Assembly (NCBI GenBank): GCA_964480345.1
Contig: CAYZNW010000003.1
Span: 45,493-109,492, forward strand
From: an uncultured Candidatus Saccharibacteria bacterium
GTDB taxonomy: Bacteria > Patescibacteriota > Dojkabacteria > SC72
DNA: 64,000 nt
Direction of reading: 5' to 3'
Shown here: positions 1 to 64,000 of the stretch, one piece after another
How the letters are laid out: every line of letters starts with the position of its first letter
How positions within the stretch are numbered: position 1 is the stretch's first letter
Made by a program: the position numbers and the translations under genes
Notes under the pieces: model-generated
What the model saw: only the letters and a program-made list of their open reading frames with translations
Database searches by the model: none
What the model was told of the DNA's origin: nothing

Positions 1-38
1 CTAGCAATAGCATGAGGGTTCGATTCCCTCCTCGACCA
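1..38 (+). tRNA. 3' portion of a tRNA gene (T-arm plus acceptor 3' strand, truncated by the window edge)
   Basis: The sequence GAGGG-TTCGATT-CCCTC forms a canonical T-stem/T-loop (GTTCGATTCC). It is followed by a 7-nt acceptor strand, CTCGACC, and discriminator A. CCA is not encoded. Confidence 0.6.
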
Positions 39-63
39 TATTTTTAATTAAAAGATAATTAAA

Positions 64-753
64 ATGGAACAATTCATATTAGACTTTTTCGGTTCTGTGG
101 GTAAGATAGATTTTAATTTCATTATTAAATTCCTTACTATCACTCTAGTTATATTTTGGATAGTAGTCCTGTATTGGGTTTGGTTTGATGCATCAGAGAG
201 AACTTCAAATAAATGGTCTAAGATTGGATATGTCCTGTTAGTAACATTTCTAAATATCATTGGGTTGCTAATATATCTTCTAATTAGACCTAGTAGAACA
301 ATAGAGGAGATATACTGGGCAGATTTAGAGAGAAGATATCTAAAGTATGAGACTTCTGAATTAGGTGATTGTCCAAAGTGTGGTACTCAATTAGCTCCTG
401 GATACAAGTACTGTCCTAACTGTAAATACAAATTGAAAGTAAAATGTTCTAACTGTGGAGTTTTTGTAGAAAGACACTCAAAATTCTGTGCTAATTGTGG
501 TAATGAATTACGAAAAAACAAAACATTTGTTCCAAATGTTGCTCCTACTAAAGAAGTTATGGAAGAGCAAATAGCTACAACCAAAGAGCAAGTTGTTGAA
601 GCTGTGGAATCAAACAAAGTAAAGTATTCCTCAGGTAAAAGTGTTGCAGTTAAGTTAGGAGATGTAATTCTAGGATTCCTCTCTCCATTTAAGAAAGAAA
701 AAGAGGAAGAGAAGAAAGTGGAGAAAAAGAAAAAAGATAAAAAGAAGAAATAG
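64..753 (+). CDS. membrane-anchored double zinc-ribbon (DZR) protein with poly-Lys/Glu C-terminal tail
   Basis: N-terminal TM helix; four CxxC pairs (CPKCG...CPNC...CSNCG...CANCG); C-terminus KKEKEEEKKVEKKKKDKKKK. Confidence 0.6.
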   Translation: MEQFILDFFGSVGKIDFNFIIKFLTITLVIFWIVVLYWVWFDASERTSNKWSKIGYVLLVTFLNIIGLLIYLLIRPSRTIEEIYWADLERRYLKYETSELGDCPKCGTQLAPGYKYCPNCKYKLKVKCSNCGVFVERHSKFCANCGNELRKNKTFVPNVAPTKEVMEEQIATTKEQVVEAVESNKVKYSSGKSVAVKLGDVILGFLSPFKKEKEEEKKVEKKKKDKKKK

Positions 754-804
754 TCTGAAGGATATTGTGCTATCATTATCATATTAAAGTTAGATTAATA
801 TTTT

Positions 805-1641
805 GTGTTTGAACAAATATCACAAAAAATTACCTCGTATGTCCCTGACTTAAGTCCACTGTTATTCTTCCTATTAACCTTATTCATCTGCCTATATATT
901 TTTTGGAAAGAGTGTTCCAGAACTAGAAAAAACAACTCTTCTGTATTTGATTCTTTCTTTGTTTCTGTAATCTCTGGAGTTATCTTTGGAAGGATATTTT
1001 ACATAATTGCAAACTGGGGTGATTTCTCAAAATATATTTGGTACTGGTTACCGTATGAGAAATACGGTAATGAAATATTCCTGTTCAGAGTACTTCCGTG
1101 GAGATTCTTTAGAGTATGGGATTTAGGTATAGATATTCTTTTCCTGTTGGTAGGCTTCTTTTTTATGTGTACAATCTGGGTGCTTCTTGTAAAGAAATGG
1201 AAATGGAGTCATCTCTTTCCAGCAATATATCTATCCTCATTTACAGTACTTGCTGTCTCTTTCTTCTTCATAGGAAAGATGACAGAGGATAGTAGATGGG
1301 TTACTCAAGGACTGTTCATGGTACTGCTGATACTGTTGTTCTTGTTAATTAAAAATATTTTGATCAAGTCATTAGTAGGTATTAGTGAGATGAAAGCTCT
1401 GTTAGGTTTAGATTCTTTCTTTGTCATCATATCTACCATCATAATTGTACTAATATATGTTAGCTCAAATATCTCAGTATTAGATGGAGTAGGTTTAGGA
1501 ATATTTGTAATTTGGTCTATGTTTGGTCTCCTTTTCCATGTATCTGATACTCGTAAAGCAACTGTAACCATTGAAAGGGTATCATCTGTGAGGCACATAT
1601 CTATAGATGAGGTCAAGAAAAGTATTAGATTACCAAAGTAA
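805..1641 (+). CDS. polytopic membrane protein, possibly prolipoprotein diacylglyceryl transferase (Lgt)-like
   Basis: It has multiple TM helices. 'GRIFYIIANWGDF' and 'FRVWDLG' resemble Lgt 'GGRIGYVLFYNF' and 'FRVWDGG'. The later Lgt signature is weak. Confidence 0.4.
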   Translation: MFEQISQKITSYVPDLSPLLFFLLTLFICLYIFWKECSRTRKNNSSVFDSFFVSVISGVIFGRIFYIIANWGDFSKYIWYWLPYEKYGNEIFLFRVLPWRFFRVWDLGIDILFLLVGFFFMCTIWVLLVKKWKWSHLFPAIYLSSFTVLAVSFFFIGKMTEDSRWVTQGLFMVLLILLFLLIKNILIKSLVGISEMKALLGLDSFFVIISTIIIVLIYVSSNISVLDGVGLGIFVIWSMFGLLFHVSDTRKATVTIERVSSVRHISIDEVKKSIRLPK

Positions 1642-1644
1642 TAT

Positions 1645-2616
1645 ATGGAAGTATTAGATAGCGATATTGGAAAAAGAGTAGACCTATTTCTTTTTGAAAA
1701 ATTAAAAGATCTTCCTGTTAGCAGAACCTTTCTGGTAGAGAATTGGAATGATTTCATTCTGATTAATGATAGGAGTGTTAAACCATCTTACAAAATCAGA
1801 AAAGATGATATCTATTTCATAGATACAGAAAAAGTGCAAAAGCTTCTAAATGCAAAGAGTAAACAGAGTTTGCTTCTAGGAGAGCATGGAAATATAGATA
1901 TACTGTATGAGGATGATAATTGTTTAGTCATTAACAAACAGAGTGGAGTAGTGGTACATCCTGGAGTAGGAAATGAAGAAGGAACATTAGCAAATTTTGT
2001 TAAGGGATATTTAGAACAGAAACAGGAGTTTGATCCTAATATTAAAAGAGCAGGAGTAGTTCATAGACTTGATAAAGGAGTATCGGGATTAATACTTTTT
2101 GCTAAGAATACAAAAGCACAGAATTACTTTCAGAAACAGTTTGAGAATCATACTGTTGAGAAAATATACCGTGCAAAGATAGAGTGTAGTAACTGCTCTA
2201 AAGAGTTTCTAAAATATTTCCCCAAAAAGAAGTTAGATATACAGGAGGAAATTGAGAAACTTGAGAGAAACAACTTCGTTTGTGATGAGAGATGGATGAA
2301 AATAGAGGGATATATAGGTAGAGATAGCGTGAATAGGATGAAAATGCACTTTACTAAATATGAGAGAGGAGGAAGTAAATACGCTTTAACATATATTAGA
2401 CCTGTTAGTTCAAATGAAATATTAGTAAAGATAGCTACTGGAAGAATGCATCAGATACGATGTACTTTAGAATATCTTGGAGCAAACATCGAGGGAGATA
2501 CTTTGTATAAAACAAAAAGTGGCAAGGGTGGAATTCCTGAGAAAATATCTCTATCATCAATATTCATATCTTTGAAAAATTTAAATGGAGATAATTTAAG
2601 AGTTTCTTTGTTTTAA
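1645..2616 (+). CDS. RluA-family 23S rRNA pseudouridine synthase (RluD-like) with S4 domain and a Cys-containing insertion
   Basis: N-terminal S4-like region; 'HRLDKGVSGLILFAKN' catalytic Asp motif; 'GRMHQIRCTLEYLGANIEGDTLY' matches the RluA C-terminal motif. Confidence 0.8.
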   Translation: MEVLDSDIGKRVDLFLFEKLKDLPVSRTFLVENWNDFILINDRSVKPSYKIRKDDIYFIDTEKVQKLLNAKSKQSLLLGEHGNIDILYEDDNCLVINKQSGVVVHPGVGNEEGTLANFVKGYLEQKQEFDPNIKRAGVVHRLDKGVSGLILFAKNTKAQNYFQKQFENHTVEKIYRAKIECSNCSKEFLKYFPKKKLDIQEEIEKLERNNFVCDERWMKIEGYIGRDSVNRMKMHFTKYERGGSKYALTYIRPVSSNEILVKIATGRMHQIRCTLEYLGANIEGDTLYKTKSGKGGIPEKISLSSIFISLKNLNGDNLRVSLF

Positions 2617-2619
2617 TAT

Positions 2620-3825
2620 ATGAGAAGACGGTTAAGAAAAGAGAATAAAAACAAATCTAAGAAAGTAAACTTTAAAGCTTTATGTAAGTTTGTTCTGTTT
2701 GCCATCTTCATATCTACTGTTGTTCTAATTGCTAGAGCTGTTGTCAATCTATCTTTAGTGAAAGTCATAGATTACACCAAAATCAATTCATCTAATGAAT
2801 ATATTTTGTCTAAAAACAGCACTGATTTAAAGAAGACATTAATACTTTTCGAACAGGGTACTGGAGAGAGAAGAAAGATATCTCATGCATATCTATTTGT
2901 TGAGAACAGTAAGAAGAAAAATGGAATGGTTGTATATATTCCTAATGATATGTATTTCAACGGCTTAGAAGAGGAGTTTGGAAACAAAATTCCCATATCT
3001 TCTTTGAGGTATGCAGGAGAGTATCTGCAGAAAGGACGAGGAGTAGAGTATGCACTATGGCAATTTGCTCAGCTTCTTGGAGTTAAATATGATGATTACA
3101 TATGGATTACTTCTGAGGGTGTAGAAGCTTTGAAAGATGTATATGGAGATATGGATGAGGTTAGCAGTACTCTTGCCAATATGTATTCATATGAGAAGGA
3201 TTTCAAAAGTAGCAATGATTTCCTGTTCTTTAATTCAGTATCCTCCAAGATTAATATGATGGATACATTAATATATGCTGATAAACTTAGTAATTTAAAT
3301 GAACAAATATATTCGAGTAAATCACTTTCAGATGTAATGAATCAGTTGAAAAGTGCAAATAGGAAAATTAAAGAGTACAAGATGTATCCTATGAATTTAA
3401 GTGATGAGAAATATTTTAAGGAGGAGGAGTTAAATAGTGGAGGAAAAGCTAAGGTTCTTAATACTCCTGCTTACGATGAGGTATTTAGAGATAAATATAG
3501 CAAAATAATTGGAACTGCTTTAGAAAAGGAACGAGGAAGAGTAGAGGTATATAACGGAAGTGATATTACTGGTATTGCATATCAGGTAGGTAGGAAGATA
3601 GAGAATACTGGAGGAGATGTAGTTAGATATGGGAATGCTCCATCCTCCGTAGAGAAAACCACTGTATATGTTCCAAATATGAAAGAGTATGAAAATACAT
3701 TTAAATTAGTTTCTGAAATACTCTCTGGTAGGTTTGATATTGTAGAAAGTAGAGCTTCTTTTATGACCACAGGAGATGTTGTCATAATATTGGGTAAAGA
3801 TATCAAGTTTATGTATAGCTTCTAA
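2620..3825 (+). CDS. LytR-CpsA-Psr (LCP) family cell-envelope protein with C-terminal LytR_C domain
   Basis: N-terminal TM anchor. The C-terminus 'VEVYNGSDITGIAYQVGRKIENTGGDVVRYGNAP...TTVYV' matches the LytR_C pattern. The central region has a weak LCP-like profile. Confidence 0.5.
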   Translation: MRRRLRKENKNKSKKVNFKALCKFVLFAIFISTVVLIARAVVNLSLVKVIDYTKINSSNEYILSKNSTDLKKTLILFEQGTGERRKISHAYLFVENSKKKNGMVVYIPNDMYFNGLEEEFGNKIPISSLRYAGEYLQKGRGVEYALWQFAQLLGVKYDDYIWITSEGVEALKDVYGDMDEVSSTLANMYSYEKDFKSSNDFLFFNSVSSKINMMDTLIYADKLSNLNEQIYSSKSLSDVMNQLKSANRKIKEYKMYPMNLSDEKYFKEEELNSGGKAKVLNTPAYDEVFRDKYSKIIGTALEKERGRVEVYNGSDITGIAYQVGRKIENTGGDVVRYGNAPSSVEKTTVYVPNMKEYENTFKLVSEILSGRFDIVESRASFMTTGDVVIILGKDIKFMYSF

Positions 3826-3866
3826 ATATTTGCTAATTATTCTGTTTTAATCTACAATTTCTCCAT

Positions 3867-6344
3867 ATGTGGATCATCATACTTACGATATTAATAATTT
3901 CGATTCTGTTTGCTCTCTTCATTATGATATGGGGAAAAAGTCATGTTGAGAAAATAGAAGTATATGAAGATTTAAGGAATCCTTCTGTTATGCAAGTCTT
4001 GGTTCCGAGAGAAAACGATAAATCAGCACTTGCTGCTGAACAGATGTTTGCTTCAATCCACGGTATTTTAGAGGGTAACAAGAAGTGTCTCGATGTAGTT
4101 AGTTTAGAGATTGTATCTATAGAGGATAGCGGTATCAAATTCTATATTGTTGCTCCAACCCCCTTAGCAAAATTCATAGAGGGGCAGGTCTACGCTCAGT
4201 ATCCAAATGCAGATATCCGCTATGTTGCTGACTATGTGAAAGAAAATATTGTAAGTACTGAAAGTTTTGTTACTACAGGAGAGATCGAGATGGAGAAGGA
4301 CTCAATATTTCCAATAAAAACTTTTAGAAACTTTGAAGTAGATCCCTTAGCAGCTATTACAGGAGCTATGAGCAAATTAAATATGGGAGAGCAAGTTTGG
4401 CTTCAGATTTTAATTAGACCTGTCTCAAACTATTGGCAAGCTAAATCCAAGAGCTATATCACTGCTATCAAAGAGGGATTAGATCCAAATGGTGTATCTT
4501 TTGGAGCATTAATAGGGAAAATGGTCGGTGGAATTGGGAAGACATTAACAACTTCTCCTGATGATAAGCCACAGAAAGAGGTAGTTAAATTGGTTCCTGG
4601 TCAGGAAGAGGAGTTGAAGGAGATAGAGAACAAGACTTTGAAAGTAGGTTTTGAGTTTAAGATAAGAATAGTTACGAAAGCAGAGGATCAGTTCAGATCA
4701 GAGCAGATCTTGCGAGATGTTGTTGCTAGTTTCAAGCAGTTTACAACAGCTCATCTAAATAACTTTGTACATGCTCAGCCACAAAAATCAGGTAAAGAGA
4801 TATATGACGAATATGTAAGTAGACATATGGAAGAGGATCAAGATATTTTAAATATTGAGGAGCTTGCATCTTTGTATCATTTACCAAATATTTCAGTAGA
4901 GACTCCTAATATTGCTTGGAGTAGGTCTAGGAAGTTAGAACCACCTATGAATATACCAAGAGCTACAGGGGATAATGTAACTATATTTGGAGAGACTGAT
5001 TATCGTGATGTAAAAGTTCAATTCGGTTTGAAAAGGAAGGATAGGCAAAGACACTTCTACTTACTTGGTAAGACAGGTAGTGGTAAATCTACGCTATTTA
5101 AAAATATGTTCATATCTGATGTGTTGTCTGGAGATGGAGCTTGTTTTGTTGATCCTCATGGAGATACGGTAGAGGAGTTGCTTCAATATATCCCTCCAAA
5201 TAGGGTGAAAGATGTAGTGTATTTCAATCCAGCAGATGTAGAGCATCCAATAGGGTTTAATTTGCTTGAGCTTAAAGATCAATCTCAAAGAGATTTGATA
5301 GCTGATGGGGTAGTTGAGGTGTTTAAAAAGCAGTTTGGAGATTCATGGGGTCCTAGGCTTCAATATATTTTAACTAACTCTGTAGCAACTGCATTAGAAG
5401 CTCAAGGGACGACTCTTTTAGCTGTAACTAGGATCCTTCTGGATTCTAACTATCGTAAGTTCATTTTGAAGCAGGTAAATGATCCAATACTGTATAAGTT
5501 CTGGGTGGAGGAGTATGCACAGATGTCACAGAACAATAAGCTGTTGTCTGAGACAGTATCTCCAATACAAAATAAGGTAGGAAGATTTATTTCTTCTGCT
5601 GTAACACGAAATATTGTTGGACAGGTAAAATCAACAATAGATTTGAGAGAGATTATGGATAACAAAAAGATTCTGTTAGTGAATTTAGCTCAGGGTAAAT
5701 TAGGAGAGGAAACAGCTTCATTGTTAGGCGGTATGATCATAACTAGGTTGCAGGCTACAGCTATGGAGAGAGTTGATATTCCAGAAGAACAAAGGGAAGA
5801 CTTCTTCCTTTATGTTGATGAGTTTCAGAACTTTGCAACAGAATCATTTGCGAAAATTCTTTCTGAAGCTAGGAAGTACAAGCTAGATTTAACTATGACT
5901 AACCAATATATTGATCAACTTCCGTTAACAGTGAGACAGGCCATATTTGGTAATGTTGGAACTTTAGGTTCTTTTGTCGTTAGTCAGTCTGATGCTAGTA
6001 TTTTAGAGAAAGAGTTTGCTCCTATGGTTTCTGCAGGGGATCTTGTTTCTTTAGATGCATACTCTATGTATGTTAAATTATGTATTGATGGTATGACATC
6101 TATACCTTTTAGTGCTAAATCTCTTCCTGTTAGATATGAGAAATTTGGATTAAGTGAAGAGATAGTGGCTCACTCTCGTGAACAGTATGGAACTTCTAAG
6201 ATCGAAATAGAGGAGAAGATAGCGAAGTGGAGTAATCAGTCATATAGTGATAAGGGGAACAGAAGTAATATGAATTTAAAGCAGGAGAAGGTGGGAGAGA
6301 AATCGGAACTAAAAAAAGAAGCAAATAACAAACCGCAAGAGTAG
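3867..6344 (+). CDS. membrane-anchored P-loop ATPase of the VirD4/VirB4/FtsK-HerA (T4SS coupling-protein-like, DUF87) superfamily
   Basis: It has an N-terminal TM helix. Its motifs are Walker A 'LLGKTGSGKST', 'DPHGD' and Walker B 'FFLYVDEFQNF'. A ~380-aa domain of unknown function precedes the ATPase. Confidence 0.6.
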   Translation: MWIIILTILIISILFALFIMIWGKSHVEKIEVYEDLRNPSVMQVLVPRENDKSALAAEQMFASIHGILEGNKKCLDVVSLEIVSIEDSGIKFYIVAPTPLAKFIEGQVYAQYPNADIRYVADYVKENIVSTESFVTTGEIEMEKDSIFPIKTFRNFEVDPLAAITGAMSKLNMGEQVWLQILIRPVSNYWQAKSKSYITAIKEGLDPNGVSFGALIGKMVGGIGKTLTTSPDDKPQKEVVKLVPGQEEELKEIENKTLKVGFEFKIRIVTKAEDQFRSEQILRDVVASFKQFTTAHLNNFVHAQPQKSGKEIYDEYVSRHMEEDQDILNIEELASLYHLPNISVETPNIAWSRSRKLEPPMNIPRATGDNVTIFGETDYRDVKVQFGLKRKDRQRHFYLLGKTGSGKSTLFKNMFISDVLSGDGACFVDPHGDTVEELLQYIPPNRVKDVVYFNPADVEHPIGFNLLELKDQSQRDLIADGVVEVFKKQFGDSWGPRLQYILTNSVATALEAQGTTLLAVTRILLDSNYRKFILKQVNDPILYKFWVEEYAQMSQNNKLLSETVSPIQNKVGRFISSAVTRNIVGQVKSTIDLREIMDNKKILLVNLAQGKLGEETASLLGGMIITRLQATAMERVDIPEEQREDFFLYVDEFQNFATESFAKILSEARKYKLDLTMTNQYIDQLPLTVRQAIFGNVGTLGSFVVSQSDASILEKEFAPMVSAGDLVSLDAYSMYVKLCIDGMTSIPFSAKSLPVRYEKFGLSEEIVAHSREQYGTSKIEIEEKIAKWSNQSYSDKGNRSNMNLKQEKVGEKSELKKEANNKPQE

Positions 6345-6417
6345 AATAGGGTAGAGATAAAAGTTGAAGAGAAAGTGCCTTCTGAAAAGGTATAGTTGAA
6401 GAATATCTCCATAGCAA

Positions 6418-6478
6418 GATATAATATGGTATATCTATTATCTTAGATATAGATATACGGTTCGTTAACAACAAAGGG
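6418..6478 (+). promoter_or_regulatory. conserved promoter/leader element (copy A) with a -10 TATAAT at 6420-6425
   Basis: It is ~80% identical over ~60 nt to 7727-7792. It contains the shared core 'ATATCTATTATCTTAG' and 'ACAAAGG'. Confidence 0.5.
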
Positions 6479-6523
6479 TTAGGTGTCTTCAAATAGTTTT
6501 CTGTTTAGTGTTAAGGAGATAAT

Positions 6524-6814
6524 ATGGGGTCTAAAAAAACTGAGAGTAAAAAGCTCGAATATAAATGGTATGAGTTAGGTGTAAAGCTGAATGATTGTAA
6601 GGATGTAAATAAGAAGATATTTACTCTAAAACTTAAGAGTTTACCTTGTGATAAGATAGTTCGAGATTTGTGGTGTATAAAAGGAGTGTCTAGAGTTTTT
6701 CCTTTTCCTGGTAATAGATTTATACGAGTGTTGAAAGAAGATACGTCAGATTGGCTAGATCTTTATCCAAGTATTTATGATGTATTTAAGAAACACTTTC
6801 CTAAACAATATTAA
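6524..6814 (+). CDS. small hypothetical protein (cassette A, 96 aa)
   Basis: There is an AAGGAG RBS 7 nt upstream of the ATG. It is flanked by the conserved leader and conserved tail. Confidence 0.5.
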   Translation: MGSKKTESKKLEYKWYELGVKLNDCKDVNKKIFTLKLKSLPCDKIVRDLWCIKGVSRVFPFPGNRFIRVLKEDTSDWLDLYPSIYDVFKKHFPKQY

Positions 6815-6828
6815 TCCTTTGTTCCGTA

Positions 6829-6874
6829 AGGGACTCTATATATTTTCATATAAAGAGTCCCTCTTTCTTTTCTT
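6829..6874 (+). terminator. rho-independent terminator
   Basis: Stem AGGGACTCT/AGAGTCCCT followed by CTTTCTTTTCTT. Confidence 0.7.
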
Positions 6875-6924
6875 AAAATATCCTTTGTGTTAGAATAATG
6901 TCAGTAATATAATGTTTCTACTAT

Positions 6925-7704
6925 ATGTCAGGACACTCTAAATGGGATACCATCAAACATAAAAAGGCATTAAATGATGCAAAAAAAGGAAAAAGTTTCT
7001 CTAAGGTTTCTGCATTAATATCACATGCTGCAAAACAGGGAGGTGGTGATCCTAATATGAATCCTACCTTGAGATTGCAAATATCAAAAGCAAAAGAGTT
7101 AGGATTTCCTACAGATAAGATAGAGAAAGCTATACAGAAAGGTACTGGAGAGGGTGGTGATGGAGTTATATTTGAAGAGGTAACATATGAGGGCTTTGGT
7201 CCTTTTGGAATACAAATAATTGTAGATACTCTAACAGATAATAAAAACAGAACAGTAGCTGATTTAAGACAGCTATTTGATGAGATAGGGGGGAATATTG
7301 GAGATTCAGGATCTGTTTCTTGGAATTTTGAAACAAAAGGATATATTCAGATATATTCTGGTCATATGGAAAAATCTCCAAAATACGGTGAACCGGATGT
7401 CTTTGTAGAAGAGAACCCTGAAGAGGTTATGCTATCACTTATGGATATAGAGGGTGTGTTAGATATAGAAGAGATAGAGGAGGATAGTAAGAAAGGGTTT
7501 GTAGTATATACGAAGTATGATAGCTTTGGTTTTGTTAGAGATGAGATAGGTAAGTTAGGTTATTTAATTAAAGATGCTCAGTTAATAAAGGAAGCAAATA
7601 TTTTGAAGGAGTTAACTCCTGAGCAGTTTACCAAAGCCCAGGAAGCTATATCAAAGTTAGATGAAAATGATGATGTACAAAATGTTTGGAGTGATATAGA
7701 GTAG
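6925..7704 (+). CDS. yebC: YebC/PmpR family DNA-binding regulatory protein
   Basis: N-terminus 'MSGHSKWDTIKHKKA' is the YebC family signature; about 259 aa. Confidence 0.9.
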   Translation: MSGHSKWDTIKHKKALNDAKKGKSFSKVSALISHAAKQGGGDPNMNPTLRLQISKAKELGFPTDKIEKAIQKGTGEGGDGVIFEEVTYEGFGPFGIQIIVDTLTDNKNRTVADLRQLFDEIGGNIGDSGSVSWNFETKGYIQIYSGHMEKSPKYGEPDVFVEENPEEVMLSLMDIEGVLDIEEIEEDSKKGFVVYTKYDSFGFVRDEIGKLGYLIKDAQLIKEANILKELTPEQFTKAQEAISKLDENDDVQNVWSDIE

Positions 7705-7726
7705 TGATATGAATCCCCTATAGTGT

Positions 7727-7792
7727 GATATAATATAAGTAGATATCTATTATCTTAGTATAAAGATATATCGTTCATTTAAAACAAAGGAT
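7727..7792 (+). promoter_or_regulatory. conserved promoter/leader element (copy B) with an extended -10 TGaTATAAT at 7726-7734
   Basis: Paralogous to 6418-6478. Confidence 0.5.
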
Positions 7793-7829
7793 AAATATTT
7801 CAAAGAGGTTTTTAGGGAAGGAGAGTAGA

Positions 7830-8150
7830 GTGTCTAATAACATATCGTTATGTCATGCTCGTTATAGTCGTGATATAAATGTCGAGGTGTGGGATAAGTG
7901 TGTTTCTTCTACCAAATTGAAAATATATATACGATTCCCAATGGGAAAGAAAGAGGAAAAGGTTCAATTAGAAGGAAAGAAGCTTTTACAAAAGATTTTG
8001 TACAATATAGCTAATCATCCACATATTGATAAGATACACAGGTCTGCTTATCAAGCGACAATCAAAAAAGACAAATGTTTGAATTCGTATTATTTAGCTG
8101 CAGATATTATTAATATTGTTCTCAAAGAAAGCTCTGAAAATCCTAATTAA
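7830..8150 (+). CDS. small hypothetical protein (cassette B, 106 aa, GTG start)
   Basis: There is an AAGGAGAG RBS upstream. The same 11-nt tail 'TCCTTTGTTCC' follows the stop, as in cassette A. Confidence 0.45.
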   Translation: MSNNISLCHARYSRDINVEVWDKCVSSTKLKIYIRFPMGKKEEKVQLEGKKLLQKILYNIANHPHIDKIHRSAYQATIKKDKCLNSYYLAADIINIVLKESSENPN

Positions 8151-8164
8151 TCCTTTGTTCCAAA

Positions 8165-8204
8165 GAAGGAACTTTTTACATACATCCTTGTAAGAAGTTC
8201 CTTC
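8165..8204 (+). terminator. hairpin (terminator-like) after cassette B
   Basis: Stem GAAGGAACT/AGTTCCTTC; weak U-tract. Confidence 0.45.
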
Positions 8205-8266
8205 AATTCAATATACAAATATCCTCTATATACAAAAATTCCTTTCTAGCATACAATAATAATCAT

Positions 8267-8761
8267 ATGAGAATACTAGGAATAGATCCAGGATTAGCGA
8301 TAACAGGATGGGCAGTTGTAGATTTTGATCCTCATTCTACACCAAACATAGTAGATTACGGATGCATATTTACTGAAAAAGGGCTCACCGTGTCCCAAAG
8401 ATTAAAAGAAATATATGGAGATATTAAAGAAATTGTTTCTACACATAAGCCTGAGTATGCAGGCATAGAAACATTACTGTTCTGTAATAATGCTAAAACA
8501 GCAATAGCTGTAGGAGAGGCTAGGGGAGTTGTTCTTTTAGCTTTAGAAGAAGAAAATATACCCATTAGAGAGTTTACACCTTTACAAGTAAAAAGCTCCA
8601 TAGCAGGATATGGGAAAGCTAACAAGAAGCAGGTTCAAGAAAATGTGAAATTACTCTACGGTCTTAATGAAGTTCCAAAACCTGATGATGCAGCTGATGC
8701 TTTAGCTATTGCGATGGCTACAGAAGTCATTGTATCTAGAGACAGCATTATTCTTAATTAA
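8267..8761 (+). CDS. ruvC: Holliday junction resolvase RuvC
   Basis: 'MRILGIDPGLAITGWAVVD' RuvC N-terminal motif; ~164 aa. Confidence 0.9.
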   Translation: MRILGIDPGLAITGWAVVDFDPHSTPNIVDYGCIFTEKGLTVSQRLKEIYGDIKEIVSTHKPEYAGIETLLFCNNAKTAIAVGEARGVVLLALEEENIPIREFTPLQVKSSIAGYGKANKKQVQENVKLLYGLNEVPKPDDAADALAIAMATEVIVSRDSIILN

Positions 8762-9360
8762 TGCTGTATAATGTATATATGATTACATATATTACTGGTA
8801 AAATACTCAAATCAAATATAGCAAAAGACTCATATGTAGATCTAATAACTACCTCTGGAGTTGGATATAGAGTAAATATCCCTAATTCATATATATGTCC
8901 TGAATCTGGTTCTGATTACTCCCTATACACATATTTGCATGTAAGAGAGGACTTGCAAATGCTTTTCGGTTTTGAGAAGGAGGATGAAAGAGACTTTTTC
9001 ATTGAATTGATTTCTGTGTCTGGAGTAGGACCTAAAATAGCTCTGGCGATACTCTCTAATTTCTCTCGAAGAGAGTTAGAAGAGTTAATAAATGATGGTG
9101 ATGCAAGAGCGTTAAGTAAAGTCCCAGGATTAGGTCTAAAGAAAGCTCAAAAGATTATACTGGAGCTAAGAGGTAAGATAGATCTTACTATTACAGATGG
9201 AAAAGGTGATTCGGTTATAAAGGAGGTAAAAGAGGCATTGAAATCACTTGGTTTTGTTGGTGATTCATTGAAAGAGAAGATTAAATTAGCTGAAAGTATT
9301 TTAGAAATTAATAGTGAGATTGAGATAGAAGATTTAATAAAGAAGATTTTAAGTGCTTAA
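8761..9360 (+). CDS. ruvA: Holliday junction DNA helicase subunit RuvA (true start possibly a few codons downstream)
   Basis: HhH motifs 'ELISVSGVGPKIALAIL' and 'LSKVPGLGLKKAQKI'; the start overlaps the ruvC stop in TAATG. Confidence 0.85.
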   Translation: MLYNVYMITYITGKILKSNIAKDSYVDLITTSGVGYRVNIPNSYICPESGSDYSLYTYLHVREDLQMLFGFEKEDERDFFIELISVSGVGPKIALAILSNFSRRELEELINDGDARALSKVPGLGLKKAQKIILELRGKIDLTITDGKGDSVIKEVKEALKSLGFVGDSLKEKIKLAESILEINSEIEIEDLIKKILSA

Positions 9361-10397
9361 TGATTTCTTCAAGCAAAGAGAAACAAAAGAATAATAGTTT
9401 GGATAAAAGTAGGAGTGATTCTTCTAAGGATGCTTCTTTGTATGAAGAGAAAATTAGACCATCAAAACTAGATGAGATAATTGGTAGAACTTTAGAAAAG
9501 GAAACTTTGAAGATGATGATTAATTCAGCAAAGAGGAGAAAAGAGGTTGTTGATCATATACTGTTCTACGGTCCTCCAGGTCTTGGTAAGACAACATTTG
9601 CTATGGCTATAGCTAATGAGGTAGGAGCTTCTGTAAAAATTACTTCAGGTCCAGCAATAGAAAGACAGGGTGATTTAGCTGCAATTTTAACAGGGCTTAA
9701 ACAAAATGATATCTTGTTTATCGACGAAATACACAGATTACCAAAGGTAATAGAGGAGGTTTTGTACCCTGCTATGGAAGATAGAGTTCTTGATATTGTG
9801 ATGGGAAAAGGTCCTTCAGCAAAGACGATTAGGCTTAGTTTGGAGCCGTTTACATTGATTGGAGCTACTACACAGATAGGAAAGATTAGCTCTCCTATGA
9901 GAGATAGGTTTGGTTTGATTCAAAGATTAGATTTCTTCTCTCAGGAAGATCTAGTATCTATTCTCTCTAGAGCTTGCCGTTTGTGGGATATTAATATAGA
10001 TAGTGAAGCTTTAGAAATACTCTCTGGCTGTTCAAGAGGTACAGCTAGGGTAGGGCTACGATTACTTAGAAGAAGCCGAGATTACGCTGAGAGTAAGAAT
10101 AAAGGGCAAATAAATACAGATGTAGTTTCAAAAACAATAAAAATGCTTGGAGTAGATAAGTTAGGGTTGGAAAAGATTGATAGGGAGCTGCTACTCTCCT
10201 TACTGAATAACTTCGCTGGTGGTCCTATTGGACTATCAACACTTGCAGCTTCTATCTCTGAAGATGAAGTAACTGTTACTGATGTTAATGAGCCGTATCT
10301 GATGAAATGTGGTTTTCTTAAGAGAACTTCTAGAGGTAGAGTGCTAACACAGAAAGGTTTAAAATATGTAGAATCTTTAGAGTATGAGAAGAAATAG
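9360..10397 (+). CDS. ruvB: Holliday junction helicase RuvB
   Basis: AAA+ Walker A 'GPPGLGKTT'. It has the RuvB-like length and motifs. Its start is TAATG-coupled to the ruvA stop. Confidence 0.9.
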   Translation: MISSSKEKQKNNSLDKSRSDSSKDASLYEEKIRPSKLDEIIGRTLEKETLKMMINSAKRRKEVVDHILFYGPPGLGKTTFAMAIANEVGASVKITSGPAIERQGDLAAILTGLKQNDILFIDEIHRLPKVIEEVLYPAMEDRVLDIVMGKGPSAKTIRLSLEPFTLIGATTQIGKISSPMRDRFGLIQRLDFFSQEDLVSILSRACRLWDINIDSEALEILSGCSRGTARVGLRLLRRSRDYAESKNKGQINTDVVSKTIKMLGVDKLGLEKIDRELLLSLLNNFAGGPIGLSTLAASISEDEVTVTDVNEPYLMKCGFLKRTSRGRVLTQKGLKYVESLEYEKK

Positions 10398-11214
10398 TAG
10401 CGAATCTAGCACAGATAGAGAGAAAAGAGGAAAGCTTCTTCTTCTTGCTGCTTTTATTGCCTTATCTCTTTTCGTAAGTAAAGTAATTCAAAAAGATACT
10501 CAAATTGTAATATCGAGAGTGTATCTTAATGCTTTGATATATTTTGTAATTGTTTTTGTTGGTTTACTTTGGGCATTTAATTTCCAAGTTAAGAGGAAAT
10601 CACTTATCTATCTTTTACAACCTGCCTTATTTGTTTTCTCTCAAGAGTTATTTGTAGAGTTTTTTTTCTTTCAGAAATTTAGCAGAATATATGAAGCTTT
10701 TATACTTCTGTTATTAGTGATAGTTGTATTTTTTGTTAACTATTTCTCCTTCCTTTCAGCAAATGTATTTAATGTAAACCTATACAAAAAGATCCCACTT
10801 GCTCAAGTGGCTAGAACATCTTCTTACATTATTTCTGTCTTAACTATGTACTTCCTTACTTTTAGTTTTTTGTTGAGTGAATTTAATGTTTATTTCTTGC
10901 TTGGATCTATATTGCCGTTTTATATGATTATTACATTAATTCACTATATTAATATTGAAGTAGAGGAGGGAGAGCTGATACGAAAGTCCTTTCTTACAGC
11001 ATTTATATCTTTCATACTTCTAATTGGAGTGTTTCTGTCTGGAAATATTCATGAAATAATTTCTATTGCGCCAGTAGTAGGGTACTATTTCTCGGTTAGT
11101 ATGGTTACTCAAGAGAATATGATTCGTGGTAATTACAAGAATATTGGATTGTATGTAATTACTTTGATACTACTGTTTATTGCTATTTTGTTTGTAAACA
11201 TTTTAGGTAGGTAG
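10384..11214 (+). CDS. polytopic membrane protein, unknown function
   Basis: About 8 hydrophobic helices; overlaps the ruvB stop. Confidence 0.5.
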   Translation: MRRNSSESSTDREKRGKLLLLAAFIALSLFVSKVIQKDTQIVISRVYLNALIYFVIVFVGLLWAFNFQVKRKSLIYLLQPALFVFSQELFVEFFFFQKFSRIYEAFILLLLVIVVFFVNYFSFLSANVFNVNLYKKIPLAQVARTSSYIISVLTMYFLTFSFLLSEFNVYFLLGSILPFYMIITLIHYINIEVEEGELIRKSFLTAFISFILLIGVFLSGNIHEIISIAPVVGYYFSVSMVTQENMIRGNYKNIGLYVITLILLFIAILFVNILGR

Positions 11215-11670
11215 ATCTGCACAGAGTAGGGGGTAGAGTGCTAAAAGCCTGTAGTAATACTGTTTCACAGAAACCCTATAGTAACTTACTTGTGGATAAG
11301 TAAATCTATCTCTCCTTCTAATTTTTCAATATTTTGATGGGTAAGTAGTTGTAATCAAATTCCAGTTTTGATGGATATCTATCAGTGTGGTGTAGGAGGT
11401 TCTACTCTAACGAGAAATATGTTACAATTAGAAAATACAGGGCCGAGTATAATGTCCCTTATATGCGGTTTGTATATAAAAACTTTAGAATAGTGCCTCT
11501 TATGCTTATTTATAATAAAATCAAAAAAGAAGAATTAAATCATTTATATATCTTCTTTTGTTTTCTTTCTTGTACTCTTCTTTTCTCTCATATCTCTCTT
11601 TTGTCAGAAATCTTCAAAATAGCCCCCTACTCTAATTTTCTTAAATTTAATTTTAATGTAATATATAAAT

Positions 11671-13005
11671 ATGAATACATTCCCTAAATTAAATGATCAG
11701 GATGATTTCCTCATCTCCTTACAGAACGATAATTACAGTCTTCAGACTATTGTTAACTATGCGAGAGATTTATGTATATTTGCTGTGTTTTTGCATTTTA
11801 GAAATGTTGATTTTATGAAGATAACTAAAAAGGATATTAGTAGTTTCAAAGGTTACTTAATTGCTGGTCAGCATCTTACAGATTTGGATAAAATTAGAGA
11901 GAAAAGTACTAGAAACATAGACACAGTAAGGCTTAATAATATCGAGGCTCTAGGAGGCTCTAGAAGGCCTTCGAAAAAAGATGCAGGTGTAAGTAGACCT
12001 TTGAGTGATGAAGAAAATGAGTCTGGAAGCGGTAAAAGGTTTGAGAGTGATTTTTTGTCTCAGATCTACAGTAAGGTATACGGTGGTCTTGGTGTCTGGA
12101 GTAATCCTCAGAATAAAGCTGGAAGAAAAAATGAGGGTTTAGATCCAAATAGTATAAATAGAATGTTGTCTGCGTTAAGATCGTTTCTTAGGTTTAGAAT
12201 AAGTTGGGATTTACCAATACCGTTGCCACCTGATGCAGTTGATATGATGAAGACTGAAAAGAGATTGAAAAAGGTTGCTTCTAAGGATGATCTTGTGTCT
12301 TTGATTGAAGCTCCTATGGAGTTTGAGAAGGATGAGAAGATAGCTATTAGGAATAGATGTATGTTAGAGATGCTTTTTGCAACAGGTATGAGGATTTCTG
12401 AGTTGATTGGATTGGATTTAGATCAGATTAATAGCGAGGGTAAGATGTATATTTGGGGTAAGGGACAGAAGGAAAGAAGTGTCTTTATGACGCCAAGAAG
12501 TCTTGATTGGTTAAATAGCTACTTGAGGGTGCGGTTAGAATTTGCATTTACTGATAGGGGGAGTGATGAACAAGATATGTTTTTGAAAGAAAATATTAAT
12601 GAGGATCAATCTAATTTAAATTTAGAGATGTTTGATAAGGGGAATAGGAAGTATATTAGGTTAGTAGAGGAATATAGGGAAAGTGGGTATTTAGAAAAGT
12701 TTGACTCCCCTGCCCTGTTTATTCCTTTTTCTGGAAGTCGTGCCAAGAAATCTGATGCTAGGATATCAACTAATCATTTTCAGGAGAAGATAGCTGAATA
12801 CAGGAGAAAGCTTGGTATTCAGATTCCGACTTCGGCACATAGTTTGAGGCATGGTTTTGCTACTTATTTGGCTGAGGAAGGTGCTAGTCCTGTTGCATTG
12901 CAGGTGTTATTGGGTCATTCTAGTCTTAATACCACGACAAAGTACGTTCATGCTAGTGAGAAGTTTGCTGAAGAGACTGTTAGAAAGAGTCATCCATTAC
13001 AGTAG
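11671..13005 (+). CDS. tyrosine site-specific recombinase, XerC/XerD family, with two low-complexity insertions
   Basis: It has an N-terminal SAM-like core-binding region. The C-terminus 'HSLRHGFATYLAEEGASPVALQVLLGHSSLNTTTKYVH' carries the catalytic RHR-Y motifs. Confidence 0.8.
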   Translation: MNTFPKLNDQDDFLISLQNDNYSLQTIVNYARDLCIFAVFLHFRNVDFMKITKKDISSFKGYLIAGQHLTDLDKIREKSTRNIDTVRLNNIEALGGSRRPSKKDAGVSRPLSDEENESGSGKRFESDFLSQIYSKVYGGLGVWSNPQNKAGRKNEGLDPNSINRMLSALRSFLRFRISWDLPIPLPPDAVDMMKTEKRLKKVASKDDLVSLIEAPMEFEKDEKIAIRNRCMLEMLFATGMRISELIGLDLDQINSEGKMYIWGKGQKERSVFMTPRSLDWLNSYLRVRLEFAFTDRGSDEQDMFLKENINEDQSNLNLEMFDKGNRKYIRLVEEYRESGYLEKFDSPALFIPFSGSRAKKSDARISTNHFQEKIAEYRRKLGIQIPTSAHSLRHGFATYLAEEGASPVALQVLLGHSSLNTTTKYVHASEKFAEETVRKSHPLQ

Positions 13006-13018
13006 TTTTAGTCGAGTT

Positions 13019-13474
13019 TTAATGTCTTAATAAAGCTCGTTCTATGTTGTCGATTTTTGTTGCATTGCTTCTTTCAATATCTAAAGATTGAGTACTATTT
13101 TGTCTCAAAATATTTATTTCTCTTCCCATATCTAAGAGTTGGTTTGTCAGTGCATTGTTTTTTTCTAATGTAGTAAGAAGTATCCCAATTAATTCTCTTT
13201 CAGATGGTTGTTGTATTTCTTGTTTTGGTGAACTTTCTAATATTTCTTTAACTTTCTTTTCTACTTGTTCGTTTATTATTTGTTTAATTTCTTCAGAAAG
13301 TTCTGGTTTTTGTTGTTCTACTTGAGGTTGTTGCGTTGGTTGTTCTGAAGGTGCTACTGGTTGTGCAGTGTTGAATTCAGGTTGGTTTGATGGTTGTTCG
13401 CTTGATTGTATGGGAGTTGTTTCTGATTCTGTTGGGAGATTATTACTTAATTCGAAATTGTTTAGCTCGTCCAT
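13019..13474 (-). CDS. hypothetical Pro/Gln-rich coiled-coil protein
   Basis: ORF only; low complexity. Confidence 0.35.
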   Translation of the reverse strand: MDELNNFELSNNLPTESETTPIQSSEQPSNQPEFNTAQPVAPSEQPTQQPQVEQQKPELSEEIKQIINEQVEKKVKEILESSPKQEIQQPSERELIGILLTTLEKNNALTNQLLDMGREINILRQNSTQSLDIERSNATKIDNIERALLRH

Positions 13475-13497
13475 AATTATTAAATTTACAAATTATA

Positions 13498-13956
13498 TTA
13501 TTGTGGTGAATCAGTAGTATCTCCCTGTGGTAAGAAAGTACTTTCTGGTTCATCTGAAGCTATAATGTTTTGATACATTTCTGTTTGTTTTGCTTTCTCT
13601 AATATTTCTTGTGCCTCCGCATCTCCACTGTTAGCTTTTTCTATTAATTCTTGTGCATCTTTGATATTTTGGTTGTAATCTTCTATTAGTTTGAAATACA
13701 TACTCTTTATAGCTTCTGTTTTTGATTCTCCATATACTGTTGTTGCAATTTCATCAATAATTGTTTCAAAATGTTCTGTGGATTTTGATTCCTCTATTCT
13801 TTTTTTTATAACTTCTAACTCTTCATCTGTAGAATCTTCTGCTAAGTCTTGGAAAAGTTGATCGAGTACCTGTTCTGAAAGTAATTCGTAAAATTCATAA
13901 ACATTTTCTTCTGGTATTCCAATCTCTTTGATTTTAGTAATTATTTCTTGACTCAT
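13498..13956 (-). CDS. hypothetical acidic protein
   Basis: ORF only; highly acidic. Confidence 0.4.
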   Translation of the reverse strand: MSQEIITKIKEIGIPEENVYEFYELLSEQVLDQLFQDLAEDSTDEELEVIKKRIEESKSTEHFETIIDEIATTVYGESKTEAIKSMYFKLIEDYNQNIKDAQELIEKANSGDAEAQEILEKAKQTEMYQNIIASDEPESTFLPQGDTTDSPQ

Positions 13957-13979
13957 TTAAGGTTATTAATATTAAAAAC

Positions 13980-15752
13980 TTATGATCCTAATAGGGCTTG
14001 GGCAGCTGCTTGTGCTGCTTCTATTGGGTTTGCATTATTGTAGAGAGATCTCCAGTATGGAATAATTTTATTAGCATTTGCCTGTCCATCTAGAAGTGAT
14101 CTTGGTACTAATCTACCTAACTCTCTGAAGAATTGTCCTTGATTAGACCCATCTATACTTCCTTCTAAGAATACAGTGTTACCTCTTATTCCTAATGTTT
14201 GTGCGTTCCAATCTAGGTCAGTAATATTGAATGTTGAGTTTTCAAATAGGGCTGAAGAGTTTCCGGAGATATTTTCTACAATGGGTTGAGCTACTTGGTC
14301 TGGAATAGTAGGAGCCGGTGAAGGAGATTCAGGTAATATTGGAGGATTGGTAGTTTGGGTTGGTGTATGTGTATCGATTGTAGGATTTGTGTTTTGGCTT
14401 GATATATGTGTGTCTACTGATGAAGTGCTATGCTTTACAAGTGCCCGATCTAAACCAAATACATTTTCTATTGCCGTTGTAAGAGCATATCCTTGAGAGG
14501 CTCCAACGACAAACGAGGAAGCATATCCTAATATATTTGCCCACCTTTCATTTCTTCTTTGTGCTTTAGCATTCTCTTCAATTTGAGTTGCTGTCATTCC
14601 TGTTATGTTTGTAAATTTCAAAGATCTTGCTTGCTCACGATATTTTTCAGATAGTTTCTTTAATCCTTTACCAACTGCTTCCCCACCTAAGAGAACTCCT
14701 ACTATACCTAATGCACTTATTGCTGGAGTAGCAATAGCAACACCTACTCCTACTACTCCACCCAGTATTTTAGCAATTTTCTCATTTCTTTTTTGCTTTT
14801 TCTCTTCTTCTATAGTTCGCTGTCTTATACGAGTATCCGTAGCTCTTTGTTCTTGTTGTATCTCAACAAATCTTCTGTATTCTGCATCAGTGAGTGTTTC
14901 GCCTCTATCCAGTTTTGATTGTAGTACATTTAATTCTTCTTGTAACATAGTATGTCGTTGTTCTGGAGTACGATTTACATAGTGACCAGAGCCTGGAGGT
15001 ATTCGGTCTGTTGGTTGGTTCGCAGGATTAGAAGTTGTTTGATTATCAGGTGTAGGAGTTTGTGGGATTACTATAAACTCGCCATCAATAATTTGATTTG
15101 ATGCTGGTACATCAGGTTTCTGAGGCAAATTGTTTTGTACATTACTATCTGTAGATTGTTTGTTACTTTGTTGATTACTTTCTTTTTCTTCTTTTGGTGT
15201 ATTATCTTCGTTCTGTTTTTTTAGTAAATCATTAAGATCTTCTATTTGCTTTTTAAACTCATCTAATTTCTTTTCAAAATTCTCTCGTTTCTCTTTCTCA
15301 TTACGAAGTTCCTCTTTTAATAAGTCAATTTCATTCTTTGTTTCTTTATGTTCTACAGGTTCGAAAGAATGTTGCTGTTGTCTATCTTCACTCTTTGATT
15401 CTGCTTTACTCTCTTCTTGGTTCTCATTATTCGTTGTAGATTGATTTAATATATCATTAGATTGTTGATTTTTTGGTTCTAAGGCATTTTGATATCTTTT
15501 AGCTTCGTCCTCTTCCATTATAGAAGAAGCTCCGAGACCTTGATTACGTCTACGAGTGTCAGCTGCATAATAAGCAATGTCACTATGTGTAAGATTATTC
15601 TTGGATATAAATTCATTATCAGGTTGTTCTTGTGTCAACGGTGAAGTATCTGTCTGGTCATCTTGTTCCTCTCTCTGCTGAGGTGTTTTAAAATCATCCA
15701 CATCATATAACTCGGACATAATATGTAGCTTTCTAAACTTATAAATCTGCAC
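13980..15752 (-). CDS. hypothetical coiled-coil protein with glycine-zipper membrane segment
   Basis: 'GGVVGVGVAIATPAISALGIVGVLLGGEAVG' GxxxG-repeat TM segment; coiled coils; Thr/Pro/Gln-rich C-terminal region. Confidence 0.45.
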   Translation of the reverse strand: MQIYKFRKLHIMSELYDVDDFKTPQQREEQDDQTDTSPLTQEQPDNEFISKNNLTHSDIAYYAADTRRRNQGLGASSIMEEDEAKRYQNALEPKNQQSNDILNQSTTNNENQEESKAESKSEDRQQQHSFEPVEHKETKNEIDLLKEELRNEKEKRENFEKKLDEFKKQIEDLNDLLKKQNEDNTPKEEKESNQQSNKQSTDSNVQNNLPQKPDVPASNQIIDGEFIVIPQTPTPDNQTTSNPANQPTDRIPPGSGHYVNRTPEQRHTMLQEELNVLQSKLDRGETLTDAEYRRFVEIQQEQRATDTRIRQRTIEEEKKQKRNEKIAKILGGVVGVGVAIATPAISALGIVGVLLGGEAVGKGLKKLSEKYREQARSLKFTNITGMTATQIEENAKAQRRNERWANILGYASSFVVGASQGYALTTAIENVFGLDRALVKHSTSSVDTHISSQNTNPTIDTHTPTQTTNPPILPESPSPAPTIPDQVAQPIVENISGNSSALFENSTFNITDLDWNAQTLGIRGNTVFLEGSIDGSNQGQFFRELGRLVPRSLLDGQANANKIIPYWRSLYNNANPIEAAQAAAQALLGS

Positions 15753-16520
15753 AAATATATGTATACAACAGGCAGATTATTATATATAGAATATGATTGA
15801 TTATGATCTATGTCAAGCGAAATAAGTAATATCTAATTGTATTTTTTGCTTAATGGAAAAACTCTAGCATGTGATTAAAGAAGTGATTGTTATTAGACAA
15901 TAAATGCTAGAGTTTATTATTCAATTACTGCAATCTTGTTCTACATAGGATTTCCCTAAGAATGCTTTGGCATTCCTGCGATATACCTAACATTTTACCT
16001 TCAATATGGTAGCATCTCTCCATTATTTGATAGTAGAAGTCCAGATTATCTTGAGGATCTATTTCGCTACATATTTTGACTAATCTGTGTATTTCGTCTT
16101 TTACATTTTCTAATTCCTCTGCTTTTTCAGAAAATGTATTGCAAATATTTGTAGATCTATCTGTGTTATTCATCCTCTATCCCTTCCTTCACCAGCAGCA
16201 TGAGGAATTTATCAATCTTATTTTCAAATTCTGTGTCGATTGTCATATTCTTTCTCCTAGTTAAGCTGTTTACCTTTCTAATATCTGTTAGACTTATACC
16301 AATAAACTGCTATGATCTCCTCTCTGTAAACTTTCATTATCGCTTTCCATATCTTCTCCTATCTATATTGTTTAATCACATGCTATTTATTCCGTATGTC
16401 TAGGAATTTATCACTAGTTTTACATAGGAAATTGTAAAGAACAGAACATTAATATGTTCTAAGAATACGATTATACTATAGGACCACTGTTTCATCAATA
16501 TCTGTAGATATTCAGAAATA

Positions 16521-19500
16521 TTGAATAATCTGGTATATTTTAACATGGTTAATACTGCAAAGAAGTTTGTCTTAATGTTTAGAAAGAGGTACGGTGTAAT
16601 ACTACTTGTTTTGTTGCTTTTTATAATCGGCCTCTTATCTCTTAGATGGGGAAAATATTTACTATCAAATGATAATTACTCACCAGAGTTAAATCCAAAG
16701 CTATCTATAGAGAGATACCTACTCTCCCCTGCATGGAGAGGCTATCGAGTATTAGGTGTACCTTCTGATAGTGAACAAGCAGATATTTTTCGATCTATAA
16801 TATTTTATATTTTGAAGCCTATACTTGCTGACTGGTTACTAGGTCAGCTATTCTATATTTTATGTTTAGTTATCGGCTCTCTCTCCACTGCATCTTTAGT
16901 ATATTCTATTCTTCAGAAGGGTAAGTTAAGGAAATACTCACAGACAGGCTTCTTTATTTCAGGAGTTATTTATATTACAACTTTATGGACAATGTGGTTG
17001 TATTACCAGAATATGGCTCCTTATATTAGCAATTTCGGATTTTTCCCATTACTTCTCTACTCTGCATATAAATATATCCAAAACTCTACTAAAAAAAGAG
17101 GCTTTTTATTACTTCTTTCAGCTATATTATTTTCATCTGTTTCTGTAATTTCTACATTATTTATTTTAGATTTTATTGCATTTCTGGGATTTATTTTATC
17201 TGTACCTCTATTTCTAGAAGTTGATAAGAGAAATATAAACAGAAAAATTATTAAAGCATTATTGATTTTTCTAGCCTCTCAGTTATTTTGGATTCTGCCA
17301 TTTATTTACTACACTATAACTAATAGTCAAAATGTAGTTGATTCATATACAAACAAAACAATAACAGCTAGTACTATAGATCTTGAGACAGAAATGCAAA
17401 GTTGGTTAAATTCTGCAAGATTATATAACCGCAATCTTTACGAAATGAATGGTGAACGTCCGCTATTTAGTATGTCAGCTGAATTCCAAGGTTATGATTT
17501 TTATAAATTAGTTGGATTACTACCTGCATTCTTCGCTCTGTTAGCAGTAGTATTCTCAATATTTAAGAAGAAGAAAACATTATGTTATTTTGTATTAGTT
17601 GCTTTTGTTTCTTGGTTTGTGATGAAAGTAATCAACCCACCTTTTGGCGAGGTATTTATTTGGATGCAGGAATCAATTCCTCTTTTTAAACAAGTTTTAA
17701 GATGGCCATTTTCTAAAGTAGGTCAGATATATGTGTGGTCTATTACTATAGTTGGTACATTTGGAATTTTGTTTTTTGTATCCTTTTTATCCTCTTTCAT
17801 CAAGAAAAGAAAAGTAAAGAAGATGTTTAAATTCTCTGTTTTATTATTTATAGTTCTTCTTCCACTACTCTATTCTGAATACATCTTTAAAGGAGAATTA
17901 TTTTCAGATAGAGCGGCAGTCGAATTACCTAAAGAATATTATGAATTAAAAGAATATCTAGAAGAAAATAATACAACGGACAGAATATTTTATGCTCCAC
18001 CATCTAATAATAACTATTTTAGACAATATAAATGGGGTTTTTGGGGTTCTCAGTTTATCTCATATATTTTACCCAATCCTATGATGGATATGTCTTCTGC
18101 TGTAGGAAGCGGTGCTGGTGAGGAGGCTATGTTGGAAATCAGTAATATATTTAGATCATATAATCGAGAAAAGTTTTACTCTCTATTGCAAAAGTATGAT
18201 GTTAAGTATGTATTATTAGATGAAAGTTTAGATTATAATGGTTATGTATTTGAAATAGAACCAGAAGGTATTGCAGAAATATTAAGTGGTTATGAAATAA
18301 TATGGAGTTCTGATTTCCTTAAATTATATAAGGTTCCAGTTAAAGAAACTCTATTAACAGAGTCTTTTTCGGGTAATAAGTTAAATGAGAATGTTTTTGT
18401 TCGAGAAACTAAACAATCACCAGCTATTGATATCTCTTCACTTCCTCTCTCAAATAAGATTTTAGTGGATAATAATATAATTGGAGAATATAAGTATGAC
18501 GGCGATACTTACTATGTGCAATCGAATCTTAGATATAATGACTTAATTAATTATCCCACTTCCTTTATTTCCAAAAAGAATGAAATCTTAGCAACTCCCA
18601 GCTACCCTCATATTGAAGGAGATAATGTCGAACTACCATTAAAGACTTTTAACAAATCTAATTATGATTATTATATTGTCGATAATAATGTGTTCTCTTC
18701 CAACCAAATAGATAAAGGAATTACTATTCAAAAAAGCTTTGCTTCTGTTAATGAGATGTTTGGAGTTAAAGAGGATAGTTTCTCTACGATTAATTTAATT
18801 CCTTCTGTATTGAAATCACAAGGTAGTGATTGTTCAGGAAATGAGATAACAAATAATACTGCTGTTCAAAGTTTGCAAGTCAGCTCTGGGTTGAATTTAA
18901 AAGGATCTAGCCTTCTCCCCTGTGTGTATTCAAAAATACATGCTCTTAATATAGCGAATAATTATGTACTTAAAGTAGATTTAAATTGGGAAGCGAATGA
19001 GAATAATTACCCAGGTTACTGTCTTTATTCGGAAACGGAGAAAAAGTGTTTAAATAAAGAAAAATTCTTTGATGTCTCCAATTCTTATGGTAATGATGAG
19101 TTCTTAATAGATACATTAGTAAAAGGTTCCGATCGTTTAACATTAATACTTTATGTTGTAAGTACGGACAATTCTTTATCAGCAGAAGCGATATTTAAGA
19201 AAGTAGAATTAAAGTATGCTCCATTAACCGATTTATTAAATATTAAAAAGAGTACTGATACTTTCACAAAATCAGATTTCCTTATGGTTAGTGGTAATAT
19301 GTATACTGTTAAAATACCAATAATCTACGGTAGCTCATCTTACGTGTATCAAGGAGGAAACATAAATAATGTTTTATGGAATTTGGTGAAGGATTCGTCT
19401 AGTAATGGCTACATTAACATCTCAGCTGATAATGGGATGAAACAAGTTGTCGAGAAACAGAGTGTAACTCAGTCTGTAGATCTGTTTAAAACAAAAAGAA

Positions 19501-20141
19501 ATGAAAAGTATTTTGTATACTGGAATGGGAAGAATATATCTAATATCCCTGCTAATCTTTGTTTTATATATTCTCTTGATGATAAATGTTGGTATCAAAA
19601 TATGTTTGATATTGATTCTGCATCTTCTCAAATTAATTTCTTTGATAGTGCTTCTATCGATGGGGAAGCAAAATTTATTTATGGTAGTGGTAGTAATAAA
19701 CTAAGATCAGAGAATATATTAAAATCTTTAGTTATTATGAAATATCCGGATTTATGGGAATCGATAGAGTATACAGGAGAAAATGGGGCACAATTTCAGG
19801 AAGTTATGTTGAAACCTACATATCCAAATAATCTTTCATATTATAAAAGTAATCTTAAGGATCTTACTTCTAATACAATAGTAAGTATTTCACAATCCAA
19901 TTCTTCGGGTTGGTTAGCATTTGGGAAAGAAGACGGCGGTTACAAACTAATTAGTAATAAAAATAAGGTTGTAATTAATGGTTGGAAGCAAGGTTGGGAT
20001 ATATCAGATAGTAGATATTCAGATATAATTGTTTTGTATTGGCCAAATGTCCTTTCCTATATAGGATATCTGCTATTAATTGTATTAGTATTTAGGTACA
20101 CAATTAAAATCTTAAAACCAAAGAAATATGAAATCAGATAG
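16521..20141 (+). CDS. 1206-aa polytopic membrane protein, putative GT-C-fold glycosyltransferase (YfhO/PMT/ArnT-like architecture)
   Basis: The N-terminus carries ~12 TM helices. A large extracytoplasmic domain and a C-terminal TM follow. The gene is translationally coupled to the GT2 gene. Confidence 0.35.
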   Translation: MNNLVYFNMVNTAKKFVLMFRKRYGVILLVLLLFIIGLLSLRWGKYLLSNDNYSPELNPKLSIERYLLSPAWRGYRVLGVPSDSEQADIFRSIIFYILKPILADWLLGQLFYILCLVIGSLSTASLVYSILQKGKLRKYSQTGFFISGVIYITTLWTMWLYYQNMAPYISNFGFFPLLLYSAYKYIQNSTKKRGFLLLLSAILFSSVSVISTLFILDFIAFLGFILSVPLFLEVDKRNINRKIIKALLIFLASQLFWILPFIYYTITNSQNVVDSYTNKTITASTIDLETEMQSWLNSARLYNRNLYEMNGERPLFSMSAEFQGYDFYKLVGLLPAFFALLAVVFSIFKKKKTLCYFVLVAFVSWFVMKVINPPFGEVFIWMQESIPLFKQVLRWPFSKVGQIYVWSITIVGTFGILFFVSFLSSFIKKRKVKKMFKFSVLLFIVLLPLLYSEYIFKGELFSDRAAVELPKEYYELKEYLEENNTTDRIFYAPPSNNNYFRQYKWGFWGSQFISYILPNPMMDMSSAVGSGAGEEAMLEISNIFRSYNREKFYSLLQKYDVKYVLLDESLDYNGYVFEIEPEGIAEILSGYEIIWSSDFLKLYKVPVKETLLTESFSGNKLNENVFVRETKQSPAIDISSLPLSNKILVDNNIIGEYKYDGDTYYVQSNLRYNDLINYPTSFISKKNEILATPSYPHIEGDNVELPLKTFNKSNYDYYIVDNNVFSSNQIDKGITIQKSFASVNEMFGVKEDSFSTINLIPSVLKSQGSDCSGNEITNNTAVQSLQVSSGLNLKGSSLLPCVYSKIHALNIANNYVLKVDLNWEANENNYPGYCLYSETEKKCLNKEKFFDVSNSYGNDEFLIDTLVKGSDRLTLILYVVSTDNSLSAEAIFKKVELKYAPLTDLLNIKKSTDTFTKSDFLMVSGNMYTVKIPIIYGSSSYVYQGGNINNVLWNLVKDSSSNGYINISADNGMKQVVEKQSVTQSVDLFKTKRNEKYFVYWNGKNISNIPANLCFIYSLDDKCWYQNMFDIDSASSQINFFDSASIDGEAKFIYGSGSNKLRSENILKSLVIMKYPDLWESIEYTGENGAQFQEVMLKPTYPNNLSYYKSNLKDLTSNTIVSISQSNSSGWLAFGKEDGGYKLISNKNKVVINGWKQGWDISDSRYSDIIVLYWPNVLSYIGYLLLIVLVFRYTIKILKPKKYEIR

Positions 20142-20964
20142 TCCACTAGCCTCAATAGTGATACCTGTCCATAATGGTGAGAGATATCTTACAGAGAGTA
20201 TTGATAGCTGTTTAAATCAAACATATGCAAATATTGAGATAATAATTGTAGATGATAAGAGTACAGATAACACTTTAAATATTTTGCGAGAGTATGAGAG
20301 AAAGGATAATAGAATAAAGATACTTCCTGTTGAAAAACAGAACGGTTTAGGCAATGTAATTAATATTGGTATAAAAGAATCAAAAGGAAAATATATTGTT
20401 AGGATGGATGCAGATGACATCATGTACCCTACCCGTATAGAGAAGCAGGTAGAGTATTTAGAGTCGAATGAAGAATGTGTAGCTGTAGGAGGTCAAATAG
20501 ACATTATAGATTCCAACTCCAATATTACAGGAAGTAGAGAGTATCCATATTCAGACAAAGATTTAAGAAAGAATCTTCTTCTATTCCAACCTTTTGCTCA
20601 CCCTGCAGTTACTTTAAGAAAATCTACAGTAGAAGAGATAGGATTGTATCCAGAGGATATGTGGAAAGTCGAAGATGTAAAGTTATTTCTAATTCTTAGT
20701 ACTAAGGGAGAATTTGCAAATATCTCAGAGAAGGTTCTTAAGTATCGTATGACATTTGATACTCAATCTCAATCGAAGATGGTTGATCATTTTAGAAAGA
20801 CTTCTGATATTAGAAAATGGGCAGTTAAGAATTTAAATATTAAACCTACTTTGCGAGAGTTATTTATTTGGAATTTAGAAAAGATAGGTGTAACAGTTAT
20901 GGGTATACTTCCTCCAAGGTTGTTTATGTGGGTATTTGAAAATTTTAGAAAGGTTTTAAAATAA
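20128..20964 (+). CDS. glycosyltransferase family 2
   Basis: 'SIVIPVHNGERYLTESIDSCLNQTY' GT2 N-terminal motif; DxD 'RMDADD'. Confidence 0.85.
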   Translation: MKSDSPLASIVIPVHNGERYLTESIDSCLNQTYANIEIIIVDDKSTDNTLNILREYERKDNRIKILPVEKQNGLGNVINIGIKESKGKYIVRMDADDIMYPTRIEKQVEYLESNEECVAVGGQIDIIDSNSNITGSREYPYSDKDLRKNLLLFQPFAHPAVTLRKSTVEEIGLYPEDMWKVEDVKLFLILSTKGEFANISEKVLKYRMTFDTQSQSKMVDHFRKTSDIRKWAVKNLNIKPTLRELFIWNLEKIGVTVMGILPPRLFMWVFENFRKVLK

Positions 20965-20965
20965 A

Positions 20966-20990
20966 AAAGAGGAGATTACTCTCCTCTTAT
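20966..20990 (+). terminator. hairpin terminator after the GT2 gene
   Basis: AGAGGAG-ATTACT-CTCCTCT. Confidence 0.5.
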
Positions 20991-21098
20991 AACAATATAT
21001 TCAATTAATATCTTTTCGTCCTCAATGTTTTTAAACATATGGACTCATCAGTAAGACTGTTAGTCTTAGAAGATTGATAGTGTGTGATGTTTGCAGAG

Positions 21099-21157
21099 TG
21101 GGAATGAGGAAAATAATTGTTGTATTAAACAACAATCAGTTAGTTCCTCATTCCCAG
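21099..21157. terminator. long imperfect inverted repeat, likely bidirectional terminator between convergent genes
   Basis: Outer arms TGGGAATGAGGAA/TTCCTCATTCCCA with inner ATTGTTGT/ACAACAAT. Confidence 0.45.
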
Positions 21158-21173
21158 GACAAGAGAGAGTTGG

Positions 21174-21866
21174 TTATCTTGGTGTCATCTCATAGATGAG
21201 ATTATCAGGTAACTTACAGTCACCTTCGAAATTCATACATACTTTAAAATCCACTCTTGAGTGGTCGGGAAAATAACCTAATTCAGTTTTCGTCCAGAAT
21301 GGAGAGTTAAATATATTCCCCGGATTATCTAAAGCTGTATTAATGCTAAGCTTCTCCTTTGTTACTGGATTCTCAATGGTCTGTTGACCATTGATGACAT
21401 ATGCAGTATTGTAGTTTGCAGTTTCCGGTACTCGGAAATTACTCAATACCCATACCCTATCTTGGAGATCAAATGTTATTGTACCATACGGAATTACGGT
21501 ACCAGGGGCAAAGTTGCTTATCCCATTATCAGGTCCTATGGCTTTAGAGCACATTGGAATATTGTTAGGTATAAGTGGATCTAATTTTACTCCGTATCGC
21601 CGAAACGCCATCCTTTCAAAGACCGAATTCATACAATCTGTCTTATTGAAAGATTCTACAACTGTTGTTGTAGATGGACATGCAGGACACGATCCTAACA
21701 TTTGAGTTTGTACATTTGTTTGCTGCCCAACTTGCTGGACTTTTGGTGCTCCAAAACCCCAAGCATATGTAGTACGACCTAATTTATAAGCTGCTGGAAT
21801 TGCAAACACCCCTATTACAAATAAAATTACCAACAACAAAAAAACTTTCCATACTTTATTCATCAT
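21174..21866 (-). CDS. secreted/anchored Cys-containing hypothetical protein
   Basis: N-terminal signal/TM; several Cys. Confidence 0.45.
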   Translation of the reverse strand: MMNKVWKVFLLLVILFVIGVFAIPAAYKLGRTTYAWGFGAPKVQQVGQQTNVQTQMLGSCPACPSTTTVVESFNKTDCMNSVFERMAFRRYGVKLDPLIPNNIPMCSKAIGPDNGISNFAPGTVIPYGTITFDLQDRVWVLSNFRVPETANYNTAYVINGQQTIENPVTKEKLSINTALDNPGNIFNSPFWTKTELGYFPDHSRVDFKVCMNFEGDCKLPDNLIYEMTPR

Positions 21867-22250
21867 TATCCTCCATTAATATTTCTTAAAACACTCTCTC
21901 TCTGCTTTGTAATTCCTAACGGAATACACAATATATCCAACATCGTATTAGATACATAATGTATTCCATTAAAAATATCAGAGTAAAATGAAAACTCTAC
22001 TCTATCATCACACACTATTTTATCTAAATATATACTGATTTAATCATTGTATATAATTTAGAAATTTTTAATGATCTTCGAGTTCATAAGAACTCATACA
22101 AGGTATACACCTCTCCTATCAATTCTTATGAATATATTTGTTATTTAATGAGCAGGATCTATATCTATTTTTCTGCTCATATTATACTATAGGATGCCCT
22201 GCTCAGTCAATACCTTAGTAGCGCATATTTTCTTGTGATATAATCGAAAA

Positions 22251-23231
22251 ATGGAGAACTTAGATATTGAGATTAGCTCAACAACATTAGGAAATCCCAA
22301 TGAACAAGGTGGTACTACTGGTGCTGTAACAGGACTTCTTACAGAAACTCTCTCAAAAGAACAGTATACAAATATTATTGTAAATAATGCCTTGAAAGCT
22401 GAAGAGATAACAAAAGAAAATATCCCTGAAGCAACTTTTGGAGTATCCGTATTAGCCTCAGCAATCAAAACAGAGAAGATGAAGGAATTGATATCCTCTG
22501 TAGATTATCCATATTTAGTAAAGTTTAATAGTGATTTCTTAAAAGAGAAAATAGAGAAAGTAAAGGAAGAAGGATATACAGGACTAGGGCTTGGAGTAGC
22601 ACTAGCACAGGAGTATGCCTACGGATTGCTTCAATCACATACTGCAGAGCAACAGAAGGAATCAACTCAAAATGCAGTTTTAAACTCTACTAGAGATGTG
22701 GTTAAGATTCGTACTTGTATAGAAACTGTAGGATTAGAAGAAGAGATAAAGAAGATTCGAGAGGTTAATGACAAGTTGCAGAATAATGGAAAGAATATAG
22801 TTTGGGCAATTGAACCAAACAAAAAGGTTGGAGATGGAACTTTAGTGGATTTCATGAGTAGGTATGAAAATATTAAAAATGATCCACAAAATAGAAACAT
22901 GAACTTTGGTATAGATTTGGATTTAGGAGGCTTACCTCAAGAAGAAAATCTCTTTGCAATTTTAGAAATATTAGAAAGAAACGGAGAAAATAGTTTGCCA
23001 CTCTATCTGTCTCTTAGTGGTCAAGAGTATACAGAAGGCTCTGTAAGAACACATCTTCCATTAGGGGAAAATGTAGATCTTAGTAAGAAACTAGGAGAGT
23101 GGATAAATAGTAGACAGTATCAAGGAAAGAAGATTCCCGCTCTCGTAGTTGAAACATCCCCTACTCAAAATATTCTTACAGATTATGAAAAATTTCTTTC
23201 TTCTTTAAAGAAAAGTCTTACTAATCATTAA
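22251..23231 (+). CDS. hypothetical protein
   Basis: ORF only. Confidence 0.4.
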   Translation: MENLDIEISSTTLGNPNEQGGTTGAVTGLLTETLSKEQYTNIIVNNALKAEEITKENIPEATFGVSVLASAIKTEKMKELISSVDYPYLVKFNSDFLKEKIEKVKEEGYTGLGLGVALAQEYAYGLLQSHTAEQQKESTQNAVLNSTRDVVKIRTCIETVGLEEEIKKIREVNDKLQNNGKNIVWAIEPNKKVGDGTLVDFMSRYENIKNDPQNRNMNFGIDLDLGGLPQEENLFAILEILERNGENSLPLYLSLSGQEYTEGSVRTHLPLGENVDLSKKLGEWINSRQYQGKKIPALVVETSPTQNILTDYEKFLSSLKKSLTNH

Positions 23232-23979
23232 ATCTTAACAAAGTAGAACTATTACTCAATGTAGCTCTATTCTGTTTTGAAATCATGAAAATATCTTTTA
23301 TCATTCTTACTGTCTGACCTATATTTGCTGATGTACTTTTACTTCTATTCTTGTTCATAAAGAAAGGAATAATATCAACTTCATACCCTACCTTACCTAT
23401 TTCGTTCAGAATCTCAGAATCAATTGCAAATCTATTAACCTTTAATGAAGGTAATATTCTCTTAATCAATTCTTTTCTAAACAATTTAATACCACAACCT
23501 ACATCACTTACATTTTTAGGTAATGAAAGTAAGAGCTTGTTTGTAAATATCAAACCAAAGGAAAGTATAGTTCTTCCAAAAGACATTTCAACATTAGAAT
23601 TCTTGTGAAATTTAGAAGGGATCACTGCCATAACAGAATTGTTCTTTATACTTTTAAGAGCATAACCTAAAGTTCTGATCTGAATATCAGTATCAGCATC
23701 TATAAATCCTACAACATCTCCTTTTGCTCTTTTCATACCGTATCTGACAGCGTAACCTTTACCTTTATTTCTCTTATATCCAATTACTGAAACTTTCTTT
23801 AATCTATTCTCTTTAATATATTTCTCCAAAATATCCTTACTATTATCAACATACCCATCGATTACAAAGATGAGTTCAAAATCTGGGTTTTTTCTAGAAA
23901 GAAAACTGTACACTCTTTCAAGTTGTTCTAATACCTCTCTTTCTTTTTTGTATGTTGGTATAACCAAAGATAATTTCAT
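23221..23979 (-). CDS. glycosyltransferase family 2 (polyprenol-phosphate sugar synthase/DPM-like)
   Basis: 'LSLVIPTYKKE', 'IFVIDGYVDNS', 'GFIDADTD' DxD. Confidence 0.75.
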   Translation of the reverse strand: MKLSLVIPTYKKEREVLEQLERVYSFLSRKNPDFELIFVIDGYVDNSKDILEKYIKENRLKKVSVIGYKRNKGKGYAVRYGMKRAKGDVVGFIDADTDIQIRTLGYALKSIKNNSVMAVIPSKFHKNSNVEMSFGRTILSFGLIFTNKLLLSLPKNVSDVGCGIKLFRKELIKRILPSLKVNRFAIDSEILNEIGKVGYEVDIIPFFMNKNRSKSTSANIGQTVRMIKDIFMISKQNRATLSNSSTLLRFND

Positions 23980-24041
23980 AACGATTCGAATAAATTAATG
24001 ACAGATTACATTTAAATAAAGCTCCCAAGGGAGCAGTCTCT

Positions 24042-24281
24042 TTATGCAACAGACTGCTTACCCTTAAGATTCTTAGCGATTGCTAAGACTATCATTCCTA
24101 CAGTAAATGCAACAAATGCGGCTAGGTAGAAAATATTAGTATCTCCAAAACCAGTTGGTAGTGGTTTATGAGGAGTGTATGGGTTATAAGGCCCATATGG
24201 ATTTCCACTAGCTAATACAGATGAAGCGTTTAAGAAGAAGATAGAGATAACAGCTAAGATAGCTGAAAATAACTTCCTCAT
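24042..24281 (-). CDS. 79-aa sortase substrate: signal peptide, Pro/Tyr-rich 20-aa core, LPTG-like motif, TM and cationic tail
   Basis: '...HKPLPTGFGD' is followed by a hydrophobic stretch and 'KNLKGKQSVA'. The gene lies immediately downstream of the sortase gene. Confidence 0.55.
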   Translation of the reverse strand: MRKLFSAILAVISIFFLNASSVLASGNPYGPYNPYTPHKPLPTGFGDTNIFYLAAFVAFTVGMIVLAIAKNLKGKQSVA

Positions 24282-24363
24282 ATTTAAAGGGCTATTAATT
24301 TAAATGTGAGTAATTATATGACAAATATGAGAAACAGTCAATACTATAGGGTGCATCCACTCT

Positions 24364-25002
24364 CTATCGAACTCGTTCTGCGTATCGAAAGATTCTTACT
24401 GGAGAATTGAAAAACTTACATGTATAAAGTATCAAGTCTGCGCTGTAATCAGAGATATATGTTGATTCTTCGCTTTTGTATATCCTATATTTATATTCTC
24501 TCTGATTCCAATAAATGGATATCTCATCACCGTCTGCTGTATCAGGTAGATTGTAATATGAGATCTTGTTTCTCTTCTCTATACTCCAGCTTGTATATCC
24601 AAATCTATGTGCAGCTAGGATAATTGGTAGTTCAGGATTTTCTGGAGTGCCGTAATCTGCTACTATCCAGGAGCCTTGTTTCAATCCTTCATTGTAATCT
24701 TTACTTACAGATATAGGTGATTCAACCGAAATCTTTGGTACTATTACAAACTTCCCTTCAGGTAATGAACTGTTTAATTCTGGAATACGATTGAGATTAC
24801 TACTCTCCTTCTTCTCTATTTGCTCAGCAGAAATCTCTTTTACTATCTTTGCTGTATCTTTCTCCGTCTCATCAGGGTTAATTCTGTACCATATATACGG
24901 CCATACAGGTATTGCTACAAGAATAAAAGCCACTGTCAGAAGTAGAAATCCAAATACTACATATATTCTATTCATTACATTTAACAAAGCTTTTCTTTCC
25001 AT
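24364..25002 (-). CDS. sortase family transpeptidase, membrane-anchored
   Basis: His 'ILAAHRFG', Cys 'LILYTCKF' (TLxTC) and Arg 'VRIFRYAERV' align with SrtA H120/C184/R197. There is an N-terminal TM anchor. Confidence 0.8.
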   Translation of the reverse strand: MERKALLNVMNRIYVVFGFLLLTVAFILVAIPVWPYIWYRINPDETEKDTAKIVKEISAEQIEKKESSNLNRIPELNSSLPEGKFVIVPKISVESPISVSKDYNEGLKQGSWIVADYGTPENPELPIILAAHRFGYTSWSIEKRNKISYYNLPDTADGDEISIYWNQREYKYRIYKSEESTYISDYSADLILYTCKFFNSPVRIFRYAERVR

Positions 25003-25026
25003 GTATAAATCCTATCATATTATTAA

Positions 25027-25848
25027 TTAATTTTTACTTTTTAGAAAATCTTCTAGAATCATGCCACTGTTTATCATCTCTTGCGCATTAGCTTTACCGA
25101 TATACCTAAAATGCCAACTCTCATAGCTATATCCTGTCACTAACTCTGCCCCTTTTGGAAAACTAATCACGAAGCCGTATTTCCATGAGTTATCGTACAA
25201 CCACTTGCTTGCTTTAGTACCTGCAAATATCCCACCTAATCCATCTTTTATCTCAGCACTACTAAAATCAACAGCTGTACCCAATTGATGCTGACTATGC
25301 CCTGCTCTAGCAGAAATCATATCTGCATAATCAGTGCTGCCTCCATTGTATCCCACCCAGTACTGATATGTAGAGACTTGTTGCTGATATGATCGATAGC
25401 CTGAGACCATACTAAGATCTATCCCTGCTCCCATCGCATCATTAATTAAATTTTTCAAATCAGGAATTAGAATATTTCTTAACAAATACTTCTCTCCTCT
25501 GCGGATGCCACTTGTACTAGCTGAAACTAAATCAGATGGAGCGTACCCACTTGGTAATTGATACTGTTTGTTTACATAGACCAACAGATCATTTCCATCT
25601 CTTTTTGTCGGTTTGATATCTGTGGGGTATGTCCACCACGCAATTCCTAGCGTTTTTCTTGGGGTGATAGCCGGAGAAGTCTTTTTAACATACACATCTT
25701 CGATATCTGTGTTCACGGCTCGATGCAATCCTGTCTTGTAAGATTCTACCTCATCGATATGTTGTTGAGTGTAAGGAATCGTTTGTGGAGCTAAAGCAAA
25801 AGTTACTGTAAGCAAAGTCTCCACAACCCCCTTAATCCATGCAATCAT
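25027..25848 (-). CDS. D-alanyl-D-alanine carboxypeptidase, peptidase M15B (VanY-like)
   Basis: 'SGYRSYQQQ', 'HSQHQLGTAVDF', 'ESWHFRY' zinc-peptidase motifs. Confidence 0.8.
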   Translation of the reverse strand: MIAWIKGVVETLLTVTFALAPQTIPYTQQHIDEVESYKTGLHRAVNTDIEDVYVKKTSPAITPRKTLGIAWWTYPTDIKPTKRDGNDLLVYVNKQYQLPSGYAPSDLVSASTSGIRRGEKYLLRNILIPDLKNLINDAMGAGIDLSMVSGYRSYQQQVSTYQYWVGYNGGSTDYADMISARAGHSQHQLGTAVDFSSAEIKDGLGGIFAGTKASKWLYDNSWKYGFVISFPKGAELVTGYSYESWHFRYIGKANAQEMINSGMILEDFLKSKN

Positions 25849-25889
25849 GCCTTGATTCTACAATATATCTCATTTAATATACAGAAGAC

Positions 25890-26110
25890 CTATTCTCTCT
25901 TTGGGTCTGCCCTAGACCTGCCCCGTGGTAAGAACTTTTTCATCTGACCTGAAACCTTTCTCTGGTGGGTTCTTTTAGCCGCTGGTAGAAATTTAGACAG
26001 GAGGCTTGCAGACAACCTGAGCAAGAGCGTCGAACAAAGAACTGTTAGACTGGCATGAACTGAGGTTATGAATAGCTTCTGTAAGGAGGTCGGACCTAGG
26101 TCCGACCTGC
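25890..26110. ncRNA. GC-rich structured intergenic segment (candidate leader/riboswitch or sRNA; class unassigned)
   Basis: It is about 50% GC in an AT-rich genome. It carries a 20-nt perfect palindrome at 26088-26107 and a hairpin at 25903-25924. It lies between divergent genes. Confidence 0.3.
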
Positions 26111-26228
26111 AGATAACTGAAATGGAATATAGTTTCTGTTATACAAGATTGGGATATCGTTATCTAGGTGATGAAGTATATTTTGTTTCTATTAAAATGT
26201 ATGTAATAAGTTAAACGGAGGAAATGGT

Positions 26229-26456
26229 ATGACTTTATCAAAATCAGATTTATTGGTTATTTCAAGTATATTTAATGCTAATTTGGCAGTTTATGATAAG
26301 CGATTTCAGAAGATGGAGAAGATTTTAGAGAAGATCTCGCACGAGAAGCATTTTAAACAAACCAAAAATATGACATATGATGAGTTGGCGAAGAATATAA
26401 TAGAAATAACTGGAGAAGAGTTCTACACAAGAGATTTTAATATCACTAGAGTATGA
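26229..26456 (+). CDS. small hypothetical protein
   Basis: ORF with a GGAGG RBS upstream. Confidence 0.4.
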   Translation: MTLSKSDLLVISSIFNANLAVYDKRFQKMEKILEKISHEKHFKQTKNMTYDELAKNIIEITGEEFYTRDFNITRV

Positions 26457-26460
26457 GGTT

Positions 26461-29199
26461 TTAAAGTATAGCTACAGTGGAAACTTTATCTCCTTCTGCG
26501 ATATTCATGACCTTTACACCTGATGTCTGTCGACCGAGCGTTGGCATATCTTTTATCTCTGCTCTAATCACTTTAGATTTCTCTGATATAACAACGATTT
26601 CTTCATCTTCACTTGTCAAGATTCTAGCACAAGCGATATTGCCTGTTTTTTGAGTTACTCTAAATGTGAATATTCCTGTTCCTCCTCGTTTCTGTGTTCC
26701 GTACTCTTTCAAAAGAGACATCTTACCGTAACCGTTTTCAGAAAGAGTTAACAGTTTCTGATCATCACTTTTAACTATTCCCATGCCTACAACAGAATCG
26801 GTTGCTTTTTTGAATTTAATACCTGTAACTCCTCTTGTGCTTCTTCCCATAGCTCTCACATCTGTTTCTTTAAATCTAACAGATTTACCTTCTCTAGTAA
26901 TGATAATCACCTCATCTTCTCCTGTAGTTGCTTTTACCCAGGTCAATTGATCGCCCTCATCAAGTTTAATCGCAGTTAATCCATTGGATCTAATCTTAAT
27001 AAACTCTTTTAGCTCGGTCTTTTTGATAACTCCTCTCTCTGTTGCCATTAAGAAATATTTGTAACTCTTGCTATTCTCTTCTTTCTCGGCACCCTCTTTT
27101 TTCTTTTCAGATACTTTACCTTTAGAATCTCTAGTCAAAACAGATGTTACCACCTCCTCTGGATCAAGTTGAACTAGATTTACAAGAGGTAACCCCTTAG
27201 CTGTTCTACTCAAATCAGGAATCTCAAATATTCTCAAATTAAAGACTTTTCCTTTATTGGTAAATAGGAGTAATTCATCAAGTGTATTACATAGAAACGC
27301 ATGTTCTACGAAATCTCCTTCTTTAGTATCTCCTCCTGAAACGCCCTTCCCACCTCTGTTTTGTGCCTTATATGTACTTGGCGCAAGTCTTTTAATATAT
27401 CCTGACTTAGTTATTGTCACTAATGTATCTTCGGAAGAAATCATATCCTCTTCTGCTATCTCGTTTACTTTGCTTTTAACGACTTTCGTCCTTCTTTCAT
27501 CGCCAAATTTCTGTTTAATTTCTTCTAAATCAGAGTTAATAACCTCAAGTATTTTATCCTGATTCTCTAGAATCTCATTGTATTCTTTAATTTTCTGCTC
27601 TAACTCTTTGTACTCGTTTTGTAATTTTAGCCTTTCTAAAGCTGCTAATCTCCTTAACTGCATATCTAAGATTGCTTGAGCCTGTACCTCCGTAAACTCA
27701 AATTTGTCCATCAAGTTTGTTTTTGCTGTCTCTTGTGTTTTTGAACCTCGAATTGTAGCAATAACTTCATCCAGCATGTCGAGAGCTTTTAGCAATCCTT
27801 CTAATATGTGAGCTCTAAATCTAGCTTCTGCAAGATCAAATTCATATCTTCGAATAGTGACTGTTAGTCTAAATGATAGGAACAGTTCCAATATCCTTTT
27901 AATTGGTAATGTTTTTGGCTCCTGTTCTACTAATGCAATAGTATTGGCATTAAATACTTTTTGCATCTCTGTGTATTTAAAGAGTTTGTTTAAAACAGCT
28001 TTTGGTTGTGCATCTCTTTTCAATACAATTATCACTTTCATTCCTTCAATATTTGATGCATCTAAGATGTCAGCTATTCCTTTAATCTTCTTGTCTTTAA
28101 CCAAATCAGCAATCTTGGAAATCATGTGTGCTTTGTTCACCTGATAAGGTATTTCTGTCACAACGATTTGATATCTGCCCTGTTTGCCTTCTACAATAGA
28201 TGCTTTTGCTCTTTGTAAAATTCTTCCTCTTCCTGTTGCGTATACATTTAGAATCTCTTGTTGATCATATACAATGCCTCCTGTTGGGAAATCAGGTGCT
28301 GGCATAATCTCTATTAATTCTGTTGGAGTAATTTCTGATTTAAATTCAGGATAGAGAACTGTTTGCTCTTCCTCTATCTTCTGTTTTAATTCATCTATGT
28401 CTTGTTGATATTCTAACTTGCTTGTATCTACATAGTTTTCAAGATAGTCTGCAGGTTTTGAATTCAATGTTTGAGGTATTTTCTCTTTTGATTCCTTCTT
28501 TTTTCTTAATTCGTTGTATATAGCAGTACCTACCCATTTATTACCCATGGATATCATCTTTTGTAAAGCTGTTATGAGCTCAGTAAGGTTGTACGGTGGG
28601 ATTTTTGTAGCCATACCTACTGCAATACCATCTCCTCCATTTGCTAAAACATTTGGGAATAGTGCTGGAAGTACTGTTGGTTCTAATCTAGTTCCGTCAT
28701 AGTTAGGTATAAATGTAACTGTACCTTTTGCTAAATCACGAATAAGTTCTGGAGTGATTTTACCCATTCTTGCCTCTGTGTATCTCATAGCTGCAGGTGG
28801 ATCTCCGTCGATAGATCCAAAGTTACCCTGTCCATCAATTAGTGGATATCTTGTTGAGAAATCTTGTGCTAGTTTTACTAATGTAGGATATACAACTGTT
28901 TCTCCGTGAGGATGGTAGTTACCTGATGTGTCTCCTGCTATTTTTGCACATTTTCTGTAGTGTGCATTTGGAAGAAGATTAAGATCGTTCATTGCAATAA
29001 GGACTCTCCTTTGGGAAGGTTTAAGTCCATCTTTTACTTCTGGCAACGCTCTTGAAACGATTACAGACATAGAGTAATCCAAGTAGTTAGATTTCATTTC
29101 ATCTACAATAGATCTGTATGAAATCTCTCCTGGTTTAAATGTCAAATCTTTATCAAGATCATCTATATTCTCTTGTGTTGTCTTTATATCTTCATCCAT
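26461..29199 (-). CDS. gyrA: DNA gyrase subunit A
   Basis: 'SVIVSRALPEVKDGLKPSQRRVL', 'AAMRYTEARM'; C-terminal beta-pinwheel repeats. Confidence 0.95.
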   Translation of the reverse strand: MDEDIKTTQENIDDLDKDLTFKPGEISYRSIVDEMKSNYLDYSMSVIVSRALPEVKDGLKPSQRRVLIAMNDLNLLPNAHYRKCAKIAGDTSGNYHPHGETVVYPTLVKLAQDFSTRYPLIDGQGNFGSIDGDPPAAMRYTEARMGKITPELIRDLAKGTVTFIPNYDGTRLEPTVLPALFPNVLANGGDGIAVGMATKIPPYNLTELITALQKMISMGNKWVGTAIYNELRKKKESKEKIPQTLNSKPADYLENYVDTSKLEYQQDIDELKQKIEEEQTVLYPEFKSEITPTELIEIMPAPDFPTGGIVYDQQEILNVYATGRGRILQRAKASIVEGKQGRYQIVVTEIPYQVNKAHMISKIADLVKDKKIKGIADILDASNIEGMKVIIVLKRDAQPKAVLNKLFKYTEMQKVFNANTIALVEQEPKTLPIKRILELFLSFRLTVTIRRYEFDLAEARFRAHILEGLLKALDMLDEVIATIRGSKTQETAKTNLMDKFEFTEVQAQAILDMQLRRLAALERLKLQNEYKELEQKIKEYNEILENQDKILEVINSDLEEIKQKFGDERRTKVVKSKVNEIAEEDMISSEDTLVTITKSGYIKRLAPSTYKAQNRGGKGVSGGDTKEGDFVEHAFLCNTLDELLLFTNKGKVFNLRIFEIPDLSRTAKGLPLVNLVQLDPEEVVTSVLTRDSKGKVSEKKKEGAEKEENSKSYKYFLMATERGVIKKTELKEFIKIRSNGLTAIKLDEGDQLTWVKATTGEDEVIIITREGKSVRFKETDVRAMGRSTRGVTGIKFKKATDSVVGMGIVKSDDQKLLTLSENGYGKMSLLKEYGTQKRGGTGIFTFRVTQKTGNIACARILTSEDEEIVVISEKSKVIRAEIKDMPTLGRQTSGVKVMNIAEGDKVSTVAIL

Positions 29200-29208
29200 A
29201 TTTCTTTC

Positions 29209-29685
29209 TTATCTTGCAGTCTTATTTAAATTTGTTTCTTCCTCTGCTACTTGTTTCTCTATTCTTGCGCTTATCTTATCCAATTCTTGCATAGTCTCTT
29301 CTGTTACATCATCTTTTGTAACTGGAATATTAGCGACTTTATGAAATAGTTCTTTCTCTTCATCTTCCCCTGTTTTGTAAACCATAACAGAAATCTCATC
29401 ACTCTCTCTCTCTTTCGTTACAACAAATGCAGTTTGTCCTTCTCTAGAATTAGTACGTCTTTCATGGGATACAATTTGTTCTATTGATGCTTTTCCACTC
29501 TCTTCTTCTTTCTTAGAATAGGTTTCTAAATTATTTCTGTAAAAATTTCCTCCATCTTTTTTCAATATATCTACAATCTCAGGAGTGAAATGATGGTTTC
29601 TTCTTAGGAATCTCTGTACAGTTAACTTTCTAAATGCTTCTGGATTGACTGTCTCTCTACTTGGCGCACCTATTAGTTGCTCCAT
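29209..29685 (-). CDS. hypothetical protein inserted between gyrB and gyrA
   Basis: ORF only. Confidence 0.4.
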   Translation of the reverse strand: MEQLIGAPSRETVNPEAFRKLTVQRFLRRNHHFTPEIVDILKKDGGNFYRNNLETYSKKEEESGKASIEQIVSHERRTNSREGQTAFVVTKERESDEISVMVYKTGEDEEKELFHKVANIPVTKDDVTEETMQELDKISARIEKQVAEEETNLNKTAR

Positions 29686-29703
29686 AATAAAAATAATTAA
29701 AAA

Positions 29704-31614
29704 TTAAATATCTAACTTAGCTTTGTTTGCATATGTTTGAATAAACCTTCTCCTTGGAGGAACTTCATTTCCCATTAACATTTCAAATATCTTCTCTGCT
29801 TCCTCGCCATCTTCTATATGTACTTGCTTTAACACTCTTTCCTCAGGATCCATTGTTGTTTCTCGCAACTGGTCTGGATTCATCTCTCCTAGTCCTTTAA
29901 ATCTATTCTCTATGGGGGCTTTACCTTCCATTTTAGCTTTCTGTACAAACGCAATTTTCTCTTCATCGTTTAAGAAGTAATATTTCTTTTTTCCTATTTC
30001 TACTTTATGTAGAGGAGGTTGAGCAACATATACATACCCCTTCTCTATCAAAGGTCTGAAAAATCTAAAGAGAAGTGTAAGAACAAGAGTTGTAATATGC
30101 AATCCGTCTACATCAGCATCACTCATTATGATAATTTTGTGATATCGAAGTTTTGAAATATCAAGAGTATCACCGATTCCTACCCCTAATGCTGTAGTTA
30201 TATCATTGAATTCATTATTTGAAAGTACCCTATCAACTCTGTATTTATGGGTATTTAGAATCTTACCTCTAAGAGGCAAAATAGCTTGAGTATGTCTATC
30301 CCTACCCTGTTTTGCCGAACCACCTGCAGAATCTCCCTCTACAATGAAAAGTTCACTTTCTGCTGGATCTTTGCTTGTACAATCTGCTAATTTACCAGGT
30401 AAAGTTGTTGTTTCTAAAGCATTTTTTCTAATTACAGCATCTCTAGCTGCCTTTGCTGCAGCTTTAGCTTTATTTGCTAGTACTGCCTTACCTATGATGT
30501 TCTTTGCTTCTTGTGGATGCTCATCAAAATATGTAAGAAGCTCATCTCTAACTACTCTTGAAACTATACTTTTAACTTCTGGATTATTTAATTTGATCTT
30601 TGTTTGTCCTTCAAATTGTGGATCTGGTACTTTTACAGAAACAACAGCAGTCAGACCCTCACGAACATCTTCTCCACTCAATGTACCATTGAGTCCCTTT
30701 AGTAATTCAGCTTTCTGAGCATATGTGTTAATTGCACTAGTAATTGCAGTTCTGAAACCAATTAAGTGAGTACCTCCCTCTGGATTAATGATGTTATTTG
30801 TATAGCATCTAACATCTTCGTCCATTTCATCAGTATATTGTAGTGCAACTTCTACCATCACATCTCCATCCTGTTTGTTCATATAGAAAGGCTCATCCCC
30901 TATAACTTTGTTATCGATATCCAAGAATTTAACATATGATTTAATACCATCTTCAAAATACAAATCATATGTTTTACCCTCTTTTTTTGAATTATCTGTA
31001 ACTGAAATTCGCAAACCAGCAGTCAAATATGCATGTTGCCTACATCTTTTAACTATTGTGACAAAATCAAATTCTGTGGTAGAGAAGATCTCAGGGTCTG
31101 GTAGAAATGTGTGTTGCGTACCTGTTTCTTTAGAATCGCCTATCTTTTCTACTGGCTTTACTGGCACACCTCGCTCATATTTTTGTTCATATATACCACC
31201 ATCTCTAGTTACTCTAGTAATCATCCATTTTGAAAGTGCATTAGTACATTTCATACCTACACCGTGTAATCCTCCTGACACCTTGTAGGCTCCCTGATCA
31301 AACTTACCTCCTGCATGCAAATTAGTCATAACTGTTTCCAATGTTGAAACCTTTGTTTCCGAGTGGATATCTACAGGAATACCTCTACCATTATCTCTTA
31401 CAGTTAAAGAGCCATCATCATTTAAAACAACCCATATGTGCGAACAGAAGCCTGCTATTGCTTCATCTACAGAGTTATCAAGAATCTCAGTAAATATATG
31501 GTGAAGACCGTGAGTATCTGTAGAACCAATATACATAGCTGGCCTTTTTCTGACAGCTTCTAATCCTTTGAGCACTTGAATATTTGATGCACCGTAACTT
31601 GAATCTTTACTCAT
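29704..31614 (-). CDS. gyrB: DNA gyrase subunit B
   Basis: GHKL ATPase 'LHHIFTEILDNSVDEA'; Toprim 'EGDSAGGSAKQGRDR'; 'PLRGKILN'. Confidence 0.95.
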   Translation of the reverse strand: MSKDSSYGASNIQVLKGLEAVRKRPAMYIGSTDTHGLHHIFTEILDNSVDEAIAGFCSHIWVVLNDDGSLTVRDNGRGIPVDIHSETKVSTLETVMTNLHAGGKFDQGAYKVSGGLHGVGMKCTNALSKWMITRVTRDGGIYEQKYERGVPVKPVEKIGDSKETGTQHTFLPDPEIFSTTEFDFVTIVKRCRQHAYLTAGLRISVTDNSKKEGKTYDLYFEDGIKSYVKFLDIDNKVIGDEPFYMNKQDGDVMVEVALQYTDEMDEDVRCYTNNIINPEGGTHLIGFRTAITSAINTYAQKAELLKGLNGTLSGEDVREGLTAVVSVKVPDPQFEGQTKIKLNNPEVKSIVSRVVRDELLTYFDEHPQEAKNIIGKAVLANKAKAAAKAARDAVIRKNALETTTLPGKLADCTSKDPAESELFIVEGDSAGGSAKQGRDRHTQAILPLRGKILNTHKYRVDRVLSNNEFNDITTALGVGIGDTLDISKLRYHKIIIMSDADVDGLHITTLVLTLLFRFFRPLIEKGYVYVAQPPLHKVEIGKKKYYFLNDEEKIAFVQKAKMEGKAPIENRFKGLGEMNPDQLRETTMDPEERVLKQVHIEDGEEAEKIFEMLMGNEVPPRRRFIQTYANKAKLDI

Positions 31615-31697
31615 ATTTATTCCGTTATTTGTAAGTAATCTATCAGTTCTTTTTCGTGTCGTATACTCCTATATTATACCATTTATCTCATCTAAAT

Positions 31698-32381
31698 TTA
31701 AGGTAAAACTCTTAAAATCATACCTTCTAATACCAGTTTTCTATTACAATTTGCCATCACCTTTTGTCGAGTGTCATCCACTATCTTTAACGATTCTAAA
31801 ATAGACCTCGAGCTCCCTATGTTACCATTTTTTATTTCTAATTCAAGTTCATCTCTAAAATATTTATCTAGAGAATTGAGAAGCTCTAACGCTAAATCCT
31901 TACTCTCCGAATATTGTTCTACTATTTGAAATTTTTCGAAAACATTTTTATCTGTGAAATCAATCTCTAATTCTGTTGGAGAATCTAACTTACTTTGCGA
32001 ATATATTATCCTTGATCGCGAGCGAATAGTTGGAAGCAGGTTCTTCTCATTGTCGACATAAAGAATATATATCGAATATGCACTGCTCTCTTCTAACATC
32101 TTCAGAAGAGCATTTTGAGATTGTACAGTTAACTTCTCTGCATCTATGATGATGCCAACCTGTAACTCTTCTTGAAAAGGCTTGAAAAGCATCTCTTTTT
32201 GAAAATCTTTTACCTGCTCTATGCCAATACTGTTTTGTTCTACTGGATCTAAGAAATGTATGTCAGGATTTGTGTTTAAGTCATACAGAGTGATATCTCT
32301 TTTGAAAAGTTTAGAAAGCAACGAGAAAAGAGAATCGAAATCGTTTTGCCTCTTAAATTTGTCCACAAGGATGTATGTCAT
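31698..32381 (-). CDS. DNA polymerase III delta'-like clamp-loader subunit lacking a P-loop
   Basis: 'IIDAEKLTVQSQNALLKMLEE' and 'LLPTIRSRSRIIY' match HolB box VI/sensor motifs; no Walker A. Confidence 0.5.
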   Translation of the reverse strand: MTYILVDKFKRQNDFDSLFSLLSKLFKRDITLYDLNTNPDIHFLDPVEQNSIGIEQVKDFQKEMLFKPFQEELQVGIIIDAEKLTVQSQNALLKMLEESSAYSIYILYVDNEKNLLPTIRSRSRIIYSQSKLDSPTELEIDFTDKNVFEKFQIVEQYSESKDLALELLNSLDKYFRDELELEIKNGNIGSSRSILESLKIVDDTRQKVMANCNRKLVLEGMILRVLP

Positions 32382-32418
32382 GAATATCCATTATACATTA
32401 TTCGCAAGGCCTGCCCTA

Positions 32419-32438
32419 GGTCCGACCTAGGTCGGACC
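32419..32438. repeat. 20-nt GC-rich perfect palindrome GGTCCGACCTAGGTCGGACC
   Basis: It is related to GGTCGGACCTAGGTCCGACC at 26088-26107. Both are preceded by 'CTGCCCTAG'-like sequence. Confidence 0.6.
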
Positions 32439-32447
32439 CATGTATGA

Positions 32448-32480
32448 CAGAAGAGGCGTTTGTCCTCTAGTGTTTTTTCT
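32448..32480 (+). terminator. terminator-like hairpin plus U-tract in the pilB upstream region
   Basis: AGAGG-CGTTTGT-CCTCT followed by AGTGTTTTTTCTG. Confidence 0.4.
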
Positions 32481-32553
32481 GTTGCTGAAATGTTGTTTAT
32501 AGGTCATACTATACCAAGTAAAACTGTCTAACTTTTGAGCAATATATGCTTGA

Positions 32554-34365
32554 ATGGCTATTGGTACATCTCTGCTTAAGTATTTGCAGTCTCAAAATTT
32601 AATTAGTGAGGATGATGCAAGGAAGGTCCTCTTGGAGAGAAGTAGATCGCAAAAAAGCGAAGAAGCTATTATTCGTGATTTAAATGTTGTTCCTGACATA
32701 GATATAGCGAAAGCTAAATCGGCAATATTTGGTATTCCTTTCATTGATATCTCTACTATGAATATTAATGAAAGTATCATAGCGGAAGTTCCAATCGACA
32801 ACTTAAATAAATACAAAGCTGTCCCATTTGAACGAGGTCAAGATTATGTAAAGATTGCTATGGAGGATCCTTTTGATATCCAAGCAACTCAGGTACTTGG
32901 TACAAAATATCCAAAAGGGACAAAGATAGAAGTATATATTACTACTGGAGATGCAGTTAGGAATATTTTAGACAGAAGGGTTGGTGATATGATGTCTTCC
33001 GAAGTAAGTGATGCGTTGGAAGACGCCGACGTTGGAGGCACAGTTACAGATATTACTGAAGATCCAAATCTGTTTGGAAGTACCAATATTTCAGCTGCAC
33101 CTGTTGCTAGAATTGTTAACTCAATTTTGCAGTATGCAGTTACCTCTAAGGCTTCTGATGTGCATGTTGAGCCTATGGAGAAGAAAGTGCGAGTCAGATT
33201 TAGAATTAACGGTGTAATGACAGAAAGATTATCTCTTCCAAAAAGTCTGAATGCAGCAGTTGTTTCTAGGATCAAAATTCTTTCAAATCTAAAAATTGAT
33301 GAAAGAAGAGTGCCACAGGATGGTCGTTTTCAGATTAAAGTTGCTAATACTAAAGTAGACTTAAGAATCTCTGTAATGCCAACTATTCATGGGGAGAAAG
33401 TAGTAATGAGGTTGCTAGAATCTGAAAACAACGATATTACTCTTGAGAGTACAGGTATTCGAGGAAATGCTTACAAAATTTTTGTAGATGCTCTTTCTGT
33501 TACAAACGGTATTGTTCTTGTTACTGGTCCTACAGGTAGTGGTAAAACAAGAACATTAGCTTGCTCATTGATTAAAGTAAATGATCCCACAGTAAATATC
33601 ATTTCATTGGAAAATCCTGTTGAGATTAGAATTCCTGGCGTAACTCAGGTACAGATAAACCCTGATGTAGGGCTTACATTTGCATATGGTCTACGATCTG
33701 TTTTACGACAAGACCCTGATATCGTAATGGTTGGAGAGATTCGAGACGAGGAAACAGCACAACTCGCTGTTCAAGCATCTCTTACTGGTCACCTAGTATT
33801 ATCTACTCTACACACGAACAGTGCAGCAGCAGCTATACCAAGACTTATGGATATGGGAATAGAACCGTATTTACTTGCTTCAACTATACGAGCTGTAGCA
33901 GGTCAAAGACTTCCTCGTACTATTTGCAAGGAGTGTATAGAAGCGTACCCTGCTACTCAAGAAGTCATAGAAAATATTAAGGAAGTGATGCAAGGAGCAG
34001 GCAACTTTGATTTAGTCACATATATTAACAGAGTGTTAGCATCTAGAAATATTGAAGGTTCTAAAGTTAGCCCTGCTATGAAAGCACCTGAAACAGGTCC
34101 TGATGGAAATGAGATAATATATCTGTATAAAGGGAAAGGTTGTGATAAGTGTGGAGGTTCGGGATATGCTGGGCGAACAGGTATATTTGAAGTTTTAGAT
34201 GTAACAGAAAATATTAGCAGAATGATTATGGAAAATGTTACCGCAGATGATATTGAGAAAGTAGCTATGAATCAAGGTATGATTACAATGATTCAAGATG
34301 GTTATCTAAAGGCATTAGAAGGTATTACTACCCTAGAAGAGGTTCTAAGGGTTTCAAAAGAATAA
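32554..34365 (+). CDS. pilB: type IV pilus assembly ATPase PilB (GspE family)
   Basis: Walker A 'VTGPTGSGKT'; tetracysteine 'CKEC...CDKCGGSG'; N-terminal T2SSE_N-like domain. Confidence 0.9.
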   Translation: MAIGTSLLKYLQSQNLISEDDARKVLLERSRSQKSEEAIIRDLNVVPDIDIAKAKSAIFGIPFIDISTMNINESIIAEVPIDNLNKYKAVPFERGQDYVKIAMEDPFDIQATQVLGTKYPKGTKIEVYITTGDAVRNILDRRVGDMMSSEVSDALEDADVGGTVTDITEDPNLFGSTNISAAPVARIVNSILQYAVTSKASDVHVEPMEKKVRVRFRINGVMTERLSLPKSLNAAVVSRIKILSNLKIDERRVPQDGRFQIKVANTKVDLRISVMPTIHGEKVVMRLLESENNDITLESTGIRGNAYKIFVDALSVTNGIVLVTGPTGSGKTRTLACSLIKVNDPTVNIISLENPVEIRIPGVTQVQINPDVGLTFAYGLRSVLRQDPDIVMVGEIRDEETAQLAVQASLTGHLVLSTLHTNSAAAAIPRLMDMGIEPYLLASTIRAVAGQRLPRTICKECIEAYPATQEVIENIKEVMQGAGNFDLVTYINRVLASRNIEGSKVSPAMKAPETGPDGNEIIYLYKGKGCDKCGGSGYAGRTGIFEVLDVTENISRMIMENVTADDIEKVAMNQGMITMIQDGYLKALEGITTLEEVLRVSKE

Positions 34366-34388
34366 ATTTTTGGTATAACTAAATAGAT

Positions 34389-36002
34389 ATGGAAGACACT
34401 GCCCAAAATACAATACAAAATAATGTGCCAGTACAGCCAGTAGCTCCTACTCCAGTTGTGAATAGTACGGTTACCTCTACTGCACCTCAGACTCCTGCTC
34501 CACAGCAAGTAGAAAGCAAAGGTGTAGAAGAAAGCCAAGATGAAAGACTAGCACAGTTAAGACAAAGTTTAAATGATTTACTAGATAATGAGAGTACAGC
34601 ACCACAGCAAAATGCTGCCCCTACTCCTCCTGTCGTTGAACAAAGTGTACCAGTACAACAATATTCGCAAACAGTAAATCCTCTTCCTGGTATTCAGACA
34701 AGTGTGAATAATGAAGAGAAAGATCTTTCAGAAGCAGTAAATTCTGTTACTGATGATATACCATCATCAACTCCACAACCTACAATTGCTCCTGATACGC
34801 CACTCAAAGAGGTAATCCCAGATGAGATTAAACCGAAAGCTATGATTAGAGATCCTAAGCCAAATAACCTTGCGACTCCTGTTGTATCTCCGGCTGACAG
34901 TGATGAGACAATATCTGGCAGCAATACTACTACAAACGCCAATTTAACAATAGAGAAACTTCTTGCTGAGGCTATAAATCGAAGTGCTTCAGACTTACAT
35001 ATATCAGTTGGATATCCACCAATCCTAAGACTAGATGGTGTTCTTGTTGATATGGAAGAGAAAGTCCTTGCTCCTGAAGATGTTGAGCAACTCATCTTCT
35101 CTGTATTAAGTGATGAGAAGAAAGAGCTACTTGAAGTTAATAGAGAGATAGATTTCGCCTATTTGTTTAATGGATCCGTCACTGCTCGATTTAGAGTAAA
35201 TGCATACTACTCTATGAAAAATCTCTCCGCAGCATTTAGACTAATTCCTTCAAGAGTACGAACAATAGAAGAGCTTATGCTTCCATCTATATACCACCAA
35301 TTAACCAAATTAAAACAGGGATTAGTTTTAGTCACAGGTCCAACAGGACACGGTAAAAGTACTACACTTGCTGCTATGCTTGAAGATATTAATAGAACAA
35401 GATTTAGCCATATTGTAACCATAGAAGATCCAGTAGAGTATGTATTTGAAGGAAAGAAAGCATTGATTGACCAAAGAGAAATGAACGATGATACTCTCTC
35501 TTGGAATATAGCACTGCGAAGCGCACTGCGACAAGATCCTGATGTTATTCTTGTAGGAGAAATGAGAGATTACGAAACAATTGCAGCAGCAATTACTCTT
35601 GCTGAAACAGGACATTTAGTATTTGCGACCTTACACACTAACAGTGCTGCTCAAACAGTAGATAGAATCATTGATGTATTCCCAGAAAACCAACAGCAAC
35701 AAATTCGAGCTCAAATAGCTAACACTTTAGAAGCAGTTGTAGCACAAAGATTAGTACCTCTTGATAAAGGAGGAAGAAGAGCAGTATCAGAAATCATGCT
35801 TAACAACTCTGCTATTGCAAACCTTATTCGTGAAGGTAAAACTCATCAAATAGATAATGTCATTAGAACAAGCTCTGATGTTGGTATGGTATATCTAGAG
35901 AAAGCTCTTGTAGGACTTGTACGAGAAGGAGTCATATCTGTACAGAAAGCACAAGAGTATGCAGTTCACCCAGAAGAAGTTTTAAGATTATTAAAAAATT
36001 AA
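34389..36002 (+). CDS. pilT: type IV pilus retraction ATPase PilT with a ~190-aa Pro/Gln/Thr-rich N-terminal extension
   Basis: 'LVTGPTGHGKSTT', 'GEMRDYETI', 'TGHLVFATLHTNSAAQTVDRI'. Confidence 0.85.
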   Translation: MEDTAQNTIQNNVPVQPVAPTPVVNSTVTSTAPQTPAPQQVESKGVEESQDERLAQLRQSLNDLLDNESTAPQQNAAPTPPVVEQSVPVQQYSQTVNPLPGIQTSVNNEEKDLSEAVNSVTDDIPSSTPQPTIAPDTPLKEVIPDEIKPKAMIRDPKPNNLATPVVSPADSDETISGSNTTTNANLTIEKLLAEAINRSASDLHISVGYPPILRLDGVLVDMEEKVLAPEDVEQLIFSVLSDEKKELLEVNREIDFAYLFNGSVTARFRVNAYYSMKNLSAAFRLIPSRVRTIEELMLPSIYHQLTKLKQGLVLVTGPTGHGKSTTLAAMLEDINRTRFSHIVTIEDPVEYVFEGKKALIDQREMNDDTLSWNIALRSALRQDPDVILVGEMRDYETIAAAITLAETGHLVFATLHTNSAAQTVDRIIDVFPENQQQQIRAQIANTLEAVVAQRLVPLDKGGRRAVSEIMLNNSAIANLIREGKTHQIDNVIRTSSDVGMVYLEKALVGLVREGVISVQKAQEYAVHPEEVLRLLKN

Positions 36003-36005
36003 TAA

Positions 36006-37217
36006 ATGAAGAAATTTAAATACTCAGCAAGAGATAACAGAGGACAAGTGATAGAAGGTGAATTAGAGGCAAAAGATATTGAATCAGTATCAGATATTTT
36101 GCATGACAAAGGATTAGTAACTGTCTCTGTCAAGGAAGGCTCAGGATTTGATTTACAGAAACTAAATGAGATAAATATTGGTGGTGTTCCGATGAAAGAT
36201 AAGGTGGTCTTCATGAGACAGATGTCAACAATGGTTGGTGCTGGTCTACCACTTACTAGAGCATTAGAGATTATGGTTCAACAAGCAAGTAATCCCAAAT
36301 TTAGAAAAGTATTACAAAGTGTTTTGCAATCTGTTGAGTCAGGTAAAACATTAGCGAACTCATTTAGAGAGCAGGAAGAGGTATTTGATAATATTACTGT
36401 TAATCTAATAGAAGCAGGAGAAGAAAGTGGTAACTTAGAAGTTATTTTAGAGAAGCTAGCTACTGAGCTTGAAGAAAGCCAATCTTTATCAAACAAAATT
36501 AGATCAGCGATGATATACCCAGCAATCATTCTTCTGGTTATCATAGGTGTAATCTTAATGATGATGTTTGTCTTAGTCCCATCTATGGCAGAGATATACA
36601 AAGATTTCGATGCAGAACTACCATGGACGACAAGATTCCTTATGAGTATGAGCTCCTTTTTCTTGAACTACTGGTGGGCTATATTAATAGTGATAATCTC
36701 ATTAGCATTAGGTATCAAATACTATCTTGGAACTGAAGCAGGAAGAGCTAACTTTGATAGATTGATATTAAAGGTTCCTGTTGTAGGTCCTATTATTTCT
36801 AAAATACAGCTTTCTCAATTTACTAGAATCTTAGCCTTACTATTAGGTAGTGGATTATCCATTATTAAGGCATTGGAATTAACAGCACAATCATTAAGTA
36901 ACTCAGAATATAGAGGTACAGTTTTAACAGCAAGAGATGAAGTCGAAAAGGGAGGAACATTGGCTCTCCCTATTGCTAGGAGTCCACACTTCCCTCTTCT
37001 AGTAAGTAGTATGATTTCAGTTGGAGAGGAAACAGGAGAGATAGATAATGTATTGAACAAAGTATCTGAATACTACAAAGAAGAGGTAGATACTGCAACA
37101 TCTAACATGTCTACGATTTTAGAGCCTCTGTTCTTAATTATCATGGGCTTAGCAATCGGATTTATTGCTCTAGCAGTGTACATGCCTATGTTCCAATTAT
37201 CCTCTGCTATTGGATAA
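36006..37217 (+). CDS. pilC: type IV pilus platform protein PilC (GspF family)
   Basis: Two GspF repeats; three TM segments. Confidence 0.9.
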   Translation: MKKFKYSARDNRGQVIEGELEAKDIESVSDILHDKGLVTVSVKEGSGFDLQKLNEINIGGVPMKDKVVFMRQMSTMVGAGLPLTRALEIMVQQASNPKFRKVLQSVLQSVESGKTLANSFREQEEVFDNITVNLIEAGEESGNLEVILEKLATELEESQSLSNKIRSAMIYPAIILLVIIGVILMMMFVLVPSMAEIYKDFDAELPWTTRFLMSMSSFFLNYWWAILIVIISLALGIKYYLGTEAGRANFDRLILKVPVVGPIISKIQLSQFTRILALLLGSGLSIIKALELTAQSLSNSEYRGTVLTARDEVEKGGTLALPIARSPHFPLLVSSMISVGEETGEIDNVLNKVSEYYKEEVDTATSNMSTILEPLFLIIMGLAIGFIALAVYMPMFQLSSAIG

Positions 37218-37288
37218 TTCATTGCTTGACATATCAATCAAAGTTCTGTAATTTATAAGTAATTAATTTGTTACTGTCTCTATTATTT

Positions 37289-37858
37289 ATGAAGAAGACT
37301 TCATACAAGGCATTCACATTGATTGAAATGCTTATCGTTATGGGTATCATTATCATTCTTATGGTAGTTGGTATAAGTGCGGCTAGGTTCGCTATTAACA
37401 GGGCAAATGATATTGCTCATCAAAATGCTGTTACTCAGATATTCCAAGCTTTAATGGCTTACTACACAGATAATAGACAGTATCCAGTTGCTCAAAATGT
37501 TCAGACATTGATAGGTACACCAGGAAATACCTCAGCTCCATTAAATAAATATATGAACGAGGGTTCATTTAAGGGTGGTACTCCAGCAAGTTATATATAT
37601 ATGGTAGATGATATACATCAGTCAGTTGCGGTTTGTGTTACATTAGGTGGTGTTAATGATGAAGCAGATAGGGGAATCTTCTGTGATGGTAATGCATTTG
37701 GAAGCCCTGAGCTAGAAACCCCAGTACAAGGTCCTTCCTTCACAAAGAAAGGAACTCTTGACTCTGAAGTGGATGAGCAAGTTTACGGGCTATTAAAAGG
37801 TTATACAGATGGTACATCTAACTGGTATGGAGATTCTACTGGTTGGACACAGAACTAA
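37289..37858 (+). CDS. type IV pilin (putative major pilin), prepilin leader MKKTSYKA|FTLIEML
   Basis: Class III signal with Glu+5 and a hydrophobic N-terminal helix; the ORF track starts at an upstream TTG (37268). Confidence 0.8.
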   Translation: MKKTSYKAFTLIEMLIVMGIIIILMVVGISAARFAINRANDIAHQNAVTQIFQALMAYYTDNRQYPVAQNVQTLIGTPGNTSAPLNKYMNEGSFKGGTPASYIYMVDDIHQSVAVCVTLGGVNDEADRGIFCDGNAFGSPELETPVQGPSFTKKGTLDSEVDEQVYGLLKGYTDGTSNWYGDSTGWTQN

Positions 37859-37883
37859 TAGCATGAGTGCTTAGTTGAAAATG

Positions 37884-37913
37884 AACCCCTCTTTTTAGAG
37901 GGGTTTTTCTTTT
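37884..37913 (+). terminator. rho-independent terminator
   Basis: CCCCTCT-TTTTAG-AGGGG followed by TTTTTCTTTT. Confidence 0.8.
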
Positions 37914-37935
37914 ATGTATATGATAATATATTCTC

Positions 37936-38697
37936 ATGTTTGTAATATATAGTTCTATATTTTTTCTAGGTGCATCTCTTGCCAGTTTTATTAATGCTAC
38001 TCTGTATAGGATTGATAACAAGAAAGAGTTTAAGAATAATTGGAGGACAATAGCCAGAAGAAACTCTTACTGTGAGAACTGTAAAAAAGAGCTTAATTGG
38101 ATAGAGCTATTCCCTATTGTTGGTTATTTAATATATGGAGGTAAATGTTCTAAATGTAGAAAATCTATAAATATCTATTATCCAATCTCTGAGTTTATAT
38201 TGGGAGTTTCTACTCTACTCTTCTATTTAAACAGTGTTCCTTTTTATCTTTATATAATTCTGATTTTTCTGTTTATACTTTCCTACTATGATTATATATA
38301 TAAAGCGGTACCGAAGAGTTTAGTTCATGTGTTTTTAGGTATATCGATTTTGTTTTTTATTGTTTTTAATTTCAGTTTAATTACTTTGGTAATAGTTCTA
38401 TCTTTAGCTATATCTCTATTGATTCTATCTGCTTTAATGAAAAAATCTTTTGGATTAGGAGATGTTTTAATATTAATAGGGCTTGGTATTGTAATGTCTT
38501 ACAAAAGCTTTTTAGTTATGTTTTGGATTGGAATATTACTAGCCCTACTCTGTTCTATAGTTTATTCTATATTGAAAAAAAGAGATTTGAGGAAGATAAA
38601 GATTCCTATGATTCCATTTTTTACGATTTCATTTCTGATTACGTGTATATATGGGTTACATATATATGATTTACTAACTAACTGGTTATCTACTTAG
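37936..38697 (+). CDS. pilD: prepilin peptidase (A24 family, PilD)
   Basis: N-terminal Zn ribbon 'CENC...CSKC'; polytopic; 'GLGDVLILIGLG' catalytic Asp region. Confidence 0.8.
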   Translation: MFVIYSSIFFLGASLASFINATLYRIDNKKEFKNNWRTIARRNSYCENCKKELNWIELFPIVGYLIYGGKCSKCRKSINIYYPISEFILGVSTLLFYLNSVPFYLYIILIFLFILSYYDYIYKAVPKSLVHVFLGISILFFIVFNFSLITLVIVLSLAISLLILSALMKKSFGLGDVLILIGLGIVMSYKSFLVMFWIGILLALLCSIVYSILKKRDLRKIKIPMIPFFTISFLITCIYGLHIYDLLTNWLST

Positions 38698-41600
38698 CCC
38701 ACCAGAACGGTTGTTTTACTCCACTATTAAACCATTTACCGTGTCTCATAATCTGGTTCATTGTAGGTCCATCTACTGTATAGTCTAACTGTACTTGATT
38801 AATTATTGGAGATACATCTGTATCTGTGCTTGTTAATGTTGCTTTGTACTGGAAGAATCTGTAGCTACTTCCTAGAGTTATTAGTTCTGGAGATACGGTT
38901 GGTAGATACTCTTCACTTGTTATGTTATCTATCCATATATTTCTTCCTCCGTATGTATTGTCTACTCTCATTGTTAGAAGGTTGGCTCTATCTAAATGGG
39001 TGTCTAATGTTCTTCCTTTGATTGGTAAATACTCTTTCTGCCATTTAAATACATTTGCTTTGGTAGTAAAGCCACCTGTTGGGAATGTAGATATACTCTC
39101 CCAATTTCTAACTGTGATAGCTCCTGTGTCTTTGTTTACACTTGTTACTACTCCCTGTGCTATGTACTCTCCACTACTGTTTTGTTCTCTTACTATGATC
39201 TTCTCTCCTGTATATATGTTACTTCCTTTGCTCTTCATTCCTTTTACTGTTCCATCTATTGTAAAGGAGGTATCAGAGGATGATGTTATGAGGTTAGAGC
39301 TATCTAATCCTGCTCCAAACTCTATTTCAATGTTATGTGTTCTTAATCCTACTTCATATGCTTGTCTTATTTCATCTGCACTTCTTGCTATGTTGGAGAT
39401 TCTAACTTCGTCTATTTCTCCATTAAACATTTCGACATAATTAGTAAATCCAATATATGGTAAATTAGAATACCCACTCAATCTTAAATTATATGTTGTG
39501 ACAGGAGAACCGTATGCTGTTGAGTTTGATGCTTTGAGTTCACCATTTAGATATATCTTTAAACCAGAAGAGTCTCCTGTAGCTACTACATGATACCATT
39601 TGTTGAGTTCTACAAGGTTAATTGGAGTTAATAACACATTAGTTCCTCCTCTATCCAGAAATTCTAAAGCACCTGTTGTATTTAATCTGATACGGTACCC
39701 AGAGTTATCACCTTTGTTTATAAAATTAGCAACATCATTAAACTCCTTTGGTTTTATCCACGCCTCTAGGGTGATAGCAGATGGATTTAATGAGGTTGAA
39801 TCAGGTATGACAATATAATCTGAGGTACCATTGAAGTTCCTAGCTCCTCCTATTCGACCGTTATTGGTATATGTAGTTCCTATTGACATTCCGTTGTTAT
39901 TGTATCCTGAACTATCTTTGATATATGCTCCATTCCCATCTATTTCATCTAAGTGCCATAGACCTACTGTATTTGCATCTGGTTGATAGTTTGCATATGC
40001 ACTCTCTCCTACTGTTGTAGATATGTTCTCTCCTACTTTATCACTAGCTATATATACAGGGAGAGAAATTTTTGATGATAGATTCTGTGTTGGTAATAGA
40101 TAATTTGAATATATTGATTTAGGTGAAGAGTTACGATCTACACCTTGAGTGTATTCAGCTAATATTTCGGATGCTGATAAAGCTCTATTGTATATTTTAA
40201 CTTCATCTATTAATCCATTGAATCCTGCTTCTCCAGGTATTTGCTTACTAATATTTAACTCTGTATTAGTTAAATTAACAGTGACCGCATATGTACTAAC
40301 TGCACTTGTAGAGACCTGAGCTCCATTTTTGTAGCAATATATATTAGTACCATCGTAGGAAAAAGTGACATGATTCCATTGAGAAATATCAAGATAAATA
40401 AAACATTGGGCTCCATTCCATATACCCGCAGATATATTACCATCGACATTGTACACTAAATGAATATTACTTGGTTCATACCCTCCAAGGCCAAGAATCC
40501 ATTGTCTCATGGTTGGTGAAGCGTATGGCTTAAGCCATAAATCTACTGTATGTACTTTATCTCCTGTTCCTAATCCACTATTTGGAACTGTTATATAATC
40601 ATTAGTTCCATTAAAACTTCTGCTTTTTCCTACTCGCCCATCTACTATTGTTGTTCCGGTAGCAGTACCTACCCTATCTCCTACCTTATCTGCAACTGTA
40701 GTGCCTGATAGCTCATCCATATCCCAATAGGAGATTAATCCTGTATTCTTTTTTTCAAAGATTGTTTTTAGAGAAGAGTATTCTTCAAAAATCTCTTGAG
40801 TGGAAAGTGTACGATTATATATTTTTGGTTCGTCTAATTGTCCGTTGAAAAACCCCGCTGATGCTATATTTGATCCTAGATAGGTATCTTTATCAGGTCC
40901 TAATGTAAATGTAGATGCAAATTCATTTTCAAGTACACCATCTATATATAATCGAGTCTTAGTTCCATCATTTGTTCCTGTTATTAAATGCCAATTACCA
41001 TCATTTATAGAGGATTTGCTTTCATGGGTAGCTGAGTTGTTACCAGATGTGTTATCAAAATCTATTAACACTTTACCAGTTGAAGAAAATGCGTTTATAT
41101 ATAGGAATAGTCCTCTTGATTGGAATAACATTGAATTTGATGTTGTAGTAGTTTTTACCCAAATACTAGCACTCATAGAAGTGAAAGAAGAAAAATCTAT
41201 TAATGGGACTTGTACATAATCGCTAGTCCCATTGAAGCTTCTACTATTATTTGCCTTACCTTGTGCTATTGTAGTTCCTGTAGCAGTTCCGTTATATGTA
41301 CCTACACTATCTTTAACTACACTTCCACTATTCTCATCCATCTTCCAATATGATACTAATCCATCATTTACAGTAGTCCCTATTCTATTTGATTTATATG
41401 GAAGTTCTTGATTATATAACCTCTCTATTTCATCAGATGTTTTAGCTGCGTTGTATATACGTACATCATCAACAATACCATTAAAACCTTTCCACCTATT
41501 AATGATAATATCGCCACTTGCTTGTCTTATTCCCATGTTACTATATGGTATGCTACTAACTTCTTTCCCATTAACATATAATCTAATAACACTATTTGGA

Positions 41601-44600
41601 CTATCTATTACTCCTACAACATGATACCAAGAATCCTCAGCTATTATCCCCACAGGGCTATTAAGTACAGTACTAGCTACTCCTATGTTATCTACCGATG
41701 TTGATATAAAGCTAATATATTTACCAACTGTATTTATTACTAACATGTATTGTCTATCGGAGCAATTTGTCTCACTACAATCAGCTGCTCCTGTATTTTT
41801 ATTTATCAAATCCATCCAAGTACCACTAAGCGTAGAGGTTTTGAACCATGTTGCTACTGAGAGTTGACTACCACTACCATTAATATCTAAATCTGGAGTA
41901 TTTGGTAATGTTATGTAATCAGTACTTCCATTAAAACTCCTAGCTTTATCATACTTACCATCTACTATTGTTGTTCCTGTTGCACTACCATTACTACTCC
42001 CTACGCTGTCTTTTACTTCGCTACCACTTAATTCATCCATCTTCCAATGAGATACTAAACTATCATCTAATGTACTAGTATTATCTGCAGTCATATTACT
42101 ACTACTTTGTGTAAGAGTAGATCTTTTCTCTATACCTTCTAAATAGTCTGATTGAATTCTATCTGCTGCAAGAGCTTTATTGTATAATTTTACTTCGTCG
42201 ATTATACCTGACAGGGTTCCATTAGGATATGTGTTATCACCCGCTATGAACAAATCTCCACTTCCCTGCCTAATTCCACTACTGCTATATGCTGTAGAAG
42301 CCATTAGTGCTCCATTAAGATAGATACGCATATATCCGTTAGTGCTATCAATTGTACCAACAATATGATACCAAGTGTTTGGATTTATATATCCCCATCC
42401 AACATCTGTTTGTCCTACTCCTATGTTATCTACTGCCGTTGAAGAGAAAACTAAAGTACCACTCTGATTAAGAAACATAGCATATTGCCTATTCACTCCA
42501 CTGTCTGGATTTGTATCAGCCTTATAAAGTAGTGTATGCCAATTCCTTTGTGACATATCAGAAATATTCATCCAGAAACTAACAGTAATTTTACTACCAG
42601 CTCCATTAATATCTAAAGAGCTACTGTTTGGTATTCTTACAACACCAGTATTTCCATTGAAGCTTCTAGCTTTTGCATATTTTCCATCTACTATCCCTGT
42701 TCCAGTAGCTGTACCGTTATTACCTGTTCCTGATATATCACTGACAGTTGTTCCACTCTCTTCATTCATACTCCAATACCCAACTAATCCATCTTCTTTA
42801 TTATTGTATAAGCTACTATTATCAAAAGATCTTAATGTACTCTTTGCTGTATTTTCTTTCCACTCACTCCATGTACCATCATTAGGGTTGTTACTATTTC
42901 CACCTCTAATATGAAATCTAGTATTTCCCGAGTTATAGTTTGAAAGAACTTCTGAGGAAGTAAGAGATCTACTGTAGATTCGAACAGAATCCATCAATCC
43001 TTTATAGTTATTCCCTCCTGCATTTGTAAGCCTTCCCATCTCTAAATTTGTACTGTTAGAAACACTATTTATAGGTCCTGCATTTATCACATCTGCTAGT
43101 CGACCATCAAGATATAATGATAATATTGTAGAGGATTTTGTGGCTACCACATGATGCCATTGATCGTCTACAACAATAAAGTTTGAAGAGCCAATATTTT
43201 TTGTTCCTCCGCTATCGTGAACTTCAAACAATATCTTTCCTTTAGGTTCACCATTAATAGAGATAACACTTAAATTGTAACCAATTCTAGTTGGAGAAAA
43301 AACTTGTTTACTAATTAATGTCGGAAAGGATTCTGCAATAGCATAATCTGCTTTGAACCATACTTCCAAACTAAAGTCTCCTGTACTAAAATCACCTACT
43401 GTACTGTTAGATGCTGTTACATAATCATCAACTCCATCAAACATTAATCCTCCACCTCCCCATCTCCTGTTGTTGTATGTCCAACCACTACCTATAACCT
43501 TATCTTGTCCTGTCGTATCAGAAAAATTAGTTAGAGTTCCATTACAACCACTACCACAACTACCTCCACTACTTGCTACTGTTCCACTACTCTCATTGAA
43601 ATTCCACTGAGCTACTAAGCCAGTAGTGCTATACGGTACCTCCCCATCTCCTGTATTTATACCTGATACAGTAGAAGATACATTTACTTTTGATACACTT
43701 GATCCTGAATCAAATACTGTAGATTCATACTCTCCTGAATATCTCTCTTTACCATACAAATATGTCTTATATATCTCATCTGCACTTCTAGCTATATTGG
43801 ATAAACGTACCTCATCTACTAACCCATTAAAGCCTACTTCGCTCCCTGGTCCTTTACCAATATTTAACTCTGTATTAGCTAAATTGACAGGAACTCCAAC
43901 AGTAGGAGCATTACTAGATACCTGTACTCCATTCTTATAGCAATACATATTAGTTCCGTTGTAGGTGAAAGCTATATGATTCCACTGAGAAATATCAAGG
44001 CGAATAGGACATTGTGAACCACTCCATATACCAGCATAAATATTCCCATCAGTACCATATATGAGATGTATATTACCTTGGTCATATCCTCCCATCACAA
44101 GAAGCCATTGTCTTATTGTTGGTAGAGTATATGGTTTAATCCATAAATCTATTGTATGTGTCTTATCTCCTGTTCCTAATCCACTATTTGGAACTGTTAT
44201 ATAATCATTCTCTCCATCAAATTCGTATCCTTTCCCTATCTTCCCATCTACACCAATTGGTGATATATCTAACAACTTAATTGATGTGAAAAAAGTAACT
44301 TCAGCTACAATAATATTATTAGTTGTAGGAGTGAAATTAACCCAAGTAGCATTGTTATTATATTGCCAACTACTTCCACTATATTTAACAGCAACAAAAT
44401 GATTACTGTTATTTGCTTCTAATCCAGTTATACCTTGAGCTGAAAGAGATGGAGAATACATGATATATCCACTACCTGCTTCAGCATCTGTAACAGCTAT
44501 TCCAGAGTTGATAGTAGGAGTGATTATCCTAATCCCATTCCGATCTATAAAATAGCAATTAGCATCACCATATGTACACTCAATATCTATCTCTCCAGCA

Positions 44601-46678
44601 TTATCAACTCCTCCATAACGATTTAATTTAAAAGTAAGATTAGAGCTTTGTATGCCATAGCTCATACCATTTAAAGAAGTTGCAATATGGTTATTATTAG
44701 TAGAACTGTCGGCTGCTGGTGTTAATGCTGGTATTCTGTATCTAACAATAACTATTCCCGATCCACCGTTTCCGCCTGCAAGGTATGCTCCTGTAAATGA
44801 ACCCCCACCCCCTCCTCCACCTGTATTCGCTATACCATTAGTACCTGCACCATTTAGAACTCCACTTCCTCCACCTCCATTTCCACCAGTACCAACATAA
44901 GAGCCATTAACTTCTCCACCACCTCCACCTCCTGCATATACAACTGCAGTTCCTGTAATATCGCTAACTCTTCCAGCACCACCATTACCTGATCCTGAAC
45001 TGTTTCCTCCGTCTGCTCCCACACCACCTGCACCTCCACCTCCTCCATTTGTTCCTACCCATCCTGAAACTATGTATCCAGCACCTCCGTTATATCCTTG
45101 GGAACCAATTCCTCCTGTTGATAAAGGAGCGGATACAACAACAGCACCACCACCACCACTACCTCCACTTCCACCTGCAAGTTGCCCATGAGTTATTCCG
45201 GCACCCCCTCCTTCAGCAATCAGAGATGAGAAGGCCGAATCTTGTCCTTTATTACCATTATATGCACCTCCGTCTGCTCCTCCATTACCTCCATTCCCTA
45301 CAGTGACTGCAATATTCCCTTTAGATACAGTAAAAGAAGATTGCTCTACAAAACCTCCTGCTCCTCCTCCAGAACCAGTATTTGCACCACCCCCTCCTCC
45401 TCCTATAACTAACACATCCACTTTCCCATCTGTATGTGCTGTAAAAGTTCCACTAGAAGTAAAAGTATGAATCACATAATCACCAACCCTTGTTACTGTT
45501 CCACCACTTGCTGAAAAATATGGAAGATCTCCAAAACTCCAATGCCCCACAGTATTAGAATCCACAACAGGCTTCTCCACACCTAATAACTCTACCCCAC
45601 TCACACTAGATACATAATCTGAACTTATATATGTACCACTATCAAAATCTACCTTACTGTTATGAACAATACTAGGATCTATTCTAATTGGAAAAACCCT
45701 ATCATTCGAATACAACCAATCGGAATCTAAAACTAACCTTATCTCATACCTACCTCCATCAATATGACTAATATTAAACTCCACATCATACGTCTTACTA
45801 TTAACTCCATCCACTGCAAAACTAGGAAGAAAATGACTAACATAATTACCATACCTATCCTCAAAATAGTAAACCTCCCTACTACCCTCACCTACATTAA
45901 ACCAACCCTTCTTTAACATTAACCCTTCTTCAACACTCAAATCAAAAACATACTCATTAGCAGGTAGAGAACAATCCTGTACATCCTCACAATCTTTAAT
46001 ATATGAATCTAAATTACGAATAATTATCTCCTCCTTAAGACCTATTCCCTCTATGATCTGATACTCTAAATCTATACCTTTTGATATTTCCTTATTTACT
46101 ACTGTCTTCTTAGTAATACTATCTTTCTCTTCTTCTCCAAACACTCTTCCCAAATCAACTAATTCTGTATTACTCTTAATATCTCTGTTACCCATTATCT
46201 CTGATACCTCTTTCAACTTCTCTTCATCTTTATCATTTAATTTCTCTAAATCGCTAACCTTAACCCCCTTTATTGACATCTCTATACCGTAGCTTTTAAT
46301 AGGTCTGAAGAAATTCTTAACCTTATCCCAAAACCCTCTTGTATTTTCTTCAAAAGGATTCCTCTTACTAATATCTGATTCAAACCTAACCCACTGAACA
46401 TCAGGTTGATCTCTTTTACCAAAATCTACTGAAAATTTAGGATTCTTGTTCCCATAAATAGTATGACTATTTGTACTTTGCAAAAATATATCAGAGTTAG
46501 GTTTTACACTACTAATATAGTAGATGAGGAATGACAGAAGAATAGCTATTCCAATAACAATACCAAATATAAATGATTTCTTACCTTTTAAGTTCTTCCA
46601 ATTAAATCTTCTTTTACTGTTGTTGAGATGTTTTAGGACAGATTTCATCATCATAAATATTAACATAGTAGAATACAT
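38690..46678 (-). CDS. giant (2662 aa) membrane-anchored surface protein with a Gly-rich segment and at least 8 LamG/Concanavalin-A-like lectin modules
   Basis: It has an N-terminal TM helix and a ~220-aa GGxGG-rich region. Units of 'W.MDE.SG...NG.ATG......GK...SFNG..DY' ending 'DEVRIYN.ALS..EI' recur throughout. Confidence 0.8.
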   Translation of the reverse strand: MYSTMLIFMMMKSVLKHLNNSKRRFNWKNLKGKKSFIFGIVIGIAILLSFLIYYISSVKPNSDIFLQSTNSHTIYGNKNPKFSVDFGKRDQPDVQWVRFESDISKRNPFEENTRGFWDKVKNFFRPIKSYGIEMSIKGVKVSDLEKLNDKDEEKLKEVSEIMGNRDIKSNTELVDLGRVFGEEEKDSITKKTVVNKEISKGIDLEYQIIEGIGLKEEIIIRNLDSYIKDCEDVQDCSLPANEYVFDLSVEEGLMLKKGWFNVGEGSREVYYFEDRYGNYVSHFLPSFAVDGVNSKTYDVEFNISHIDGGRYEIRLVLDSDWLYSNDRVFPIRIDPSIVHNSKVDFDSGTYISSDYVSSVSGVELLGVEKPVVDSNTVGHWSFGDLPYFSASGGTVTRVGDYVIHTFTSSGTFTAHTDGKVDVLVIGGGGGGANTGSGGGAGGFVEQSSFTVSKGNIAVTVGNGGNGGADGGAYNGNKGQDSAFSSLIAEGGGAGITHGQLAGGSGGSGGGGAVVVSAPLSTGGIGSQGYNGGAGYIVSGWVGTNGGGGGAGGVGADGGNSSGSGNGGAGRVSDITGTAVVYAGGGGGGEVNGSYVGTGGNGGGGSGVLNGAGTNGIANTGGGGGGGSFTGAYLAGGNGGSGIVIVRYRIPALTPAADSSTNNNHIATSLNGMSYGIQSSNLTFKLNRYGGVDNAGEIDIECTYGDANCYFIDRNGIRIITPTINSGIAVTDAEAGSGYIMYSPSLSAQGITGLEANNSNHFVAVKYSGSSWQYNNNATWVNFTPTTNNIIVAEVTFFTSIKLLDISPIGVDGKIGKGYEFDGENDYITVPNSGLGTGDKTHTIDLWIKPYTLPTIRQWLLVMGGYDQGNIHLIYGTDGNIYAGIWSGSQCPIRLDISQWNHIAFTYNGTNMYCYKNGVQVSSNAPTVGVPVNLANTELNIGKGPGSEVGFNGLVDEVRLSNIARSADEIYKTYLYGKERYSGEYESTVFDSGSSVSKVNVSSTVSGINTGDGEVPYSTTGLVAQWNFNESSGTVASSGGSCGSGCNGTLTNFSDTTGQDKVIGSGWTYNNRRWGGGGLMFDGVDDYVTASNSTVGDFSTGDFSLEVWFKADYAIAESFPTLISKQVFSPTRIGYNLSVISINGEPKGKILFEVHDSGGTKNIGSSNFIVVDDQWHHVVATKSSTILSLYLDGRLADVINAGPINSVSNSTNLEMGRLTNAGGNNYKGLMDSVRIYSRSLTSSEVLSNYNSGNTRFHIRGGNSNNPNDGTWSEWKENTAKSTLRSFDNSSLYNNKEDGLVGYWSMNEESGTTVSDISGTGNNGTATGTGIVDGKYAKARSFNGNTGVVRIPNSSSLDINGAGSKITVSFWMNISDMSQRNWHTLLYKADTNPDSGVNRQYAMFLNQSGTLVFSSTAVDNIGVGQTDVGWGYINPNTWYHIVGTIDSTNGYMRIYLNGALMASTAYSSSGIRQGSGDLFIAGDNTYPNGTLSGIIDEVKLYNKALAADRIQSDYLEGIEKRSTLTQSSSNMTADNTSTLDDSLVSHWKMDELSGSEVKDSVGSSNGSATGTTIVDGKYDKARSFNGSTDYITLPNTPDLDINGSGSQLSVATWFKTSTLSGTWMDLINKNTGAADCSETNCSDRQYMLVINTVGKYISFISTSVDNIGVASTVLNSPVGIIAEDSWYHVVGVIDSPNSVIRLYVNGKEVSSIPYSNMGIRQASGDIIINRWKGFNGIVDDVRIYNAAKTSDEIERLYNQELPYKSNRIGTTVNDGLVSYWKMDENSGSVVKDSVGTYNGTATGTTIAQGKANNSRSFNGTSDYVQVPLIDFSSFTSMSASIWVKTTTTSNSMLFQSRGLFLYINAFSSTGKVLIDFDNTSGNNSATHESKSSINDGNWHLITGTNDGTKTRLYIDGVLENEFASTFTLGPDKDTYLGSNIASAGFFNGQLDEPKIYNRTLSTQEIFEEYSSLKTIFEKKNTGLISYWDMDELSGTTVADKVGDRVGTATGTTIVDGRVGKSRSFNGTNDYITVPNSGLGTGDKVHTVDLWLKPYASPTMRQWILGLGGYEPSNIHLVYNVDGNISAGIWNGAQCFIYLDISQWNHVTFSYDGTNIYCYKNGAQVSTSAVSTYAVTVNLTNTELNISKQIPGEAGFNGLIDEVKIYNRALSASEILAEYTQGVDRNSSPKSIYSNYLLPTQNLSSKISLPVYIASDKVGENISTTVGESAYANYQPDANTVGLWHLDEIDGNGAYIKDSSGYNNNGMSIGTTYTNNGRIGGARNFNGTSDYIVIPDSTSLNPSAITLEAWIKPKEFNDVANFINKGDNSGYRIRLNTTGALEFLDRGGTNVLLTPINLVELNKWYHVVATGDSSGLKIYLNGELKASNSTAYGSPVTTYNLRLSGYSNLPYIGFTNYVEMFNGEIDEVRISNIARSADEIRQAYEVGLRTHNIEIEFGAGLDSSNLITSSSDTSFTIDGTVKGMKSKGSNIYTGEKIIVREQNSSGEYIAQGVVTSVNKDTGAITVRNWESISTFPTGGFTTKANVFKWQKEYLPIKGRTLDTHLDRANLLTMRVDNTYGGRNIWIDNITSEEYLPTVSPELITLGSSYRFFQYKATLTSTDTDVSPIINQVQLDYTVDGPTMNQIMRHGKWFNSGVKQPFWWAK
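40250..40630. repeat. intragenic DNA repeat, copy 2 (paralogous to 43850-44230)
   Basis: About 70 nt is near-identical (40551-40618 vs 44151-44215) within ~380 nt of 75-95% similarity. It encodes duplicated LamG modules. Confidence 0.6.
43850..44230. repeat. intragenic DNA repeat, copy 1
   Basis: See copy 2. Confidence 0.6.
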
Positions 46679-46742
46679 ATGTCATATTGTTGAGAATCAC
46701 TTGAAATATTGATACAAGTAAGATAATCTAAAATGTAGAAAG

Positions 46743-47510
46743 ATGAAAACTGCCAAAAAACACATATACTCTTACAGAGGAAAATATGAAGGATACACCC
46801 TAATAGAAATGCTAGTAGTAATGGCCATATTCGTCATCTTCGTAGCTATGTCTTTCTCTTCTTTCAGTGGATTACAGAATACAATTAAGATGAACGAGTA
46901 CTCATTAACGCTGGAACAAAATATTACCAATGTACAAAGAGCATCTATGTTGTTGGAGAAGAAAGCAGATGACAATTGGCTATACGGATTAGGAATAGAT
47001 CTAACTAAATTAAACCTAGAGGGTCATTACGATACATTTAAATGGTGTTCTCCTTTTACAGATTATGGAGATGTAACAACTAAATCATATATACCTTCTT
47101 TTAATCCAGCTCTAGATCTAGAATCTAGCTTAAACTTTGGCAAGAATGGATATATTCCTATCCCTACAGAAGCATCATATGCAGAAGGAACTTGCAAAAA
47201 TAGTACTTTATCCTCCATTGTTAGTTTAGTGGGATACAAAACAAGTTTAACTCCTCCAAAAGGTAAAATAACCACAAACAGCAATCCATTTAACAATAGA
47301 CCACTAAAATATCTTGTATTTGAGTCTGTTTCTGGAAGAGCATTCTTCTATGATGAAACAGGGAGAGTTGTCAATTACGATGCTAAAGGAAGACCCGTAA
47401 CAGGTCAACCTATCAACTTAGTTATTACCATAGATCCTGATACAAATATACCAATTAAGGAGATAGTTGTTGAGAATCTCTCTGGTCGTATATCAACTAT
47501 AAAGAAATAG
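46743..47510 (+). CDS. minor type IV pilin / pseudopilin
   Basis: Prepilin motif 'G|YTLIEMLVVMAIFVI'. Confidence 0.7.
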   Translation: MKTAKKHIYSYRGKYEGYTLIEMLVVMAIFVIFVAMSFSSFSGLQNTIKMNEYSLTLEQNITNVQRASMLLEKKADDNWLYGLGIDLTKLNLEGHYDTFKWCSPFTDYGDVTTKSYIPSFNPALDLESSLNFGKNGYIPIPTEASYAEGTCKNSTLSSIVSLVGYKTSLTPPKGKITTNSNPFNNRPLKYLVFESVSGRAFFYDETGRVVNYDAKGRPVTGQPINLVITIDPDTNIPIKEIVVENLSGRISTIKK

Positions 47511-47514
47511 TTTT

Positions 47515-48069
47515 ATGAAAATGAAAATAGAGACAAGTAAATATGAAGCAATGGGATTTGTTGAAGCTCTTGTAGCTATCATGGTAGTTGGTATATCAGC
47601 TGTAGTTCTAATGGAGATAGCTGCTAACACAATGCAAAATATGATACAGAATGAAAGAGTTGATCAAGTTACTCAGTACGCTGTAGAGGGGGCTGTAATG
47701 GCTCAGGTAATAGCTAGTAAAAACAAAGAAGCTGGAGGAGGGCTGTTTCCTACTGAGACAGGAGTAGAAAGATGTTATGCTATGGAGAAACTTCCTGATG
47801 GTGGATATGGGTTTGTAAAAGATGGAGAAAATGGATTTATAAGATTTTTAAATACTGACAGAAACCTATACAAAGAACAGGCTACTGTATACGATGAGAA
47901 AGGAGAAAAAACTGAATACTTTAGAATACTGTGTATTAACTTCCCTGCAGAATCAGATTACTCCTTCTTAATTGGACGAGTAGTTGTTGGACAAAGCACC
48001 TCTTCTGGAACTATAAGCAAGGGGAATCAGGTTAAAGATTACTCATATTATACCTCTATAAAATTGTAG
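47515..48069 (+). CDS. minor type IV pilin / pseudopilin
   Basis: 'G|FVEALVAIMVVGI'. Confidence 0.65.
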   Translation: MKMKIETSKYEAMGFVEALVAIMVVGISAVVLMEIAANTMQNMIQNERVDQVTQYAVEGAVMAQVIASKNKEAGGGLFPTETGVERCYAMEKLPDGGYGFVKDGENGFIRFLNTDRNLYKEQATVYDEKGEKTEYFRILCINFPAESDYSFLIGRVVVGQSTSSGTISKGNQVKDYSYYTSIKL

Positions 48070-48071
48070 AT

Positions 48072-48782
48072 ATGAAAGAAACAAATATTGAAGAACAAAA
48101 ATATGAAGCATTTAGTTTAGTAGAAATGTTATTAACTATTGTCATCATTGGGTTTGTAATGCTCATATCTGCTGTTACATTAACTACTTTAATTAAAGTC
48201 TCTACAGTCTCTAGTAATAAAACTAGAGTAAGAAATGAATCAGAGTATATATTGGAGTTAATTCGAAAAACAGTAAGAAACTCTAATCCATCAGATGTAT
48301 TTATTTTTAATTCACAAAATGCAAGAGTGTATGCGAGAAACAGTACTACTAATTCGATTACTATAGAAAGTACTGGAAGAGAAGATTTGAAAGCACTTTA
48401 CTCCTCACCTCTTGGAGAAAACGAGGTAGGGAATGAAATTCATTTTAGACCGTACGGCTACAATAGTTGGGTTTGTATAGGATTTTTCAAAGATAGGGAT
48501 TCGGAGAAAGGATATATAGTTAAAACAAATGTGGAAGATTTACTTAATAATCATGATTCATGTTTCCAAAGTGCACCTGGCAAATTCTTGATATCTTTAA
48601 ACTCAGACTATGTATCTGTGGATACTTTCTCTATAGCATATTCTAAAAGTTCAGATAACAATTATCTAATTCGTTTTGATATAGAAGCACAACCAGTTTT
48701 CTGGTATTTTGCTACTGGCGCTCCAGTTAGTAGGAAAGTTTTAAGACAGACAGTTGTGAAGACTGAAGGTTTGATATGGTAG
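48072..48782 (+). CDS. minor type IV pilin / pseudopilin
   Basis: 'A|FSLVEMLLTIVIIG'. Confidence 0.65.
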   Translation: MKETNIEEQKYEAFSLVEMLLTIVIIGFVMLISAVTLTTLIKVSTVSSNKTRVRNESEYILELIRKTVRNSNPSDVFIFNSQNARVYARNSTTNSITIESTGREDLKALYSSPLGENEVGNEIHFRPYGYNSWVCIGFFKDRDSEKGYIVKTNVEDLLNNHDSCFQSAPGKFLISLNSDYVSVDTFSIAYSKSSDNNYLIRFDIEAQPVFWYFATGAPVSRKVLRQTVVKTEGLIW

Positions 48783-48809
48783 TTACTATATGTTATCTTT
48801 ACTGTATAT

Positions 48810-49760
48810 ATGAATAACTGCTCTAAAAATCACCAAAACTTTCATGGATATTCTGCGCAGGCTATAGTAATAGCGTTGGTGGTCATAGTTGTCTCAGTTA
48901 TTATTGGTATGTCAGTAATATCGAGATCTTTGCGAGATAAAAAATCTGCAAATACTGAAAGATACTCCACTGAAGCTTTAGAGATCTCAGATTCAGTCAT
49001 AGATATCTTTTCTACTGTTGATACACAAACTCTGTTTGATAATATCGAATATGAAGATGCTAAGTTGAAGCGATTTAATGGTATAGCACAGCTTCAAGAG
49101 TATTTAAAAAGAATAGGAATAGAGAGTGATATATCCTCTCTATTTAAAAATTGTAGCGATAGCAATTCTGGAATAGTAGTATCTATGGATAAGGTAGATT
49201 CTGAAGAATTAGAATTGTTGGAATCAAACACATTTGGATATAGGCTTAATCCTTTGCAAGTGGCACAACAGTGTACTCTTTCTATTACTGCAGAACCTAG
49301 AGCAGCCTCTTCTGTTGGATTAATACTGCACAAGATATATGGAAAAGGATATCCTTCAGCTATAGAGTACAAGCGATATGATTTTGATGATGTAATAGCT
49401 TATTGTGTGTCTGAAGATACTACTTCATGTAAGAACAACTCTTTAGCAGATGGAGCTTGGAATATCTGGAACAAGGCAACTCCTATGAAAATAAATCTGA
49501 AAGAGGAGAAAGATGGTTTCGCTCTTGATGAAGTGAGAATCACTGCTATTGGGGGAGCATTAGGAATAGAGAACTCATTGAGTGTTGCAGGATGTGCAGG
49601 TGATATGGACTTAAAGATGGCAAAACTTACTGTAATGACTACATGTAATGGAGAATCAAGAGGTAAAGAGGTGTTAATACCAAGTCCTAATAATTTAAGT
49701 TACTCTACCCTCTTTGATTATGTCTTTTACAATAATCAAGGTTTTTTTCAACCATATTAA
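48810..49760 (+). CDS. large minor pilin lacking Glu+5 (GspK/PilX-like tip pseudopilin candidate)
   Basis: It has 'G|YSAQAIVIALVVIV' with Gln at +5. It is the largest of the quartet (316 aa). Confidence 0.5.
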   Translation: MNNCSKNHQNFHGYSAQAIVIALVVIVVSVIIGMSVISRSLRDKKSANTERYSTEALEISDSVIDIFSTVDTQTLFDNIEYEDAKLKRFNGIAQLQEYLKRIGIESDISSLFKNCSDSNSGIVVSMDKVDSEELELLESNTFGYRLNPLQVAQQCTLSITAEPRAASSVGLILHKIYGKGYPSAIEYKRYDFDDVIAYCVSEDTTSCKNNSLADGAWNIWNKATPMKINLKEEKDGFALDEVRITAIGGALGIENSLSVAGCAGDMDLKMAKLTVMTTCNGESRGKEVLIPSPNNLSYSTLFDYVFYNNQGFFQPY

Positions 49761-49778
49761 TTTATTTATTAAAAATTT

Positions 49779-50177
49779 ATGGATAATTCAAACAAAACAA
49801 TATTAATCATAGAAGATGAGCAAGATCTTTTAGATTCATATAAAGAGCTAATCAGTATGGGGGGATATTCGGTAGCTACCTCCATAGATGGATATCACGG
49901 TCTTGATTACTTAGCTACAAATATTGGTCATGTAGATCTGGTTCTTTTAGATCTGATGATGCCTGGTGTAGATGGTCTAGAAGTATTACGAGCCATTAAA
50001 GCTGATAAGGATAAGTATGGTGATATGCCAATCATCGTTTTAACAAATATGTCTAGTGAACTAGTCATAAAAGAAGCTTTTGATCTAGGGGCATCTTCAT
50101 ACTTGGTTAAATCAGACTTAGATTATGATGGTTTACTTAAGGAGCTTAATAAATATTTAGGAAGCAGTGATAAATAA
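49779..50177 (+). CDS. single-domain CheY-like response regulator receiver (PilH-like)
   Basis: 'ILIIEDE', 'LVLLDLMMPGVDG', 'YLVKS'. Confidence 0.8.
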   Translation: MDNSNKTILIIEDEQDLLDSYKELISMGGYSVATSIDGYHGLDYLATNIGHVDLVLLDLMMPGVDGLEVLRAIKADKDKYGDMPIIVLTNMSSELVIKEAFDLGASSYLVKSDLDYDGLLKELNKYLGSSDK

Positions 50178-51658
50178 TGAGTAAATATTACTTCTCAAAA
50201 GAATCAAAGATAAAGAGAATTCTACTTCGAATATTCATAGTCGTATTAGTAATTTCTTTAGGATATGGTGCATACTACTACTTTTCAAATATTGATAAGG
50301 ATATAACAACAAGATATTTAAATGGTACTAAATATGAATTCCTTAACAGATTTTATGAGAGTAATAATGGATACACCTATACATATACTGCCAAAGGGAT
50401 AGTTTACAATGCAAAAAAGAGTGATTCAGAGGTGACTTTTGATATTAATGCTTGGGATCCAAAAACAAAAGAGAGCTTGTACTACTCCAATATATCTCTC
50501 GGAAATGTAAAATCAGGTGCCCTATCAATAGAGGATGCTTTCTATGATTTCAAGCCAGTAAAGATACAGTTTGATTTCGTAAAGAAGAAATTGGTTAATG
50601 TAGAAGTTACTGATTTAGTTTTAGAACAGAAAGAGTATCAGTATGTAAATGACAGCATATTAAGGTTCCTTACAAAAGGATATTCAGCAAATATTAATGA
50701 GGAAGGCTCCACATATTCTGCAGATTTACCAGTAAATATATTTGATAGAAATGGGCAAATTTCTCTCTTGCCATTGTATGTTAACGGTGATGCTTTAACT
50801 GCTTTGTATGGCATAGCAGTATTAACAAAAGATACTGAAGTAGATACCACCTTTAATCCTGATACATACATTGAAGCGTCTGTCTCTCGAATTAGTAATA
50901 GTATGAAAGCAAACGGTATTCTGTCTACTATGATTCCTGATGGATGCTCTTTGCTTTTGAAAATAGAGCAAGAAGGAGTATACTCTGACTCTCAAATTAA
51001 TAAATTACGAAATATTTTTTGTTCTCAAGGAGAATTTACTTCCATATTTTCAAGAAAAGAAGAAAGTAAGTGGAAGGATTTACTCACTTTTGTAGGTTCA
51101 GAGAAATTAGATACTGCTTACAAACCAGATGTCGAATTCGTAGGACTTATGTCTCTGTCTGATGCCTACTCTATGGCGACTTTGTACGGTAAGACTCTTA
51201 CTGAGGCGGAGGTTACAAATGTAGAGAACAGAATAGTAAATTCAGTGATATCATCTGGACGAGATTTAACGACATACGCTGTTCCGTACAAAACCTTATG
51301 TTCGCTAGCCTACTCTTTAACCTCTGTACCTAACTACAGTAATATGGAGAAGTATAATTCGGTAGTTGTTGGATTAGAAGATACAGTAAGCTCATATTCT
51401 AATAACGAGGAGCTACTGAAACTGTTAGAGAAAGACACAAAATCTACTTTGATGTGTGCACAGGCTTTTGCAAATAGTGAAGATAAAAGAGTTAGAGATC
51501 TTTTTAGTTCTACTTTAATAAAGATGTTCTATTTAAATATGTATGATAAAGAGGGACATACTGGTCTTTGGTCAGTATTCCCTGAGTATATGATGATGAG
51601 TATTGAAGATAGTGTAAGGTATTTTAACTTGTTAAAGGTAGAGTATGCGAAAAAGTAG
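50177..51658 (+). CDS. N-terminally anchored extracytoplasmic hypothetical protein (493 aa)
   Basis: Single N-terminal TM; no recognised motifs. Confidence 0.45.
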   Translation: MSKYYFSKESKIKRILLRIFIVVLVISLGYGAYYYFSNIDKDITTRYLNGTKYEFLNRFYESNNGYTYTYTAKGIVYNAKKSDSEVTFDINAWDPKTKESLYYSNISLGNVKSGALSIEDAFYDFKPVKIQFDFVKKKLVNVEVTDLVLEQKEYQYVNDSILRFLTKGYSANINEEGSTYSADLPVNIFDRNGQISLLPLYVNGDALTALYGIAVLTKDTEVDTTFNPDTYIEASVSRISNSMKANGILSTMIPDGCSLLLKIEQEGVYSDSQINKLRNIFCSQGEFTSIFSRKEESKWKDLLTFVGSEKLDTAYKPDVEFVGLMSLSDAYSMATLYGKTLTEAEVTNVENRIVNSVISSGRDLTTYAVPYKTLCSLAYSLTSVPNYSNMEKYNSVVVGLEDTVSSYSNNEELLKLLEKDTKSTLMCAQAFANSEDKRVRDLFSSTLIKMFYLNMYDKEGHTGLWSVFPEYMMMSIEDSVRYFNLLKVEYAKK

Positions 51659-54077
51659 ATATATTTTAATAACAATAGCATCATCGTTAATACTACTCTC
51701 TCTCTCTTCAAGATTCGCTCAGTCTGCATGGGAACCTATTGGAACTAATGCAGATGGAAGCATACTGTATCAAAATGAAGAAGGAGGATGGTGTTCAGGT
51801 CCTGCAGGAGGTACAGAACCAGAGTGCCACCATGAAAGTGAACCACCATGCCAAACTCATGCTTGTACTCTTCCTGCCTGTCCTGATGATACTGTCCTAT
51901 ACAATACAGGATATTCTACACAATATACTGTTAGCTGTGATAAAGGTTGTGGAGAAGTAGAAAGAAAATCGTGCTATGAAAGACCCACAACATGTAATCC
52001 AGTATATGAGAATTGCGAAGATTCATACATATACAGTTTACAATCAGAAGTACAGTTTCAACCATTACAAACAACAAACAAAATGGGGTATACATCTACT
52101 ACATACTCAGGTTTAGAAATAAATAACCCTGTAGGAGTAGAAGCTAGATATTGGAGTACAGTTGATAACAGTAAACTTGAAGCTATATATTTCTGGATGG
52201 CGAAAGAAGGAAGTGGAGCTCCTGGGGTAACAGGAAGTAGTGTAGAAGAGATGATATGCACAGAATTTCAGATACGCCCCCAACCAAATGGAGAATGGGA
52301 ACATGTATGTACAAAAACTGCAAATATATCGCCAACAAAAACAGTAGGTATTGAGTGGTTGTATGACAATCAAGTATCAGCAGGAAATTCAATATCAAAT
52401 GGAAGTTGGGGGTTCATGGTTAGAAAAGTAAACGGTAATTGGTCAGATGTATATGTACCTCTTGTGACAAATAGCAGAACGTATTGGGCAAAGATAACAA
52501 ATGTGGGAACTACATTTACACTCCACTCTAAATCAGGTAGACCATTAGTAAATATCTCTGATTTAAAAATATCACAAACAGACAAAGTAATTTCAAATTT
52601 TAGAATAACCTTTCTAAATGAAAATTCAGGAGTATCTAACTATGAAAAAGTATCAGAGGGAGTATATAACGCATATACGATGGTAAACGATGAATTTGGA
52701 TTTACACCTTGGGATAACTACACAAGTCAGGAAATCAAAAACAAATTAGGGTACAAACCAAATCAGATTAGACTTAGTAATCAATGGAAAAAAGGACCAA
52801 GCTGGGGAGTAGATCTTACTAGACCTGCAATTAGCAGGTTACAATCGATAATCCCCTCCTCTACTAGATTAATGATAGATTGGGAAGGTCAAGATTTGGA
52901 AAGCTCTATCTCCTACTCTGTTGGTAATGTATTTAGATTAAAAGATGCATTAGTAAAAAACAGTCCTGTGATCTATCCTGCAGGAAGTGGTAGAACATTT
53001 ATACTAAATTTTCAATCAGAAAGTGATCTTGTAGGAAAGATAAATGGAAGTAATATCCTATGGCAGAAGGAAAACAGTAAATCAGGAGCAGAAGATATTG
53101 ATTTAGTAGATAACCGAGGAGGGTATATGGATTTCTATGTAACTGTATTTGATAAAGGTGGAAATCATCTTACACAAAATGTTCGTTTCAAATTAGGAGA
53201 GTGGATTCAGACAAAAGGAGGATTCTTCTACAGTAAAAGCGGAGCATATTTAGATACGCGTCGTATTACTCCAGGAATCTGGATAGAGAGAAATCTGTTT
53301 GATAAATATGGATTTAAAGAAAATCAGGTAGATTTAGGAACTGAGTTAATATCTGGAAATGTTTCCAGACAATCAGCTTTATCAGTTGTAAACTATCTAA
53401 ATCAAAATGGCGTATTTAGAGCTATCAATTATGCCGGTCATCGCAAATCAGATGTGTATTATGAATACTTAGAGAAAATGCAAAAATTAGATGAAAAGAA
53501 ATATGAGAAAATTACTGTTGGTAATCTATCAGGTAATTTAACTGACAGCTGTTTTGATAAAGAGAAATGTAAAAACTCCATAGTAGTGAATACTGTAAAC
53601 AGTGATTTAACAGTAAACTCAAACTTCACATGTGATACTAGAGCAGTTATGCTAGTTAATGGAAATATCTATATAAATCCAGATATTACTAATTTAGATA
53701 ACCGATCAGCTTGTGTATTTATTGCAAAAGAGAATATATATATCAGAGAGGGAGCACATAAATCTGGAGCAAATATAGGTTTTGATGTCGTAGAAGGATA
53801 CTTCTTAGCTAATGGGACAATTAAAATAGAGAAAGAAAACAAACCATCTTCTGATAGAACAGATGGCTTATTCATAGAGGGAGGAATACTCTCATTTGGA
53901 ACTGATCCTGCAGAAAATGCTAGTATTATGCTAAAAAGAGAATTACATTTGGCCGATAGACATCCATATCCAGTATTAAATATAATTCATCATCCAAAAT
54001 ATGGTAAACTAATGCAAGATTTGTTTGAAGGTGATAGATTAGTATTTAAGACAGAGGTTGGTTTTAAACAATTCTAG
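51645..54077 (+). CDS. secreted 810-aa protein with Cys-rich N-terminal module
   Basis: Signal peptide; ~14 Cys in the first ~120 mature residues. Confidence 0.5.
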   Translation: MRKSRYILITIASSLILLSLSSRFAQSAWEPIGTNADGSILYQNEEGGWCSGPAGGTEPECHHESEPPCQTHACTLPACPDDTVLYNTGYSTQYTVSCDKGCGEVERKSCYERPTTCNPVYENCEDSYIYSLQSEVQFQPLQTTNKMGYTSTTYSGLEINNPVGVEARYWSTVDNSKLEAIYFWMAKEGSGAPGVTGSSVEEMICTEFQIRPQPNGEWEHVCTKTANISPTKTVGIEWLYDNQVSAGNSISNGSWGFMVRKVNGNWSDVYVPLVTNSRTYWAKITNVGTTFTLHSKSGRPLVNISDLKISQTDKVISNFRITFLNENSGVSNYEKVSEGVYNAYTMVNDEFGFTPWDNYTSQEIKNKLGYKPNQIRLSNQWKKGPSWGVDLTRPAISRLQSIIPSSTRLMIDWEGQDLESSISYSVGNVFRLKDALVKNSPVIYPAGSGRTFILNFQSESDLVGKINGSNILWQKENSKSGAEDIDLVDNRGGYMDFYVTVFDKGGNHLTQNVRFKLGEWIQTKGGFFYSKSGAYLDTRRITPGIWIERNLFDKYGFKENQVDLGTELISGNVSRQSALSVVNYLNQNGVFRAINYAGHRKSDVYYEYLEKMQKLDEKKYEKITVGNLSGNLTDSCFDKEKCKNSIVVNTVNSDLTVNSNFTCDTRAVMLVNGNIYINPDITNLDNRSACVFIAKENIYIREGAHKSGANIGFDVVEGYFLANGTIKIEKENKPSSDRTDGLFIEGGILSFGTDPAENASIMLKRELHLADRHPYPVLNIIHHPKYGKLMQDLFEGDRLVFKTEVGFKQF

Positions 54078-54121
54078 TCTCTGATATTATATATAAATAT
54101 AAATTGAAGAATTTGTAGAAC

Positions 54122-55153
54122 ATGGCTAAGCTGCCCGATCATGTTGGAATAGATTTTGGAACTCACTCAGTAAAAGCTGTAGAGTTGGTAAACATCTCTT
54201 CGAATACACCAAAGTTATCAAATTTAGGATCCCAATTAACTCCCAAAGGAGTTATAAACAGCGAGAACAAAGCTGATCAAGAAAAACTAGCTGGAGTATT
54301 GAAAAAACTTTATGAATCCTCAGGATTAAAGAATAAAGCTGTAGTTATGGCACTACCAGAGTTCTCTGTGTTCACTAGATTCTTAGAATTCCCAGGAGTA
54401 AAACAGGAAGAGTTAAAAGATGTTGTATACTATGAAGCCAAGCAGTATATCCCTATGCCACTTACAGAAGTTCAGTTAAGCTATGTACCAATAGGATTTA
54501 ATGCTGAAAGAAATGCTCCTAAAGTATTGATAGTAGCAGCACCTAGAAAAATAATAGATATATATATTAATGTAGCTGTCTTTGCAGGACTGGATCTGGT
54601 AGCAATGGAAACTGAATCAGTGGCAATGGGAAGAGCTATGTTTAAATCTACAGGCAAAAAGAACTTAGTAATGCTTGATTTCGGAGCTAACAGTACAGAT
54701 ATGAGTATTTTAGCAGATGGTAATCTTGTATTCTCACAAAGTATAGCAATCGGTTCTGACTCATTAACCCAAGCGATTATTAATAAATTCAACTTCGAAT
54801 ACCAAAGAGCTGAAGAGTTTAAACGGAACTACGGAGTAGTTGAAAATGTCCTTGAAGGTAAAATCTATGCAGTACTCTCCCCCATATTAGAATCAATCAT
54901 GATAGAAGTAAGACGAGGAGTTGAATTCTACAAATCTAGAACTTTAGCCTCAGCTCCCTCAGAGTACATATTAAACGGAGATGGTGCTTTACTACCAGGA
55001 ATCAAAGAGTTCATAGCTAAAAGTTTAGGCGCTACTGTTTCCGTAGCTGTTCCATGGAACAATATATTAGTAGAAGATAAATTCAAAGATATCGTTGCAA
55101 AAGGAGGCCCATCCTACTCTGTTGCAATAGGACTTGCATTAAAAGATGAATAA
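54122..55153 (+). CDS. pilM: type IV pilus assembly protein PilM (actin-like ATPase fold)
   Basis: 'HVGIDFGTHSVKAVEL' N-terminal phosphate-1 motif. Confidence 0.75.
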   Translation: MAKLPDHVGIDFGTHSVKAVELVNISSNTPKLSNLGSQLTPKGVINSENKADQEKLAGVLKKLYESSGLKNKAVVMALPEFSVFTRFLEFPGVKQEELKDVVYYEAKQYIPMPLTEVQLSYVPIGFNAERNAPKVLIVAAPRKIIDIYINVAVFAGLDLVAMETESVAMGRAMFKSTGKKNLVMLDFGANSTDMSILADGNLVFSQSIAIGSDSLTQAIINKFNFEYQRAEEFKRNYGVVENVLEGKIYAVLSPILESIMIEVRRGVEFYKSRTLASAPSEYILNGDGALLPGIKEFIAKSLGATVSVAVPWNNILVEDKFKDIVAKGGPSYSVAIGLALKDE

Positions 55154-55820
55154 CCAACAAAATCAAACACAACCAAATAACCCTGTTCCTAAAACTCCAG
55201 AAGAAACACAGGCTAATTTGAAGAAGGAACAATTCATCGATACAAACATGTTAGATGGCTCCTCTGGTATTAACCTTGTACCATTGATGAGCAAAGAAGA
55301 AATTGTCAAAGAGGAGAAGAAACAGAAGTTAAATATGTCCTCTATCATTATTATCATTATCCTTATTGTCATAACCATCATTGTAGTAGGATTCAATGTA
55401 ATATCAAAAATGGAATTAAATTCTGCTAAATCAAAATTAACAGAATTAGAAAATGAAGCAAACACATACTCTGAGAAAATAAAAAGTAATGATGAAATTC
55501 TTGACAGAGTATTTCTGTACAAAGAGATTGAAAGTAAACAGTACTCTTCTAAATCAGTAGTTGAATATATTACAGATATAGCAAGGAAGAGTGGCAATGT
55601 AAGCTTAATATCATTTGATTTCGTAGGAAAAGAGTCAATTGCATTTGAGGGAAATTCTGAAAACTTAGAAACAGCAGCAAAGTTTTGGTATCTTCTAAAC
55701 AGTGATACTAATTTTGAGAATATGAGCATGGAAACTATTTCCAAAACCCCTTCTGAAATTAGATTCTCTTTTGAAGGGAAAATATTAGTAGATAGATTTT
55801 TAAACTCTGAGAAGATATAA
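55146..55820 (+). CDS. PilN-like bitopic pilus assembly protein
   Basis: Cytoplasmic N-terminus, single TM, then coiled coil; overlaps the pilM stop. Confidence 0.55.
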   Translation: MNNQQNQTQPNNPVPKTPEETQANLKKEQFIDTNMLDGSSGINLVPLMSKEEIVKEEKKQKLNMSSIIIIIILIVITIIVVGFNVISKMELNSAKSKLTELENEANTYSEKIKSNDEILDRVFLYKEIESKQYSSKSVVEYITDIARKSGNVSLISFDFVGKESIAFEGNSENLETAAKFWYLLNSDTNFENMSMETISKTPSEIRFSFEGKILVDRFLNSEKI

Positions 55821-55823
55821 GAC

Positions 55824-56546
55824 ATGGCAGAATCAGTACCAATACAAACACAACAAGCAACAACAAAGGAAACATTAAAACAAGCTAATAACGCTAAAAT
55901 TAAACCTAAGTTAAAACTGACTGATTTAATAATACCGATAACTTTAGGTTTAGTTTCTATAATAATTAGTGTTTTTGTATTTGTACCTATGGTTGAGTCA
56001 GCATTTACATCAAGGACAGAATTAAAAGATGTAAAATCTAAACAGACTCAGATAACTAATCTTAACAGAGCAGTAAGTTCCATAGATGATGGAACTATGC
56101 AGATTGATCTATTGAATGCGAAAAAAGTTATTCCTAAATCTTTAACAGTCTCTAGCTTTATATACTATGTAGATGAATTAGCTAAACAGCTGAATTTAAC
56201 ATCAAAAACCTTATCTGCAGGAGATATTCAAATTACTACTGGAGGTCGAGATGAGAAGAAAAACTACTCTGGAGTTAGTGGTCCATTAGCATACTCTGGT
56301 ACAAGAGAAGATGTACTTAACTTCTTAGATAGCCTTTATGCTGCTTCCCCATATATTATCTCGGCAGACAATATATCATTAGAGCAGTCTTCCATGACAG
56401 CTGAGTGGAAAGTTGCACTTAACATAACAGGATATTATGTTTTAGAAAAAGATTACAGAGTAAATCTATACCTTCCGTTTAGTGTCTATACAAACAAACC
56501 AGAAGTAATTAAAACCTTTACTGAAAAAGCTGAAAAGTTGAAATAG
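55824..56546 (+). CDS. PilO-like bitopic pilus assembly protein
   Basis: Single TM 'LIIPITLGLVSIIISVFVFVPMV' followed by a coiled coil; position after pilM/N. Confidence 0.5.
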   Translation: MAESVPIQTQQATTKETLKQANNAKIKPKLKLTDLIIPITLGLVSIIISVFVFVPMVESAFTSRTELKDVKSKQTQITNLNRAVSSIDDGTMQIDLLNAKKVIPKSLTVSSFIYYVDELAKQLNLTSKTLSAGDIQITTGGRDEKKNYSGVSGPLAYSGTREDVLNFLDSLYAASPYIISADNISLEQSSMTAEWKVALNITGYYVLEKDYRVNLYLPFSVYTNKPEVIKTFTEKAEKLK

Positions 56547-56557
56547 AGAGTTACCTT

Positions 56558-56875
56558 TTATTCACCAAAAATATCACTATCATCCTCAGGATCTGTACTC
56601 TCTTCTTTGTTATCTTTTACCTCTACATTCCTACTATCATCCTTTAGAATAACTTTTACTCTTTTATCATTTCTTATTGCATTAATAGTGATCAAATCTC
56701 TGATTGCATTTATAGTTCTACCCTTTCTACCAATAACAATACCTTTGTCCTCCTCACCTACCTCTATGGATAGAATCATTAAACCTGGAAAGTCGACACT
56801 CTCTTTCTCCTCAACAACAACTGCATCAGGATTATTAACTATGGACTTAACAATATATTCTAGTAATTCTTTCAT
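56558..56875 (-). CDS. khpA: KH-domain RNA-binding protein KhpA (YlqC family) with acidic C-tail
   Basis: 'KGIVIGRKGRTINAIRDLI' GxxG KH motif; downstream of rpsP. Confidence 0.8.
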   Translation of the reverse strand: MKELLEYIVKSIVNNPDAVVVEEKESVDFPGLMILSIEVGEEDKGIVIGRKGRTINAIRDLITINAIRNDKRVKVILKDDSRNVEVKDNKEESTDPEDDSDIFGE

Positions 56876-56912
56876 TGTAGTGTATCAAAATATTATATAT
56901 ATTTTTATTATA

Positions 56913-57215
56913 CTACTCTTCTTTCTCTTTTGTCTTCTTTTCAGTCTTAGGTTTTGTAGACCCTCTCTTCAAACTTTTAAGTAAGCCCTCTTTTACAAAG
57001 AATTGAGCAATTGTAGCAGATGGCTGAGCTCCCTGTTTTAACCACTGAGCTGCTTTCTCCTTATCTACTGTAAAGACATTATCTTTATTTCTTGGAGCGT
57101 AGAAACCTATCTCATCAATAGTTCTACCATCTCTAGGTTGAGAAGATTCCATTATTACAATCCTGTAACTAGGTTGCTTACTTCGTCCTACTTTCTTTAA
57201 TCTAATTTTTAACAT
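56913..57215 (-). CDS. rpsP: 30S ribosomal protein S16
   Basis: 'MLKIRLKKVGRSKQPSYRIV'; the ORF track extends 6 codons upstream; Lys-rich tail. Confidence 0.9.
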   Translation of the reverse strand: MLKIRLKKVGRSKQPSYRIVIMESSQPRDGRTIDEIGFYAPRNKDNVFTVDKEKAAQWLKQGAQPSATIAQFFVKEGLLKSLKRGSTKPKTEKKTKEKEE

Positions 57216-57248
57216 GATTCTGGATTCTATCAAATGATTTTAGTTAAT

Positions 57249-57986
57249 TCAAGGCCTTTTCTTACCTTTCTTTTCTAACAGCACCAAAGCATTCTTAGCA
57301 GCATCCTCTTCTGCTCTCTGCTTACTACTACCGTATCCTTCTGAAAACTTCTTCTCTCCTATTTTGAGAACAACGGTGAAGTGTTTATCATGATCAGGAC
57401 CGTGCTCCTTTACTGTCTCGTAGGTAGGAGTTACTTTATACTTTGCTTGTACTATCTCTTGAGTCTTAGTTTTAGGATCTACAAACAACTCCTGTGATAC
57501 TATCTTATCTACTTTCTTAAGTAATGTTCTGCTTACAAATTGCTTACATACCTCAAAACCTTTATCAATATATATTGCTCCTAATACTGCTTCATACATA
57601 TTTGCAAGAAGATACTCCTTATCTTTTCCTCCAGACACCTCTTCTCCTTTTGACATTAACAGATACTGACCAATATCAAGAAGCCTACTCTCCTGAGCTA
57701 AACTCTCTGTTCTAACAATGGCTGATCTAATAGCAGTAAGCTCTCCTTCGGGTTTGTCAGGATATTTGGAGTATATATACTCTGATATTATTAACTCTAA
57801 GACAGCATCTCCTAGAAACTCTAACCTCTCATTATTACTCTGTTCTTTCCTATTTTCATTAATATATGATCTATGTATTAATGCATTTCTTAAAGTCTGC
57901 TTATTTGAGAAAGTAATCCCTAAGTTACTCTCTATTTCTGTATAGCTATTCTTTTTCATTATCTTTTCTTTCTTCATATACGGCAC
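57249..57986 (-). CDS. rnc: ribonuclease III
   Basis: '[20 protein letters not shown]' RNase III signature; C-terminal dsRBD; the true start is probably the internal Met at 57956/57977. Confidence 0.9.
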
Positions 57987-58386
57987 CTAAAACTCCATTA
58001 ACAAATTTACCACTAACCTCACCTCCGAAATCTTTTGCAATTTCAATAGCTTCATCTATTGCTACCTTTGGAGGTGTAATCTGTAGAGTGAAGGCTTCTA
58101 AAATTGCAATTCTTAAAATTAGTAAATCTACTAACTTCATCTGCGGTATTGTCCACTGAGGAGCATATTTAGTGATTATCTTATCTAACTCTTCTAAATT
58201 CTCTTTAACTCCAGTAAGTAATTTCTCATAAAGCTCTTTGTCATACTCCTCAATCTCATTGATCTCCTTCAATTCCTCAACATCTATACTTTCTGTAACA
58301 AAGTTATTGTTTGGAAAAAAGAAAGTAAAAAGCTCCTGAAGTGTGAGAACTCTAGCTAAATGTCTAGGGTCAGTTGATCTCTTCAT
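57946..58386 (-). CDS. nusB: transcription antitermination factor NusB
   Basis: '[28 protein letters not shown]' matches the NusB C-terminal consensus. Confidence 0.8.
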
Positions 58387-58401
58387 AAACTTTCTAAAGA
58401 A

Positions 58402-58560
58402 TTAAGATTTGTAAGTACCGCAATAACTACATTCAAAATGGCTTCTCTTTGCTTTACCACATTTTGGACATACTGAAGCACCAGTTACCTCAAGTGCATT
58501 ATGTGCTCTTCGTCTTCCTTTTCTACCTTTACTAATTTTTCTTTTTGGCTGTGCACCCAT
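58402..58560 (-). CDS. rpmF: 50S ribosomal protein L32 (zinc-ribbon type), absent from the ORF track (<60 aa)
   Basis: My translation of the minus strand gives MGAQPKRKISKGRKGRRRAHNALEVTGASVCPKCGKAKRSHFECSYCGTYKS. Confidence 0.85.
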   Translation of the reverse strand: MGAQPKRKISKGRKGRRRAHNALEVTGASVCPKCGKAKRSHFECSYCGTYKS

Positions 58561-58635
58561 TCGTGTTTATTAAATATATTTTAGCTTAGTGATTATATAT
58601 TATGAATACTTAAGAAGCAACTTATACTGCATGAA

Positions 58636-61356
58636 TTATGTTATCCAACTCTCTTTTATTACAATATTCTCTCCAGACTTAATCTCCTGCTCTATTATTC
58701 CTTTTGCAATCTGGCCTTCTATCTTATCCTGTATATATCTTCTCATAGGTCTTGCTCCAAATCCTGGTTCATTTGATTTATTAGCTATGAGCATAGGTAT
58801 CTGTTCTGACCATGTTACAGTAATACCTTTCTCCAAAAGCCTTTTCGCTAAATCAGTGAGTAACAAGTTAGCAATCTGAGCAAGATTATTTAACTCATGT
58901 GGAGCAAATACAATTATCTTATCAAACCTATTTAAAAGCTCAGGTTTAACAGATTGTCTAAGTTCCAGTAAAGCTCTGTCTTTAGCCTCATCCCAAAGAA
59001 CATTCTTTTGATCAAGAGAATCAAGAAGAATCTTACTTCCAATATTACTGGTACAAATAATAATTGCATTTGTGAAATCTACAGTTTCTCCATGAGCGCT
59101 TGTCAAAATTCCATCATCAAAAATCTGTAAGAATAGATCTAGAATCTTAGGATTCGCTTTCTCTATCTCATCAAACAAAACTACAGAGTGAGGATTACTC
59201 TTTATCCTATCAATCAACGATATAGATGCTTGTCCCAAAATACTACTTCCGTCAGAACTACCCAAGAATTTATCAATACTAGATATATCCTGATACTCTG
59301 ACATATCTACTCTAATCATATTATCCTTCGCTGCAAAGAACTCTTCAGCTACAACCTTTGCAACATGAGTCTTACCCACCCCAGTTGGTCCCATAAATAG
59401 AAAGGTGCCAATTGGTTTATTCGGATTTCGTATATCAGTTCTTGCTCTTCTTAAAGCCTCAGCTATTGCTGTAACTGCATCATCTTGGCCTACAACTTTA
59501 CTCCTAATATTCTCCTCTAACTTCATTAACCTATTACTCTCCTCCTGATCTATAGCTGTAATATTTATATTCTTCTGTATAGAGACAGCCTTTGAAACAT
59601 GCTCTGCTGTAATCTTCTCAATACCATTACTCTGAGCCCAAGCACAAGTAGCCTCTATAGTTTGAACTGCACTACTAGGCAACTTCCTATCCTTAATATA
59701 TCTTTGAGAAACATCTACTGCCGCAGCCAAAGCAGGAAAAGTTAAAAAGCAATTAAAATTCTTTTCCAAAACAGGCACCTTACTCTCCAAAATCTTCATA
59801 GCATCATTGGCAGATATCTCCTTAATCTCTATATTTGTAAAACTTTGCCGCAAAGACTCATTACTGTAGAAATATTTTTTGTAATCAGCATAATTGATAC
59901 TACCGATAATTGGGAACTTGCTGTTTAAAACATATGGAAGCAAAATACCTGCTAGATTGTATCCTGTATTCCCTTCCTTACTAGGTACTAACTGTTGAAT
60001 CTCATCAATATACAAAATCGTATTACCTGCCTTCTCCAATTCGTTCATAGTTTTAATAACTAACTCTTCAATATTTGAATACTTCTGAGATGTAGCAACT
60101 AAATTATTCAAATCAAGCTGAATAATCCTCTTGTCTTTTAATTGAGCAGGAACATCAGCATAGTTAATCCTCTGAGCCAAACCAAGGATAATACTCGATT
60201 TACCTACCCCTGGCTCACCTATTAACAAAGCATTCTTGTTAGACAGTTTACCTAATACAGAGACTATTGCATCTACCTCCTCATCATGACCTATTCCAAA
60301 AATATCAGGAGATTCTGCCACCTCCTTATTTATCTCTTTACTAAAATGACTAAGTATGAAAGTATAGCCATAAATCCATTGATTCCCTATACCACCTTTC
60401 CTAAAATACGGAATATTTGGGTTCAGATACTGCCCTCTTTTTCTTTTCCTCATCAAATCATATTCATATATACATACCTCTCTTAAAATATCTAAATTAA
60501 TATTACTTCTCTTTAGATACTTAGAAAGATCTGGCACTATTTTTGTAATCGCCAAGAATAAATGTTCTAAACCTAACTGAGGAGCTTCACTCAACACCCC
60601 CTCTTCTGCTATATATACAAACAAATCTCGCAACGAAGAAATAGAGATACTCTCCAAATCTCCAAACAGAATATTCTCATTCTGTATAACTGTAGAATCC
60701 AATACAACTCCAGCTCTTCTTAAAATCTGCTTAACCTCGTAGTTCTCATCAATTAATTCTTTGTAAATATTAAACAGATTAATTCTCCCATTCTTATGAT
60801 GAATACAAAGCTCTTCAAGTAACTCTTCATTTGCAAAAGAGATAATATTAAGATGGGCATACCTACCAAACTTAAACCCTACCCCCTTAATCTCATCTAT
60901 ATCCTTTTGTGGAATCCTTTTCACTTTTGGCATCTGCACAGGATGACTCTTGTCCTCATAGAAATCATGCCAAAGAATAATAATTGCAAAAATCGAGATA
61001 CCAAAAAGCACATTAATGAATTTAGAAGAAAGAATACTCAAAATAGTTGGATAATCTTCAAGCAAAGTAGCATATTTCAAAATAAGTCCAAACGCAATTA
61101 AAACACCAAACACAACGAAAATATCTGCTACCAGTCTCTTTATCCTATTAAAATCTCTATACCTTAGAAAATTTGCAAGTACAGACTCTATCTGCGGAGA
61201 TGACACAGAGAAAAAATGATCTCTTGTTACTAGAAAAAGAGATTCATCCTCACTATCTAACAGTGGATATTTATTCTCTATCAAAGCAAAACTGTTTTTA
61301 GTACGGTTATGCTTTCCTATTATGCTTTTTTTGATACTTCCAAATTCTATAGCCAT
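58636..61356 (-). CDS. membrane-anchored ClpA/ClpC-like double-AAA+ ATPase (two N-terminal TM helices, Clp_N-like region, D1 and D2, no M-domain)
   Basis: Walker A 'GEPGVGKSS' and 'GPTGVGKTH'; Walker B 'LYIDEIQQL' and 'VVLFDEIEKA'; sensor-2 'GARPMRRYIQ'; 'GLEHLFLAI' Clp_N-like. Confidence 0.75.
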   Translation of the reverse strand: MAIEFGSIKKSIIGKHNRTKNSFALIENKYPLLDSEDESLFLVTRDHFFSVSSPQIESVLANFLRYRDFNRIKRLVADIFVVFGVLIAFGLILKYATLLEDYPTILSILSSKFINVLFGISIFAIIILWHDFYEDKSHPVQMPKVKRIPQKDIDEIKGVGFKFGRYAHLNIISFANEELLEELCIHHKNGRINLFNIYKELIDENYEVKQILRRAGVVLDSTVIQNENILFGDLESISISSLRDLFVYIAEEGVLSEAPQLGLEHLFLAITKIVPDLSKYLKRSNINLDILREVCIYEYDLMRKRKRGQYLNPNIPYFRKGGIGNQWIYGYTFILSHFSKEINKEVAESPDIFGIGHDEEVDAIVSVLGKLSNKNALLIGEPGVGKSSIILGLAQRINYADVPAQLKDKRIIQLDLNNLVATSQKYSNIEELVIKTMNELEKAGNTILYIDEIQQLVPSKEGNTGYNLAGILLPYVLNSKFPIIGSINYADYKKYFYSNESLRQSFTNIEIKEISANDAMKILESKVPVLEKNFNCFLTFPALAAAVDVSQRYIKDRKLPSSAVQTIEATCAWAQSNGIEKITAEHVSKAVSIQKNINITAIDQEESNRLMKLEENIRSKVVGQDDAVTAIAEALRRARTDIRNPNKPIGTFLFMGPTGVGKTHVAKVVAEEFFAAKDNMIRVDMSEYQDISSIDKFLGSSDGSSILGQASISLIDRIKSNPHSVVLFDEIEKANPKILDLFLQIFDDGILTSAHGETVDFTNAIIICTSNIGSKILLDSLDQKNVLWDEAKDRALLELRQSVKPELLNRFDKIIVFAPHELNNLAQIANLLLTDLAKRLLEKGITVTWSEQIPMLIANKSNEPGFGARPMRRYIQDKIEGQIAKGIIEQEIKSGENIVIKESWIT

Positions 61357-61357
61357 A

Positions 61358-61858
61358 CTATCTAAAGATTGATATTAAAATGAAAACAATAGTGCCTATT
61401 GGGAGAACAAACCATCCTAAGATTAATAGTATTTGAAATGTGATAACAATGAGATATATGGAGATGGCGATTGGTAAATAAAGCAGTTTTATTAATATTC
61501 CAAAGAAAAAGCCAATTACGGAATAATCTCTATGCCATGGGATAAAAAAGTGTCTTAAGAGTATTGAGATAGACAGAAAATCATCTATGACAACAGAAAG
61601 CCTAGCTAGCCTTCTTAAATGCCATAACGGCATCTGAACATACCACCATTTAAGAAAATCTTGAACTGAGTATATCCAGACAGTTGTATATGTATCTATC
61701 TTGTTTTGATTTAGTAATTGTTGGCCGGAGCCATCCAATACAGTGTTTTTGGATTCCATGTTAAGGCAGTATTTAAGTACGTTTAAGTATACATAAAAGT
61801 CTTCTTGGGGTAAAGCTAGGGCGGAAAATTCATAAATATTTAAGAGGCTATGAGTCAT
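61358..61858 (-). CDS. small polytopic membrane protein
   Basis: Its stop lies 1 nt from the Clp-like start, so the two are likely co-transcribed. Confidence 0.45.
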   Translation of the reverse strand: MTHSLLNIYEFSALALPQEDFYVYLNVLKYCLNMESKNTVLDGSGQQLLNQNKIDTYTTVWIYSVQDFLKWWYVQMPLWHLRRLARLSVVIDDFLSISILLRHFFIPWHRDYSVIGFFFGILIKLLYLPIAISIYLIVITFQILLILGWFVLPIGTIVFILISIFR

Positions 61859-62034
61859 TTCCGAGAAACAAGTGAAAGAAACATCTTATTTATGGTTTGT
61901 CCACATGTCATAAATGACAATACGGTAATCCACATCACCATATATGGTTAGATATCTTCCTATATTCCACCTATAGGTTCTTAAATATTTATGAAATCAT
62001 CCTACTTTATTGCCTCTCTAAGCTATTATTTGAT

Positions 62035-62970
62035 ATGCTTAAACGTATGTTATTAAAAGTTTTGGCTCCAATGGAAGGGATTACGGACTCTGTTTTTAGA
62101 CAGATGATTTGTGATATAGGGAAACCAGATTTGTTTTTCACGGAATTTCTTAATGTGGAAGGATTTTGTTCTAAAGGACGGAAGAATGTAGAGCATCGTA
62201 TTCGTTTTGTAGATAAGGAGCGCCCTATTGTGTTCCAACTTTGGGGAAATAATCCAGATATGTATGCAGAAACTGTGAGAGAGATAATAAATTTGCGTCC
62301 AGATGGTATTGATATCAACATAGGATGCTCTGTTCATGACATTATTTCAGGTGGTCGAGGTTCTGCATTGATAAAAGACAAGCCTCTTGTGAAAGAGATT
62401 CTCTCTGCTGTACGTGATAGCTTGAAAGGTAGTAATATCTCTTTATCGGTTAAAACACGTCTTGGTTTTGATTTCGTAGATATTGATGGTTGGATTGGAT
62501 TTCTTCTTAATGAGAAGCTGGATATGATCACTGTTCATGGGCGATTGTCAAAGGATAGTTATGCTACTCCATCTAACTGGGAGTTGATAGGAAAATGTGC
62601 TGATCTACGTGATCAGATATCTCCTTCTACGAAGATTTTAGGTAATGGTGATTTAAAAGATATTATTCAGGGTGAGGAGTATTGTAGGAAATACAATCTT
62701 GATGGTTTTATGATAGGTAGAGGAATATTAAATAATCCTTGGTTGTTTTCTGGTCGAAGTGAGATTAGTAAGGAGGAACGGATTGAGACTCTTCTCAAGC
62801 ATCTGAATCTTTTTGAAGAGTTTTGGATAGACTCTAAACCGTTTCAAAGTCAAAAAAAATATGTAAAAGCATATTTAAACAATTTTGATGGAGTTAATGA
62901 ATTGAGGCAGAGTTTGTTGCTTTCAGAGAGCTTGGATGAGATGCGATTGATTCTTAAGAATAATTTGTAA
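62035..62970 (+). CDS. dus: tRNA-dihydrouridine synthase
   Basis: 'LAPMEGITDSVFRQMI' Dus motif; TIM-barrel FMN family. Confidence 0.85.
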   Translation: MLKRMLLKVLAPMEGITDSVFRQMICDIGKPDLFFTEFLNVEGFCSKGRKNVEHRIRFVDKERPIVFQLWGNNPDMYAETVREIINLRPDGIDINIGCSVHDIISGGRGSALIKDKPLVKEILSAVRDSLKGSNISLSVKTRLGFDFVDIDGWIGFLLNEKLDMITVHGRLSKDSYATPSNWELIGKCADLRDQISPSTKILGNGDLKDIIQGEEYCRKYNLDGFMIGRGILNNPWLFSGRSEISKEERIETLLKHLNLFEEFWIDSKPFQSQKKYVKAYLNNFDGVNELRQSLLLSESLDEMRLILKNNL

Positions 62971-62986
62971 AGTAAAAAAATATAGT

Positions 62987-63739
62987 ATGGAGTACAAATT
63001 GTCTTTTCTTGAGGGTTGTAAGGAGTGGGTTGTTAATGAGTTGAAAAACAGATATTCTCATATCAATATATTAAAGGAGTTCTCGGATAGTATAGAGTTT
63101 GTTTCTGAGATTGAGAATATTAATGAATTTAGAATTATTAAATCTGCACGAAATATCACAGACAGTAATGGTAAGAGTATTAATCTAGCAAAAAGAAAGT
63201 GGAGAAAAGAGTTTGTACCTGCTGGCATTGATCCTTCGTTAGCTTATATTATGTGCAGTATAGCGAATGTTAGTAACGATACTATTCTTTTTGATCCATT
63301 TTGTGGTGGAAGTACAATTGGTATTACAGCGATTAAAGATTTCTCAGCTAAGAGAGTCTTATGTTCTGATATTAGTGGTAAGGCTATAAAAAGCAGTAAG
63401 GTGAATTTCGAATTAGCTGGTATAGAGGAATCAAAATATATGCTTTTTGAAAGTGATATTTGTAAGATTAGACTGAATAAGCAGAATATAGATTTAATTA
63501 TTTCTAATCTACCTTTTGGTATTAGAGTTGGTAATCACAATGAGAATATTCGTTCATATAGCTGTTTGGAAATGGTTTCAAGGAAGGTTTTAAGAAGAAA
63601 AGGAATACTTGTTTTGTTAACTCAGGAGAAGAAATTACTAAGAGAGGTCTTTTCTAAAGAGTTTTGGAGTGTGAAAAGTGTACTTCAGGTAAATGAAGGA
63701 GGCTTACTTCCTGAGGTGTTTGTGATTAGAAGGAAGTAA
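62987..63739 (+). CDS. class I SAM-dependent RNA methyltransferase (N6-adenine/N2-guanine type; THUMP-associated RlmL/Trm11-like)
   Basis: 'FDPFCGGSTIGI' SAM motif I; 'NLPFG' (NPPY-like) motif IV. Confidence 0.6.
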   Translation: MEYKLSFLEGCKEWVVNELKNRYSHINILKEFSDSIEFVSEIENINEFRIIKSARNITDSNGKSINLAKRKWRKEFVPAGIDPSLAYIMCSIANVSNDTILFDPFCGGSTIGITAIKDFSAKRVLCSDISGKAIKSSKVNFELAGIEESKYMLFESDICKIRLNKQNIDLIISNLPFGIRVGNHNENIRSYSCLEMVSRKVLRRKGILVLLTQEKKLLREVFSKEFWSVKSVLQVNEGGLLPEVFVIRRK

Positions 63740-63823
63740 ATTTCTTAAATTTTAATGATTTTGCAATATATTTATTCCTGTTCTATATTGTACTATTATT
63801 AAATATATTAACAGTATAAATAT

Positions 63824-64000
63824 ATGAGTCTAGAATTAATTCTTGTTATATCTTTCTTAATAATCTTAATTATTGGTACTCTACTTCATTTCACTCATGA
63901 TTGGTTTAAGAAGGGTTTGTTGCTTCATCTGTTTTCTGCATTGAATGAAAGTACGTGGGAGCATATGAAATTGCTTCTTTTCCCTACTATTTTAGTTATG
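63824..64000 (+). CDS. 5' part of a membrane protein gene running off the window
   Basis: An ATG at 63824 opens a frame that stays open to the end of the window. The translation is hydrophobic. Confidence 0.3.
   Translation, partial: MSLELILVISFLIILIIGTLLHFTHDWFKKGLLLHLFSALNESTWEHMKLLLFPTILVM

Follow-up and report, generated by a model that had tools for sequence, protein, structure and literature searches.

A candidate cargo-independent mRNA chassis with a predicted 5'/3'-UTR clamp in Dojkabacteria gene cassettes around yebC

In Bacillus subtilis, a helix that links the 5' UTR of the hbs mRNA to its 3' end modulates RNase Y cleavage and ties mRNA stability to translation (PMC5737220), in Staphylococcus aureus icaR 5'/3' pairing controls translation and RNase III cleavage (PMC3868564), and at the Helicobacter pylori aapA1/IsoA1 locus a long-distance interaction of the mRNA ends locks the full-length transcript (PMC5416894). 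Like hbs and icaR, where the 5' UTR pairs with the 3' end of the same mRNA over about 14 bp, the cassettes described here carry complementary segments near both ends of one transcription unit. However, hbs and icaR are single genes, whereas the cassettes reuse the pairing module, together with a promoter and a 5' hairpin, around about 30 unrelated genes, with the pairing covarying cassette by cassette. We consider it probable that ORF1 and ORF2, the two small genes on either side of yebC, lie in self-contained, Dojkabacteria-specific cassettes built on a predicted cargo-independent mRNA chassis with a 5'/3'-UTR clamp. The most likely function of this chassis is control of mRNA stability or translation.

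Two cassettes flanking yebC and their relatives

The window (the whole 64-kb stretch of DNA analysed here) holds both cassettes. Each runs from a sigma-70-type promoter through a 5' hairpin (HP1), located at the predicted 5' end of the transcript, to AACAAAGG.., a Shine-Dalgarno sequence (SD) with its ORF, a stop codon within TTAATCCTTTGTT and a 3' hairpin. The housekeeping gene yebC stands between the cassettes, outside the element.

6396-6425, + strand: cassette 1 promoter (promoter scan, 10/12 matches)
6429-6458, + strand: cassette 1 HP1, GUAUAUCUAU / loop with conserved AUCUUAG / AUAGAUAUAC (local fold, -11.9 kcal/mol)
6470-6482, + strand: cassette 1 long-range helix, 5' arm AACAAAGGGUUAG (duplex search, whole-transcript fold)
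6524-6814, + strand: ORF1, 96 aa, Nfu_N-like (Pfam Nfu_N), SD AAGGAG at 6514-6519
6811-6823, + strand: cassette 1 3' arm UUAAUCCUUUGUU, with the TAA stop (6812-6814) inside (sequence, duplex search, whole-transcript fold)
6829-6874, + strand: cassette 1 intrinsic terminator, a 34-nt hairpin (6829-6862) plus U-rich tract (fold)
6925-7704, + strand: yebC (TACO1/YebC family; Pfam matches 4e-41 and 1.9e-27)
7715-7734, + strand: cassette 2 promoter core, conserved CCCCTATAG then extended -10 TGATATAAT at 7726-7734 (sequence; aligns with the family promoter)
7742-7772, + strand: cassette 2 HP1, imperfect, one A-A mismatch (folds, fixed-register comparison)
7783-7796, + strand: cassette 2 5' arm AACAAAGGAUAAAU (13 pairs with 8146-8159)
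7830-8150, + strand: ORF2, 106 aa, GTG start, ORFan, SD AAGGAG at 7818-7823
8146-8159, + strand: cassette 2 3' arm AUUAAUCCUUUGUU, with the TAA stop (8148-8150) inside (sequence, duplex search, whole-transcript fold)
8165-8204, + strand: cassette 2 3' hairpin, 16 bp with an 8-nt loop, without a clear U-tract (fold)

The first-pass annotation of this DNA had described a leader block of about 60 nt, roughly 80% identical between the copies, and this description holds: the leaders (6402-6480 and 7713-7792) have a mean column identity of 78% over 155 columns and share the exact 16-mer ATATCTATTATCTTAG (6431-6446 and 7743-7758), present in exactly two copies in the 64 kb. The tails, read at that stage as an identical 11 nt following the stop codons, are indeed identical, but over 16 nt (ATTAATCCTTTGTTCC, 6810-6825 and 8146-8161) that include the TAA of both ORFs. 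An extended -10, claimed for both copies, is found in copy 2 (TGATATAAT) but not in copy 1, where a -35 TTGAAG (6396-6401) is followed by an 18-nt spacer and a -10 TATAAT (6420-6425) that lacks the TG. The spacer of cassette 1 holds the family-conserved CCATAG (6409-6414); across 27 leaders of the family the spacer motif CCYATAG and RTGNTATAAT are conserved, and the promoter core of cassette 2 begins 11 nt past the yebC stop codon. Promoters and SDs of the cassettes are near consensus. The hairpins annotated after both tails are strong (-17.5 kcal/mol, z = -5.4 in cassette 1; -22.8 kcal/mol, z = -7.5 in cassette 2), that of copy 2 lacking a clear U-tract; there, a terminator scan also lists a small alternative, a hairpin at 8157-8172 that uses the tail GUUCC and runs into UUUUU. 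With its 3' hairpin of this kind and its imperfect HP1, cassette 2 may work less well. The leader AACAAAGG(G/A)T.. and the tail are reverse complements of each other; covarying leader-tail complementarity, the central feature of the cassettes, was absent from the first-pass annotation.

The two encoded proteins are unrelated to each other (BLASTP E = 12), as had been proposed. ORF1 is Nfu_N-like as judged by sequence and predicted model: it narrowly passes the Pfam Nfu_N family (PF08712; 27.5 bits, cutoff 27), has weak PDB sequence matches to SeR13, NFU1 and SAV1430, and its AF2 model (pLDDT 71) finds the NFU1 N-domain as best fold match, with SAV1430 among those listed. It also shares 37% identity over 54 aa (E = 1.4e-4) with an ORF of locus L004 (4432-4743) that occupies the same place upstream of yebC, where locus L006 has a counterpart (2435-2752, 70% identical). 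ORF2 encodes a soluble 106-aa ORFan with no fold neighbour, and an exhaustive search with it returned no match except itself. In a word-indexed protein database each of the two proteins found itself alone, and the DNA of ORF1 and ORF2 had no match in any other locus.

Further copies of leader and tail, which the first-pass annotation had proposed to look for, occur not in the window, where a pattern search, a repeat finder and an nhmmer profile of 27 leaders gave no third cassette, but in other Dojkabacteria. About 30 were recovered from public genomes and metagenomes, either on contigs of Candidatus Dojkabacteria or on metagenome contigs that match these in gene order, and all of those found sit around yebC/ruvC. 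Across 185,579 species genomes, an exact-pattern scan matched four contigs, each from Candidatus Dojkabacteria, and a metagenome scan added 11 more loci with true leaders; the genome and metagenome scans together define the family set of 27 non-redundant leaders. Among 2.9 million viral contigs there were 58 matches, all unrelated sequences and none a true leader. A literature search found no description of Dojkabacteria UTRs or of such cassettes. The Dojkabacteria, which belong to the Candidate Phyla Radiation (CPR), have to our knowledge no cultured members.

The cargo is mostly unrelated from cassette to cassette (ORFans, Nfu_N-like proteins, a dUTPase, membrane proteins), comes in units of one to three genes that include multi-pass membrane proteins, and points forward in every cassette. 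Outside the window, cargo proteins are 92-374 aa long and mostly soluble. Few similarities connect the 29 cargo proteins, although some tandem paralogues exist; Pfam Nfu_N is matched by four and dUTPase by one (3.8e-26). PHROGs is matched by two cargo proteins only: the dUTPase, with a further match to the related dCTP deaminase family, and a membrane protein (E = 3.6e-4). The proposed cassette arrangement with divergent cargo is borne out by about 30 further ORFs or small operons, mostly unrelated, that have the same leader and tail on either side, and by relatives that vary and include empty sites. Toxin/immunity proteins or secreted peptides, also suggested at that stage, do not fit an Nfu_N-like ORF1, an ORFan ORF2, a defence-family search of the cargo proteins (PADLOC) without a match, and dUTPase and membrane proteins elsewhere. 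As a whole, the earlier interpretation is partly supported.

Predicted pairing of leader and tail and its possible role

The leader segment of each cassette is complementary to the cassette's own tail, over 12-13 bp in the window and 13-21 bp elsewhere, and leader and tail change together (GGATTATA/TATAATCC, GGTTTTTT/AAAAAACC, GGGGTT/AACCCC). When the leader arm was searched without constraint against up to 2.5 kb downstream, the duplex site fell downstream of the stop codon and upstream of the terminator in 21 of 24 cassettes. Mean duplex energy was -17.3 kcal/mol with the own tail versus -13.8 kcal/mol with the tails of other cassettes, an advantage equalled by none of 20,000 permutations, and in fixed register 82% of cells paired versus 43-54% when the register was slid. 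Compensatory changes occur in six helix pairs, with a covariation score reached by 0/500 shuffles, a statistic that the shared ancestry of the cassettes inflates. The arms of cassette 1 (6470-6482 and 6811-6823) form 12 pairs, one of them G-U, in the whole-transcript fold, and inspection adds a G-U (G6482-U6811) for a total of 13. Both the MFE and the centroid whole-transcript folds retain HP1, the helix and the 3' hairpin in both window cassettes; overall, the fold of the cassette 1 transcript is no better than those of shuffles (z = -1.1).

The helix is nearly all Watson-Crick (13 G-U in 352 pairs) and its folding energy is equal in sense and antisense (p = 0.43). Because it is strand-symmetric in this way, the helix alone does not distinguish between pairing in the RNA and an inverted repeat in the DNA. 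HP1 is present in the folds of nearly all 27 leaders, the version in window cassette 2 being weak and imperfect; it was judged from per-sequence folds and a fixed-register comparison, and MAFFT/RNAalifold, with the 3' arm misaligned, under-called it. G-U makes up 47 of the 337 predicted HP1 pairs, and the outer stem has 10 G-U, two compensated C-G and no uncompensated C-A. These wobbles, with a series U-A to U-G to C-G, point to a structure formed by the sense-strand RNA. In sister cassettes, a second UTR hairpin (HP2) shows compensatory changes in 10 of 22 pairs. The window has no Rfam match at the gathering threshold and, in E-value mode, only sub-threshold matches to miRNA-like hairpins; HP1, the clamp and HP2 are structurally supported RNA motifs absent from Rfam. 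No site complementary to the conserved HP1 loop, as a trans partner, was found within the window. The shared regulatory RNA element that the first-pass annotation had envisaged gains support from predicted structure and covariation.

In the reading that we favour, each cassette would be transcribed from its own sigma-70-type promoter into an mRNA that opens with HP1. About 40 nt into the transcript, AACAAAGG and 3-10 variable nucleotides would pair with the last nucleotides of the message, at a partner site that contains the stop codon or sits no more than about 10 nt from it, just 5' of the 3' hairpin. With the leader segment paired to the message end, the mRNA is predicted to close as a panhandle with neither end single-stranded, which would shield it from 5'-end-dependent and 3' exonucleolytic decay. 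The helix may also tie stability or re-initiation to translation, since a terminating ribosome must melt it. The conserved flanks go together with unrelated coding sequences. More tentatively, and to our minds doubtfully, the cassettes could be a dedicated Dojkabacteria plug-in chassis, made up of promoter, 5' hairpin, a clamp across the stop codon and terminator, that accepts new or foreign coding sequences. Its clamp would form a closed loop, in a bacterium, that makes mRNA survival or ribosome re-initiation depend on completed translation. If so, the plug-in chassis would be a way to express and test ORFan genes in a reduced CPR genome. The family also offers a natural comparative data set on mRNA end-to-end pairing, stability and translation, flags its ORFan cargo as genes in whose expression the cell may invest, and provides a compact chassis that is a possible, testable expression tool.

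Cassette turnover and alternative readings

Leaders are 80-88% identical between genomes, while yebC is 73-83% identical overall and 47-60% at third codon positions. Close relatives differ in cassette count and content, and some have empty sites; in locus L087, for example, the yebC stop codon is followed by 4 nt and the ruvC ATG. The closest relative (L007) lacks a cassette upstream of yebC and carries four different cassettes downstream of it, and relic yebC and ruvC 3' ends stand before some leaders. At the ATPase-yebC-ruvC-ruvA junctions cassettes appear and disappear, are duplicated and change places, probably through recombination between their conserved flanks. The locus is a turnover hot spot for accessory and ORFan genes in this CPR lineage.

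The same variation between close relatives, with its empty sites, would also fit a cassette that moves as DNA, inserted by site-specific recombination in the manner of integron cassettes, pdif modules and Xer-exploiting integrative elements. The inverted repeats that flank the cargo pair in a strand-symmetric way, and AACAAAGGATT...AATCCTTTGTT could be terminal repeats or recombination sites; alternatively, the 11-6-11 palindrome of HP1, imperfect at the DNA level and centred on 6 nt, could be a dif/pdif-like site for a nearby Xer-like recombinase. A 444-aa tyrosine recombinase is indeed encoded 3.5 kb downstream of the cassettes (11671-13005), but it scores as XerD/XerC (180 bits) rather than as an integron integrase (71 bits, integron cutoff 265) and is syntenic in cassette-free relatives as well. 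Moreover, the conserved unit reaches both outside the repeats, with promoter and HP1 on the 5' side and the terminator on the 3' side, and inside them, where a UTR with HP2 is common to cassettes with different cargo, so it is the coding sequence that varies, rather than everything between the repeats. The repeats themselves change in a compensatory way instead of being fixed for protein recognition, HP1 departs from pairing through G-U but never through C-A, and cargo is always forward. No target duplication was seen between filled and empty junctions, a leader profile search gave no extra site after the last window cassette, and the relic yebC and ruvC 3' ends point to homologous or unequal recombination. 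We regard DNA-level mobility as improbable on these grounds. An ordinary paralogous family, in which one ancestral cargo gene diverged, promoters and terminators stayed alike through gene conversion and the complementarity is incidental, seems to us hardly credible. It could draw on the Nfu_N matches of 4/29 cargo proteins, a similar C-terminal pattern seen by eye in several others, and the tandem paralogues, but not on a cargo in which a dUTPase (3.8e-26) occurs beside multi-pass membrane proteins and units of one to three genes. Simple diverged duplicates, which the first-pass annotation had raised as the counter-case, are likewise disfavoured by the differing predicted folds of ORF1 and ORF2 and the heterogeneous cargo elsewhere. 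Leader-tail complementarity covaries, and leader conservation across species lies well above that of synonymous sites, which within-genome gene conversion cannot explain.

A closer competitor keeps the same RNA architecture and makes the clamp repressive, with the duplex targeted by a double-strand-specific RNase or the mRNA inert until processed, so that the accessory genes would be silent or limited. Helix and covariation fit this too, and the known 5'-3' interactions in icaR (PMC3868564) and AapA1 (PMC5416894) do repress; the tail UCCUUU is also anti-SD-like and the leader arm AAAGGA SD-like. However, the 5' arm ends 31 nt (cassette 1), 21 nt (cassette 2) or up to about 150 nt (sister cassettes) upstream of the real SD AAGGAG, which is unpaired in the predicted folds of both window transcripts, and icaR-type pairing of the 3' UTR with the SD is not seen. 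A duplex of 13-21 bp is a short substrate for RNase III, the near-consensus promoters and SDs suit high expression, and the cargo proteins are not toxin-like; we judge a repressive clamp unlikely.

Comparison with known systems

In hok/sok, a fold-back between the mRNA ends locks the full-length transcript. Such type I toxin loci resemble the cassettes in their interacting mRNA ends and in being small, self-contained and multi-copy. However, type I toxins are hydrophobic and shorter than 60 aa, whereas cassette cargo spans 90-370 aa and is mostly soluble and heterogeneous; the 96-aa ORF1 and the soluble 106-aa ORF2 are not small hydrophobic toxin ORFs (<~60 aa). The cassette SD, moreover, is not sequestered, and an antisense RNA is not evident; on the minus strand of the window a promoter scan gave weak matches alone, no more than in shuffles.

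Phage morons are autonomous promoter-ORF-terminator units between operon genes, with accessory, variable cargo. The cassettes share this unit structure and kind of cargo but lie outside any prophage, in a housekeeping context among ATPase, yebC, ruvC and ruvA, and the viral contigs hold no true leader among 2.9 million. We know of no common conserved UTR chassis in morons. Integron cassettes and Acinetobacter pdif modules form arrays of unrelated ORFs, each bounded by a repeated structured element, and relatives differ in content, as they do here. In the Dojkabacteria, however, every cassette has its own promoter of the -35/TGnTATAAT type, there is no attC-like site (attC cores are GTTRRRY / RYYYAAC, and the tail reads GTTCC or GTTCG), the recombinase is Xer-like by score and no integron integrase, and similarity boundaries match the coding sequence rather than a recombination site. 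The 3' hairpins resemble terminators and show no sequence conservation. A MITE or IS-like element is likewise set aside: the inverted repeats lie within the conserved unit instead of at its ends, target duplication is lacking, and the loci examined have no transposase.

The Borrelia upstream homology box/erp paralogues carry a conserved promoter and leader before divergent coding sequences, an arrangement thought to allow co-regulation and recombination, and thus form a multi-copy family much like the cassettes. Their conservation is that of a protein-bound DNA operator, whereas RNA end pairing and a conserved tail are predicted here; we know of no 5'-3' RNA pairing or conserved 3' tail in erp-type genes. 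With respect to hbs and icaR, the cassettes differ in that the 3' arm overlaps the stop codon, and, whereas icaR pairing covers the SD, the cassette 5' arm leaves the real SD uncovered. End-to-end pairing would here be a reusable, covarying module around dozens of unrelated genes.

Two cassettes around yebC and their relatives

Two short-form cassettes lie in the window; they belong to a family of self-contained expression units that combine a covarying 5'/3' mRNA clamp with fast cargo turnover, and our confidence in the anatomy and family of these cassettes is high. Both have short leaders that lack HP2, a second UTR hairpin of sister cassettes.

Genes and cassettes of the window locus
3867-6344, + strand: DUF8128/TraD-like ATPase, first in gene order
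6524-6814, + strand: ORF1 (96 aa), cargo of cassette 1, between the ATPase gene and yebC
6925-7704, + strand: yebC, between cassettes 1 and 2
7830-8150, + strand: ORF2 (106 aa), cargo of cassette 2, between yebC and ruvC
3' of cassette 2: ruvC, ruvA and ruvB, in that order

The ATPase encoded directly 5' of this cassette hot spot is a DUF8128 protein of 825 aa whose coupling-protein ATPase domain is TrwB/TraD/VirD4-like; a LytR_C protein precedes it, and all relatives keep it.

Alignment bears out the two similar upstream blocks described in the first-pass annotation: the leaders are about 80% identical and have an exact 16-mer, ATATCTATTATCTTAG, in common. The identical tail, noted earlier as 11 nt following both stop codons, in fact comprises 16 nt (ATTAATCCTTTGTTCC) and includes the TAA stop of each ORF. 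The hairpins reported after the tails are both strong (z = -5.4 for cassette 1 and -7.5 for cassette 2), that of cassette 2 without a clear U-tract. An extended -10 had been proposed for both leaders; copy 2 has the TG-extended form, and copy 1 lacks the TG. Pattern, repeat and profile searches found no third leader/tail copy in the 64-kb window. Downstream of each cassette's hairpin, a promoter-like stretch restarts the next housekeeping gene (6863-6924, ...ATATCCTTTGTGTTAGAATAATGTCAGTAATATAAT before yebC; 8205-8266, ...TTTCTAGCATACAATAATAATCAT before ruvC), and the one before yebC includes ATCCTTTGTGT, which nearly repeats the tail motif of the cassettes.

Scanned for the exact pattern, a set of 185,579 species with one genome each gave matches on four contigs, all from Candidatus Dojkabacteria. 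In metagenomes, true leaders were present at 11 further loci and the remaining 10 loci were chance matches, while viral contigs yielded unrelated matches only and no true leader. The family totals 27 non-redundant leaders, which share one syntenic location: they follow the DUF8128/TraD-like ATPase, yebC or ruvC, or stand in tandem arrays of up to six. The closest relative is L007 (a Dojkabacteria MAG), whose housekeeping genes match those of the window at about 80-83% DNA identity; this places the window in a Dojkabacteria (WS6, CPR) genome.

Anatomy of the family cassette, 5' to 3'
Promoter: -35 TTGAAT-like, conserved spacer motif CCYATAG, then RTGNTATAAT
HP1, the hairpin at the predicted transcript 5' end: about 7 nt after the promoter; AUAUCUA(N0-2)UAU, loop CUUAGU, AU(G/A)UAGAUAU
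Linker: UUGUUCAUUAAC, between HP1 and the 5' arm
5' arm of the leader-tail helix: AACAAAGG plus a variable extension
UTR: 40-150 nt, often with the 60-nt HP2 and a small hairpin just 5' of the SD
SD and cargo: AAGGAG, then 1-3 ORFs
Stop codon: within or beside the 3' arm
Terminator hairpin: after a further 2-5 nt

The leader-tail helix and the leader hairpins

The leader segment AACAAAGG(G/A)U.. is the reverse complement of its own cassette's tail, ..AAUCCUUUGUU, a relationship that the first-pass annotation had overlooked. In the window, 6470-6482 pairs with 6811-6823 (cassette 1) and 7783-7796 with 8146-8159 (cassette 2), giving helices of 12-13 bp that span the stop codon. For both cassettes, MFE and centroid folds of the predicted whole transcript keep HP1, the long-range helix around the coding region and the 3' hairpin. 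Several results indicate that this pairing is under selection. When the partner of the leader arm was sought in an unconstrained duplex search reaching up to 2.5 kb downstream, the best one lay between stop codon and terminator in 21 of 24 cassettes. The variable arm extension co-varies on both sides (GGAUUAUA/UAUAAUCC, GGUUUUUUCUU/AAGAAAAACC, GGGGUU/AACCCC, GGUUAAA/AUUAACC, GGGUUA/UAACCC), and mean duplex energy is -17.3 kcal/mol with a cassette's own tail versus -13.8 with the tails of others (0 of 20,000 permutations as good). With the register fixed, 82% of cells are paired versus 43-54% when slid, six pairs show compensatory changes, and none of 500 shuffles matches the observed percentage paired or covariation score, although shared ancestry of the cassettes inflates these pairing and covariation statistics. 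Of 21 cassettes, 14 have a 3' arm that overlaps the stop codon, and in 19 the two are no more than 11 nt apart; a terminating ribosome must therefore open the helix.

This helix is nearly all Watson-Crick and its antisense strand folds equally well, so it does not by itself tell RNA pairing apart from an inverted repeat in DNA. Nearly all of the 27 leaders form HP1 (cassette 2 of the window has only a weak, imperfect version), with G-U at 47 of 337 predicted pairs. One stem position is U-A in 20 leaders, U-G in 5 and C-G in 2, and the outer stem has 10 G-U pairs, two compensated C-G pairs and no uncompensated C-A, an asymmetry not expected from a strand-symmetric DNA palindrome. These patterns support a leader that acts at the RNA level.

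HP2 spans about 60 nt between the 5' arm and the SD in sister cassettes at related loci of other genomes and metagenomes (L004 4385-4440; L006 940-995; L007 4362-4420; also L005, L016, L020 and L022). Compensatory changes affect 10 of its 22 predicted pairs, and its two sequence types, CAUAUGCUG...CAGCAUAUG and UUUGUGCUC...GAGCACAAA, have one common structure. No Rfam family matched any cassette part or the entire 64 kb at gathering score, and no tRNA or tmRNA was found in 1-64000. In cassette 2 (8157-8177), the tail GUUCC is able to pair with GGAAC in the 5' arm of the 3' hairpin, which would place a small hairpin just ahead of UUUUU; a comparable GUUCC...GGGAC occurs in cassette 1. Such an alternative fold may compete with the clamp or the large hairpin.

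Cargo and its turnover

Between genomes, leaders keep 80-88% identity, compared for those same pairs with 69-83% for ATPase, yebC and ruvC and 47-60% at yebC third codon positions. The DNA of ORF1 and ORF2 matched nothing in any other locus examined, and ORF2 had no relative among 1.84 billion representatives. ORF1 is Nfu_N-like; over 54 aa it shares 37% identity with a protein of 103 aa that occupies the equivalent site 5' of yebC in L004, and that protein in turn has a counterpart in L006 (70% identical). Most of the 29 cargo proteins gathered are unrelated: Pfam identifies Nfu_N in four and dUTPase in one, others are membrane proteins, and many belong to no family. The cargo of one cassette (L022 713-1434) is a bona fide dUTPase (Pfam 3.8e-26, PHROG 3e-49), so an enzyme whose function is known is also among the genes that the chassis hosts.

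The cassette-like arrangement of conserved flanks and divergent cargo first suggested for this locus is supported by the 27 leaders and their mostly unrelated cargo, and BLASTP agrees that the ORF1 and ORF2 proteins are unrelated. The refuting case named at the time, simple diverged duplicates, is rejected, since the cargo varies too widely and ORF1 and ORF2 are predicted to fold differently.

L007 lacks a cassette 5' of yebC and carries four different ones 3' of it, and L087 (YebC 80% identical) has none at all, with 4 nt between the yebC stop and the ruvC ATG. Just 5' of internal cassette promoters lie relics of the last ~57 nt of yebC (L007 4190-4246, 86% identical to the window yebC) and of a 3' segment of ruvC (L022 1455-1499, 80% identical). 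Some cassettes therefore duplicated or moved with a piece of a neighboring housekeeping gene, and the relic sequences point to duplication or shuffling, probably via homologous or unequal recombination. A more distant Dojkabacteria genome, L091, has a different insert at the yebC-ruvC and ruvC-ruvA junctions (8859-11572 and 12130-13234): five plus two tandem ORFs of ~165-187 aa, several starting MAPF..., with 20-80-nt spacers and neither leader nor tail. Both junctions seem to act as a hot spot for accessory genes in general.

Elsewhere in the window, diverged direct repeats that are 60-300 nt long and form large families (D1-D6, D10) lie at 39300-45400, and a 48-nt block recurs at 37300-37347, 46781-46828 and 48098-48145. 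Read by eye, one frame of this block resembles the hydrophobic N-terminus of type IV prepilins (...LIEMLVVM...), and the window may contain several pilin-like genes.

Possible function and mobility

Comparison at the sequence level establishes a conserved promoter, HP1, a covarying leader-tail helix spanning the stop, a 3' hairpin and unrelated cargo. Such an mRNA would form a closed panhandle in which each end lies in a helix, most likely protecting it from 5'-end-dependent and 3' exonucleolytic decay, and the clamp would couple mRNA fate to translation because each terminating ribosome would melt it. We hold stabilization or translation coupling as the cassette function with moderate to low confidence. 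The main rival is that the clamp is instead repressive, by analogy with the 5'/3' interaction of icaR (PMC3868564) or that of the type I toxin AapA1 (PMC5416894).

Alternatively, recombination could act on the DNA itself, with either the inverted repeats or HP1's 11-6-11 palindrome serving as sites of the integron, pdif or Xer-exploiting type. A tyrosine recombinase of 444 aa is encoded at 11671-13005 (+), ~3.5 kb from cassette 2. However, this protein scores as XerD/XerC rather than integron integrase and is syntenic in all Dojkabacteria loci examined, cassette-free genomes included. Each cassette has its own promoter, cargo is never inverted in the cassettes collected, and we saw neither target duplication at filled versus empty junctions nor an extra site after the last cassette. 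Conservation also reaches both outside and inside the repeats, which makes the CDS the variable unit. The recombinase itself, 1.3 kb 3' of ruvB, is Xer-like with a long insertion; typical Xer proteins are ~300 aa.

The cassette element is real and lineage-specific, and we found no description of it in the literature. Interactions between 5'- and 3'-UTRs and moron-like or cassette arrays are each already known; that they combine into a reusable chassis is, to our knowledge, new.

Follow-up and report, generated by a model that had tools for sequence, protein, structure and literature searches.

A divergent sortase and a candidate mini-substrate encoded side by side in Dojkabacteria

The window analysed here, a stretch of 64,000 nucleotides from a Dojkabacteria genome, contains a divergent sortase gene and a small gene directly behind it (Table 1). 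The two probably form a dedicated sortase/mini-substrate pair, by which a short Pro/Tyr/His peptide would be bound to the cell wall. Over half of the CPR genomes are reported to encode sortases, and in Microgenomates nearly all do (PMC6744442). In the literature that we searched, no substrate or recognition motif is named for CPR sortases, and neither this literature nor the curated families describe a sortase with a mini-substrate and the motif H-x-P-[VIL]-x-T-G. The locus offers a concrete, testable enzyme-substrate pair for CPR, composed of a divergent sortase and an orthogonal motif. If this is true, ultra-small episymbiotic bacteria would decorate their cell wall covalently with a peptide, and the sortase-ligation toolbox would gain a new specificity. 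The pair and the neighbouring GT2/GT-C enzymes could together reveal how the CPR envelope is built.

Table 1. Positions in the window of the two genes, their parts and their neighbours
Feature	Position	Strand	Basis or remark
AftD-like GT-C membrane glycosyltransferase, 1198 aa from the ATG at 16545, C-terminal beta-sandwich domains	16545..20141	+	
GT2 glycosyltransferase, polyprenyl-phosphate sugar transferase-like	23221..23979	-	Pfam Glycos_transf_2, 2e-24
Terminator-like hairpin, GCTCCC-TTG-GGAGC then TTTATTT	24011..24034	-	Just past the stop codon of the small gene
Small gene, 79-aa precursor of the putative mini-substrate, MRKLFSAILAVISIFFLNASSVLASGNPYGPYNPYTPHKPLPTGFGDTNIFYLAAFVAFTVGMIVLAIAKNLKGKQSVA	24042..24281 (stop codon 24042..24044 included)	-	Conservation, synteny, selection
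Basic tail, KNLKGKQSVA	24045..24074	-	
Remainder of the sorting signal	24045..24149	-	Spacer FGDTN, hydrophobic segment, basic tail
Hydrophobic segment, aa 50-69	24075..24134	-	Kyte-Doolittle maximum 2.6 (15-residue window)
Extended sorting motif, H38-K-P-L-P-T43-G44	24150..24170	-	68 orthologues; codons read
Predicted mature peptide, aa 25-43, SGNPYGPYNPYTPHKPLPT, 19 aa, Pro/Tyr/His-rich	24153..24209	-	
Signal peptide, aa 1-24 (MRK, hydrophobic core, VLA)	24210..24281	-	n/h/c regions
Conserved 5' leader, AATTAATAGCCCTTTAAAT	24282..24301	-	Directly upstream of the ATG
Promoter-like site of the small gene, TTGACT-17 nt-TATAAT	24313..24341	-	11/12; best match in the 3.5-kb region scanned
Divergent sortase, 212 aa, type II membrane protein	24364..25002	-	Fold, aligned catalytic residues
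Catalytic Arg203	24394..24396	-	Codon checked in the DNA
Catalytic Cys195	24418..24420	-	Codon checked in the DNA
Catalytic His132	24607..24609	-	Codon checked in the DNA
N-terminal TM helix of the sortase, about aa 14-40	24883..24963	-	
VanY/LdcB-type peptidoglycan carboxypeptidase	25027..25848	-	Pfam VanY, 8e-34; NCBIfam LdcB, 3e-31

The sortase and the conserved small gene

The larger gene is a sortase, as judged from its fold and its aligned catalytic His and Cys. The AF2 model (pLDDT 84.8) has eight strands, and the best 50 Foldseek matches in the PDB are all sortases, drawn from classes A, C and E without preference for any one of them (E 1e-8 to 1e-7, 16-22% identity, target-normalised TM-score 0.5-0.7). 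In an hhalign comparison with S. aureus SrtA (E 8e-5), H132 fell on H120 and C195 on C184, and the beta6/beta7 region was ~14 residues shorter than that of SrtA. This short loop contains the invariant D185, Y186 and D189, within a soluble domain of about residues 76-212. The Arg lies outside this alignment and was assigned by conservation; R203 is present in 80 of 81 sequences, and R206 is variable. The three residues, in the contexts AAHRFGY (H132), LILYTCK (C195) and SPVRIF (R203), are invariant in an alignment of 28 relatives and invariant or near-invariant across the 81 sequences. A sortase-internal N-L-P-[KD]-T-[GA] (aa 151-156) was also considered as a sorting motif and rejected; it aligns with the structural NLKAAKKG of SrtA.

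Family models hardly recognise this protein. A Pfam scan of the window sortase gave nothing at E<0.01, and its score against TIGR01076 was 14.8 bits (cut-off 39.35). It also stayed below the NCBIfam cut-offs for SrtD (19.3 vs 140), class E (17.1 vs 160), class C (16.3 vs 160) and class D (14.1 vs 165), and the class B model was not matched at E<=0.1. A profile of the sortase family searched against all PDB chains found nothing significant (best sortase match, E 0.22), and the relationship to PDB structures was recovered by fold comparison and hhalign only. PF04203 matches are precomputed for most of its relatives, which are 50-79% identical. The sortase clade is very divergent and fits none of the classes A-F.

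The small ORF is a real gene rather than a chance reading frame. Its homologues form 28 clusters with 57-100% identity, annotated at the source as 'hypothetical protein' only, and it is under purifying selection (dN/dS 0.11-0.39 at dS ~0.7-1.1, against seven orthologues of the same length). Of 80 species-level loci, 69 have the small gene beside the sortase gene. Among the 11 without it, six are truncated contigs, leaving 74 informative loci, and in 69 of these the small gene lies downstream of the sortase gene on the same strand; the gap in the window is 82 nt. The pairing is kept in nine Microgenomates loci where the GyrA/VanY synteny is gone. Searches of Pfam and NCBIfam found no family for the small protein, even at E<=10 with ten diverse members.

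These results bear on several claims of the original prediction. Both ORFs were confirmed in the DNA at the places given for them on the minus strand, and the His/Cys/Arg triad that it had read in the sortase was borne out by the codons and by the invariance of the residues in 28 relatives. As grounds for its own rejection it had named canonical LPxTG in other substrates of the genome, with no conservation of the small ORF in orthologous loci; the ORF is conserved beside the sortase gene in 69 of the 74 informative loci, and thus this test does not refute it.

The small gene appears to have its own expression signals. In 54 of 66 orthologous loci, a TATAAT box lies ~30-34 nt ahead of the ATG and the whole promoter-like site has at least 10/12 matches. 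This conserved site suggests high expression of the small gene. The leader is near-identical ('AACTAGCCCTTTAAAT') in ~35 Dojkabacteria loci; it is unique in the window, where the other genes do not have it. Rfam gave no match over the whole window, so the conserved leader is not a known RNA family. Hairpins comparable to that behind the small gene were found in 16 of the 66 loci by a strict search.

Precursor architecture and sorting motif

The original prediction described a signal peptide, a short core and a tripartite sorting signal, and this architecture holds: signal peptide, motif, hydrophobic segment and basic tail are all present. Ala occupies position -1 of the signal-peptide site in 66 of 68 orthologues and is followed by [DS]-G, and by the -3/-1 rule signal peptidase I presumably cuts after Ala24. 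The Thr-Gly of the precursor stands ~6 residues ahead of the hydrophobic segment, with an acidic residue after the Gly. The small ORF is the only one in the 64-kb window with such a tripartite ending (motif, TM and basic tail).

The motif had been read as LPTG with the x missing. The literal LPTG string is present, but it was mis-registered: the 68 orthologues show that the conserved register is the five residues P40-L41-P42-T43-G44, that is P-[VIL]-x-T-G with Pro as the variable x, and with a His at -5 from the Thr. The family consensus is H-x-P-[VIL]-x-T-G, in which H is found in 65 of the 68, P in 61, V/I/L in 65, T in 65 and G in 58. Residues found in front of the Thr include P (38), D (17), E (8) and Q (3), with Pro being the one in this clade, and cleavage is presumed to fall at T43|G44. 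The precursor of the window contains P-L-P-T-G instead of an L-P-x-T-G pentapeptide, and only x-T-G is common to both. TIGR01167 (LPXTG_anchor) did not match the window protein at E<=10 and gave one relative 12.0 bits against a cut-off of 15.9. This non-canonical motif, below the cut-off for TIGR01167, counts against a sortase substrate.

In the 68 orthologues, conservation is highest in the motif and lowest in the signal peptide, TM and tail. All 68 retain a TM and a tail of the same character, with less agreement in their sequence (entropy ~2.0-2.1 bits, against 1.2 for the motif). Within the gene, the mature peptide is the most constrained part (mean pN 0.095 vs pS 0.645), and pN is lowest in the mature-plus-motif region. 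Across the family, the region between signal peptide and motif is replaceable; it may be a 10-aa peptide, a version with a Cys pair plus poly-Thr, or in one locus a Pro/Thr/Ser-rich version of ~100 aa, while the C-terminal signal stays constant. A swappable cargo region joined to a constant C-terminal signal is the behaviour of cargo and signal in sortase substrates. Where the partner protein has Ser/Asp at P1' in place of Gly, the sortases have a QNYL insertion and an altered beta6/beta7 loop in common. Co-evolution of sortase and substrate would fit this pattern, although phylogeny confounds the comparison.

The expectation of an unusually small mature product was also right, and elsewhere in the family it is smaller still: the predicted mature length ranges from 10 to ~32 aa, apart from the ~100-aa variant, and the shortest peptide is DGYGHIPVDT. 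It had further been proposed that the product could be a pilin-like polymerisation unit, that is a subunit linked through Lys isopeptide bonds by a class C sortase. All that speaks for such a subunit is that there is a sortase and that the window peptide contains one Lys (K39), and this proposal did not hold up. Only 21 of the 68 orthologues have K in the K39 column, where the others have E/T/D/I/V, and some orthologous mature peptides, DGYGHIPVDT among them, have no Lys at all. There is no Ig-like/CnaB (CnaA) domain because the mature peptide has 10-32 aa, and the sortase lacks class C features, the class C model giving 16.3 bits against its cut-off of 160. The type IV pilus cluster of the genome offers an ordinary pilus instead. 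Since the mature peptide has no conserved Lys, a Lys-linked pilin is effectively refuted, and we consider it extremely improbable. The Pam pili of CPR (bioRxiv 10.64898/2026.03.03.709456) were considered and set aside as unrelated; they are built of donor-strand exchange pilins with Ig folds.

Searches for further substrates found mini-proteins only. An exhaustive hmmsearch of 1.84e9 (1.84 billion) representative proteins returned 57 relatives, all of 43-97 aa except one spurious eukaryotic lectin, so the signal is confined to mini-proteins. A pattern scan of the 64-kb window found no other protein with the same signal, and there was no other substrate among 624 ORFs of at least 150 aa in ~835 kb, that is the window and ~770 kb of related loci. 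Among these ORFs, the GT-C family was the only one with a TM plus basic tail ending, and it has no x-T-G motif. Canonical LPxTG substrates were likewise absent from the window and the ~770 kb of related loci. The word 'dedicated' is used here on the scale of this profile search and the ~835 kb of sampled DNA.

Gene neighbourhood and a possible glycosylated linker

The VanY/LdcB gene lies 24 nt upstream of the sortase gene in the window and is a linked neighbour whose mechanistic part is putative. It adjoins the sortase gene, on either side, in most Dojkabacteria loci, stands between the sortase gene and the small ORF in ~25, and is absent from the Microgenomates loci. We discounted the VanY/GyrA synteny as functional evidence, since gene order is generally conserved in Dojkabacteria; outside Dojkabacteria, only the pairing of sortase and small ORF, and in part the glycosyltransferases, survive. 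The genome also contains an ordinary type IV pilus cluster.

The GT2 gene is directly downstream of the small gene, a position kept in most Dojkabacteria loci, and its product has weak NCBIfam similarity to ArnC/AglJ/PgfS-type enzymes. The GT-C protein gave nothing in Pfam, and every homologue is 'hypothetical'. Its AF2 model (pLDDT 84.9) matched mycobacterial AftD best in the PDB (Foldseek E 1.5e-15 over the full length), followed by OST/STT3 and AftA. A GT-C homologue is directly downstream of the small ORF in six loci and follows a GT2 in three others. Behind the sortase gene and the small ORF, a GT2 and/or a GT-C stands on the same strand in Dojkabacteria, as it does in several Microgenomates loci in which all the other synteny is lost. 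An associated function of the GT2 and the AftD-like GT-C is possible, and their recurrence nearby hints at a glycosylated wall linker.

In such a model, the mini-peptide would not be displayed cargo but a linker or primer installed by the sortase. Its Tyr/Thr-rich core (NPYGPYNPY in the window peptide, a TTTTTT tract in Microgenomates) would be glycosylated outside the membrane by the AftD-like GT-C with a polyprenyl-phosphate sugar from the adjacent GT2 as donor, and the glycopeptide would then be joined to peptidoglycan by the sortase. We regard this version, drawn from the recurrent neighbourhood only, as unlikely. If it is true, a wall glycopolymer of CPR would be attached via a ribosomally made peptide and not by an LCP-type phosphodiester linkage. 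GspA of Actinomyces oris, an abundant sortase substrate, is glycosylated before wall anchoring (PMC9282373, PMC6381275), and the recurrence of glycosyltransferase genes beside the sortase/small-gene pair resembles this case. In contrast, GspA is much larger and is glycosylated by an LCP enzyme, and glycosylation of the CPR peptide is hypothetical.

Wall attachment and other fates of the small protein

In the reading that we favour, attachment of the peptide to the wall, the small gene with its own near-consensus promoter and terminator would give a Sec-exported precursor, from which signal peptidase I would remove ~24 residues. The C-terminal hydrophobic segment and the Lys-rich tail would keep the remainder in the membrane and offer H-K-P-L-P-T|G to the sortase (Cys195/His132/Arg203), whose candidate peptide target is YTPHKPLPTGFGDT. 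The sortase would cut after Thr43, form a thioacyl intermediate and move the 19-residue peptide to an amine. The likeliest acceptor would be the stem peptide of lipid II, which would leave the peptide covalently bound to peptidoglycan. From the sequence features we infer the cleavage at T|G, the signal-peptide cleavage site, the nucleophile and the wall attachment. The adjacent peptidoglycan carboxypeptidase counts for wall attachment. The benefit of anchoring a peptide of 10-20 residues is not obvious, which counts against it; with a product so small, the purpose must lie in the peptide as such or in something bound to it.

Close relatives share a fairly well conserved TM and tail, which a discarded segment would not need. 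This counts against wall attachment and favours another role, in which the sortase would leave the small protein uncut. As a two-TM hairpin, if its N-terminal segment stays in place, or as a single-pass type I protein, the small protein would bind the sortase and control the stability, localisation or activity of the enzyme. There is a precedent, also counted against our model, in SafA, an Actinobacterial small membrane protein that is encoded downstream of a sortase and shields SrtA from signal peptidase as an accessory and not as a substrate (PMC9282373). SafA has 52 aa, a single TM in N-in/C-out orientation, no signal peptide, and PGP and exoplasmic FPW motifs (PMC9282373). As in the SafA case, a gene for a small membrane protein is immediately downstream of the sortase gene, at a gap of 82 nt. 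The sortase itself adds to this argument: its exoplasmic TM-proximal motif PxxPYIWYRxNP (P32..P35-Y36..Y39) is invariant in 28 relatives and altered in the subclade of four loci that lack the small gene. By the published description of SafA, however, the small protein differs from it in having two hydrophobic segments, a signal-peptidase-type site and no FPW, and in carrying its conserved motif before and not after the TM. Its signal peptide is of the cleavable type, its C-terminal TM is followed by a basic tail, and its Thr-Gly is spaced as in sorting signals, all of which also speaks against an accessory. Furthermore, the exoplasmic segment varies from 10 to ~100 aa with only its motif-proximal part kept, which suits cargo and signal better than a binding partner. 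A SafA-like accessory is the chief rival of wall attachment, and we give it only a small chance.

The small protein could also be processed by the sortase without being anchored. Water would then free a signal or effector of 10-20 aa, or the peptide's own N-terminal amine would act as acceptor and give a head-to-tail cyclic or oligomeric peptide. In vitro, sortases are known to cyclise peptides that begin with Gly. A product too small for display would fit such a fate, as would the promoter-like site of the gene, conserved across loci and 11/12 to the sigma-70 consensus. Conservation is unusually high directly behind the presumed signal-peptidase cut ([DS] in 52 of 68, Gly in 53 of 68), which is what one would expect of a new N-terminus that is important. 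On the other hand, this N-terminal residue would be Ser/Asp rather than Gly if the precursor is cut after Ala24, and we know of no natural case of a free or cyclic peptide made by a sortase. The neighbours, VanY/LdcB and the glycosyltransferases, point to the cell wall and not to export, immunity or sensing. Release or cyclisation seems quite improbable to us.

Attachment to the wall by a divergent sortase finds partial parallels in known systems. Class E sortases of Actinobacteria (Streptomyces SrtE1/E2, which act with chaplins, and Corynebacterium SrtE) read LAxTG (PMC8225981). Like them, the sortase of the window is membrane-anchored with a His-Cys-Arg triad, and its motif departs from LPxTG at the second position while x-T-G is kept (PMC8225981); class E structures are among its Foldseek matches, and chaplins are small substrates. 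Unlike them, it scores 17.1 bits against the class E cut-off of 160, its motif has Pro first, Leu/Ile/Val second and a near-invariant His upstream, its mature substrate has 10-20 aa, and its lineage is CPR and not Actinobacteria. The S. aureus SrtB-IsdC pair (NPQTN) is similar in that a sortase stands beside one substrate with a non-LPxTG pentapeptide containing Thr (PMC8225981), whereas IsdC is a folded NEAT-domain haem receptor and no mini-peptide, and there is no class B model match here. Very short sortase-dependent precursors are known from the curated family NF053819 (EF2685/EF0750, Firmicutes, profile of 105 aa). Its match to the small proteins, 12.8 bits against a cut-off of 47, falls within the signal peptide of one relative; NF053819 proteins carry the canonical LPXTG, so there is no homology, and the likeness lies in the very short precursor.

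Divergent sortase and its locus

The nearest relatives of the window, which has a G+C content of 34%, are MAGs of Candidatus Dojkabacteria (WS6, Candidate Phyla Radiation, CPR). The original prediction placed a sortase gene next to a small ORF, and its coordinates and peptide features for this pair match the DNA exactly.

Features of the window and their positions
Feature	Position	Strand	Remark
VanY/LdcB-type peptidoglycan carboxypeptidase	25027..25848	-	first in transcription order
Sortase ORF, 212 aa	24364..25002	-	second in transcription order
LPXTG-like stretch inside the sortase (aa 151-156)	24535..24552	-	N-L-P-[KD]-T-[GA]
C-rich leader AACTAGCCCTTTAAAT	24282..24301	-	directly 5' of the small-gene ATG
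Small ORF, 79 aa	24042..24281	-	third in transcription order
GT2 glycosyltransferase	23221..23979	-	fourth in transcription order
Membrane protein, 1198 aa	16545..20141	+	AftD-like (AlphaFold2/Foldseek)
Type IV pilus cluster	32554..38697 and 46743..48782		two T2SSE ATPases, PilC-like T2SSF protein, prepilin peptidase, several N-methyl pilins
Protein of 2662 aa	38690..46678	-	seven LamG/ConA-like repeats, glycine-rich domain
TrwB/VirD4-like coupling-protein ATPase and tyrosine integrase	3867..6344 and 11671..13005	+
LytR_C protein, 401 aa	2620..3825	+	C-terminal LytR_C as sole domain

The 212-aa ORF had no Pfam match at E<0.01, and its matches to several NCBIfam sortase classes were all sub-threshold (at most 19 bits; cut-offs 140-165). 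A sequence search of solved structures with a profile of 28 sortase relatives found none. AlphaFold2 predicts an eight-stranded barrel preceded by an N-terminal membrane helix (pLDDT 84.8), and the 50 top Foldseek matches of this model in the PDB all belong to sortase classes A, C and E (E about 1e-8, identity 16-22%). Alignment with S. aureus SrtA by hhalign placed AAH132RF over AGH120TF and LYTC195 over LITC184. H132, C195 and R203 are kept across the 28 database relatives and 80 genomic loci; R206 varies. Because of these fold and alignment matches and the sub-threshold class scores, we conclude that the ORF is a very divergent member of the sortase superfamily that falls outside classes A-F. 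In the hhalign alignment its beta6/beta7 region, the LPXTG-binding part of SrtA, is ~14 residues shorter than in that enzyme.

An invariant L80-P81 ('sLPEG') lies ahead of strand beta1. The stretch at aa 151-156, NLPKTG in relatives, mimics canonical LPXTG and is a trap for pattern scans; we rejected it as a sorting signal, as its counterpart in the SrtA alignment is the structural NLKAAKKG.

Pairing with a constrained small gene

Scanning one genome per GTDB species gave 154 loci with this sortase family, of which 80 were examined. A same-strand downstream ORF with signal peptide, motif, TM segment and basic tail was present in 69 of the 80, so the small ORF is conserved in orthologous loci, a point on which the original prediction had staked itself. 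Six of the 11 negative loci are contigs ending too soon, and among the others is an unpaired sortase subclade (L055, L058, L059, L063) whose TM-proximal motif differs, with GFPQLFHFFNLSSPE in place of PxxPYIWYRxNP. MAG CSSed10_113R1 carries two paralogous sortases of the family, one paired with a small ORF (L070) and one unpaired (L058). The general gene order in Dojkabacteria is GyrA-VanY-sortase-small-GT2; synteny there is weak evidence by itself because gene order is generally conserved. The pairing persists in Microgenomates-type loci (L065 from Chisholmbacteria, L071, L073-L078 and L080), where other neighbours differ. Some Microgenomates loci have unrelated genes between sortase and small ORF, and retain the pair nonetheless. 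The insertion in L073 (6686..7797) holds three short ORFs, by eye a putative toxin-antitoxin-like pair and one more; that in L076 (6706..7860) is one ORF of 384 aa bearing a P-loop-like motif.

The small ORF is a genuine gene and is under constraint, with homologues in 28 clusters (identity 57-100%), every one annotated 'hypothetical'; no model in the curated libraries (Pfam, NCBIfam) covers it. Against seven same-length orthologues its dN/dS is 0.11-0.39, with dS near-saturated, and constraint is strongest in the mature-plus-motif part. A promoter-like TTGACT-17-TATAAT, the best in the region scanned, lies between the sortase stop and the small-gene ATG, and a hairpin with a T-run lies 3' of the stop. 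A TATAAT box ~30-34 nt 5' of the ATG, with at least 10/12 overall, occurs in 54/66 orthologous loci. The leader recurs near base-for-base upstream of the small ORF in ~35 Dojkabacteria loci (among L003-L051), whose sortases share merely 50-79% identity; it has no second copy in the window and no Rfam match. Shine-Dalgarno sequences are otherwise nearly absent from the genome. The promoter-like, leader and terminator-like signals suggest strong expression of the small gene.

Putative sorting motif and mature peptide

Motif columns were counted from Thr in an alignment of 68 orthologues. His occupies P6 (65/68), Pro P4 (61/68), Val/Ile/Leu P3 (65/68), Thr P1 (65/68) and Gly P1' (58/68); P5 is variable, as is P2 (Pro 38, Asp 17, Glu 8, Gln 3). 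Phe/Leu/Ile and then an acidic pair follow the Gly. The window's sequence, originally described as LPTG rather than LPxTG, therefore has to be read as P-L-P-T-G with Pro42 as x. Compared with LPxTG, Leu and Pro have traded places and there is an additional His upstream. None of the class motifs in the literature, LPXTG, (N/S/P)PXTG, LPXTA and LAXTG (PMC8225981), shares this form. Within the small protein, conservation is highest in the motif (entropy 1.2 bits) and lowest in the signal peptide, TM segment and tail (~2.0-2.1 bits), as expected of a sorting signal. Five loci (L056, L057, L060, L068, L072) have substrates with Ser/Asp for Gly after Thr and a 10-aa mature peptide, and sortases with QNYL inserted after NPE and, in the beta6/beta7 loop, KDID for SDYS. 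Enzyme and substrate may co-vary here, although phylogeny is a confounder.

The cargo is both minimal and replaceable: the mature peptide is predicted to have 19 aa in the window (SGNPYGPYNPYTPHKPLPT), 10 aa in L056 (DGYGHIPVDT) and, in Microgenomates, ~32 aa that include a Cys pair and poly-Thr run; in L067 a ~100-aa Pro/Thr/Ser-rich stretch precedes it. An unusually small anchored product of ~20 residues had indeed been anticipated. Searched with a profile, 1.84 billion representative proteins yielded 57 relatives, all of them 43-97 aa long except a spurious eukaryotic lectin. No large protein with the same sorting signal was found among these representatives, nor any other ORF ending in x-T-G, TM segment and basic tail in the window or the 80 loci. 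The idea of a pilin-like polymerisation unit fails for a Lys-linked pilin, as the 68-sequence alignment has no conserved Lys.

Possible mechanism and neighbouring genes

A dedicated sortase with its mini-substrate is the best-supported model and probably correct. The precursor would be exported by Sec, lose its signal peptide after Ala24 and be held in the membrane by its C-terminal anchor; the sortase would cleave at Thr43|Gly44, and the short peptide would be transferred to a wall amine. The steps past export are suggested by the architecture and the established sortase mechanism. The literature provides the strongest rival: a non-cleaved partner like SafA. With 52 aa, a single TM segment and PGP and FPW motifs, SafA is not a substrate but binds the sortase and shields it from signal peptidase (PMC9282373). 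The small gene has the same position as that of SafA, but the protein differs in every other defining feature, and we regard such a role as unlikely. Unusually high conservation of the [DS]-Gly that directly follows the presumed signal-peptidase site would suit release, cyclisation or oligomerisation of the mini-peptide by the sortase, a rather improbable outcome. The pairing itself is solid as an observation, and the proposed mechanism of a dedicated sortase and mini-substrate is plausible and directly testable. The CPR papers searched note sortases and do not name substrates. New departures are a sortase outside classes A-F, a motif swapped and extended relative to LPxTG, and a conserved product of a predicted 10-20 residues.

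The 1198-aa membrane protein had no Pfam match and no named homologue. Its model (pLDDT 84.9) matched mycobacterial arabinofuranosyltransferase AftD best, over the full length (Foldseek E 1.5e-15), followed by OST/STT3 and AftA; because of these matches it is predicted to be a GT-C glycosyltransferase with carbohydrate-binding-like domains. Its C-terminal ending, NGWKQGWD...YWPN...TM...KRK, is conserved. AftD-like homologues recur near the sortase and small ORF in several lineages. They lie straight after the small ORF in six loci (L041, L047, L048, L049, L062, L078) and after GT2 in L075, L076 and L080; the L065 homologue is same-strand and lies farther downstream. Extracytoplasmic glycosylation with polyprenyl-phosphate sugars as donors usually involves a GT2 enzyme paired with a GT-C enzyme. 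This enzyme pair and the Tyr/Thr-rich peptide allow the mini-peptide to be read as a glycosylated linker to peptidoglycan, a doubtful reading because the evidence is limited to gene neighbourhood and such enzymes abound in CPR genomes. Putative PMT/ArnT-like membrane proteins (DEGIY motif, by eye) adjoin the sortase and small ORF in L073, L074 and L077.

No LCP catalytic domain was detectable in the LytR_C protein, which bears on the question of wall-glycopolymer attachment in this organism. The TrwB/VirD4-like ATPase and tyrosine integrase in the same 64 kb may belong to a mobile element or to the CPR type IV secretion system, or be remnants of either. The 2662-aa repeat protein, with the type IV pilus cluster on both sides, may be a pilus-associated adhesin.

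Follow-up and report, generated by a model that had tools for sequence, protein, structure and literature searches.

The GC-rich palindromes of this window (the whole 64-kb stretch of DNA that was analysed) are probably REP sequences of a family tied to a RAYT-like Y1 HUH enzyme of Dojkabacteria and other CPR bacteria. The overall type is an atypical REP/RAYT system, lacking a GTAG guide and having a core common to several phyla. No reports of REP/RAYT systems in CPR bacteria were found in the literature; the kind of system is already known, the host group is unreported for it, and the repeat sequence is unusual.

Tandem 11-nt boxes form intergenic palindromes

The window belongs to a Candidatus Dojkabacteria genome with a GC content of ~34%. 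Two perfect 20-nt palindromes, GGTCGGACCTAGGTCCGACC (26088-26107) and GGTCCGACCTAGGTCGGACC (32419-32438), were read from the window sequence exactly as described in an earlier note on this DNA, and the related hairpin it assigned to the same family was found as a degenerate copy at 25904-25924; a further degenerate relative lies at 32408-32418. An 11-nt box, GGTCNGACCTA, serves as the basic unit and is present as two or three tandem repeats. Each 20-mer comprises two such units, and the second site adds a third, degenerate unit (GGCCTGCCCTA, 32408-32418). The base preceding the palindrome is a purine in every case, thus the full form is a 22-mer. Within the degenerate two-unit copy, GGTCTGCCCTAGACC occupies 25904-25918, while CTGCCCTAG has two exact matches in the window, at 25907 and 32411. 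None of the window palindromes is expected by chance: the 20-mer pattern (≤3 mismatches) gave 3 matches versus 0.00 expected from 100 shuffles, and the relaxed unit GGYCNGVCC gave 10 strand-matches at six positions versus 1.1 expected, all inside the three clusters. The repeat features of the window are as follows.

25904..25924 (unstranded): putative degenerate REP copy, two tandem units GGTCTGCCC-TA-GACCTGCCC(C), at the VanY-proximal end of the doublet
25925..25943 (+ strand): left inner arm GTGGTAAGAACTTTTTCAT, adjoining the left putative REP and part of the repeated unit
25904..26108 (unstranded): putative inverted REP doublet, ~205 nt, BIME/REPIN-like, with a palindrome at each tip
26068..26087 (+ strand): right inner arm ATGAATAGCTTCTGTAAGGA, adjoining the right putative REP
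26087..26108 (unstranded): perfect palindrome A-GGTCGGACCTAGGTCCGACC-T, putative REP of two 11-nt units
32408..32438 (unstranded): putative solo REP cluster, three tandem 11-nt units GGCCTGCCCTA-GGTCCGACCTA-GGTCGGACC, units 2 and 3 forming the perfect 20-mer

All three clusters (3/3) are intergenic, and the VanY(-)/orf75(+) and holB(-)/pilB(+) spacers that surround them agree with the divergent siting given by the earlier note. The 32408-32438 cluster ends 12 nt from a TATAAT box, itself 8 nt before the holB start codon.

Folded as ssDNA, the perfect window copies are predicted to give stable hairpins (-10.8 kcal/mol, z -5.8), and the degenerate copy at 25904-25924 a weak one (-3.7 kcal/mol, z -1.3). 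In degenerate copies the hairpin is disrupted because the two units share one substitution in direct orientation; of 29 CPR copies, 20 have complementary central bases. In REPs, a GTAG/GTGG tetranucleotide is conserved at 0-2 nt on the 5' side of the hairpin foot (PMC8266576, PMC6006769). This canonical 5' guide is absent here (2/58 CPR flanks, 6/148 high-GC flanks): constraint is limited to a purine at position -1, and the palindrome centre carries an internal CTAG/TAGG in place of the guide.

Two of the sites are the ends of one inverted doublet

Sites 25904 and 26088 mark either end of a single ~205-nt inverted doublet, which is conserved in the closest relative. The palindromes form its tips, the inner arms face inward and the ends are inverted over ~45 nt, with a fast-diverging interior that is ~50% identical to its orthologue compared to ~90% for the flanks. 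At the orthologous site in L015, a near-perfect copy (GGTCTGACCTAGGTGCGACC) aligns with the degenerate 25904-25924, and the copy orthologous to the right palindrome (26087-26108) is conserved. The left inner arm confers orientation on the REP; its counterpart, TATGTTAAGAAGTTTTTCAT, comes after the palindrome in L015, L035, L057 and L085, and the left-arm sequence is also located just upstream of the RAYT-like gene. The right arm is homologous to ATGAAAATTTTCTTGTGGGA in L015, L035 and L057, as well as to the 3' end of the RAYT-like gene (ATTAAAAATTTCTTAAAGGA, then GGTC).

Palindrome pairs 160-186 nt apart also occur in L015, L035, L057, L022, L050, L062, L099 and L186. Inverted pairs are common, with orientation read from the inner arms and from the asymmetric variants in L186. 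Doublet spacers are ~125-165 nt, at or beyond the 130-nt REPIN criterion of 10.1101/2021.07.10.451892. No direct target-site duplication was seen by inspection of the sequence flanking the ten doublets. A classical MITE (DDE transposase, TIR and TSD) was rejected, there being no flanking duplication, no associated DDE gene and no whole-element fold.

The repeats are multi-copy and vary in number at orthologous sites

The exact 20-mer is present in 99 stretches of species-representative genomes, of which, by our own count from the contig list, 31 derive from 10 CPR MAGs and 31 from Massilia sp. TWR1-2-2. It recurs several times per genome in the 10 CPR MAGs (31 loci; 7 loci with exact copies in the closest relative), and is also found in Massilia, Acidobacteriota and other bacteria, the core being common to CPR bacteria, Betaproteobacteria, Acidobacteriota and Planctomycetes. 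Repeat units are found alone, in tandem or paired as inverted doublets, one of these doublets sitting between convergent genes. The case that the earlier note named as refuting its reading, only its own copies existing and these unconserved in related genomes, does not apply, the motif being multi-copy in relatives. An intergenic-only distribution holds for all window copies and for the 25 of 29 CPR copies outside long ORFs, but not for the four inside ORFs (uvrA, dnaG, mfd and a miaB-miaA fusion).

The pilB-holB spacer contains no cluster in L188 and L191, one in the window, and three in both L187 and L190. L188 and L191 nevertheless keep the holB and pilB promoter blocks, devoid of boxes. 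This spacer thus suggests the behaviour of a mobile repeat as opposed to a fixed operator. Across a deep Dojkabacteria split, orthologous sites upstream of pilB and tRNA-Leu/Val retain their copies, and selection for a host function could be an alternative cause of such retention.

A RAYT-like transposase gene is bracketed by the repeats

Relatives contain a gene encoding a Y1 HUH transposase of 147-152 aa that is bracketed by the repeats. In L085 (JBMNPD01, the closest relative), the 20-mer is located 44 nt upstream of the gene and a single unit follows right after the stop codon. In L028 a perfect copy precedes the gene and a copy with 2 mismatches follows it, the L186 gene has inverted variant copies on either side, the L101 and L103 genes have copies on both sides, and in Massilia L087 the palindrome lies 16 nt past the gene end. 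A bracketed Y1 gene is found in relatives at L085/L181-185, L028, L186, L101, L103 and L087. Where contexts were read (contigs), the gene occupies one locus per genome among housekeeping genes; it adjoins pepF in 6 of 6 contigs read, which are reported to come from several sequencing runs, and among the loci with gene calls none has a neighbouring tnpB call. Across 80 metagenomic homologue loci, GGTCNGACC (≤1 mismatch) occurs at 1.31/kb at gene ends compared to 0.31/kb elsewhere (4.3-fold enrichment, Fisher p 3e-12), and the share of loci with a match drops with falling protein identity. The 64-kb window itself contains no Y1 or RAYT gene. A protein search returned no homologue at the ~80% identity that one from the window's own genome should have, so this genome may lack an intact enzyme.

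The transposase protein matches PF01797, and its sole NCBIfam match is NF047646 REP_Tyr_transpos (REP-associated tyrosine transposase), with scores of 48.6 and 74.3 bits that lie below the 80-bit cutoff. The HUH motif (H57-x-H59) and the segment with the catalytic tyrosine (Y118..N122-P123) do not vary among 34 homologues, while most aligned homologues have Phe in place of the conserved Trp of the W-Q/E motif (consensus LFQGRF). The best match in a PDB profile search is 4ER8, E. coli TnpA-REP (E 6e-7 versus 4e-3 for ISDra2), which is also the best fold match of an AF2 model (pLDDT 92.7), with a TM of 0.71 compared to ≤0.59 for IS200/IS605 TnpA. By profile and predicted fold, the protein resembles TnpA-REP more than it does IS200/IS605 TnpA. 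The suggestion of REP/MITE-like repeats in the earlier note is supported by repeats that are multi-copy, mostly extragenic and polymorphic in number at an orthologous spacer, and that bracket a RAYT-like gene.

The repeated unit is the 22-nt palindrome (two, sometimes three tandem boxes) together with an asymmetric ~24-nt inner arm, and in relatives the same unit brackets a single transposase gene with arms inward, in a 'REPtron' layout. By analogy with the TnpA-REP and IS200/IS605 enzymes, we infer that the transposase mobilises the repeats: it would recognise them as single-stranded DNA hairpins, cut and rejoin them via a 5'-phosphotyrosine intermediate, and duplicate or delete copies in trans. 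The window copies would then be passengers in promoter-rich spacers, with an effect on holB, VanY or orf75 expression possible.

Comparison to known systems

REPtrons (REP/BIME and TnpA-REP) are found in, for example, E. coli, Stenotrophomonas maltophilia and Marinomonas (PMC8266576; PDB 4ER8). The present system resembles these in its short, multi-copy extragenic palindromes, often in inverted pairs, in a Y1 HUH gene flanked on both sides by those same palindromes and, in the contexts read, confined to one locus per genome, and in the presence of catalytic HUH and Tyr motifs in a protein for which 4ER8 is best in both sequence and fold. It differs in lacking the conserved 5' GTAG/GTGG guide, in a palindrome built from tandem 11-nt self-palindromic boxes centred on CTAG, in having mostly Phe for the W-Q/E Trp, in scoring below the NCBIfam cutoff, and in its CPR hosts. 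The doublet linker (~163 nt) is also longer than in typical REPINs and BIMEs. With the REPIN-RAYT systems of Pseudomonas and Enterobacteria (Bertels & Rainey Groups 2 and 3; PMC3116915; bioRxiv 10.1101/2021.07.10.451892) it shares copies that persist at orthologous positions over long divergence and, by analogy, an inverted REP doublet as repeated unit that would depend on a single-copy RAYT. REPINs are ~100 nt long with REPs <130 nt apart and have lineage-specific sequences, whereas the core described here is common to the four groups named above. One anecdotal case, in which a decayed REP adjoins a frameshifted RAYT, fits the REPIN-RAYT model.

Rickettsia palindromic elements (RPEs) are short palindromic repeats, carried by a reduced genome, that may lie in frame within protein-coding genes. 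The repeats are similarly found in frame inside uvrA, dnaG and mfd of other CPR MAGs, but the window copies are, unlike RPEs, all extragenic. RPEs are 100-150 nt long and have no known transposase.

Alternative explanations

It is unlikely that the repeats are the ends and miniature derivatives (PATE/MITE-like) of an autonomous IS200/IS605-type IS, as opposed to belonging to a domesticated RAYT. IS200/IS605 elements and PATEs (IS608, ISDra2) offer an analogy, as they combine a Y1 HUH transposase with subterminal ssDNA hairpins at both ends, and gene-less miniatures retain those ends. The doublets do carry the terminal ~45 nt (palindrome and arm) of the gene-bracketing sequences in the same inverted layout, which is the look expected of a deletion derivative; IS200/IS605 TnpA structures are also significant fold matches, and the REP-typical GTAG guide is missing. 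However, the likeness between doublets and the gene-bearing unit ends ~25 nt inside the palindrome, both ends carry identical, perfect palindromes, and the protein is nearer TnpA-REP by profile and fold, with the RAYT model as its only NCBIfam match. An IS200/IS605 IS with PATE miniatures fits poorly: in the contigs read, the gene is not multi-copy but at one locus per genome, near housekeeping genes, and no adjacent tnpB was called. We consider it very unlikely that the boxes are operators of a dimeric or tetrameric transcription factor acting at the holB-gyrBA, VanY, pilB and tRNA promoters, with a GntR/FadR-type protein (GGT-N3-ACC) or an RHH protein on tandem boxes, like MetJ, as candidates. 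The 9-nt core GGT-N3-ACC is indeed common to the GntR/FadR-subfamily operators (LldR TGGTCTGACCA, PdhR, FadR) and matched by GGTCNGACC, the boxes are phased at 11 bp, and the palindromes stay conserved next to a diverging doublet interior. Many copies lie close to -10-like boxes, but the distance is not fixed (8-43 nt), and the retention upstream of pilB and tRNA-Leu/Val across the deep Dojkabacteria split is set against the intact, box-free holB and pilB promoter blocks of L188 and L191. Neither the doublet between convergent genes nor the four copies inside ORFs fits an operator, and the neighbouring genes are without a common theme, their consistent partner being the transposase gene. No regulator gene was found beside copies or in the annotated window parts, with the exception of one CsoR-like gene in L065. 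The repeats also differ from GntR/FadR operators in being multi-copy, transposase-associated and polymorphic at orthologous promoters; this operator type fits poorly with the 8-43 nt spread, the absence at the L188/L191 promoters, and the lack of a GntR gene in annotated window parts or beside copies. The dimeric-regulator operator put forward in the earlier note is consequently unsupported as primary explanation, with no fixed geometry and the site missing in relatives, and no evidence favours its other proposal of restriction or anti-restriction targets.

That the ~205-nt element, or the palindrome alone, represents a structured non-coding RNA or a transcription terminator appears highly improbable. 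The palindrome would give a GC-rich RNA hairpin of 8-9 bp, and some Massilia copies are followed by T-runs, but no T-run follows the window copies. Furthermore, the whole element shows no folding advantage over shuffled sequence (z -1.3 for each strand), the covariation of degenerate copies is in direct orientation and not between pairing partners, no Rfam match in the window exceeds any family's gathering score, and a permissive-threshold Rfam scan of 25800-26300 gave a single sub-threshold match.

Implications

Work on REP/RAYT systems has been confined almost entirely to Proteobacteria, and they are characterised as lineage-specific with vertical inheritance. The REP/RAYT assignment favoured here would place such a system in Dojkabacteria and Saccharibacteria, with genomes of <~1 Mb that have hardly any intergenic DNA to spare. 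Even such extreme streamlining evidently leaves room for selfish or domesticated repeats to persist. CPR contigs end at these repeats, which therefore break CPR assemblies; together with their position beside core promoters (holB-gyrBA, pilB, tRNAs), this bears on MAG quality and on studies of CPR gene regulation. A REP type devoid of the GTAG guide would be useful for understanding how Y1 enzymes select substrate and cleavage site.

The core found across phyla either runs counter to the species-specificity of REPs or records a transfer between phyla. It is conceivable, though we propose this tentatively, that the enzymes form a distinct and ancient RAYT clade, in which the ~11-nt core AGGTCNGACCT has remained near-unchanged across CPR, Betaproteobacteria, Acidobacteriota and Planctomycetes while the proteins are ~30% identical, and that the repeats of the ultra-small CPR genomes have also been co-opted, serving as modules close to promoters and as in-frame linkers in uvrA, dnaG and mfd. 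If true, this would contradict the rule that REPs are species-specific, and would mean that the DNA specificity has been frozen or that REP/RAYT systems have passed between phyla.

Palindromes in two divergent spacers

The GC-rich palindromes of the window are best explained as an atypical family of REPs (short palindromic repeats) and RAYTs (REP-associated tyrosine transposases) in a bacterium of the CPR, the group of ultra-small bacteria that includes Dojkabacteria and Saccharibacteria. Both perfect 20-nt palindromes described in the earlier note were recovered, as was the motif CTGCCCTAG common to positions 25907 and 32411, and the window gene map confirms that both regions are divergent intergenic spacers.

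Palindromic copies and flanking genes in the window
Spacer 1: VanY-type peptidase (-) / conserved 75-aa ORF (+)
25904-25924: degenerate copy
26088-26107: perfect 20-nt palindrome, GGTCGGACCTAGGTCCGACC
Spacer 2: holB-gyrB-orf158-gyrA (-) / type IV pilus operon, first gene a pilB-like ATPase (+)
32408-32418: extra degenerate third unit, GGCCTGCCCTA
32419-32438: perfect 20-nt palindrome, GGTCCGACCTAGGTCGGACC

Allowing up to 3 mismatches, the window (mean GC ~34%) contains 3 matches to the 20-mer pattern, with 0.00 expected. For the relaxed unit GGYCNGVCC, 10 strand-matches were counted at six positions (1.1 expected), none of them outside the three clusters. Each 20-nt palindrome consists of two tandem 11-nt units GGTCNGACCTA, every unit being palindromic around its central base. 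A purine precedes the 20-mer in all copies examined, hence the full form is a 22-mer. A relaxed search of related loci found the palindromes paired, 160-186 nt apart, and positions 25904 and 26088 are the ends of a single inverted doublet of ~205 nt. An asymmetric arm of ~20-25 nt (…AAGAA-N4-TTCAT) lies on the inner side of each doublet palindrome, showing that the unit is oriented.

Folded as ssDNA, the perfect window copies give stable hairpins (-10.8 kcal/mol, z -5.8). The third relative, previously described as a hairpin, is present but degenerate, and no stable ssDNA hairpin was obtained for 25904-25924. The entire doublet folds no better than shuffled sequence on either strand (z -1.3), and Rfam gave no window match above gathering thresholds; these two results argue against a structured RNA. 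A permissive Rfam scan of 25800-26300 returned a single sub-threshold match. Mini-ORFs (ATGAA...TTCT) running through the palindrome were rejected because their stop positions differ between copies, so the inner arm is a DNA-level feature and not a peptide. Likenesses to LexA/Cheo-box, Tn3 inverted-repeat and dif/Xer sites were dropped by eye, with spacing or copy number unfitting.

Several neighbouring features were observed. Between holB and pilB, 14 nt past the REP cluster, the hairpin AGAGGCGTTTGTCCTCT and the T-run after it resemble a terminator (32452-32478, +); there is no gene on the + strand upstream of it, and the right arm alone is conserved among relatives. The 120 nt from the right REP to the start of the 75-aa ORF (26108-26228) are ~90% identical to locus L015 of the closest relative, MAG JBMNPD01, compared to ~50% for the doublet interior, and might act as a conserved leader, a promoter or a small RNA. 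The ORF itself is 80% identical in L015 and has no family match. A 2662-aa ORF (38690-46678, -), with long Gly-rich stretches and repeated segments by eye, is flanked on its two sides by the type IV pilus operon and by consecutive ORFs whose N-termini look pilin-like.

Hairpin symmetry and proposed mechanism

The 22-nt palindrome with its inner arm is found both as a scattered extragenic unit and bracketing a RAYT-like gene, arms inward. By analogy with the biochemistry of E. coli TnpA-REP and of IS200/IS605 (PMC8266576), the enzyme would bind the repeat as an ssDNA hairpin, cleave it via its tyrosine and join strands, and such cleavage and joining would add or remove copies in trans. Complementary central bases are found in 20/29 CPR copies compared to 25% by chance, which is consistent with hairpin-competent copies being selected for or inherited.

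In degenerate or variant copies, the two 11-nt units share an identical substitution, placed in direct orientation (CTGCCC twice, CAGGCC twice, CTGTCC twice). These are located at window 25904-25924 and 32408-32416, at 4909 and 7031 in loci L065 and L009 from other genomes, and at 9915, 17885 and 17920 in the CPR contig L186, where every copy shows the pattern. The direct orientation breaks the hairpin symmetry and yields oriented, mismatched hairpins. A bulge lets E. coli TnpA-REP distinguish REP from iREP (PMC8266576), and the asymmetric hairpins may parallel this bulge and its functional asymmetry. Alternatively, the pattern may reflect slippage or conversion between the 11-nt units.

A RAYT-like transposase gene bracketed by the repeats

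In L085, a second JBMNPD01 locus, the ORF 44 nt from the palindrome encodes a 152-aa IS200-like Y1 transposase (PF01797), with a single AGGTCCGACCT unit immediately past its stop codon. A 39%-identical homologue in a Saccharibacteria-labelled MAG (L028) has a perfect 20-mer on one side and a copy with 2 mismatches on the other, and a 60%-identical homologue lies between the inverted variant copies GGTCTGGCCTAGGTCTGCCC and GGGCAGACCTAGGCCAGGCC on the 671-kb contig L186, which has a further doublet 7.5 kb away. A RAYT-like ORF of Massilia (L087; …YIELNPVRA…; profile E 5e-19) ends 16 nt short of a palindrome. Homologues named by their source are called 'transposase' and come from Patescibacteria, Saccharibacteria or Lloydbacteria.

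Of 567 transposase relatives in a metagenome scan, the best 80 were examined. The closest of these have 20-mer-like copies on both sides (L101, L103), and many others, including L104-L119, have bracketing hairpins with copy-specific outer stems around a central AGGTYNRACCT core. Within this set, GGTCNGACC (≤1 mismatch) is 4.3-fold enriched at gene ends (1.31 vs 0.31 per kb, Fisher p 3e-12) and was found in 31/80 loci, the share dropping with falling protein identity. The transposase gene occupies one locus, adjoining pepF, in 6/6 contigs read, as reported across several sequencing runs. All Logan contigs with the JBMNPD01-type RAYT (L181-L185) end ~40 nt past the gene, just beyond the downstream repeat unit; short-read CPR assemblies seem to break at the repeats.

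The sole NCBIfam match of the protein is the REP-associated tyrosine transposase family NF047646, although with 48.6 and 74.3 bits where the cutoff is 80. The HUH residues H57-x-H59 and Y118…N122-P123 are invariant in 34 homologues. A single-protein phmmer search against the PDB gave no match; an alignment profile of the homologues was required to detect TnpA-REP (4ER8, E 6e-7), ahead of ISDra2 TnpA (4e-3). 4ER8 is also the best fold match of the AF2 model (pLDDT 92.7; TM 0.71, rmsd 2.9 Å), compared to a TM of 0.59 or less for IS200/IS605 transposases. Most homologues carry Phe where the WQ/WE motif has its conserved Trp, in a region linked to GTAG recognition (PMC6006769).

No Y1 gene was found within the 64-kb window, and none was linked to the window's own genome in protein searches. 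The assemblies of the 69%-identical homologue P0008 gave no link to the window, and the exact holB match was retrieved on a Logan contig only. In GCA_041776685.1 and GCA_041829885.1 (L192/L193, 4001-4345), a 69%-identical RAYT homologue is frameshifted and the adjacent REP decayed (GGCCTTGCCTAGGCCTAGCC), with no intact unit in 5.4 kb. This lends anecdotal support to repeat decay after enzyme loss. A reading of the doublets as complete deletion derivatives of the unit that carries the gene was rejected, since only the terminal ~45 nt are common to both.

Distribution across genomes

An exact scan for GGTCNGACCTAGGTCNGACC in one genome per species matched 99 stretches, compared to roughly 10-20 by chance as estimated from base composition, almost all of the latter in high-GC genomes. 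By contig-list count, 31 of the 99 loci are in 10 CPR MAGs labelled Ca. Dojkabacteria or Ca. Saccharibacteria, and another 31 in Massilia sp. TWR1-2-2; the remainder are in several Acidobacteriota, Vicinamibacterales, Burkholderiales, other Pseudomonadota and Planctomycetaceae MAGs. Relatives were surveyed as 8-kb loci. L015 is syntenic with the window, with proteins 80-95% identical, and the source of a 78%-identical HolB is named as Ca. Dojkabacteria; judged from such similarity, the window is a Dojkabacteria genome. The VanY/orf75 doublet is also found at the orthologous site in JBMNPD01, with a near-perfect copy where the window end is degenerate.

The identical 20-mer at 31 loci of Massilia sp. 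TWR1-2-2 (NZ_JAFCWM01 contigs, L002-L097; e.g. L041 5545, L087 660) is in each case embedded centrally in a longer palindrome specific to that copy (e.g. aaaacgg…ccgtttt), with T-runs after some. A GGTCTGACCTAGGTCAGACC variant is shared by betaproteobacterial genomes and MAGs (L003, L008, L011, L073, L093; L016, L030, L032, L049), where it directly follows stop codons at apparently orthologous positions. If these sites are truly orthologous, fixed sites persist for long outside the CPR too. One copy (L066 4315-4334) is on a contig of an Actinomyces MAG, the genus hosting Saccharibacteria epibionts; a lone high-GC match could be chance.

In-frame 20-mers were observed in other CPR MAGs (L007 5729-5748; L053 5365-5384; L082 1704-1723; L096 5732-5751). 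The genes are uvrA (~aa 465, between the DNA-binding domain and the second ABC domain), dnaG (~aa 420, after Toprim) and mfd, the fourth copy marking where miaB and miaA join in a fusion ORF. We take these in-gene copies to resemble Rickettsia palindromic elements.

Mobile repeat or fixed operator

The earlier note had proposed REP/MITE-like repeats, palindromic operators for a dimeric regulator, or restriction/anti-restriction targets. An operator for a GntR/FadR or MetJ-like regulator would account for the match of the 9-mer to the GGT-N3-ACC core of LldR, PdhR and FadR sites, for the 11-bp phasing of the boxes (one helical turn), for the many copies 8-43 nt from -10-like boxes (by eye), and for copies upstream of pilB and tRNA-Leu/Val retained across a deep Dojkabacteria split. 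However, the number of boxes differs at the orthologous pilB-holB spacer while the promoter and leader blocks around it are kept in all loci compared.

Length and palindrome clusters of the pilB-holB spacer
L191: 92 nt, 0 boxes
L188: 139 nt, 0 boxes
Window: 172 nt, one cluster
L190: 366 nt, three clusters
L187: 589 nt, three clusters

An orthologous spacer with 0, 1 or 3 clusters decides against a fixed operator site, and the linked transposase gene argues against it too. Furthermore, convergent genes flank one doublet, four copies are in frame within coding sequence, the genes adjoining copies have no common theme, and no regulator gene was found beside the boxes. The candidate for a co-varying HTH regulator, the 75-aa ORF, has neither a Pfam match nor an obvious HTH. 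An operator is hence rejected as primary explanation, while the transposase link and the copy-number polymorphism uphold the REP part of the REP/MITE-like proposal. Individual REP copies may nonetheless have been co-opted for host function.

Both holB and VanY look leaderless, with TATAAT 8 nt and TAGAAT 6 nt before the respective ATG (32382-32407 and 25849-25860), a pattern repeated in several relatives. A strict sigma-70 scan gave no full promoter at either window site, so these -10 assignments were made by eye alone.

Relation to known REP/RAYT systems

Multi-copy extragenic palindromes, a bracketed Y1 gene and the HUH and Tyr motifs are all seen here, as in REPtrons (RAYT genes bracketed by REPs), BIMEs and REPINs. 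By analogy, the system would work like these, with partial membership. Unlike in canonical REPs, a 5' GTAG/GTGG guide is present in only 2/58 flanks. The protein, with its low NCBIfam scores and its Phe substitution, and the doublet spacers, at or above the 130 nt of the REPIN criterion, are borderline. REPs have been described as species-specific (PMC6006769), whereas the core here is common to several phyla although the proteins are ~28-39% identical. The REPIN/RAYT literature searched does not mention CPR bacteria, RAYT and a CPR term co-occurring only in two versions of an unrelated primer-coverage paper, once in passing in each. The most intriguing leads are the conservation of the core across phyla and the copies that lie in frame within genes of DNA repair and replication.

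Follow-up and report, generated by a model that had tools for sequence, protein, structure and literature searches.

A predicted secretin-less type IVa-like pilus operon with lineage-specific accessory genes in a Candidatus Dojkabacteria genome

Results

Our analysis implies that positions 32554-56546 of the window, the 64,000-nucleotide stretch of DNA analysed here, form a chromosomal type IVa-like pilus (T4aP) operon of monoderm style, secretin-less and by its gene content retractable, in a member of Candidatus Dojkabacteria (WS6; CPR/Patescibacteria). We give this reading a probability of roughly 0.85. The secretin-less arrangement is already documented as a CPR hallmark, and only the lineage-specific extra genes inside the cluster are new. 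The T4aP parts list is complete: PilB, PilT, PilC with PilD, PilM-PilN-PilO and a major pilin with minor pilins (Table 1). The grouping of pilB/T/C/D/M/N/O with pilins in a CPR genome, with no pilQ in the window, is the combination by which secretin-less pili of monoderm and CPR bacteria have been defined (Meheust 2019; Grossman 2025).

The genes listed by the initial annotation (pilB, pilT, pilC, a pilin, pilD, four minor pilins, a CheY-like receiver and pilM/N/O) were all recovered on the plus strand, each backed by HMM, motif or fold. That list passed over about 12 kb of the interval, namely the minus-strand gene for a 2,662-aa protein and the two genes between the receiver gene and pilM. 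The order pilB-T-C-A-D-(A2)-mp1-4-cheY-slot-u810(x1-3)-pilM-N-O recurs in about 25 loci of Dojkabacteria with protein identities of 25-90%, and this conservation of order and sequence points to purifying selection. With the exception of the giant gene, packing on one strand is tight, with gaps of -14 to 77 bp; the start of pilN overlaps the stop of pilM by 8 bp.

Table 1. Features of the pilus locus in window coordinates. A slash marks the end of a prepilin leader; TM, transmembrane segment.
Feature	Coordinates	Strand	Length	Supporting evidence or character
pilB, extension ATPase	32554..34365	+	603 aa	T2SSE 1.3e-124, MshEN 5.8e-12
pilT, retraction ATPase	34389..36002	+	537 aa	TIGR01420 pilT_fam 448.6 bits vs cutoff 319.1
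pilC, inner-membrane platform	36006..37217	+	403 aa	T2SSF, two stretches, 3.9e-63
Major prepilin	37289..37858	+	189 aa from ATG	N_methyl 2.6e-5, T2SSG 1e-3 (weak)
Terminator-like hairpin	37883..37906	+		10-bp stem and T-run, directly after major pilin gene; consensus scan
pilD, prepilin peptidase/N-methyltransferase	37936..38697	+	253 aa	A24_N_bact 1.7e-21; Peptidase_A24 28.3 bits vs cutoff 26.5
Giant membrane-anchored surface protein	38690..46678	-	2,662 aa (~8 kb)	Laminin_G_3, seven stretches, 2.8e-164; Gly_rich_2 3.1e-22
Minor pilin 1	46743..47510	+	255 aa	Leader ...KYEG/YTLIEM; N_methyl 3.4e-7; position kept in all loci
Minor pilin 2	47515..48069	+	184 aa	Leader ...KYEA/MGFVEAL; class-III-like N-terminus with Glu5, read from sequence
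Minor pilin 3	48072..48782	+	236 aa	Leader ...KYEA/FSLVEM; N_methyl 1.3e-4; conserved
Minor pilin 4	48810..49760	+	316 aa	Hydrophobic N-terminal helix after HG/YSAQAIV, without Glu5, read from sequence
CheY-like receiver, single-domain	49779..50177	+	132 aa	Response_reg 8.8e-22
Variable-slot protein	50177..51658	+	493 aa	N-terminal TM anchor, extracytoplasmic body, very fast-evolving
Sec-exported accessory protein	51645..54077	+	810 aa	Signal peptide, Cys-rich N-terminus, FN3/Ig-like beta-sandwiches, C-terminal beta-helix
pilM, actin-like cytoplasmic alignment protein	54122..55153	+	343 aa	PilM_2 1.2e-52, full length
pilN	55146..55820	+	224 aa	Cytoplasmic INLVP motif, TM, coiled coil, C-terminal domain
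pilO	55824..56546	+	240 aa	PilO-like fold

Degenerate ATPase motifs, which would speak against such an apparatus, were found in neither motor protein. PilB carries an intact Walker A (GPTGSGKT), Asp box (ENPVE), Walker B, His box and two CxxC pairs (tetracysteine). It scores 537.9 bits against TIGR02538 PilB and 539 bits against GspE, both under the equivalog cutoffs, and its 252 bits against the ComGA model lie under the cutoff of 300 and far below its GspE/PilB scores. In PilT the Walker A (GPTGHGKS), EDPVE, Walker B, His box and AIANLIRE are intact, and the full TIGR01420 model (positions 2-343) aligns to residues 188-530. The presence of pilT had been taken earlier as a sign of retraction, and its reading as a retraction motor is strengthened by the passing of the curated PilT/PilU cutoff together with the AIANLIRE motif. 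The preceding 187 residues of PilT form a Pro/Thr/Val/Gln/Ser-rich extension, whose frame remains open in most relatives. The Peptidase_A24 match of PilD is barely above its cutoff; the CxxC...CxxC and GLGD motifs are readable in the sequence.

The major prepilin has an eight-residue class III leader (MKKTSYKA/FTLIEM) with Glu5 present, and its N-terminus gives its best, although weak, scores with ComGE/ComGC/GspG-type models. The mechanical ORF of this gene begins at TTG 37268; gene callers use the 189-aa form. The consensus scan returned 3 hairpin sites against 0.8 expected. The hairpin that follows the gene may be an attenuator or a terminator. Minor pilins 2 and 4 have no Pfam match; the former has a positional ortholog in all loci (28-77% identity) and the latter keeps its position at 26-84% identity. 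The size and the missing Glu5 of minor pilin 4 suggest a GspK/PilX-like protein.

PilM is 68-92% identical across the loci. The window PilN matches Pfam PilN weakly (E 0.018, 15.5 bits vs cutoff 22.8), but the match is present in five of five orthologs (best E 2.6e-4), and the residues G41-I42-N43-L44-P46 of the G-I-N-L-x-P motif are invariant. The absence of a PilQ secretin, on which the initial annotation had insisted, was upheld: secretin families matched none of the window ORFs of at least 110 aa (at least 90 aa downstream of the locus), PilP gave no family match in any window ORF, and the best fold matches of the 810-aa protein included no secretin. The diderm T4aP form with a PilQ secretin and PilP does not describe this locus. 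Of the sortase, LCP and Lgt-like genes that had been invoked for a monoderm envelope, the LCP claim is partly borne out by an LCP-like LytR_C protein at 2620-3825 and the sortase claim weakly by a divergent sortase-like ORF with a weak match at 24364-25002, and Lgt was not found in the window; together with VanY, which also lies in the window, the first two form a wall-associated context.

The receiver gene is among the best-conserved of the operon (59-94% identity across loci), and the product has the REC domain residues E12-D13, D58, T89 and K111. No cognate kinase for it was found in the window. The next gene lies in a slot that in nearly all loci is occupied by an ORF of 146-594 aa, usually with an N-terminal TM. 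Its 493-aa product has no Pfam or NCBIfam match and a single homolog cluster at 36% identity, in a genome whose neighbouring protein is 78% identical to the 810-aa one. The 810-aa protein, also without a Pfam or NCBIfam match, carries a Sec signal and no prepilin leader. Its family is Dojkabacteria-wide (551 representatives); in every genomic context seen, one to three copies lie between the minor pilins and pilM. Within the family the C-terminal module is conserved and the N-terminus variable, and paralogs occur in tandem. With a pLDDT of 68.9 the structural model is of moderate quality. It matches generic folds (Foldseek TM about 0.1), namely FN3/Ig sandwiches and a beta-helix of the DUF3494 type. 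No PilY1-type beta-propeller or vWA domain is among them, and membership of the PilY1 family was rejected.

The giant gene, which is convergent with pilD and overlaps it by 8 bp, encodes an N-terminal TM, a glycine-rich domain and seven LamG/ConA-like domains. It is missing at the same position in related loci L002, L003, L004, L009-L012 and others, and the one relative that shares its N-terminus (66% identity over 293 aligned residues) is the closest, L005/L013. The giant gene is transcribed separately and codes for a surface protein; its insertion between pilD and the minor pilins is confined to one small clade, and the protein is no conserved part of the pilus. The earlier estimate that 37% of the window is devoted to this one apparatus has to be lowered, because it counts this 8-kb gene, which most related loci lack; about 16 kb, or about 25%, remains once the gene is left out.

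Discussion

The proposal that a reduced genome here encodes a monoderm-type secretin-less pilus with a PilT motor, used for twitching, for DNA uptake or for attachment to a host, is supported by the intact core parts, the conserved gene order and the size of the related genomes (about 0.72-0.76 Mb, each a single contig). Across CPR, PilB/PilT/PilC/PilM/PilN/PilO/PilD are co-localised and PilQ is absent, which fits a non-Gram-negative envelope (Meheust et al. 2019; PMC6744442), and a 2026 review describes the T4P core set as a phylum hallmark (PMC13293708). Like T4P-1 of Nanosynbacter lyticus TM7x and the set described across CPR (Meheust 2019; Grossman 2025), our operon unites pilB, pilT, pilC, pilD, pilM/N/O and some five pilins in a single locus of an ultrasmall CPR genome, without PilQ. 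The parts list of TM7x locus one is equal, twitching has been attributed to the pilus whose genes include pilT (PMC12206443), and the pilX-type pilin of that locus also lacks a canonical PilD site. However, TM7x belongs to Saccharimonadia and our organism to Dojkabacteria, PilT has here a disordered N-terminal extension of about 190 aa, and the receiver, the variable membrane-anchored protein and the one to three exported proteins of about 800 aa, which lie here between the minor pilins and pilM, are not named among the TM7x locus-one genes in the description of that locus used for comparison. Inhibitor, mutant and Tn-seq work ties the T4P of Saccharibacteria to twitching, host binding and essentiality. 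By homology with these pili, studied in a different class, the fibre would most likely serve attachment to surfaces and host cells and twitching, and possibly DNA uptake as a further role.

The operon also resembles those of Gram-positive type IVa-like pili, e.g. of Clostridium perfringens and Streptococcus sanguinis, which are secretin-less and hold PilB, PilT, PilC, PilD, PilM/N/O and several pilins; leaders with Ala at -1 occur in Gram-positive Com pilins too. It differs from them in the receiver gene embedded in the operon and in its candidate adhesin, a separate Sec-exported protein; pilins of modular build, with adhesin domains grafted on, were not seen. Compared with the T4aP of the diderms Pseudomonas and Myxococcus (pilMNOPQ, fimU-pilVWXY1E, PilG/PilH), the window has no PilP, PilQ, TsaP or FimV, and its receiver gene is part of the structural operon, no Chp-type kinase being encoded close by.

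The Sec signal of the 810-aa protein, its place by the minor pilins, the adhesin-typical FN3/Ig and beta-helix folds and the conserved C-terminus combined with a variable N-terminus and tandem paralogs suggest that it could be a pilus-associated accessory adhesin. Its likeness to PilY1 would be one of logic and not of homology: the two have in common genomic position, Sec export and the conserved-C/variable-N design only, and the PilY1-type propeller and vWA domain are lacking here. One could argue that the 810-aa and 493-aa proteins are not adhesins but a wall-anchoring or envelope-crossing collar or conduit through the wall and S-layer, which would be a functional replacement for PilP/PilQ/TsaP. 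Both are exported or membrane-anchored, and in all loci examined both genes keep their position directly upstream of pilM/N/O, where diderm operons run on into pilP-pilQ. We consider this unlikely, though it fares best among the alternatives.

It is less likely still that the cluster is mainly a Com-type competence pseudopilus, which would take up DNA to feed a nucleotide-auxotrophic cell and not act as an adhesive or motile pilus. To our knowledge, classical ComG systems have a ComGA-type ATPase and lack PilT and PilM/N/O. The Firmicutes ComG pseudopilus is likewise monoderm and secretin-less, and the Ala(-1) leader of the major pilin here and its weak best scores against ComGE/ComGC/GspG lean towards such a system. 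Yet PilT and PilM/N/O are all present and intact here, PilT scoring above the cutoff of its curated model; ComGA stays below its cutoff, and these features separate the cluster from a ComG pseudopilus (ComGA/ComGB/ComGC-GG with ComC). CPR generally have ComEC, DNA uptake has been proposed as a role of their T4P (PMC6744442; PMC13293708), and Saccharibacteria are naturally competent, with ComEC required for transformation (PMC10187176). However, no comEC or comEA lies within the window, and in Saccharibacteria the T4P genes are essential and comEC is not, so their essential role is not competence (PMC10187176).

Type II secretion systems are, as far as we know, without PilT and require the GspD secretin. 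That the cluster is such a pseudopilus, exporting proteins like the 810-aa protein or the LamG giant with no external fibre, is highly improbable: the nearly equal GspE and PilB scores of PilB, the four minor pilins with a Glu5-less GspK-like member, PilO-like folds common to GspM/GspL and the large exported proteins encoded in and beside the operon are set against an intact PilT, no secretin in the window where GspD, GspC and GspL/M with no retraction ATPase would be expected, a full-length PilM_2 match, ordinary Sec-type N-termini of the exported proteins and pili observed on other CPR cells (PMC13293708).

In the preferred reading, a retractable secretin-less pilus, the one major and four minor prepilins would enter the membrane and be cut by PilD after Ala or Gly at -1. 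The assembly platform would consist of PilC, the PilN/PilO pair and PilM, which would sit in the cytoplasm bound to the INLVP tail of PilN; a PilB hexamer would drive extension and a PilT hexamer retraction. The four minor pilins may prime assembly and cap the fibre, which would pass the wall and surface layer with no outer-membrane channel. To this machine the lineage appears to have added three operon-embedded accessories: the CheY receiver, which probably tunes the balance of extension and retraction, the fast-evolving membrane-anchored protein and the Sec-exported FN3/beta-helix protein.

These three genes form a conserved sub-module, specific to the lineage, in an otherwise standard CPR pilus operon. 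We tentatively propose, as a possibility with odds well short of even, that the sub-module serves host recognition (as a tip adhesin) and control and is a non-homologous functional stand-in for PilY1 plus PilG/PilH. If this is true, the variable parts of the sub-module would set which host cells these episymbionts can seize.

Results

The pilus locus consists of 15 closely packed plus-strand genes, and an ORF map of the region from 30 to 58.5 kb placed consecutive genes at spacings of -14 to 77 bp, with a single interruption by a 7,989-bp ORF on the minus strand. Gene identities were assigned by Pfam and NCBIfam searches, and the complete type IV pilus (T4P) gene set claimed in the initial annotation was confirmed by these family models together with motifs, structure and position.

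Features of the window, with positions and the matches or properties that characterize them
Feature	Position	Strand	Length (aa)	Match or property
LCP candidate	2620-3825			LytR_C 2.3e-9; LytR_cpsA_psr sub-threshold (E 0.049)
Coupling-protein-like ATPase	3867-6344	+	825	TrwB/VirD4-type coupling-protein and HerA-like ATPase matches (TrwB_AAD_bind 1.9e-7)
XerC/D-type recombinase	11671-13005	+	444	172-position catalytic-domain model spread over 226 residues
ORF	13980-15752	-	590	No Pfam or NCBIfam match
ORF	16521-20141	+	1,206	No Pfam or NCBIfam match; a family-2 glycosyltransferase gene comes next
Sortase candidate	24364-25002	-	212	TM anchor, then AAHR…LYTC…R; very divergent
GyrA	26461-29199	-		Topoisomerase domain matched as two separate stretches
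Pilus locus	32554-56546	+		15 genes
PilB				Pfam T2SSE 1.3e-124; MshEN
PilT/PilU-family ATPase				TIGR01420 448.6 bits (cutoff 319.1), whole model, residues 188-530
PilT N-terminal extension	34389-34949	+		Residues 1-187
PilC				T2SSF in two stretches
Prepilin (major)			189	N_methyl; weak T2SSG
Terminator-like hairpin	37883-37906	+		10-bp stem
PilD				A24_N_bact; Peptidase_A24
LamG-repeat giant	38690-46678	-	2,662	Laminin_G_3/ConA-like (2.8e-164); Gly_rich_2 3.1e-22
Four successive pilin-like genes (minor pilins 1-4)	46743-49760	+		Two of the four are further N_methyl prepilins
Single-domain receiver (CheY)	49779-50177			Response_reg 8.8e-22
Slot protein	50177-51658	+	493	N-terminal TM
FN3/beta-helix protein	51645-54077	+	810	Sec signal …SSRFAQS/AWEP
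PilM				PilM_2 1.2e-52
PilN	55146-55820			Weak Pfam PilN

All catalytic motifs are kept in PilB (GPTGSGKT, ENPVE, LRQDPDIVMVGEIRD and TGHLVLSTLH, plus two CxxC pairs) and in PilT (GPTGHGKS, EDPVE, LRQDPDVILVGEMRD and TGHLVFATLH, plus the PilT-type AIANLIRE). No secretin family had a match among window ORFs of at least 110 aa, or of at least 90 aa downstream of the locus. Thus neither degenerate ATPases nor a secretin, the two findings that would speak against the initial annotation, were encountered within the window. The N-terminal extension of PilT, about 190 aa, is rich in Pro, Thr, Val, Gln and Ser and apparently disordered; most relatives keep an open frame there, with Walker A at residue 253-346 instead of about 130, and the sequence of the extension is not conserved.

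The pilN gene overlaps the pilM stop by 8 bp, and its product carries a cytoplasmic G-I-N-L-V-P motif, invariant across five orthologs, which matches the INLLP motif through which PilN binds PilM; Pfam PilN is matched weakly by each of these orthologs (best 2.6e-4). The identity of pilO rests on structure, and searches of PDB sequences with profiles built from the orthologs of either protein, PilN-like or PilO-like, returned noise only. Minor pilins 2 and 4 have no Pfam match and possess class-III-like N-termini, A/MGFVE with Glu5 present in the former and HG/YSAQAIV without Glu5, like GspK/PilX, in the latter, and their positions are kept in every related locus. A pattern search of the whole window found canonical prepilin leaders confined to the pilus locus. 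Directly 3' of the 189-aa pilin gene and before pilD lies the strong hairpin, GAACCCCTCT-TTTT-AGAGGGGTTT followed by a T-run. Its position fits the 189-aa pilin being the abundantly expressed major subunit and suggests attenuation, through which the pilin would be kept at a high ratio to the machinery.

The minus-strand interruption encodes a giant protein with an N-terminal TM anchor, a glycine-rich domain (36% Gly in residues 401-660) and seven Laminin_G_3/ConA-like domains; the gene is convergent with pilD and lies 64 bp from minor pilin 1. In related Dojkabacteria loci (L004, L011, L012, L002, L003, L009 and L010, as well as deeper relatives) pilin genes come immediately after pilD. The N-terminus of the giant recurs at the equivalent position in L005/L013 alone, the closest relative (66% identity), and all other Dojkabacteria operons examined are without it, so the giant is a clade-specific insertion. 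It divides the operon into two units and is not a conserved pilus part; a role as core pilus component was rejected in view of its opposite strand and its absence from most related operons. It is probably a lectin-like surface protein or adhesin. The initial annotation devoted 37% of the window to the pilus: the cluster itself is real, but the share drops to about 25% without the giant. About one third of the interval is a surface-protein insertion and not pilus machinery. The genes it listed were recovered, while the giant and two genes downstream of cheY, discussed below, had been missed.

Synteny was assessed from gene tables of relatives and a tblastn survey of 36 loci. The order pilB-pilT-pilC-pilA-pilD-(second pilin)-mp1-mp2-mp3-mp4-cheY-[variable slot]-810-family (1 to 3 tandem copies)-pilM-pilN-pilO, where mp1 to mp4 are the minor pilins and the 810 family comprises relatives of the 810-aa Sec-exported protein, is invariant while protein identity ranges from about 25% to about 90%, and rnc-nusB-clpB follow pilO on the opposite strand. 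The best-conserved products are those of pilM (68-92%), pilC, pilT and cheY (59-94%), and the least conserved are minor pilins and 810-family proteins (25-85%). Two or three tandem 810-family paralogs occur in deeper lineages (L009, L017-L019, L021-L026, L030-L036), compared with one in the window, and in L003 a histidyl-tRNA synthetase gene is located between the 810-family gene and pilM. The pilus locus of the window is flanked by housekeeping genes (gyrA, gyrB and holB upstream; rnc, nusB and clpB downstream); it is a chromosomal locus, not a mobile island.

Named homologs of the 810-aa and PilO-like proteins belong almost only to Candidatus Dojkabacteria. A scan of GTDB species representatives for the 810 family yielded 26 loci: all that are specifically named are Dojkabacteria or candidate division WS6, and the remainder carry the generic labels 'uncultured Candidatus Saccharibacteria bacterium' or 'uncultured bacterium'. 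The reduced genome proposed initially is supported by several relatives that consist of one contig of 0.72-0.76 Mb.

Neither the 810-aa nor the 493-aa protein matches Pfam or NCBIfam. A word-indexed search gave 17 clusters of the 810 family, and an exhaustive profile search gave 551 representatives at E<=1e-3, counted at 50% identity, and 217 at <=1e-30; wherever context was visible, members lie between cheY/slot and pilM. The protein of the window has 10 cysteines within residues 50-124, and its conserved C-terminal half spans about residues 385-810. Prepilin leaders are absent from all 156 Met-start members, in 114 of which the N-terminus is hydrophobic. Of 146 distant members, 93-100% match the C-terminal 55% of the family profile and 28-80% the N-terminal part, ahead of which extensions reach 678 residues. 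Foldseek comparison of the 810-aa model with the PDB returned generic Ig/FN3 adhesin-like matches at a TM of about 0.1, taken as a description of architecture only.

The slot, the position between cheY and the 810-family gene, is occupied in nearly all loci by an ORF of 146-594 aa, mostly TM-anchored. The slot protein of the window has one database homolog cluster and shares 36% identity with its ortholog in a genome where the 810-aa proteins reach 78%. It evolves far faster than its neighbours and may be under diversifying selection at the cell surface. The CheY receiver retains an intact acidic pocket, Asp58, Thr89 and Lys111.

Of the envelope genes proposed initially, LCP was borne out in part through LytR_C, the sortase is weak and Lgt was not found in the window by Pfam, NCBIfam or motif. 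The sortase candidate has sub-cutoff matches to four sortase classes and to a generic sortase family model (best 7.2e-4, 19 bits); this identity is plausible but weak, and phmmer against the PDB gave spurious designed-repeat matches only. Window-wide regex searches found no LPXTG, canonical TLxTC or Lgt-type motif; VanY is present. These genes fit a walled envelope of monoderm type, without proving it. The XerC/D-type recombinase and GyrA matches suggest insertions inside conserved proteins, which are often reported for CPR genomes. The 825-aa protein is possibly part of the monoderm-type type IV secretion system that was recently described for Patescibacteria (bioRxiv 10.1101/2025.01.22.634366). 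Scans for tRNA, tmRNA and Rfam families found none in the 64 kb, the G+C content is about 30-40% throughout and long ORFs are read under the standard genetic code.

Discussion

A secretin-less, PilT-equipped T4P is an established hallmark of CPR/Patescibacteria, and in this respect the initial interpretation is supported and adds little. PilB, PilT, PilC, PilO, PilN, PilM and PilD were reported as co-localised in CPR with PilQ absent, and the envelope inference was drawn (Meheust et al., 2019, PMC6744442); a 2026 review describes the T4P core set as a hallmark of the phylum and ComEC in most MAGs (PMC13293708). The attachment, twitching and essentiality roles of such pili have been studied experimentally in Saccharibacteria, where twitching is credited to a T4P locus of equal gene content and host binding to a second pilus (PMC12206443), and where T4P genes are essential and comEC is required for transformation only (PMC10187176).

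What is observed is the inventory of parts with its intact motifs and class-wide conservation. Following established T4aP biology and the Saccharibacteria experiments, PilD would process five prepilins. PilC, PilM, PilN and PilO would form the platform, the four minor pilins would prime and cap the fibre, and PilB would extend it and PilT retract it. The CheY receiver, by analogy with PilG/PilH, may tune extension versus retraction.

In the literature searched we found neither a description of the Dojkabacteria pilus operon or of its cheY-slot-810 module nor a cultivated member of the group. As a variation specific to this lineage, the accessory module is modest and unexplored. For the 810-aa protein we propose, by analogy, the role of an adhesin associated with the pilus, following the logic of PilY1: it is a Sec-exported non-pilin adjoining the core minor-pilin genes, its C-terminal module is conserved, its N-terminus varies and its paralogs have expanded. 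We further propose surface exposure for the hyper-variable slot protein. One might argue that the accessory proteins instead build a structural collar crossing the wall; this main rival is rated lower because copy number varies and evolution is fast. The 810-aa protein as a cryptic secretin was rejected, as there are no secretin-like fold matches and copy number and N-terminus are variable. A Dojkabacteria-specific module for recognition and control is a tentative reading, with a probability of about 0.3.

These data provide a class-wide conserved operon map with a fully verified parts list for Dojkabacteria. The 810 family, which lies outside the Pfam and NCBIfam models, and its fast-evolving slot neighbour are concrete candidates for host-specificity determinants.
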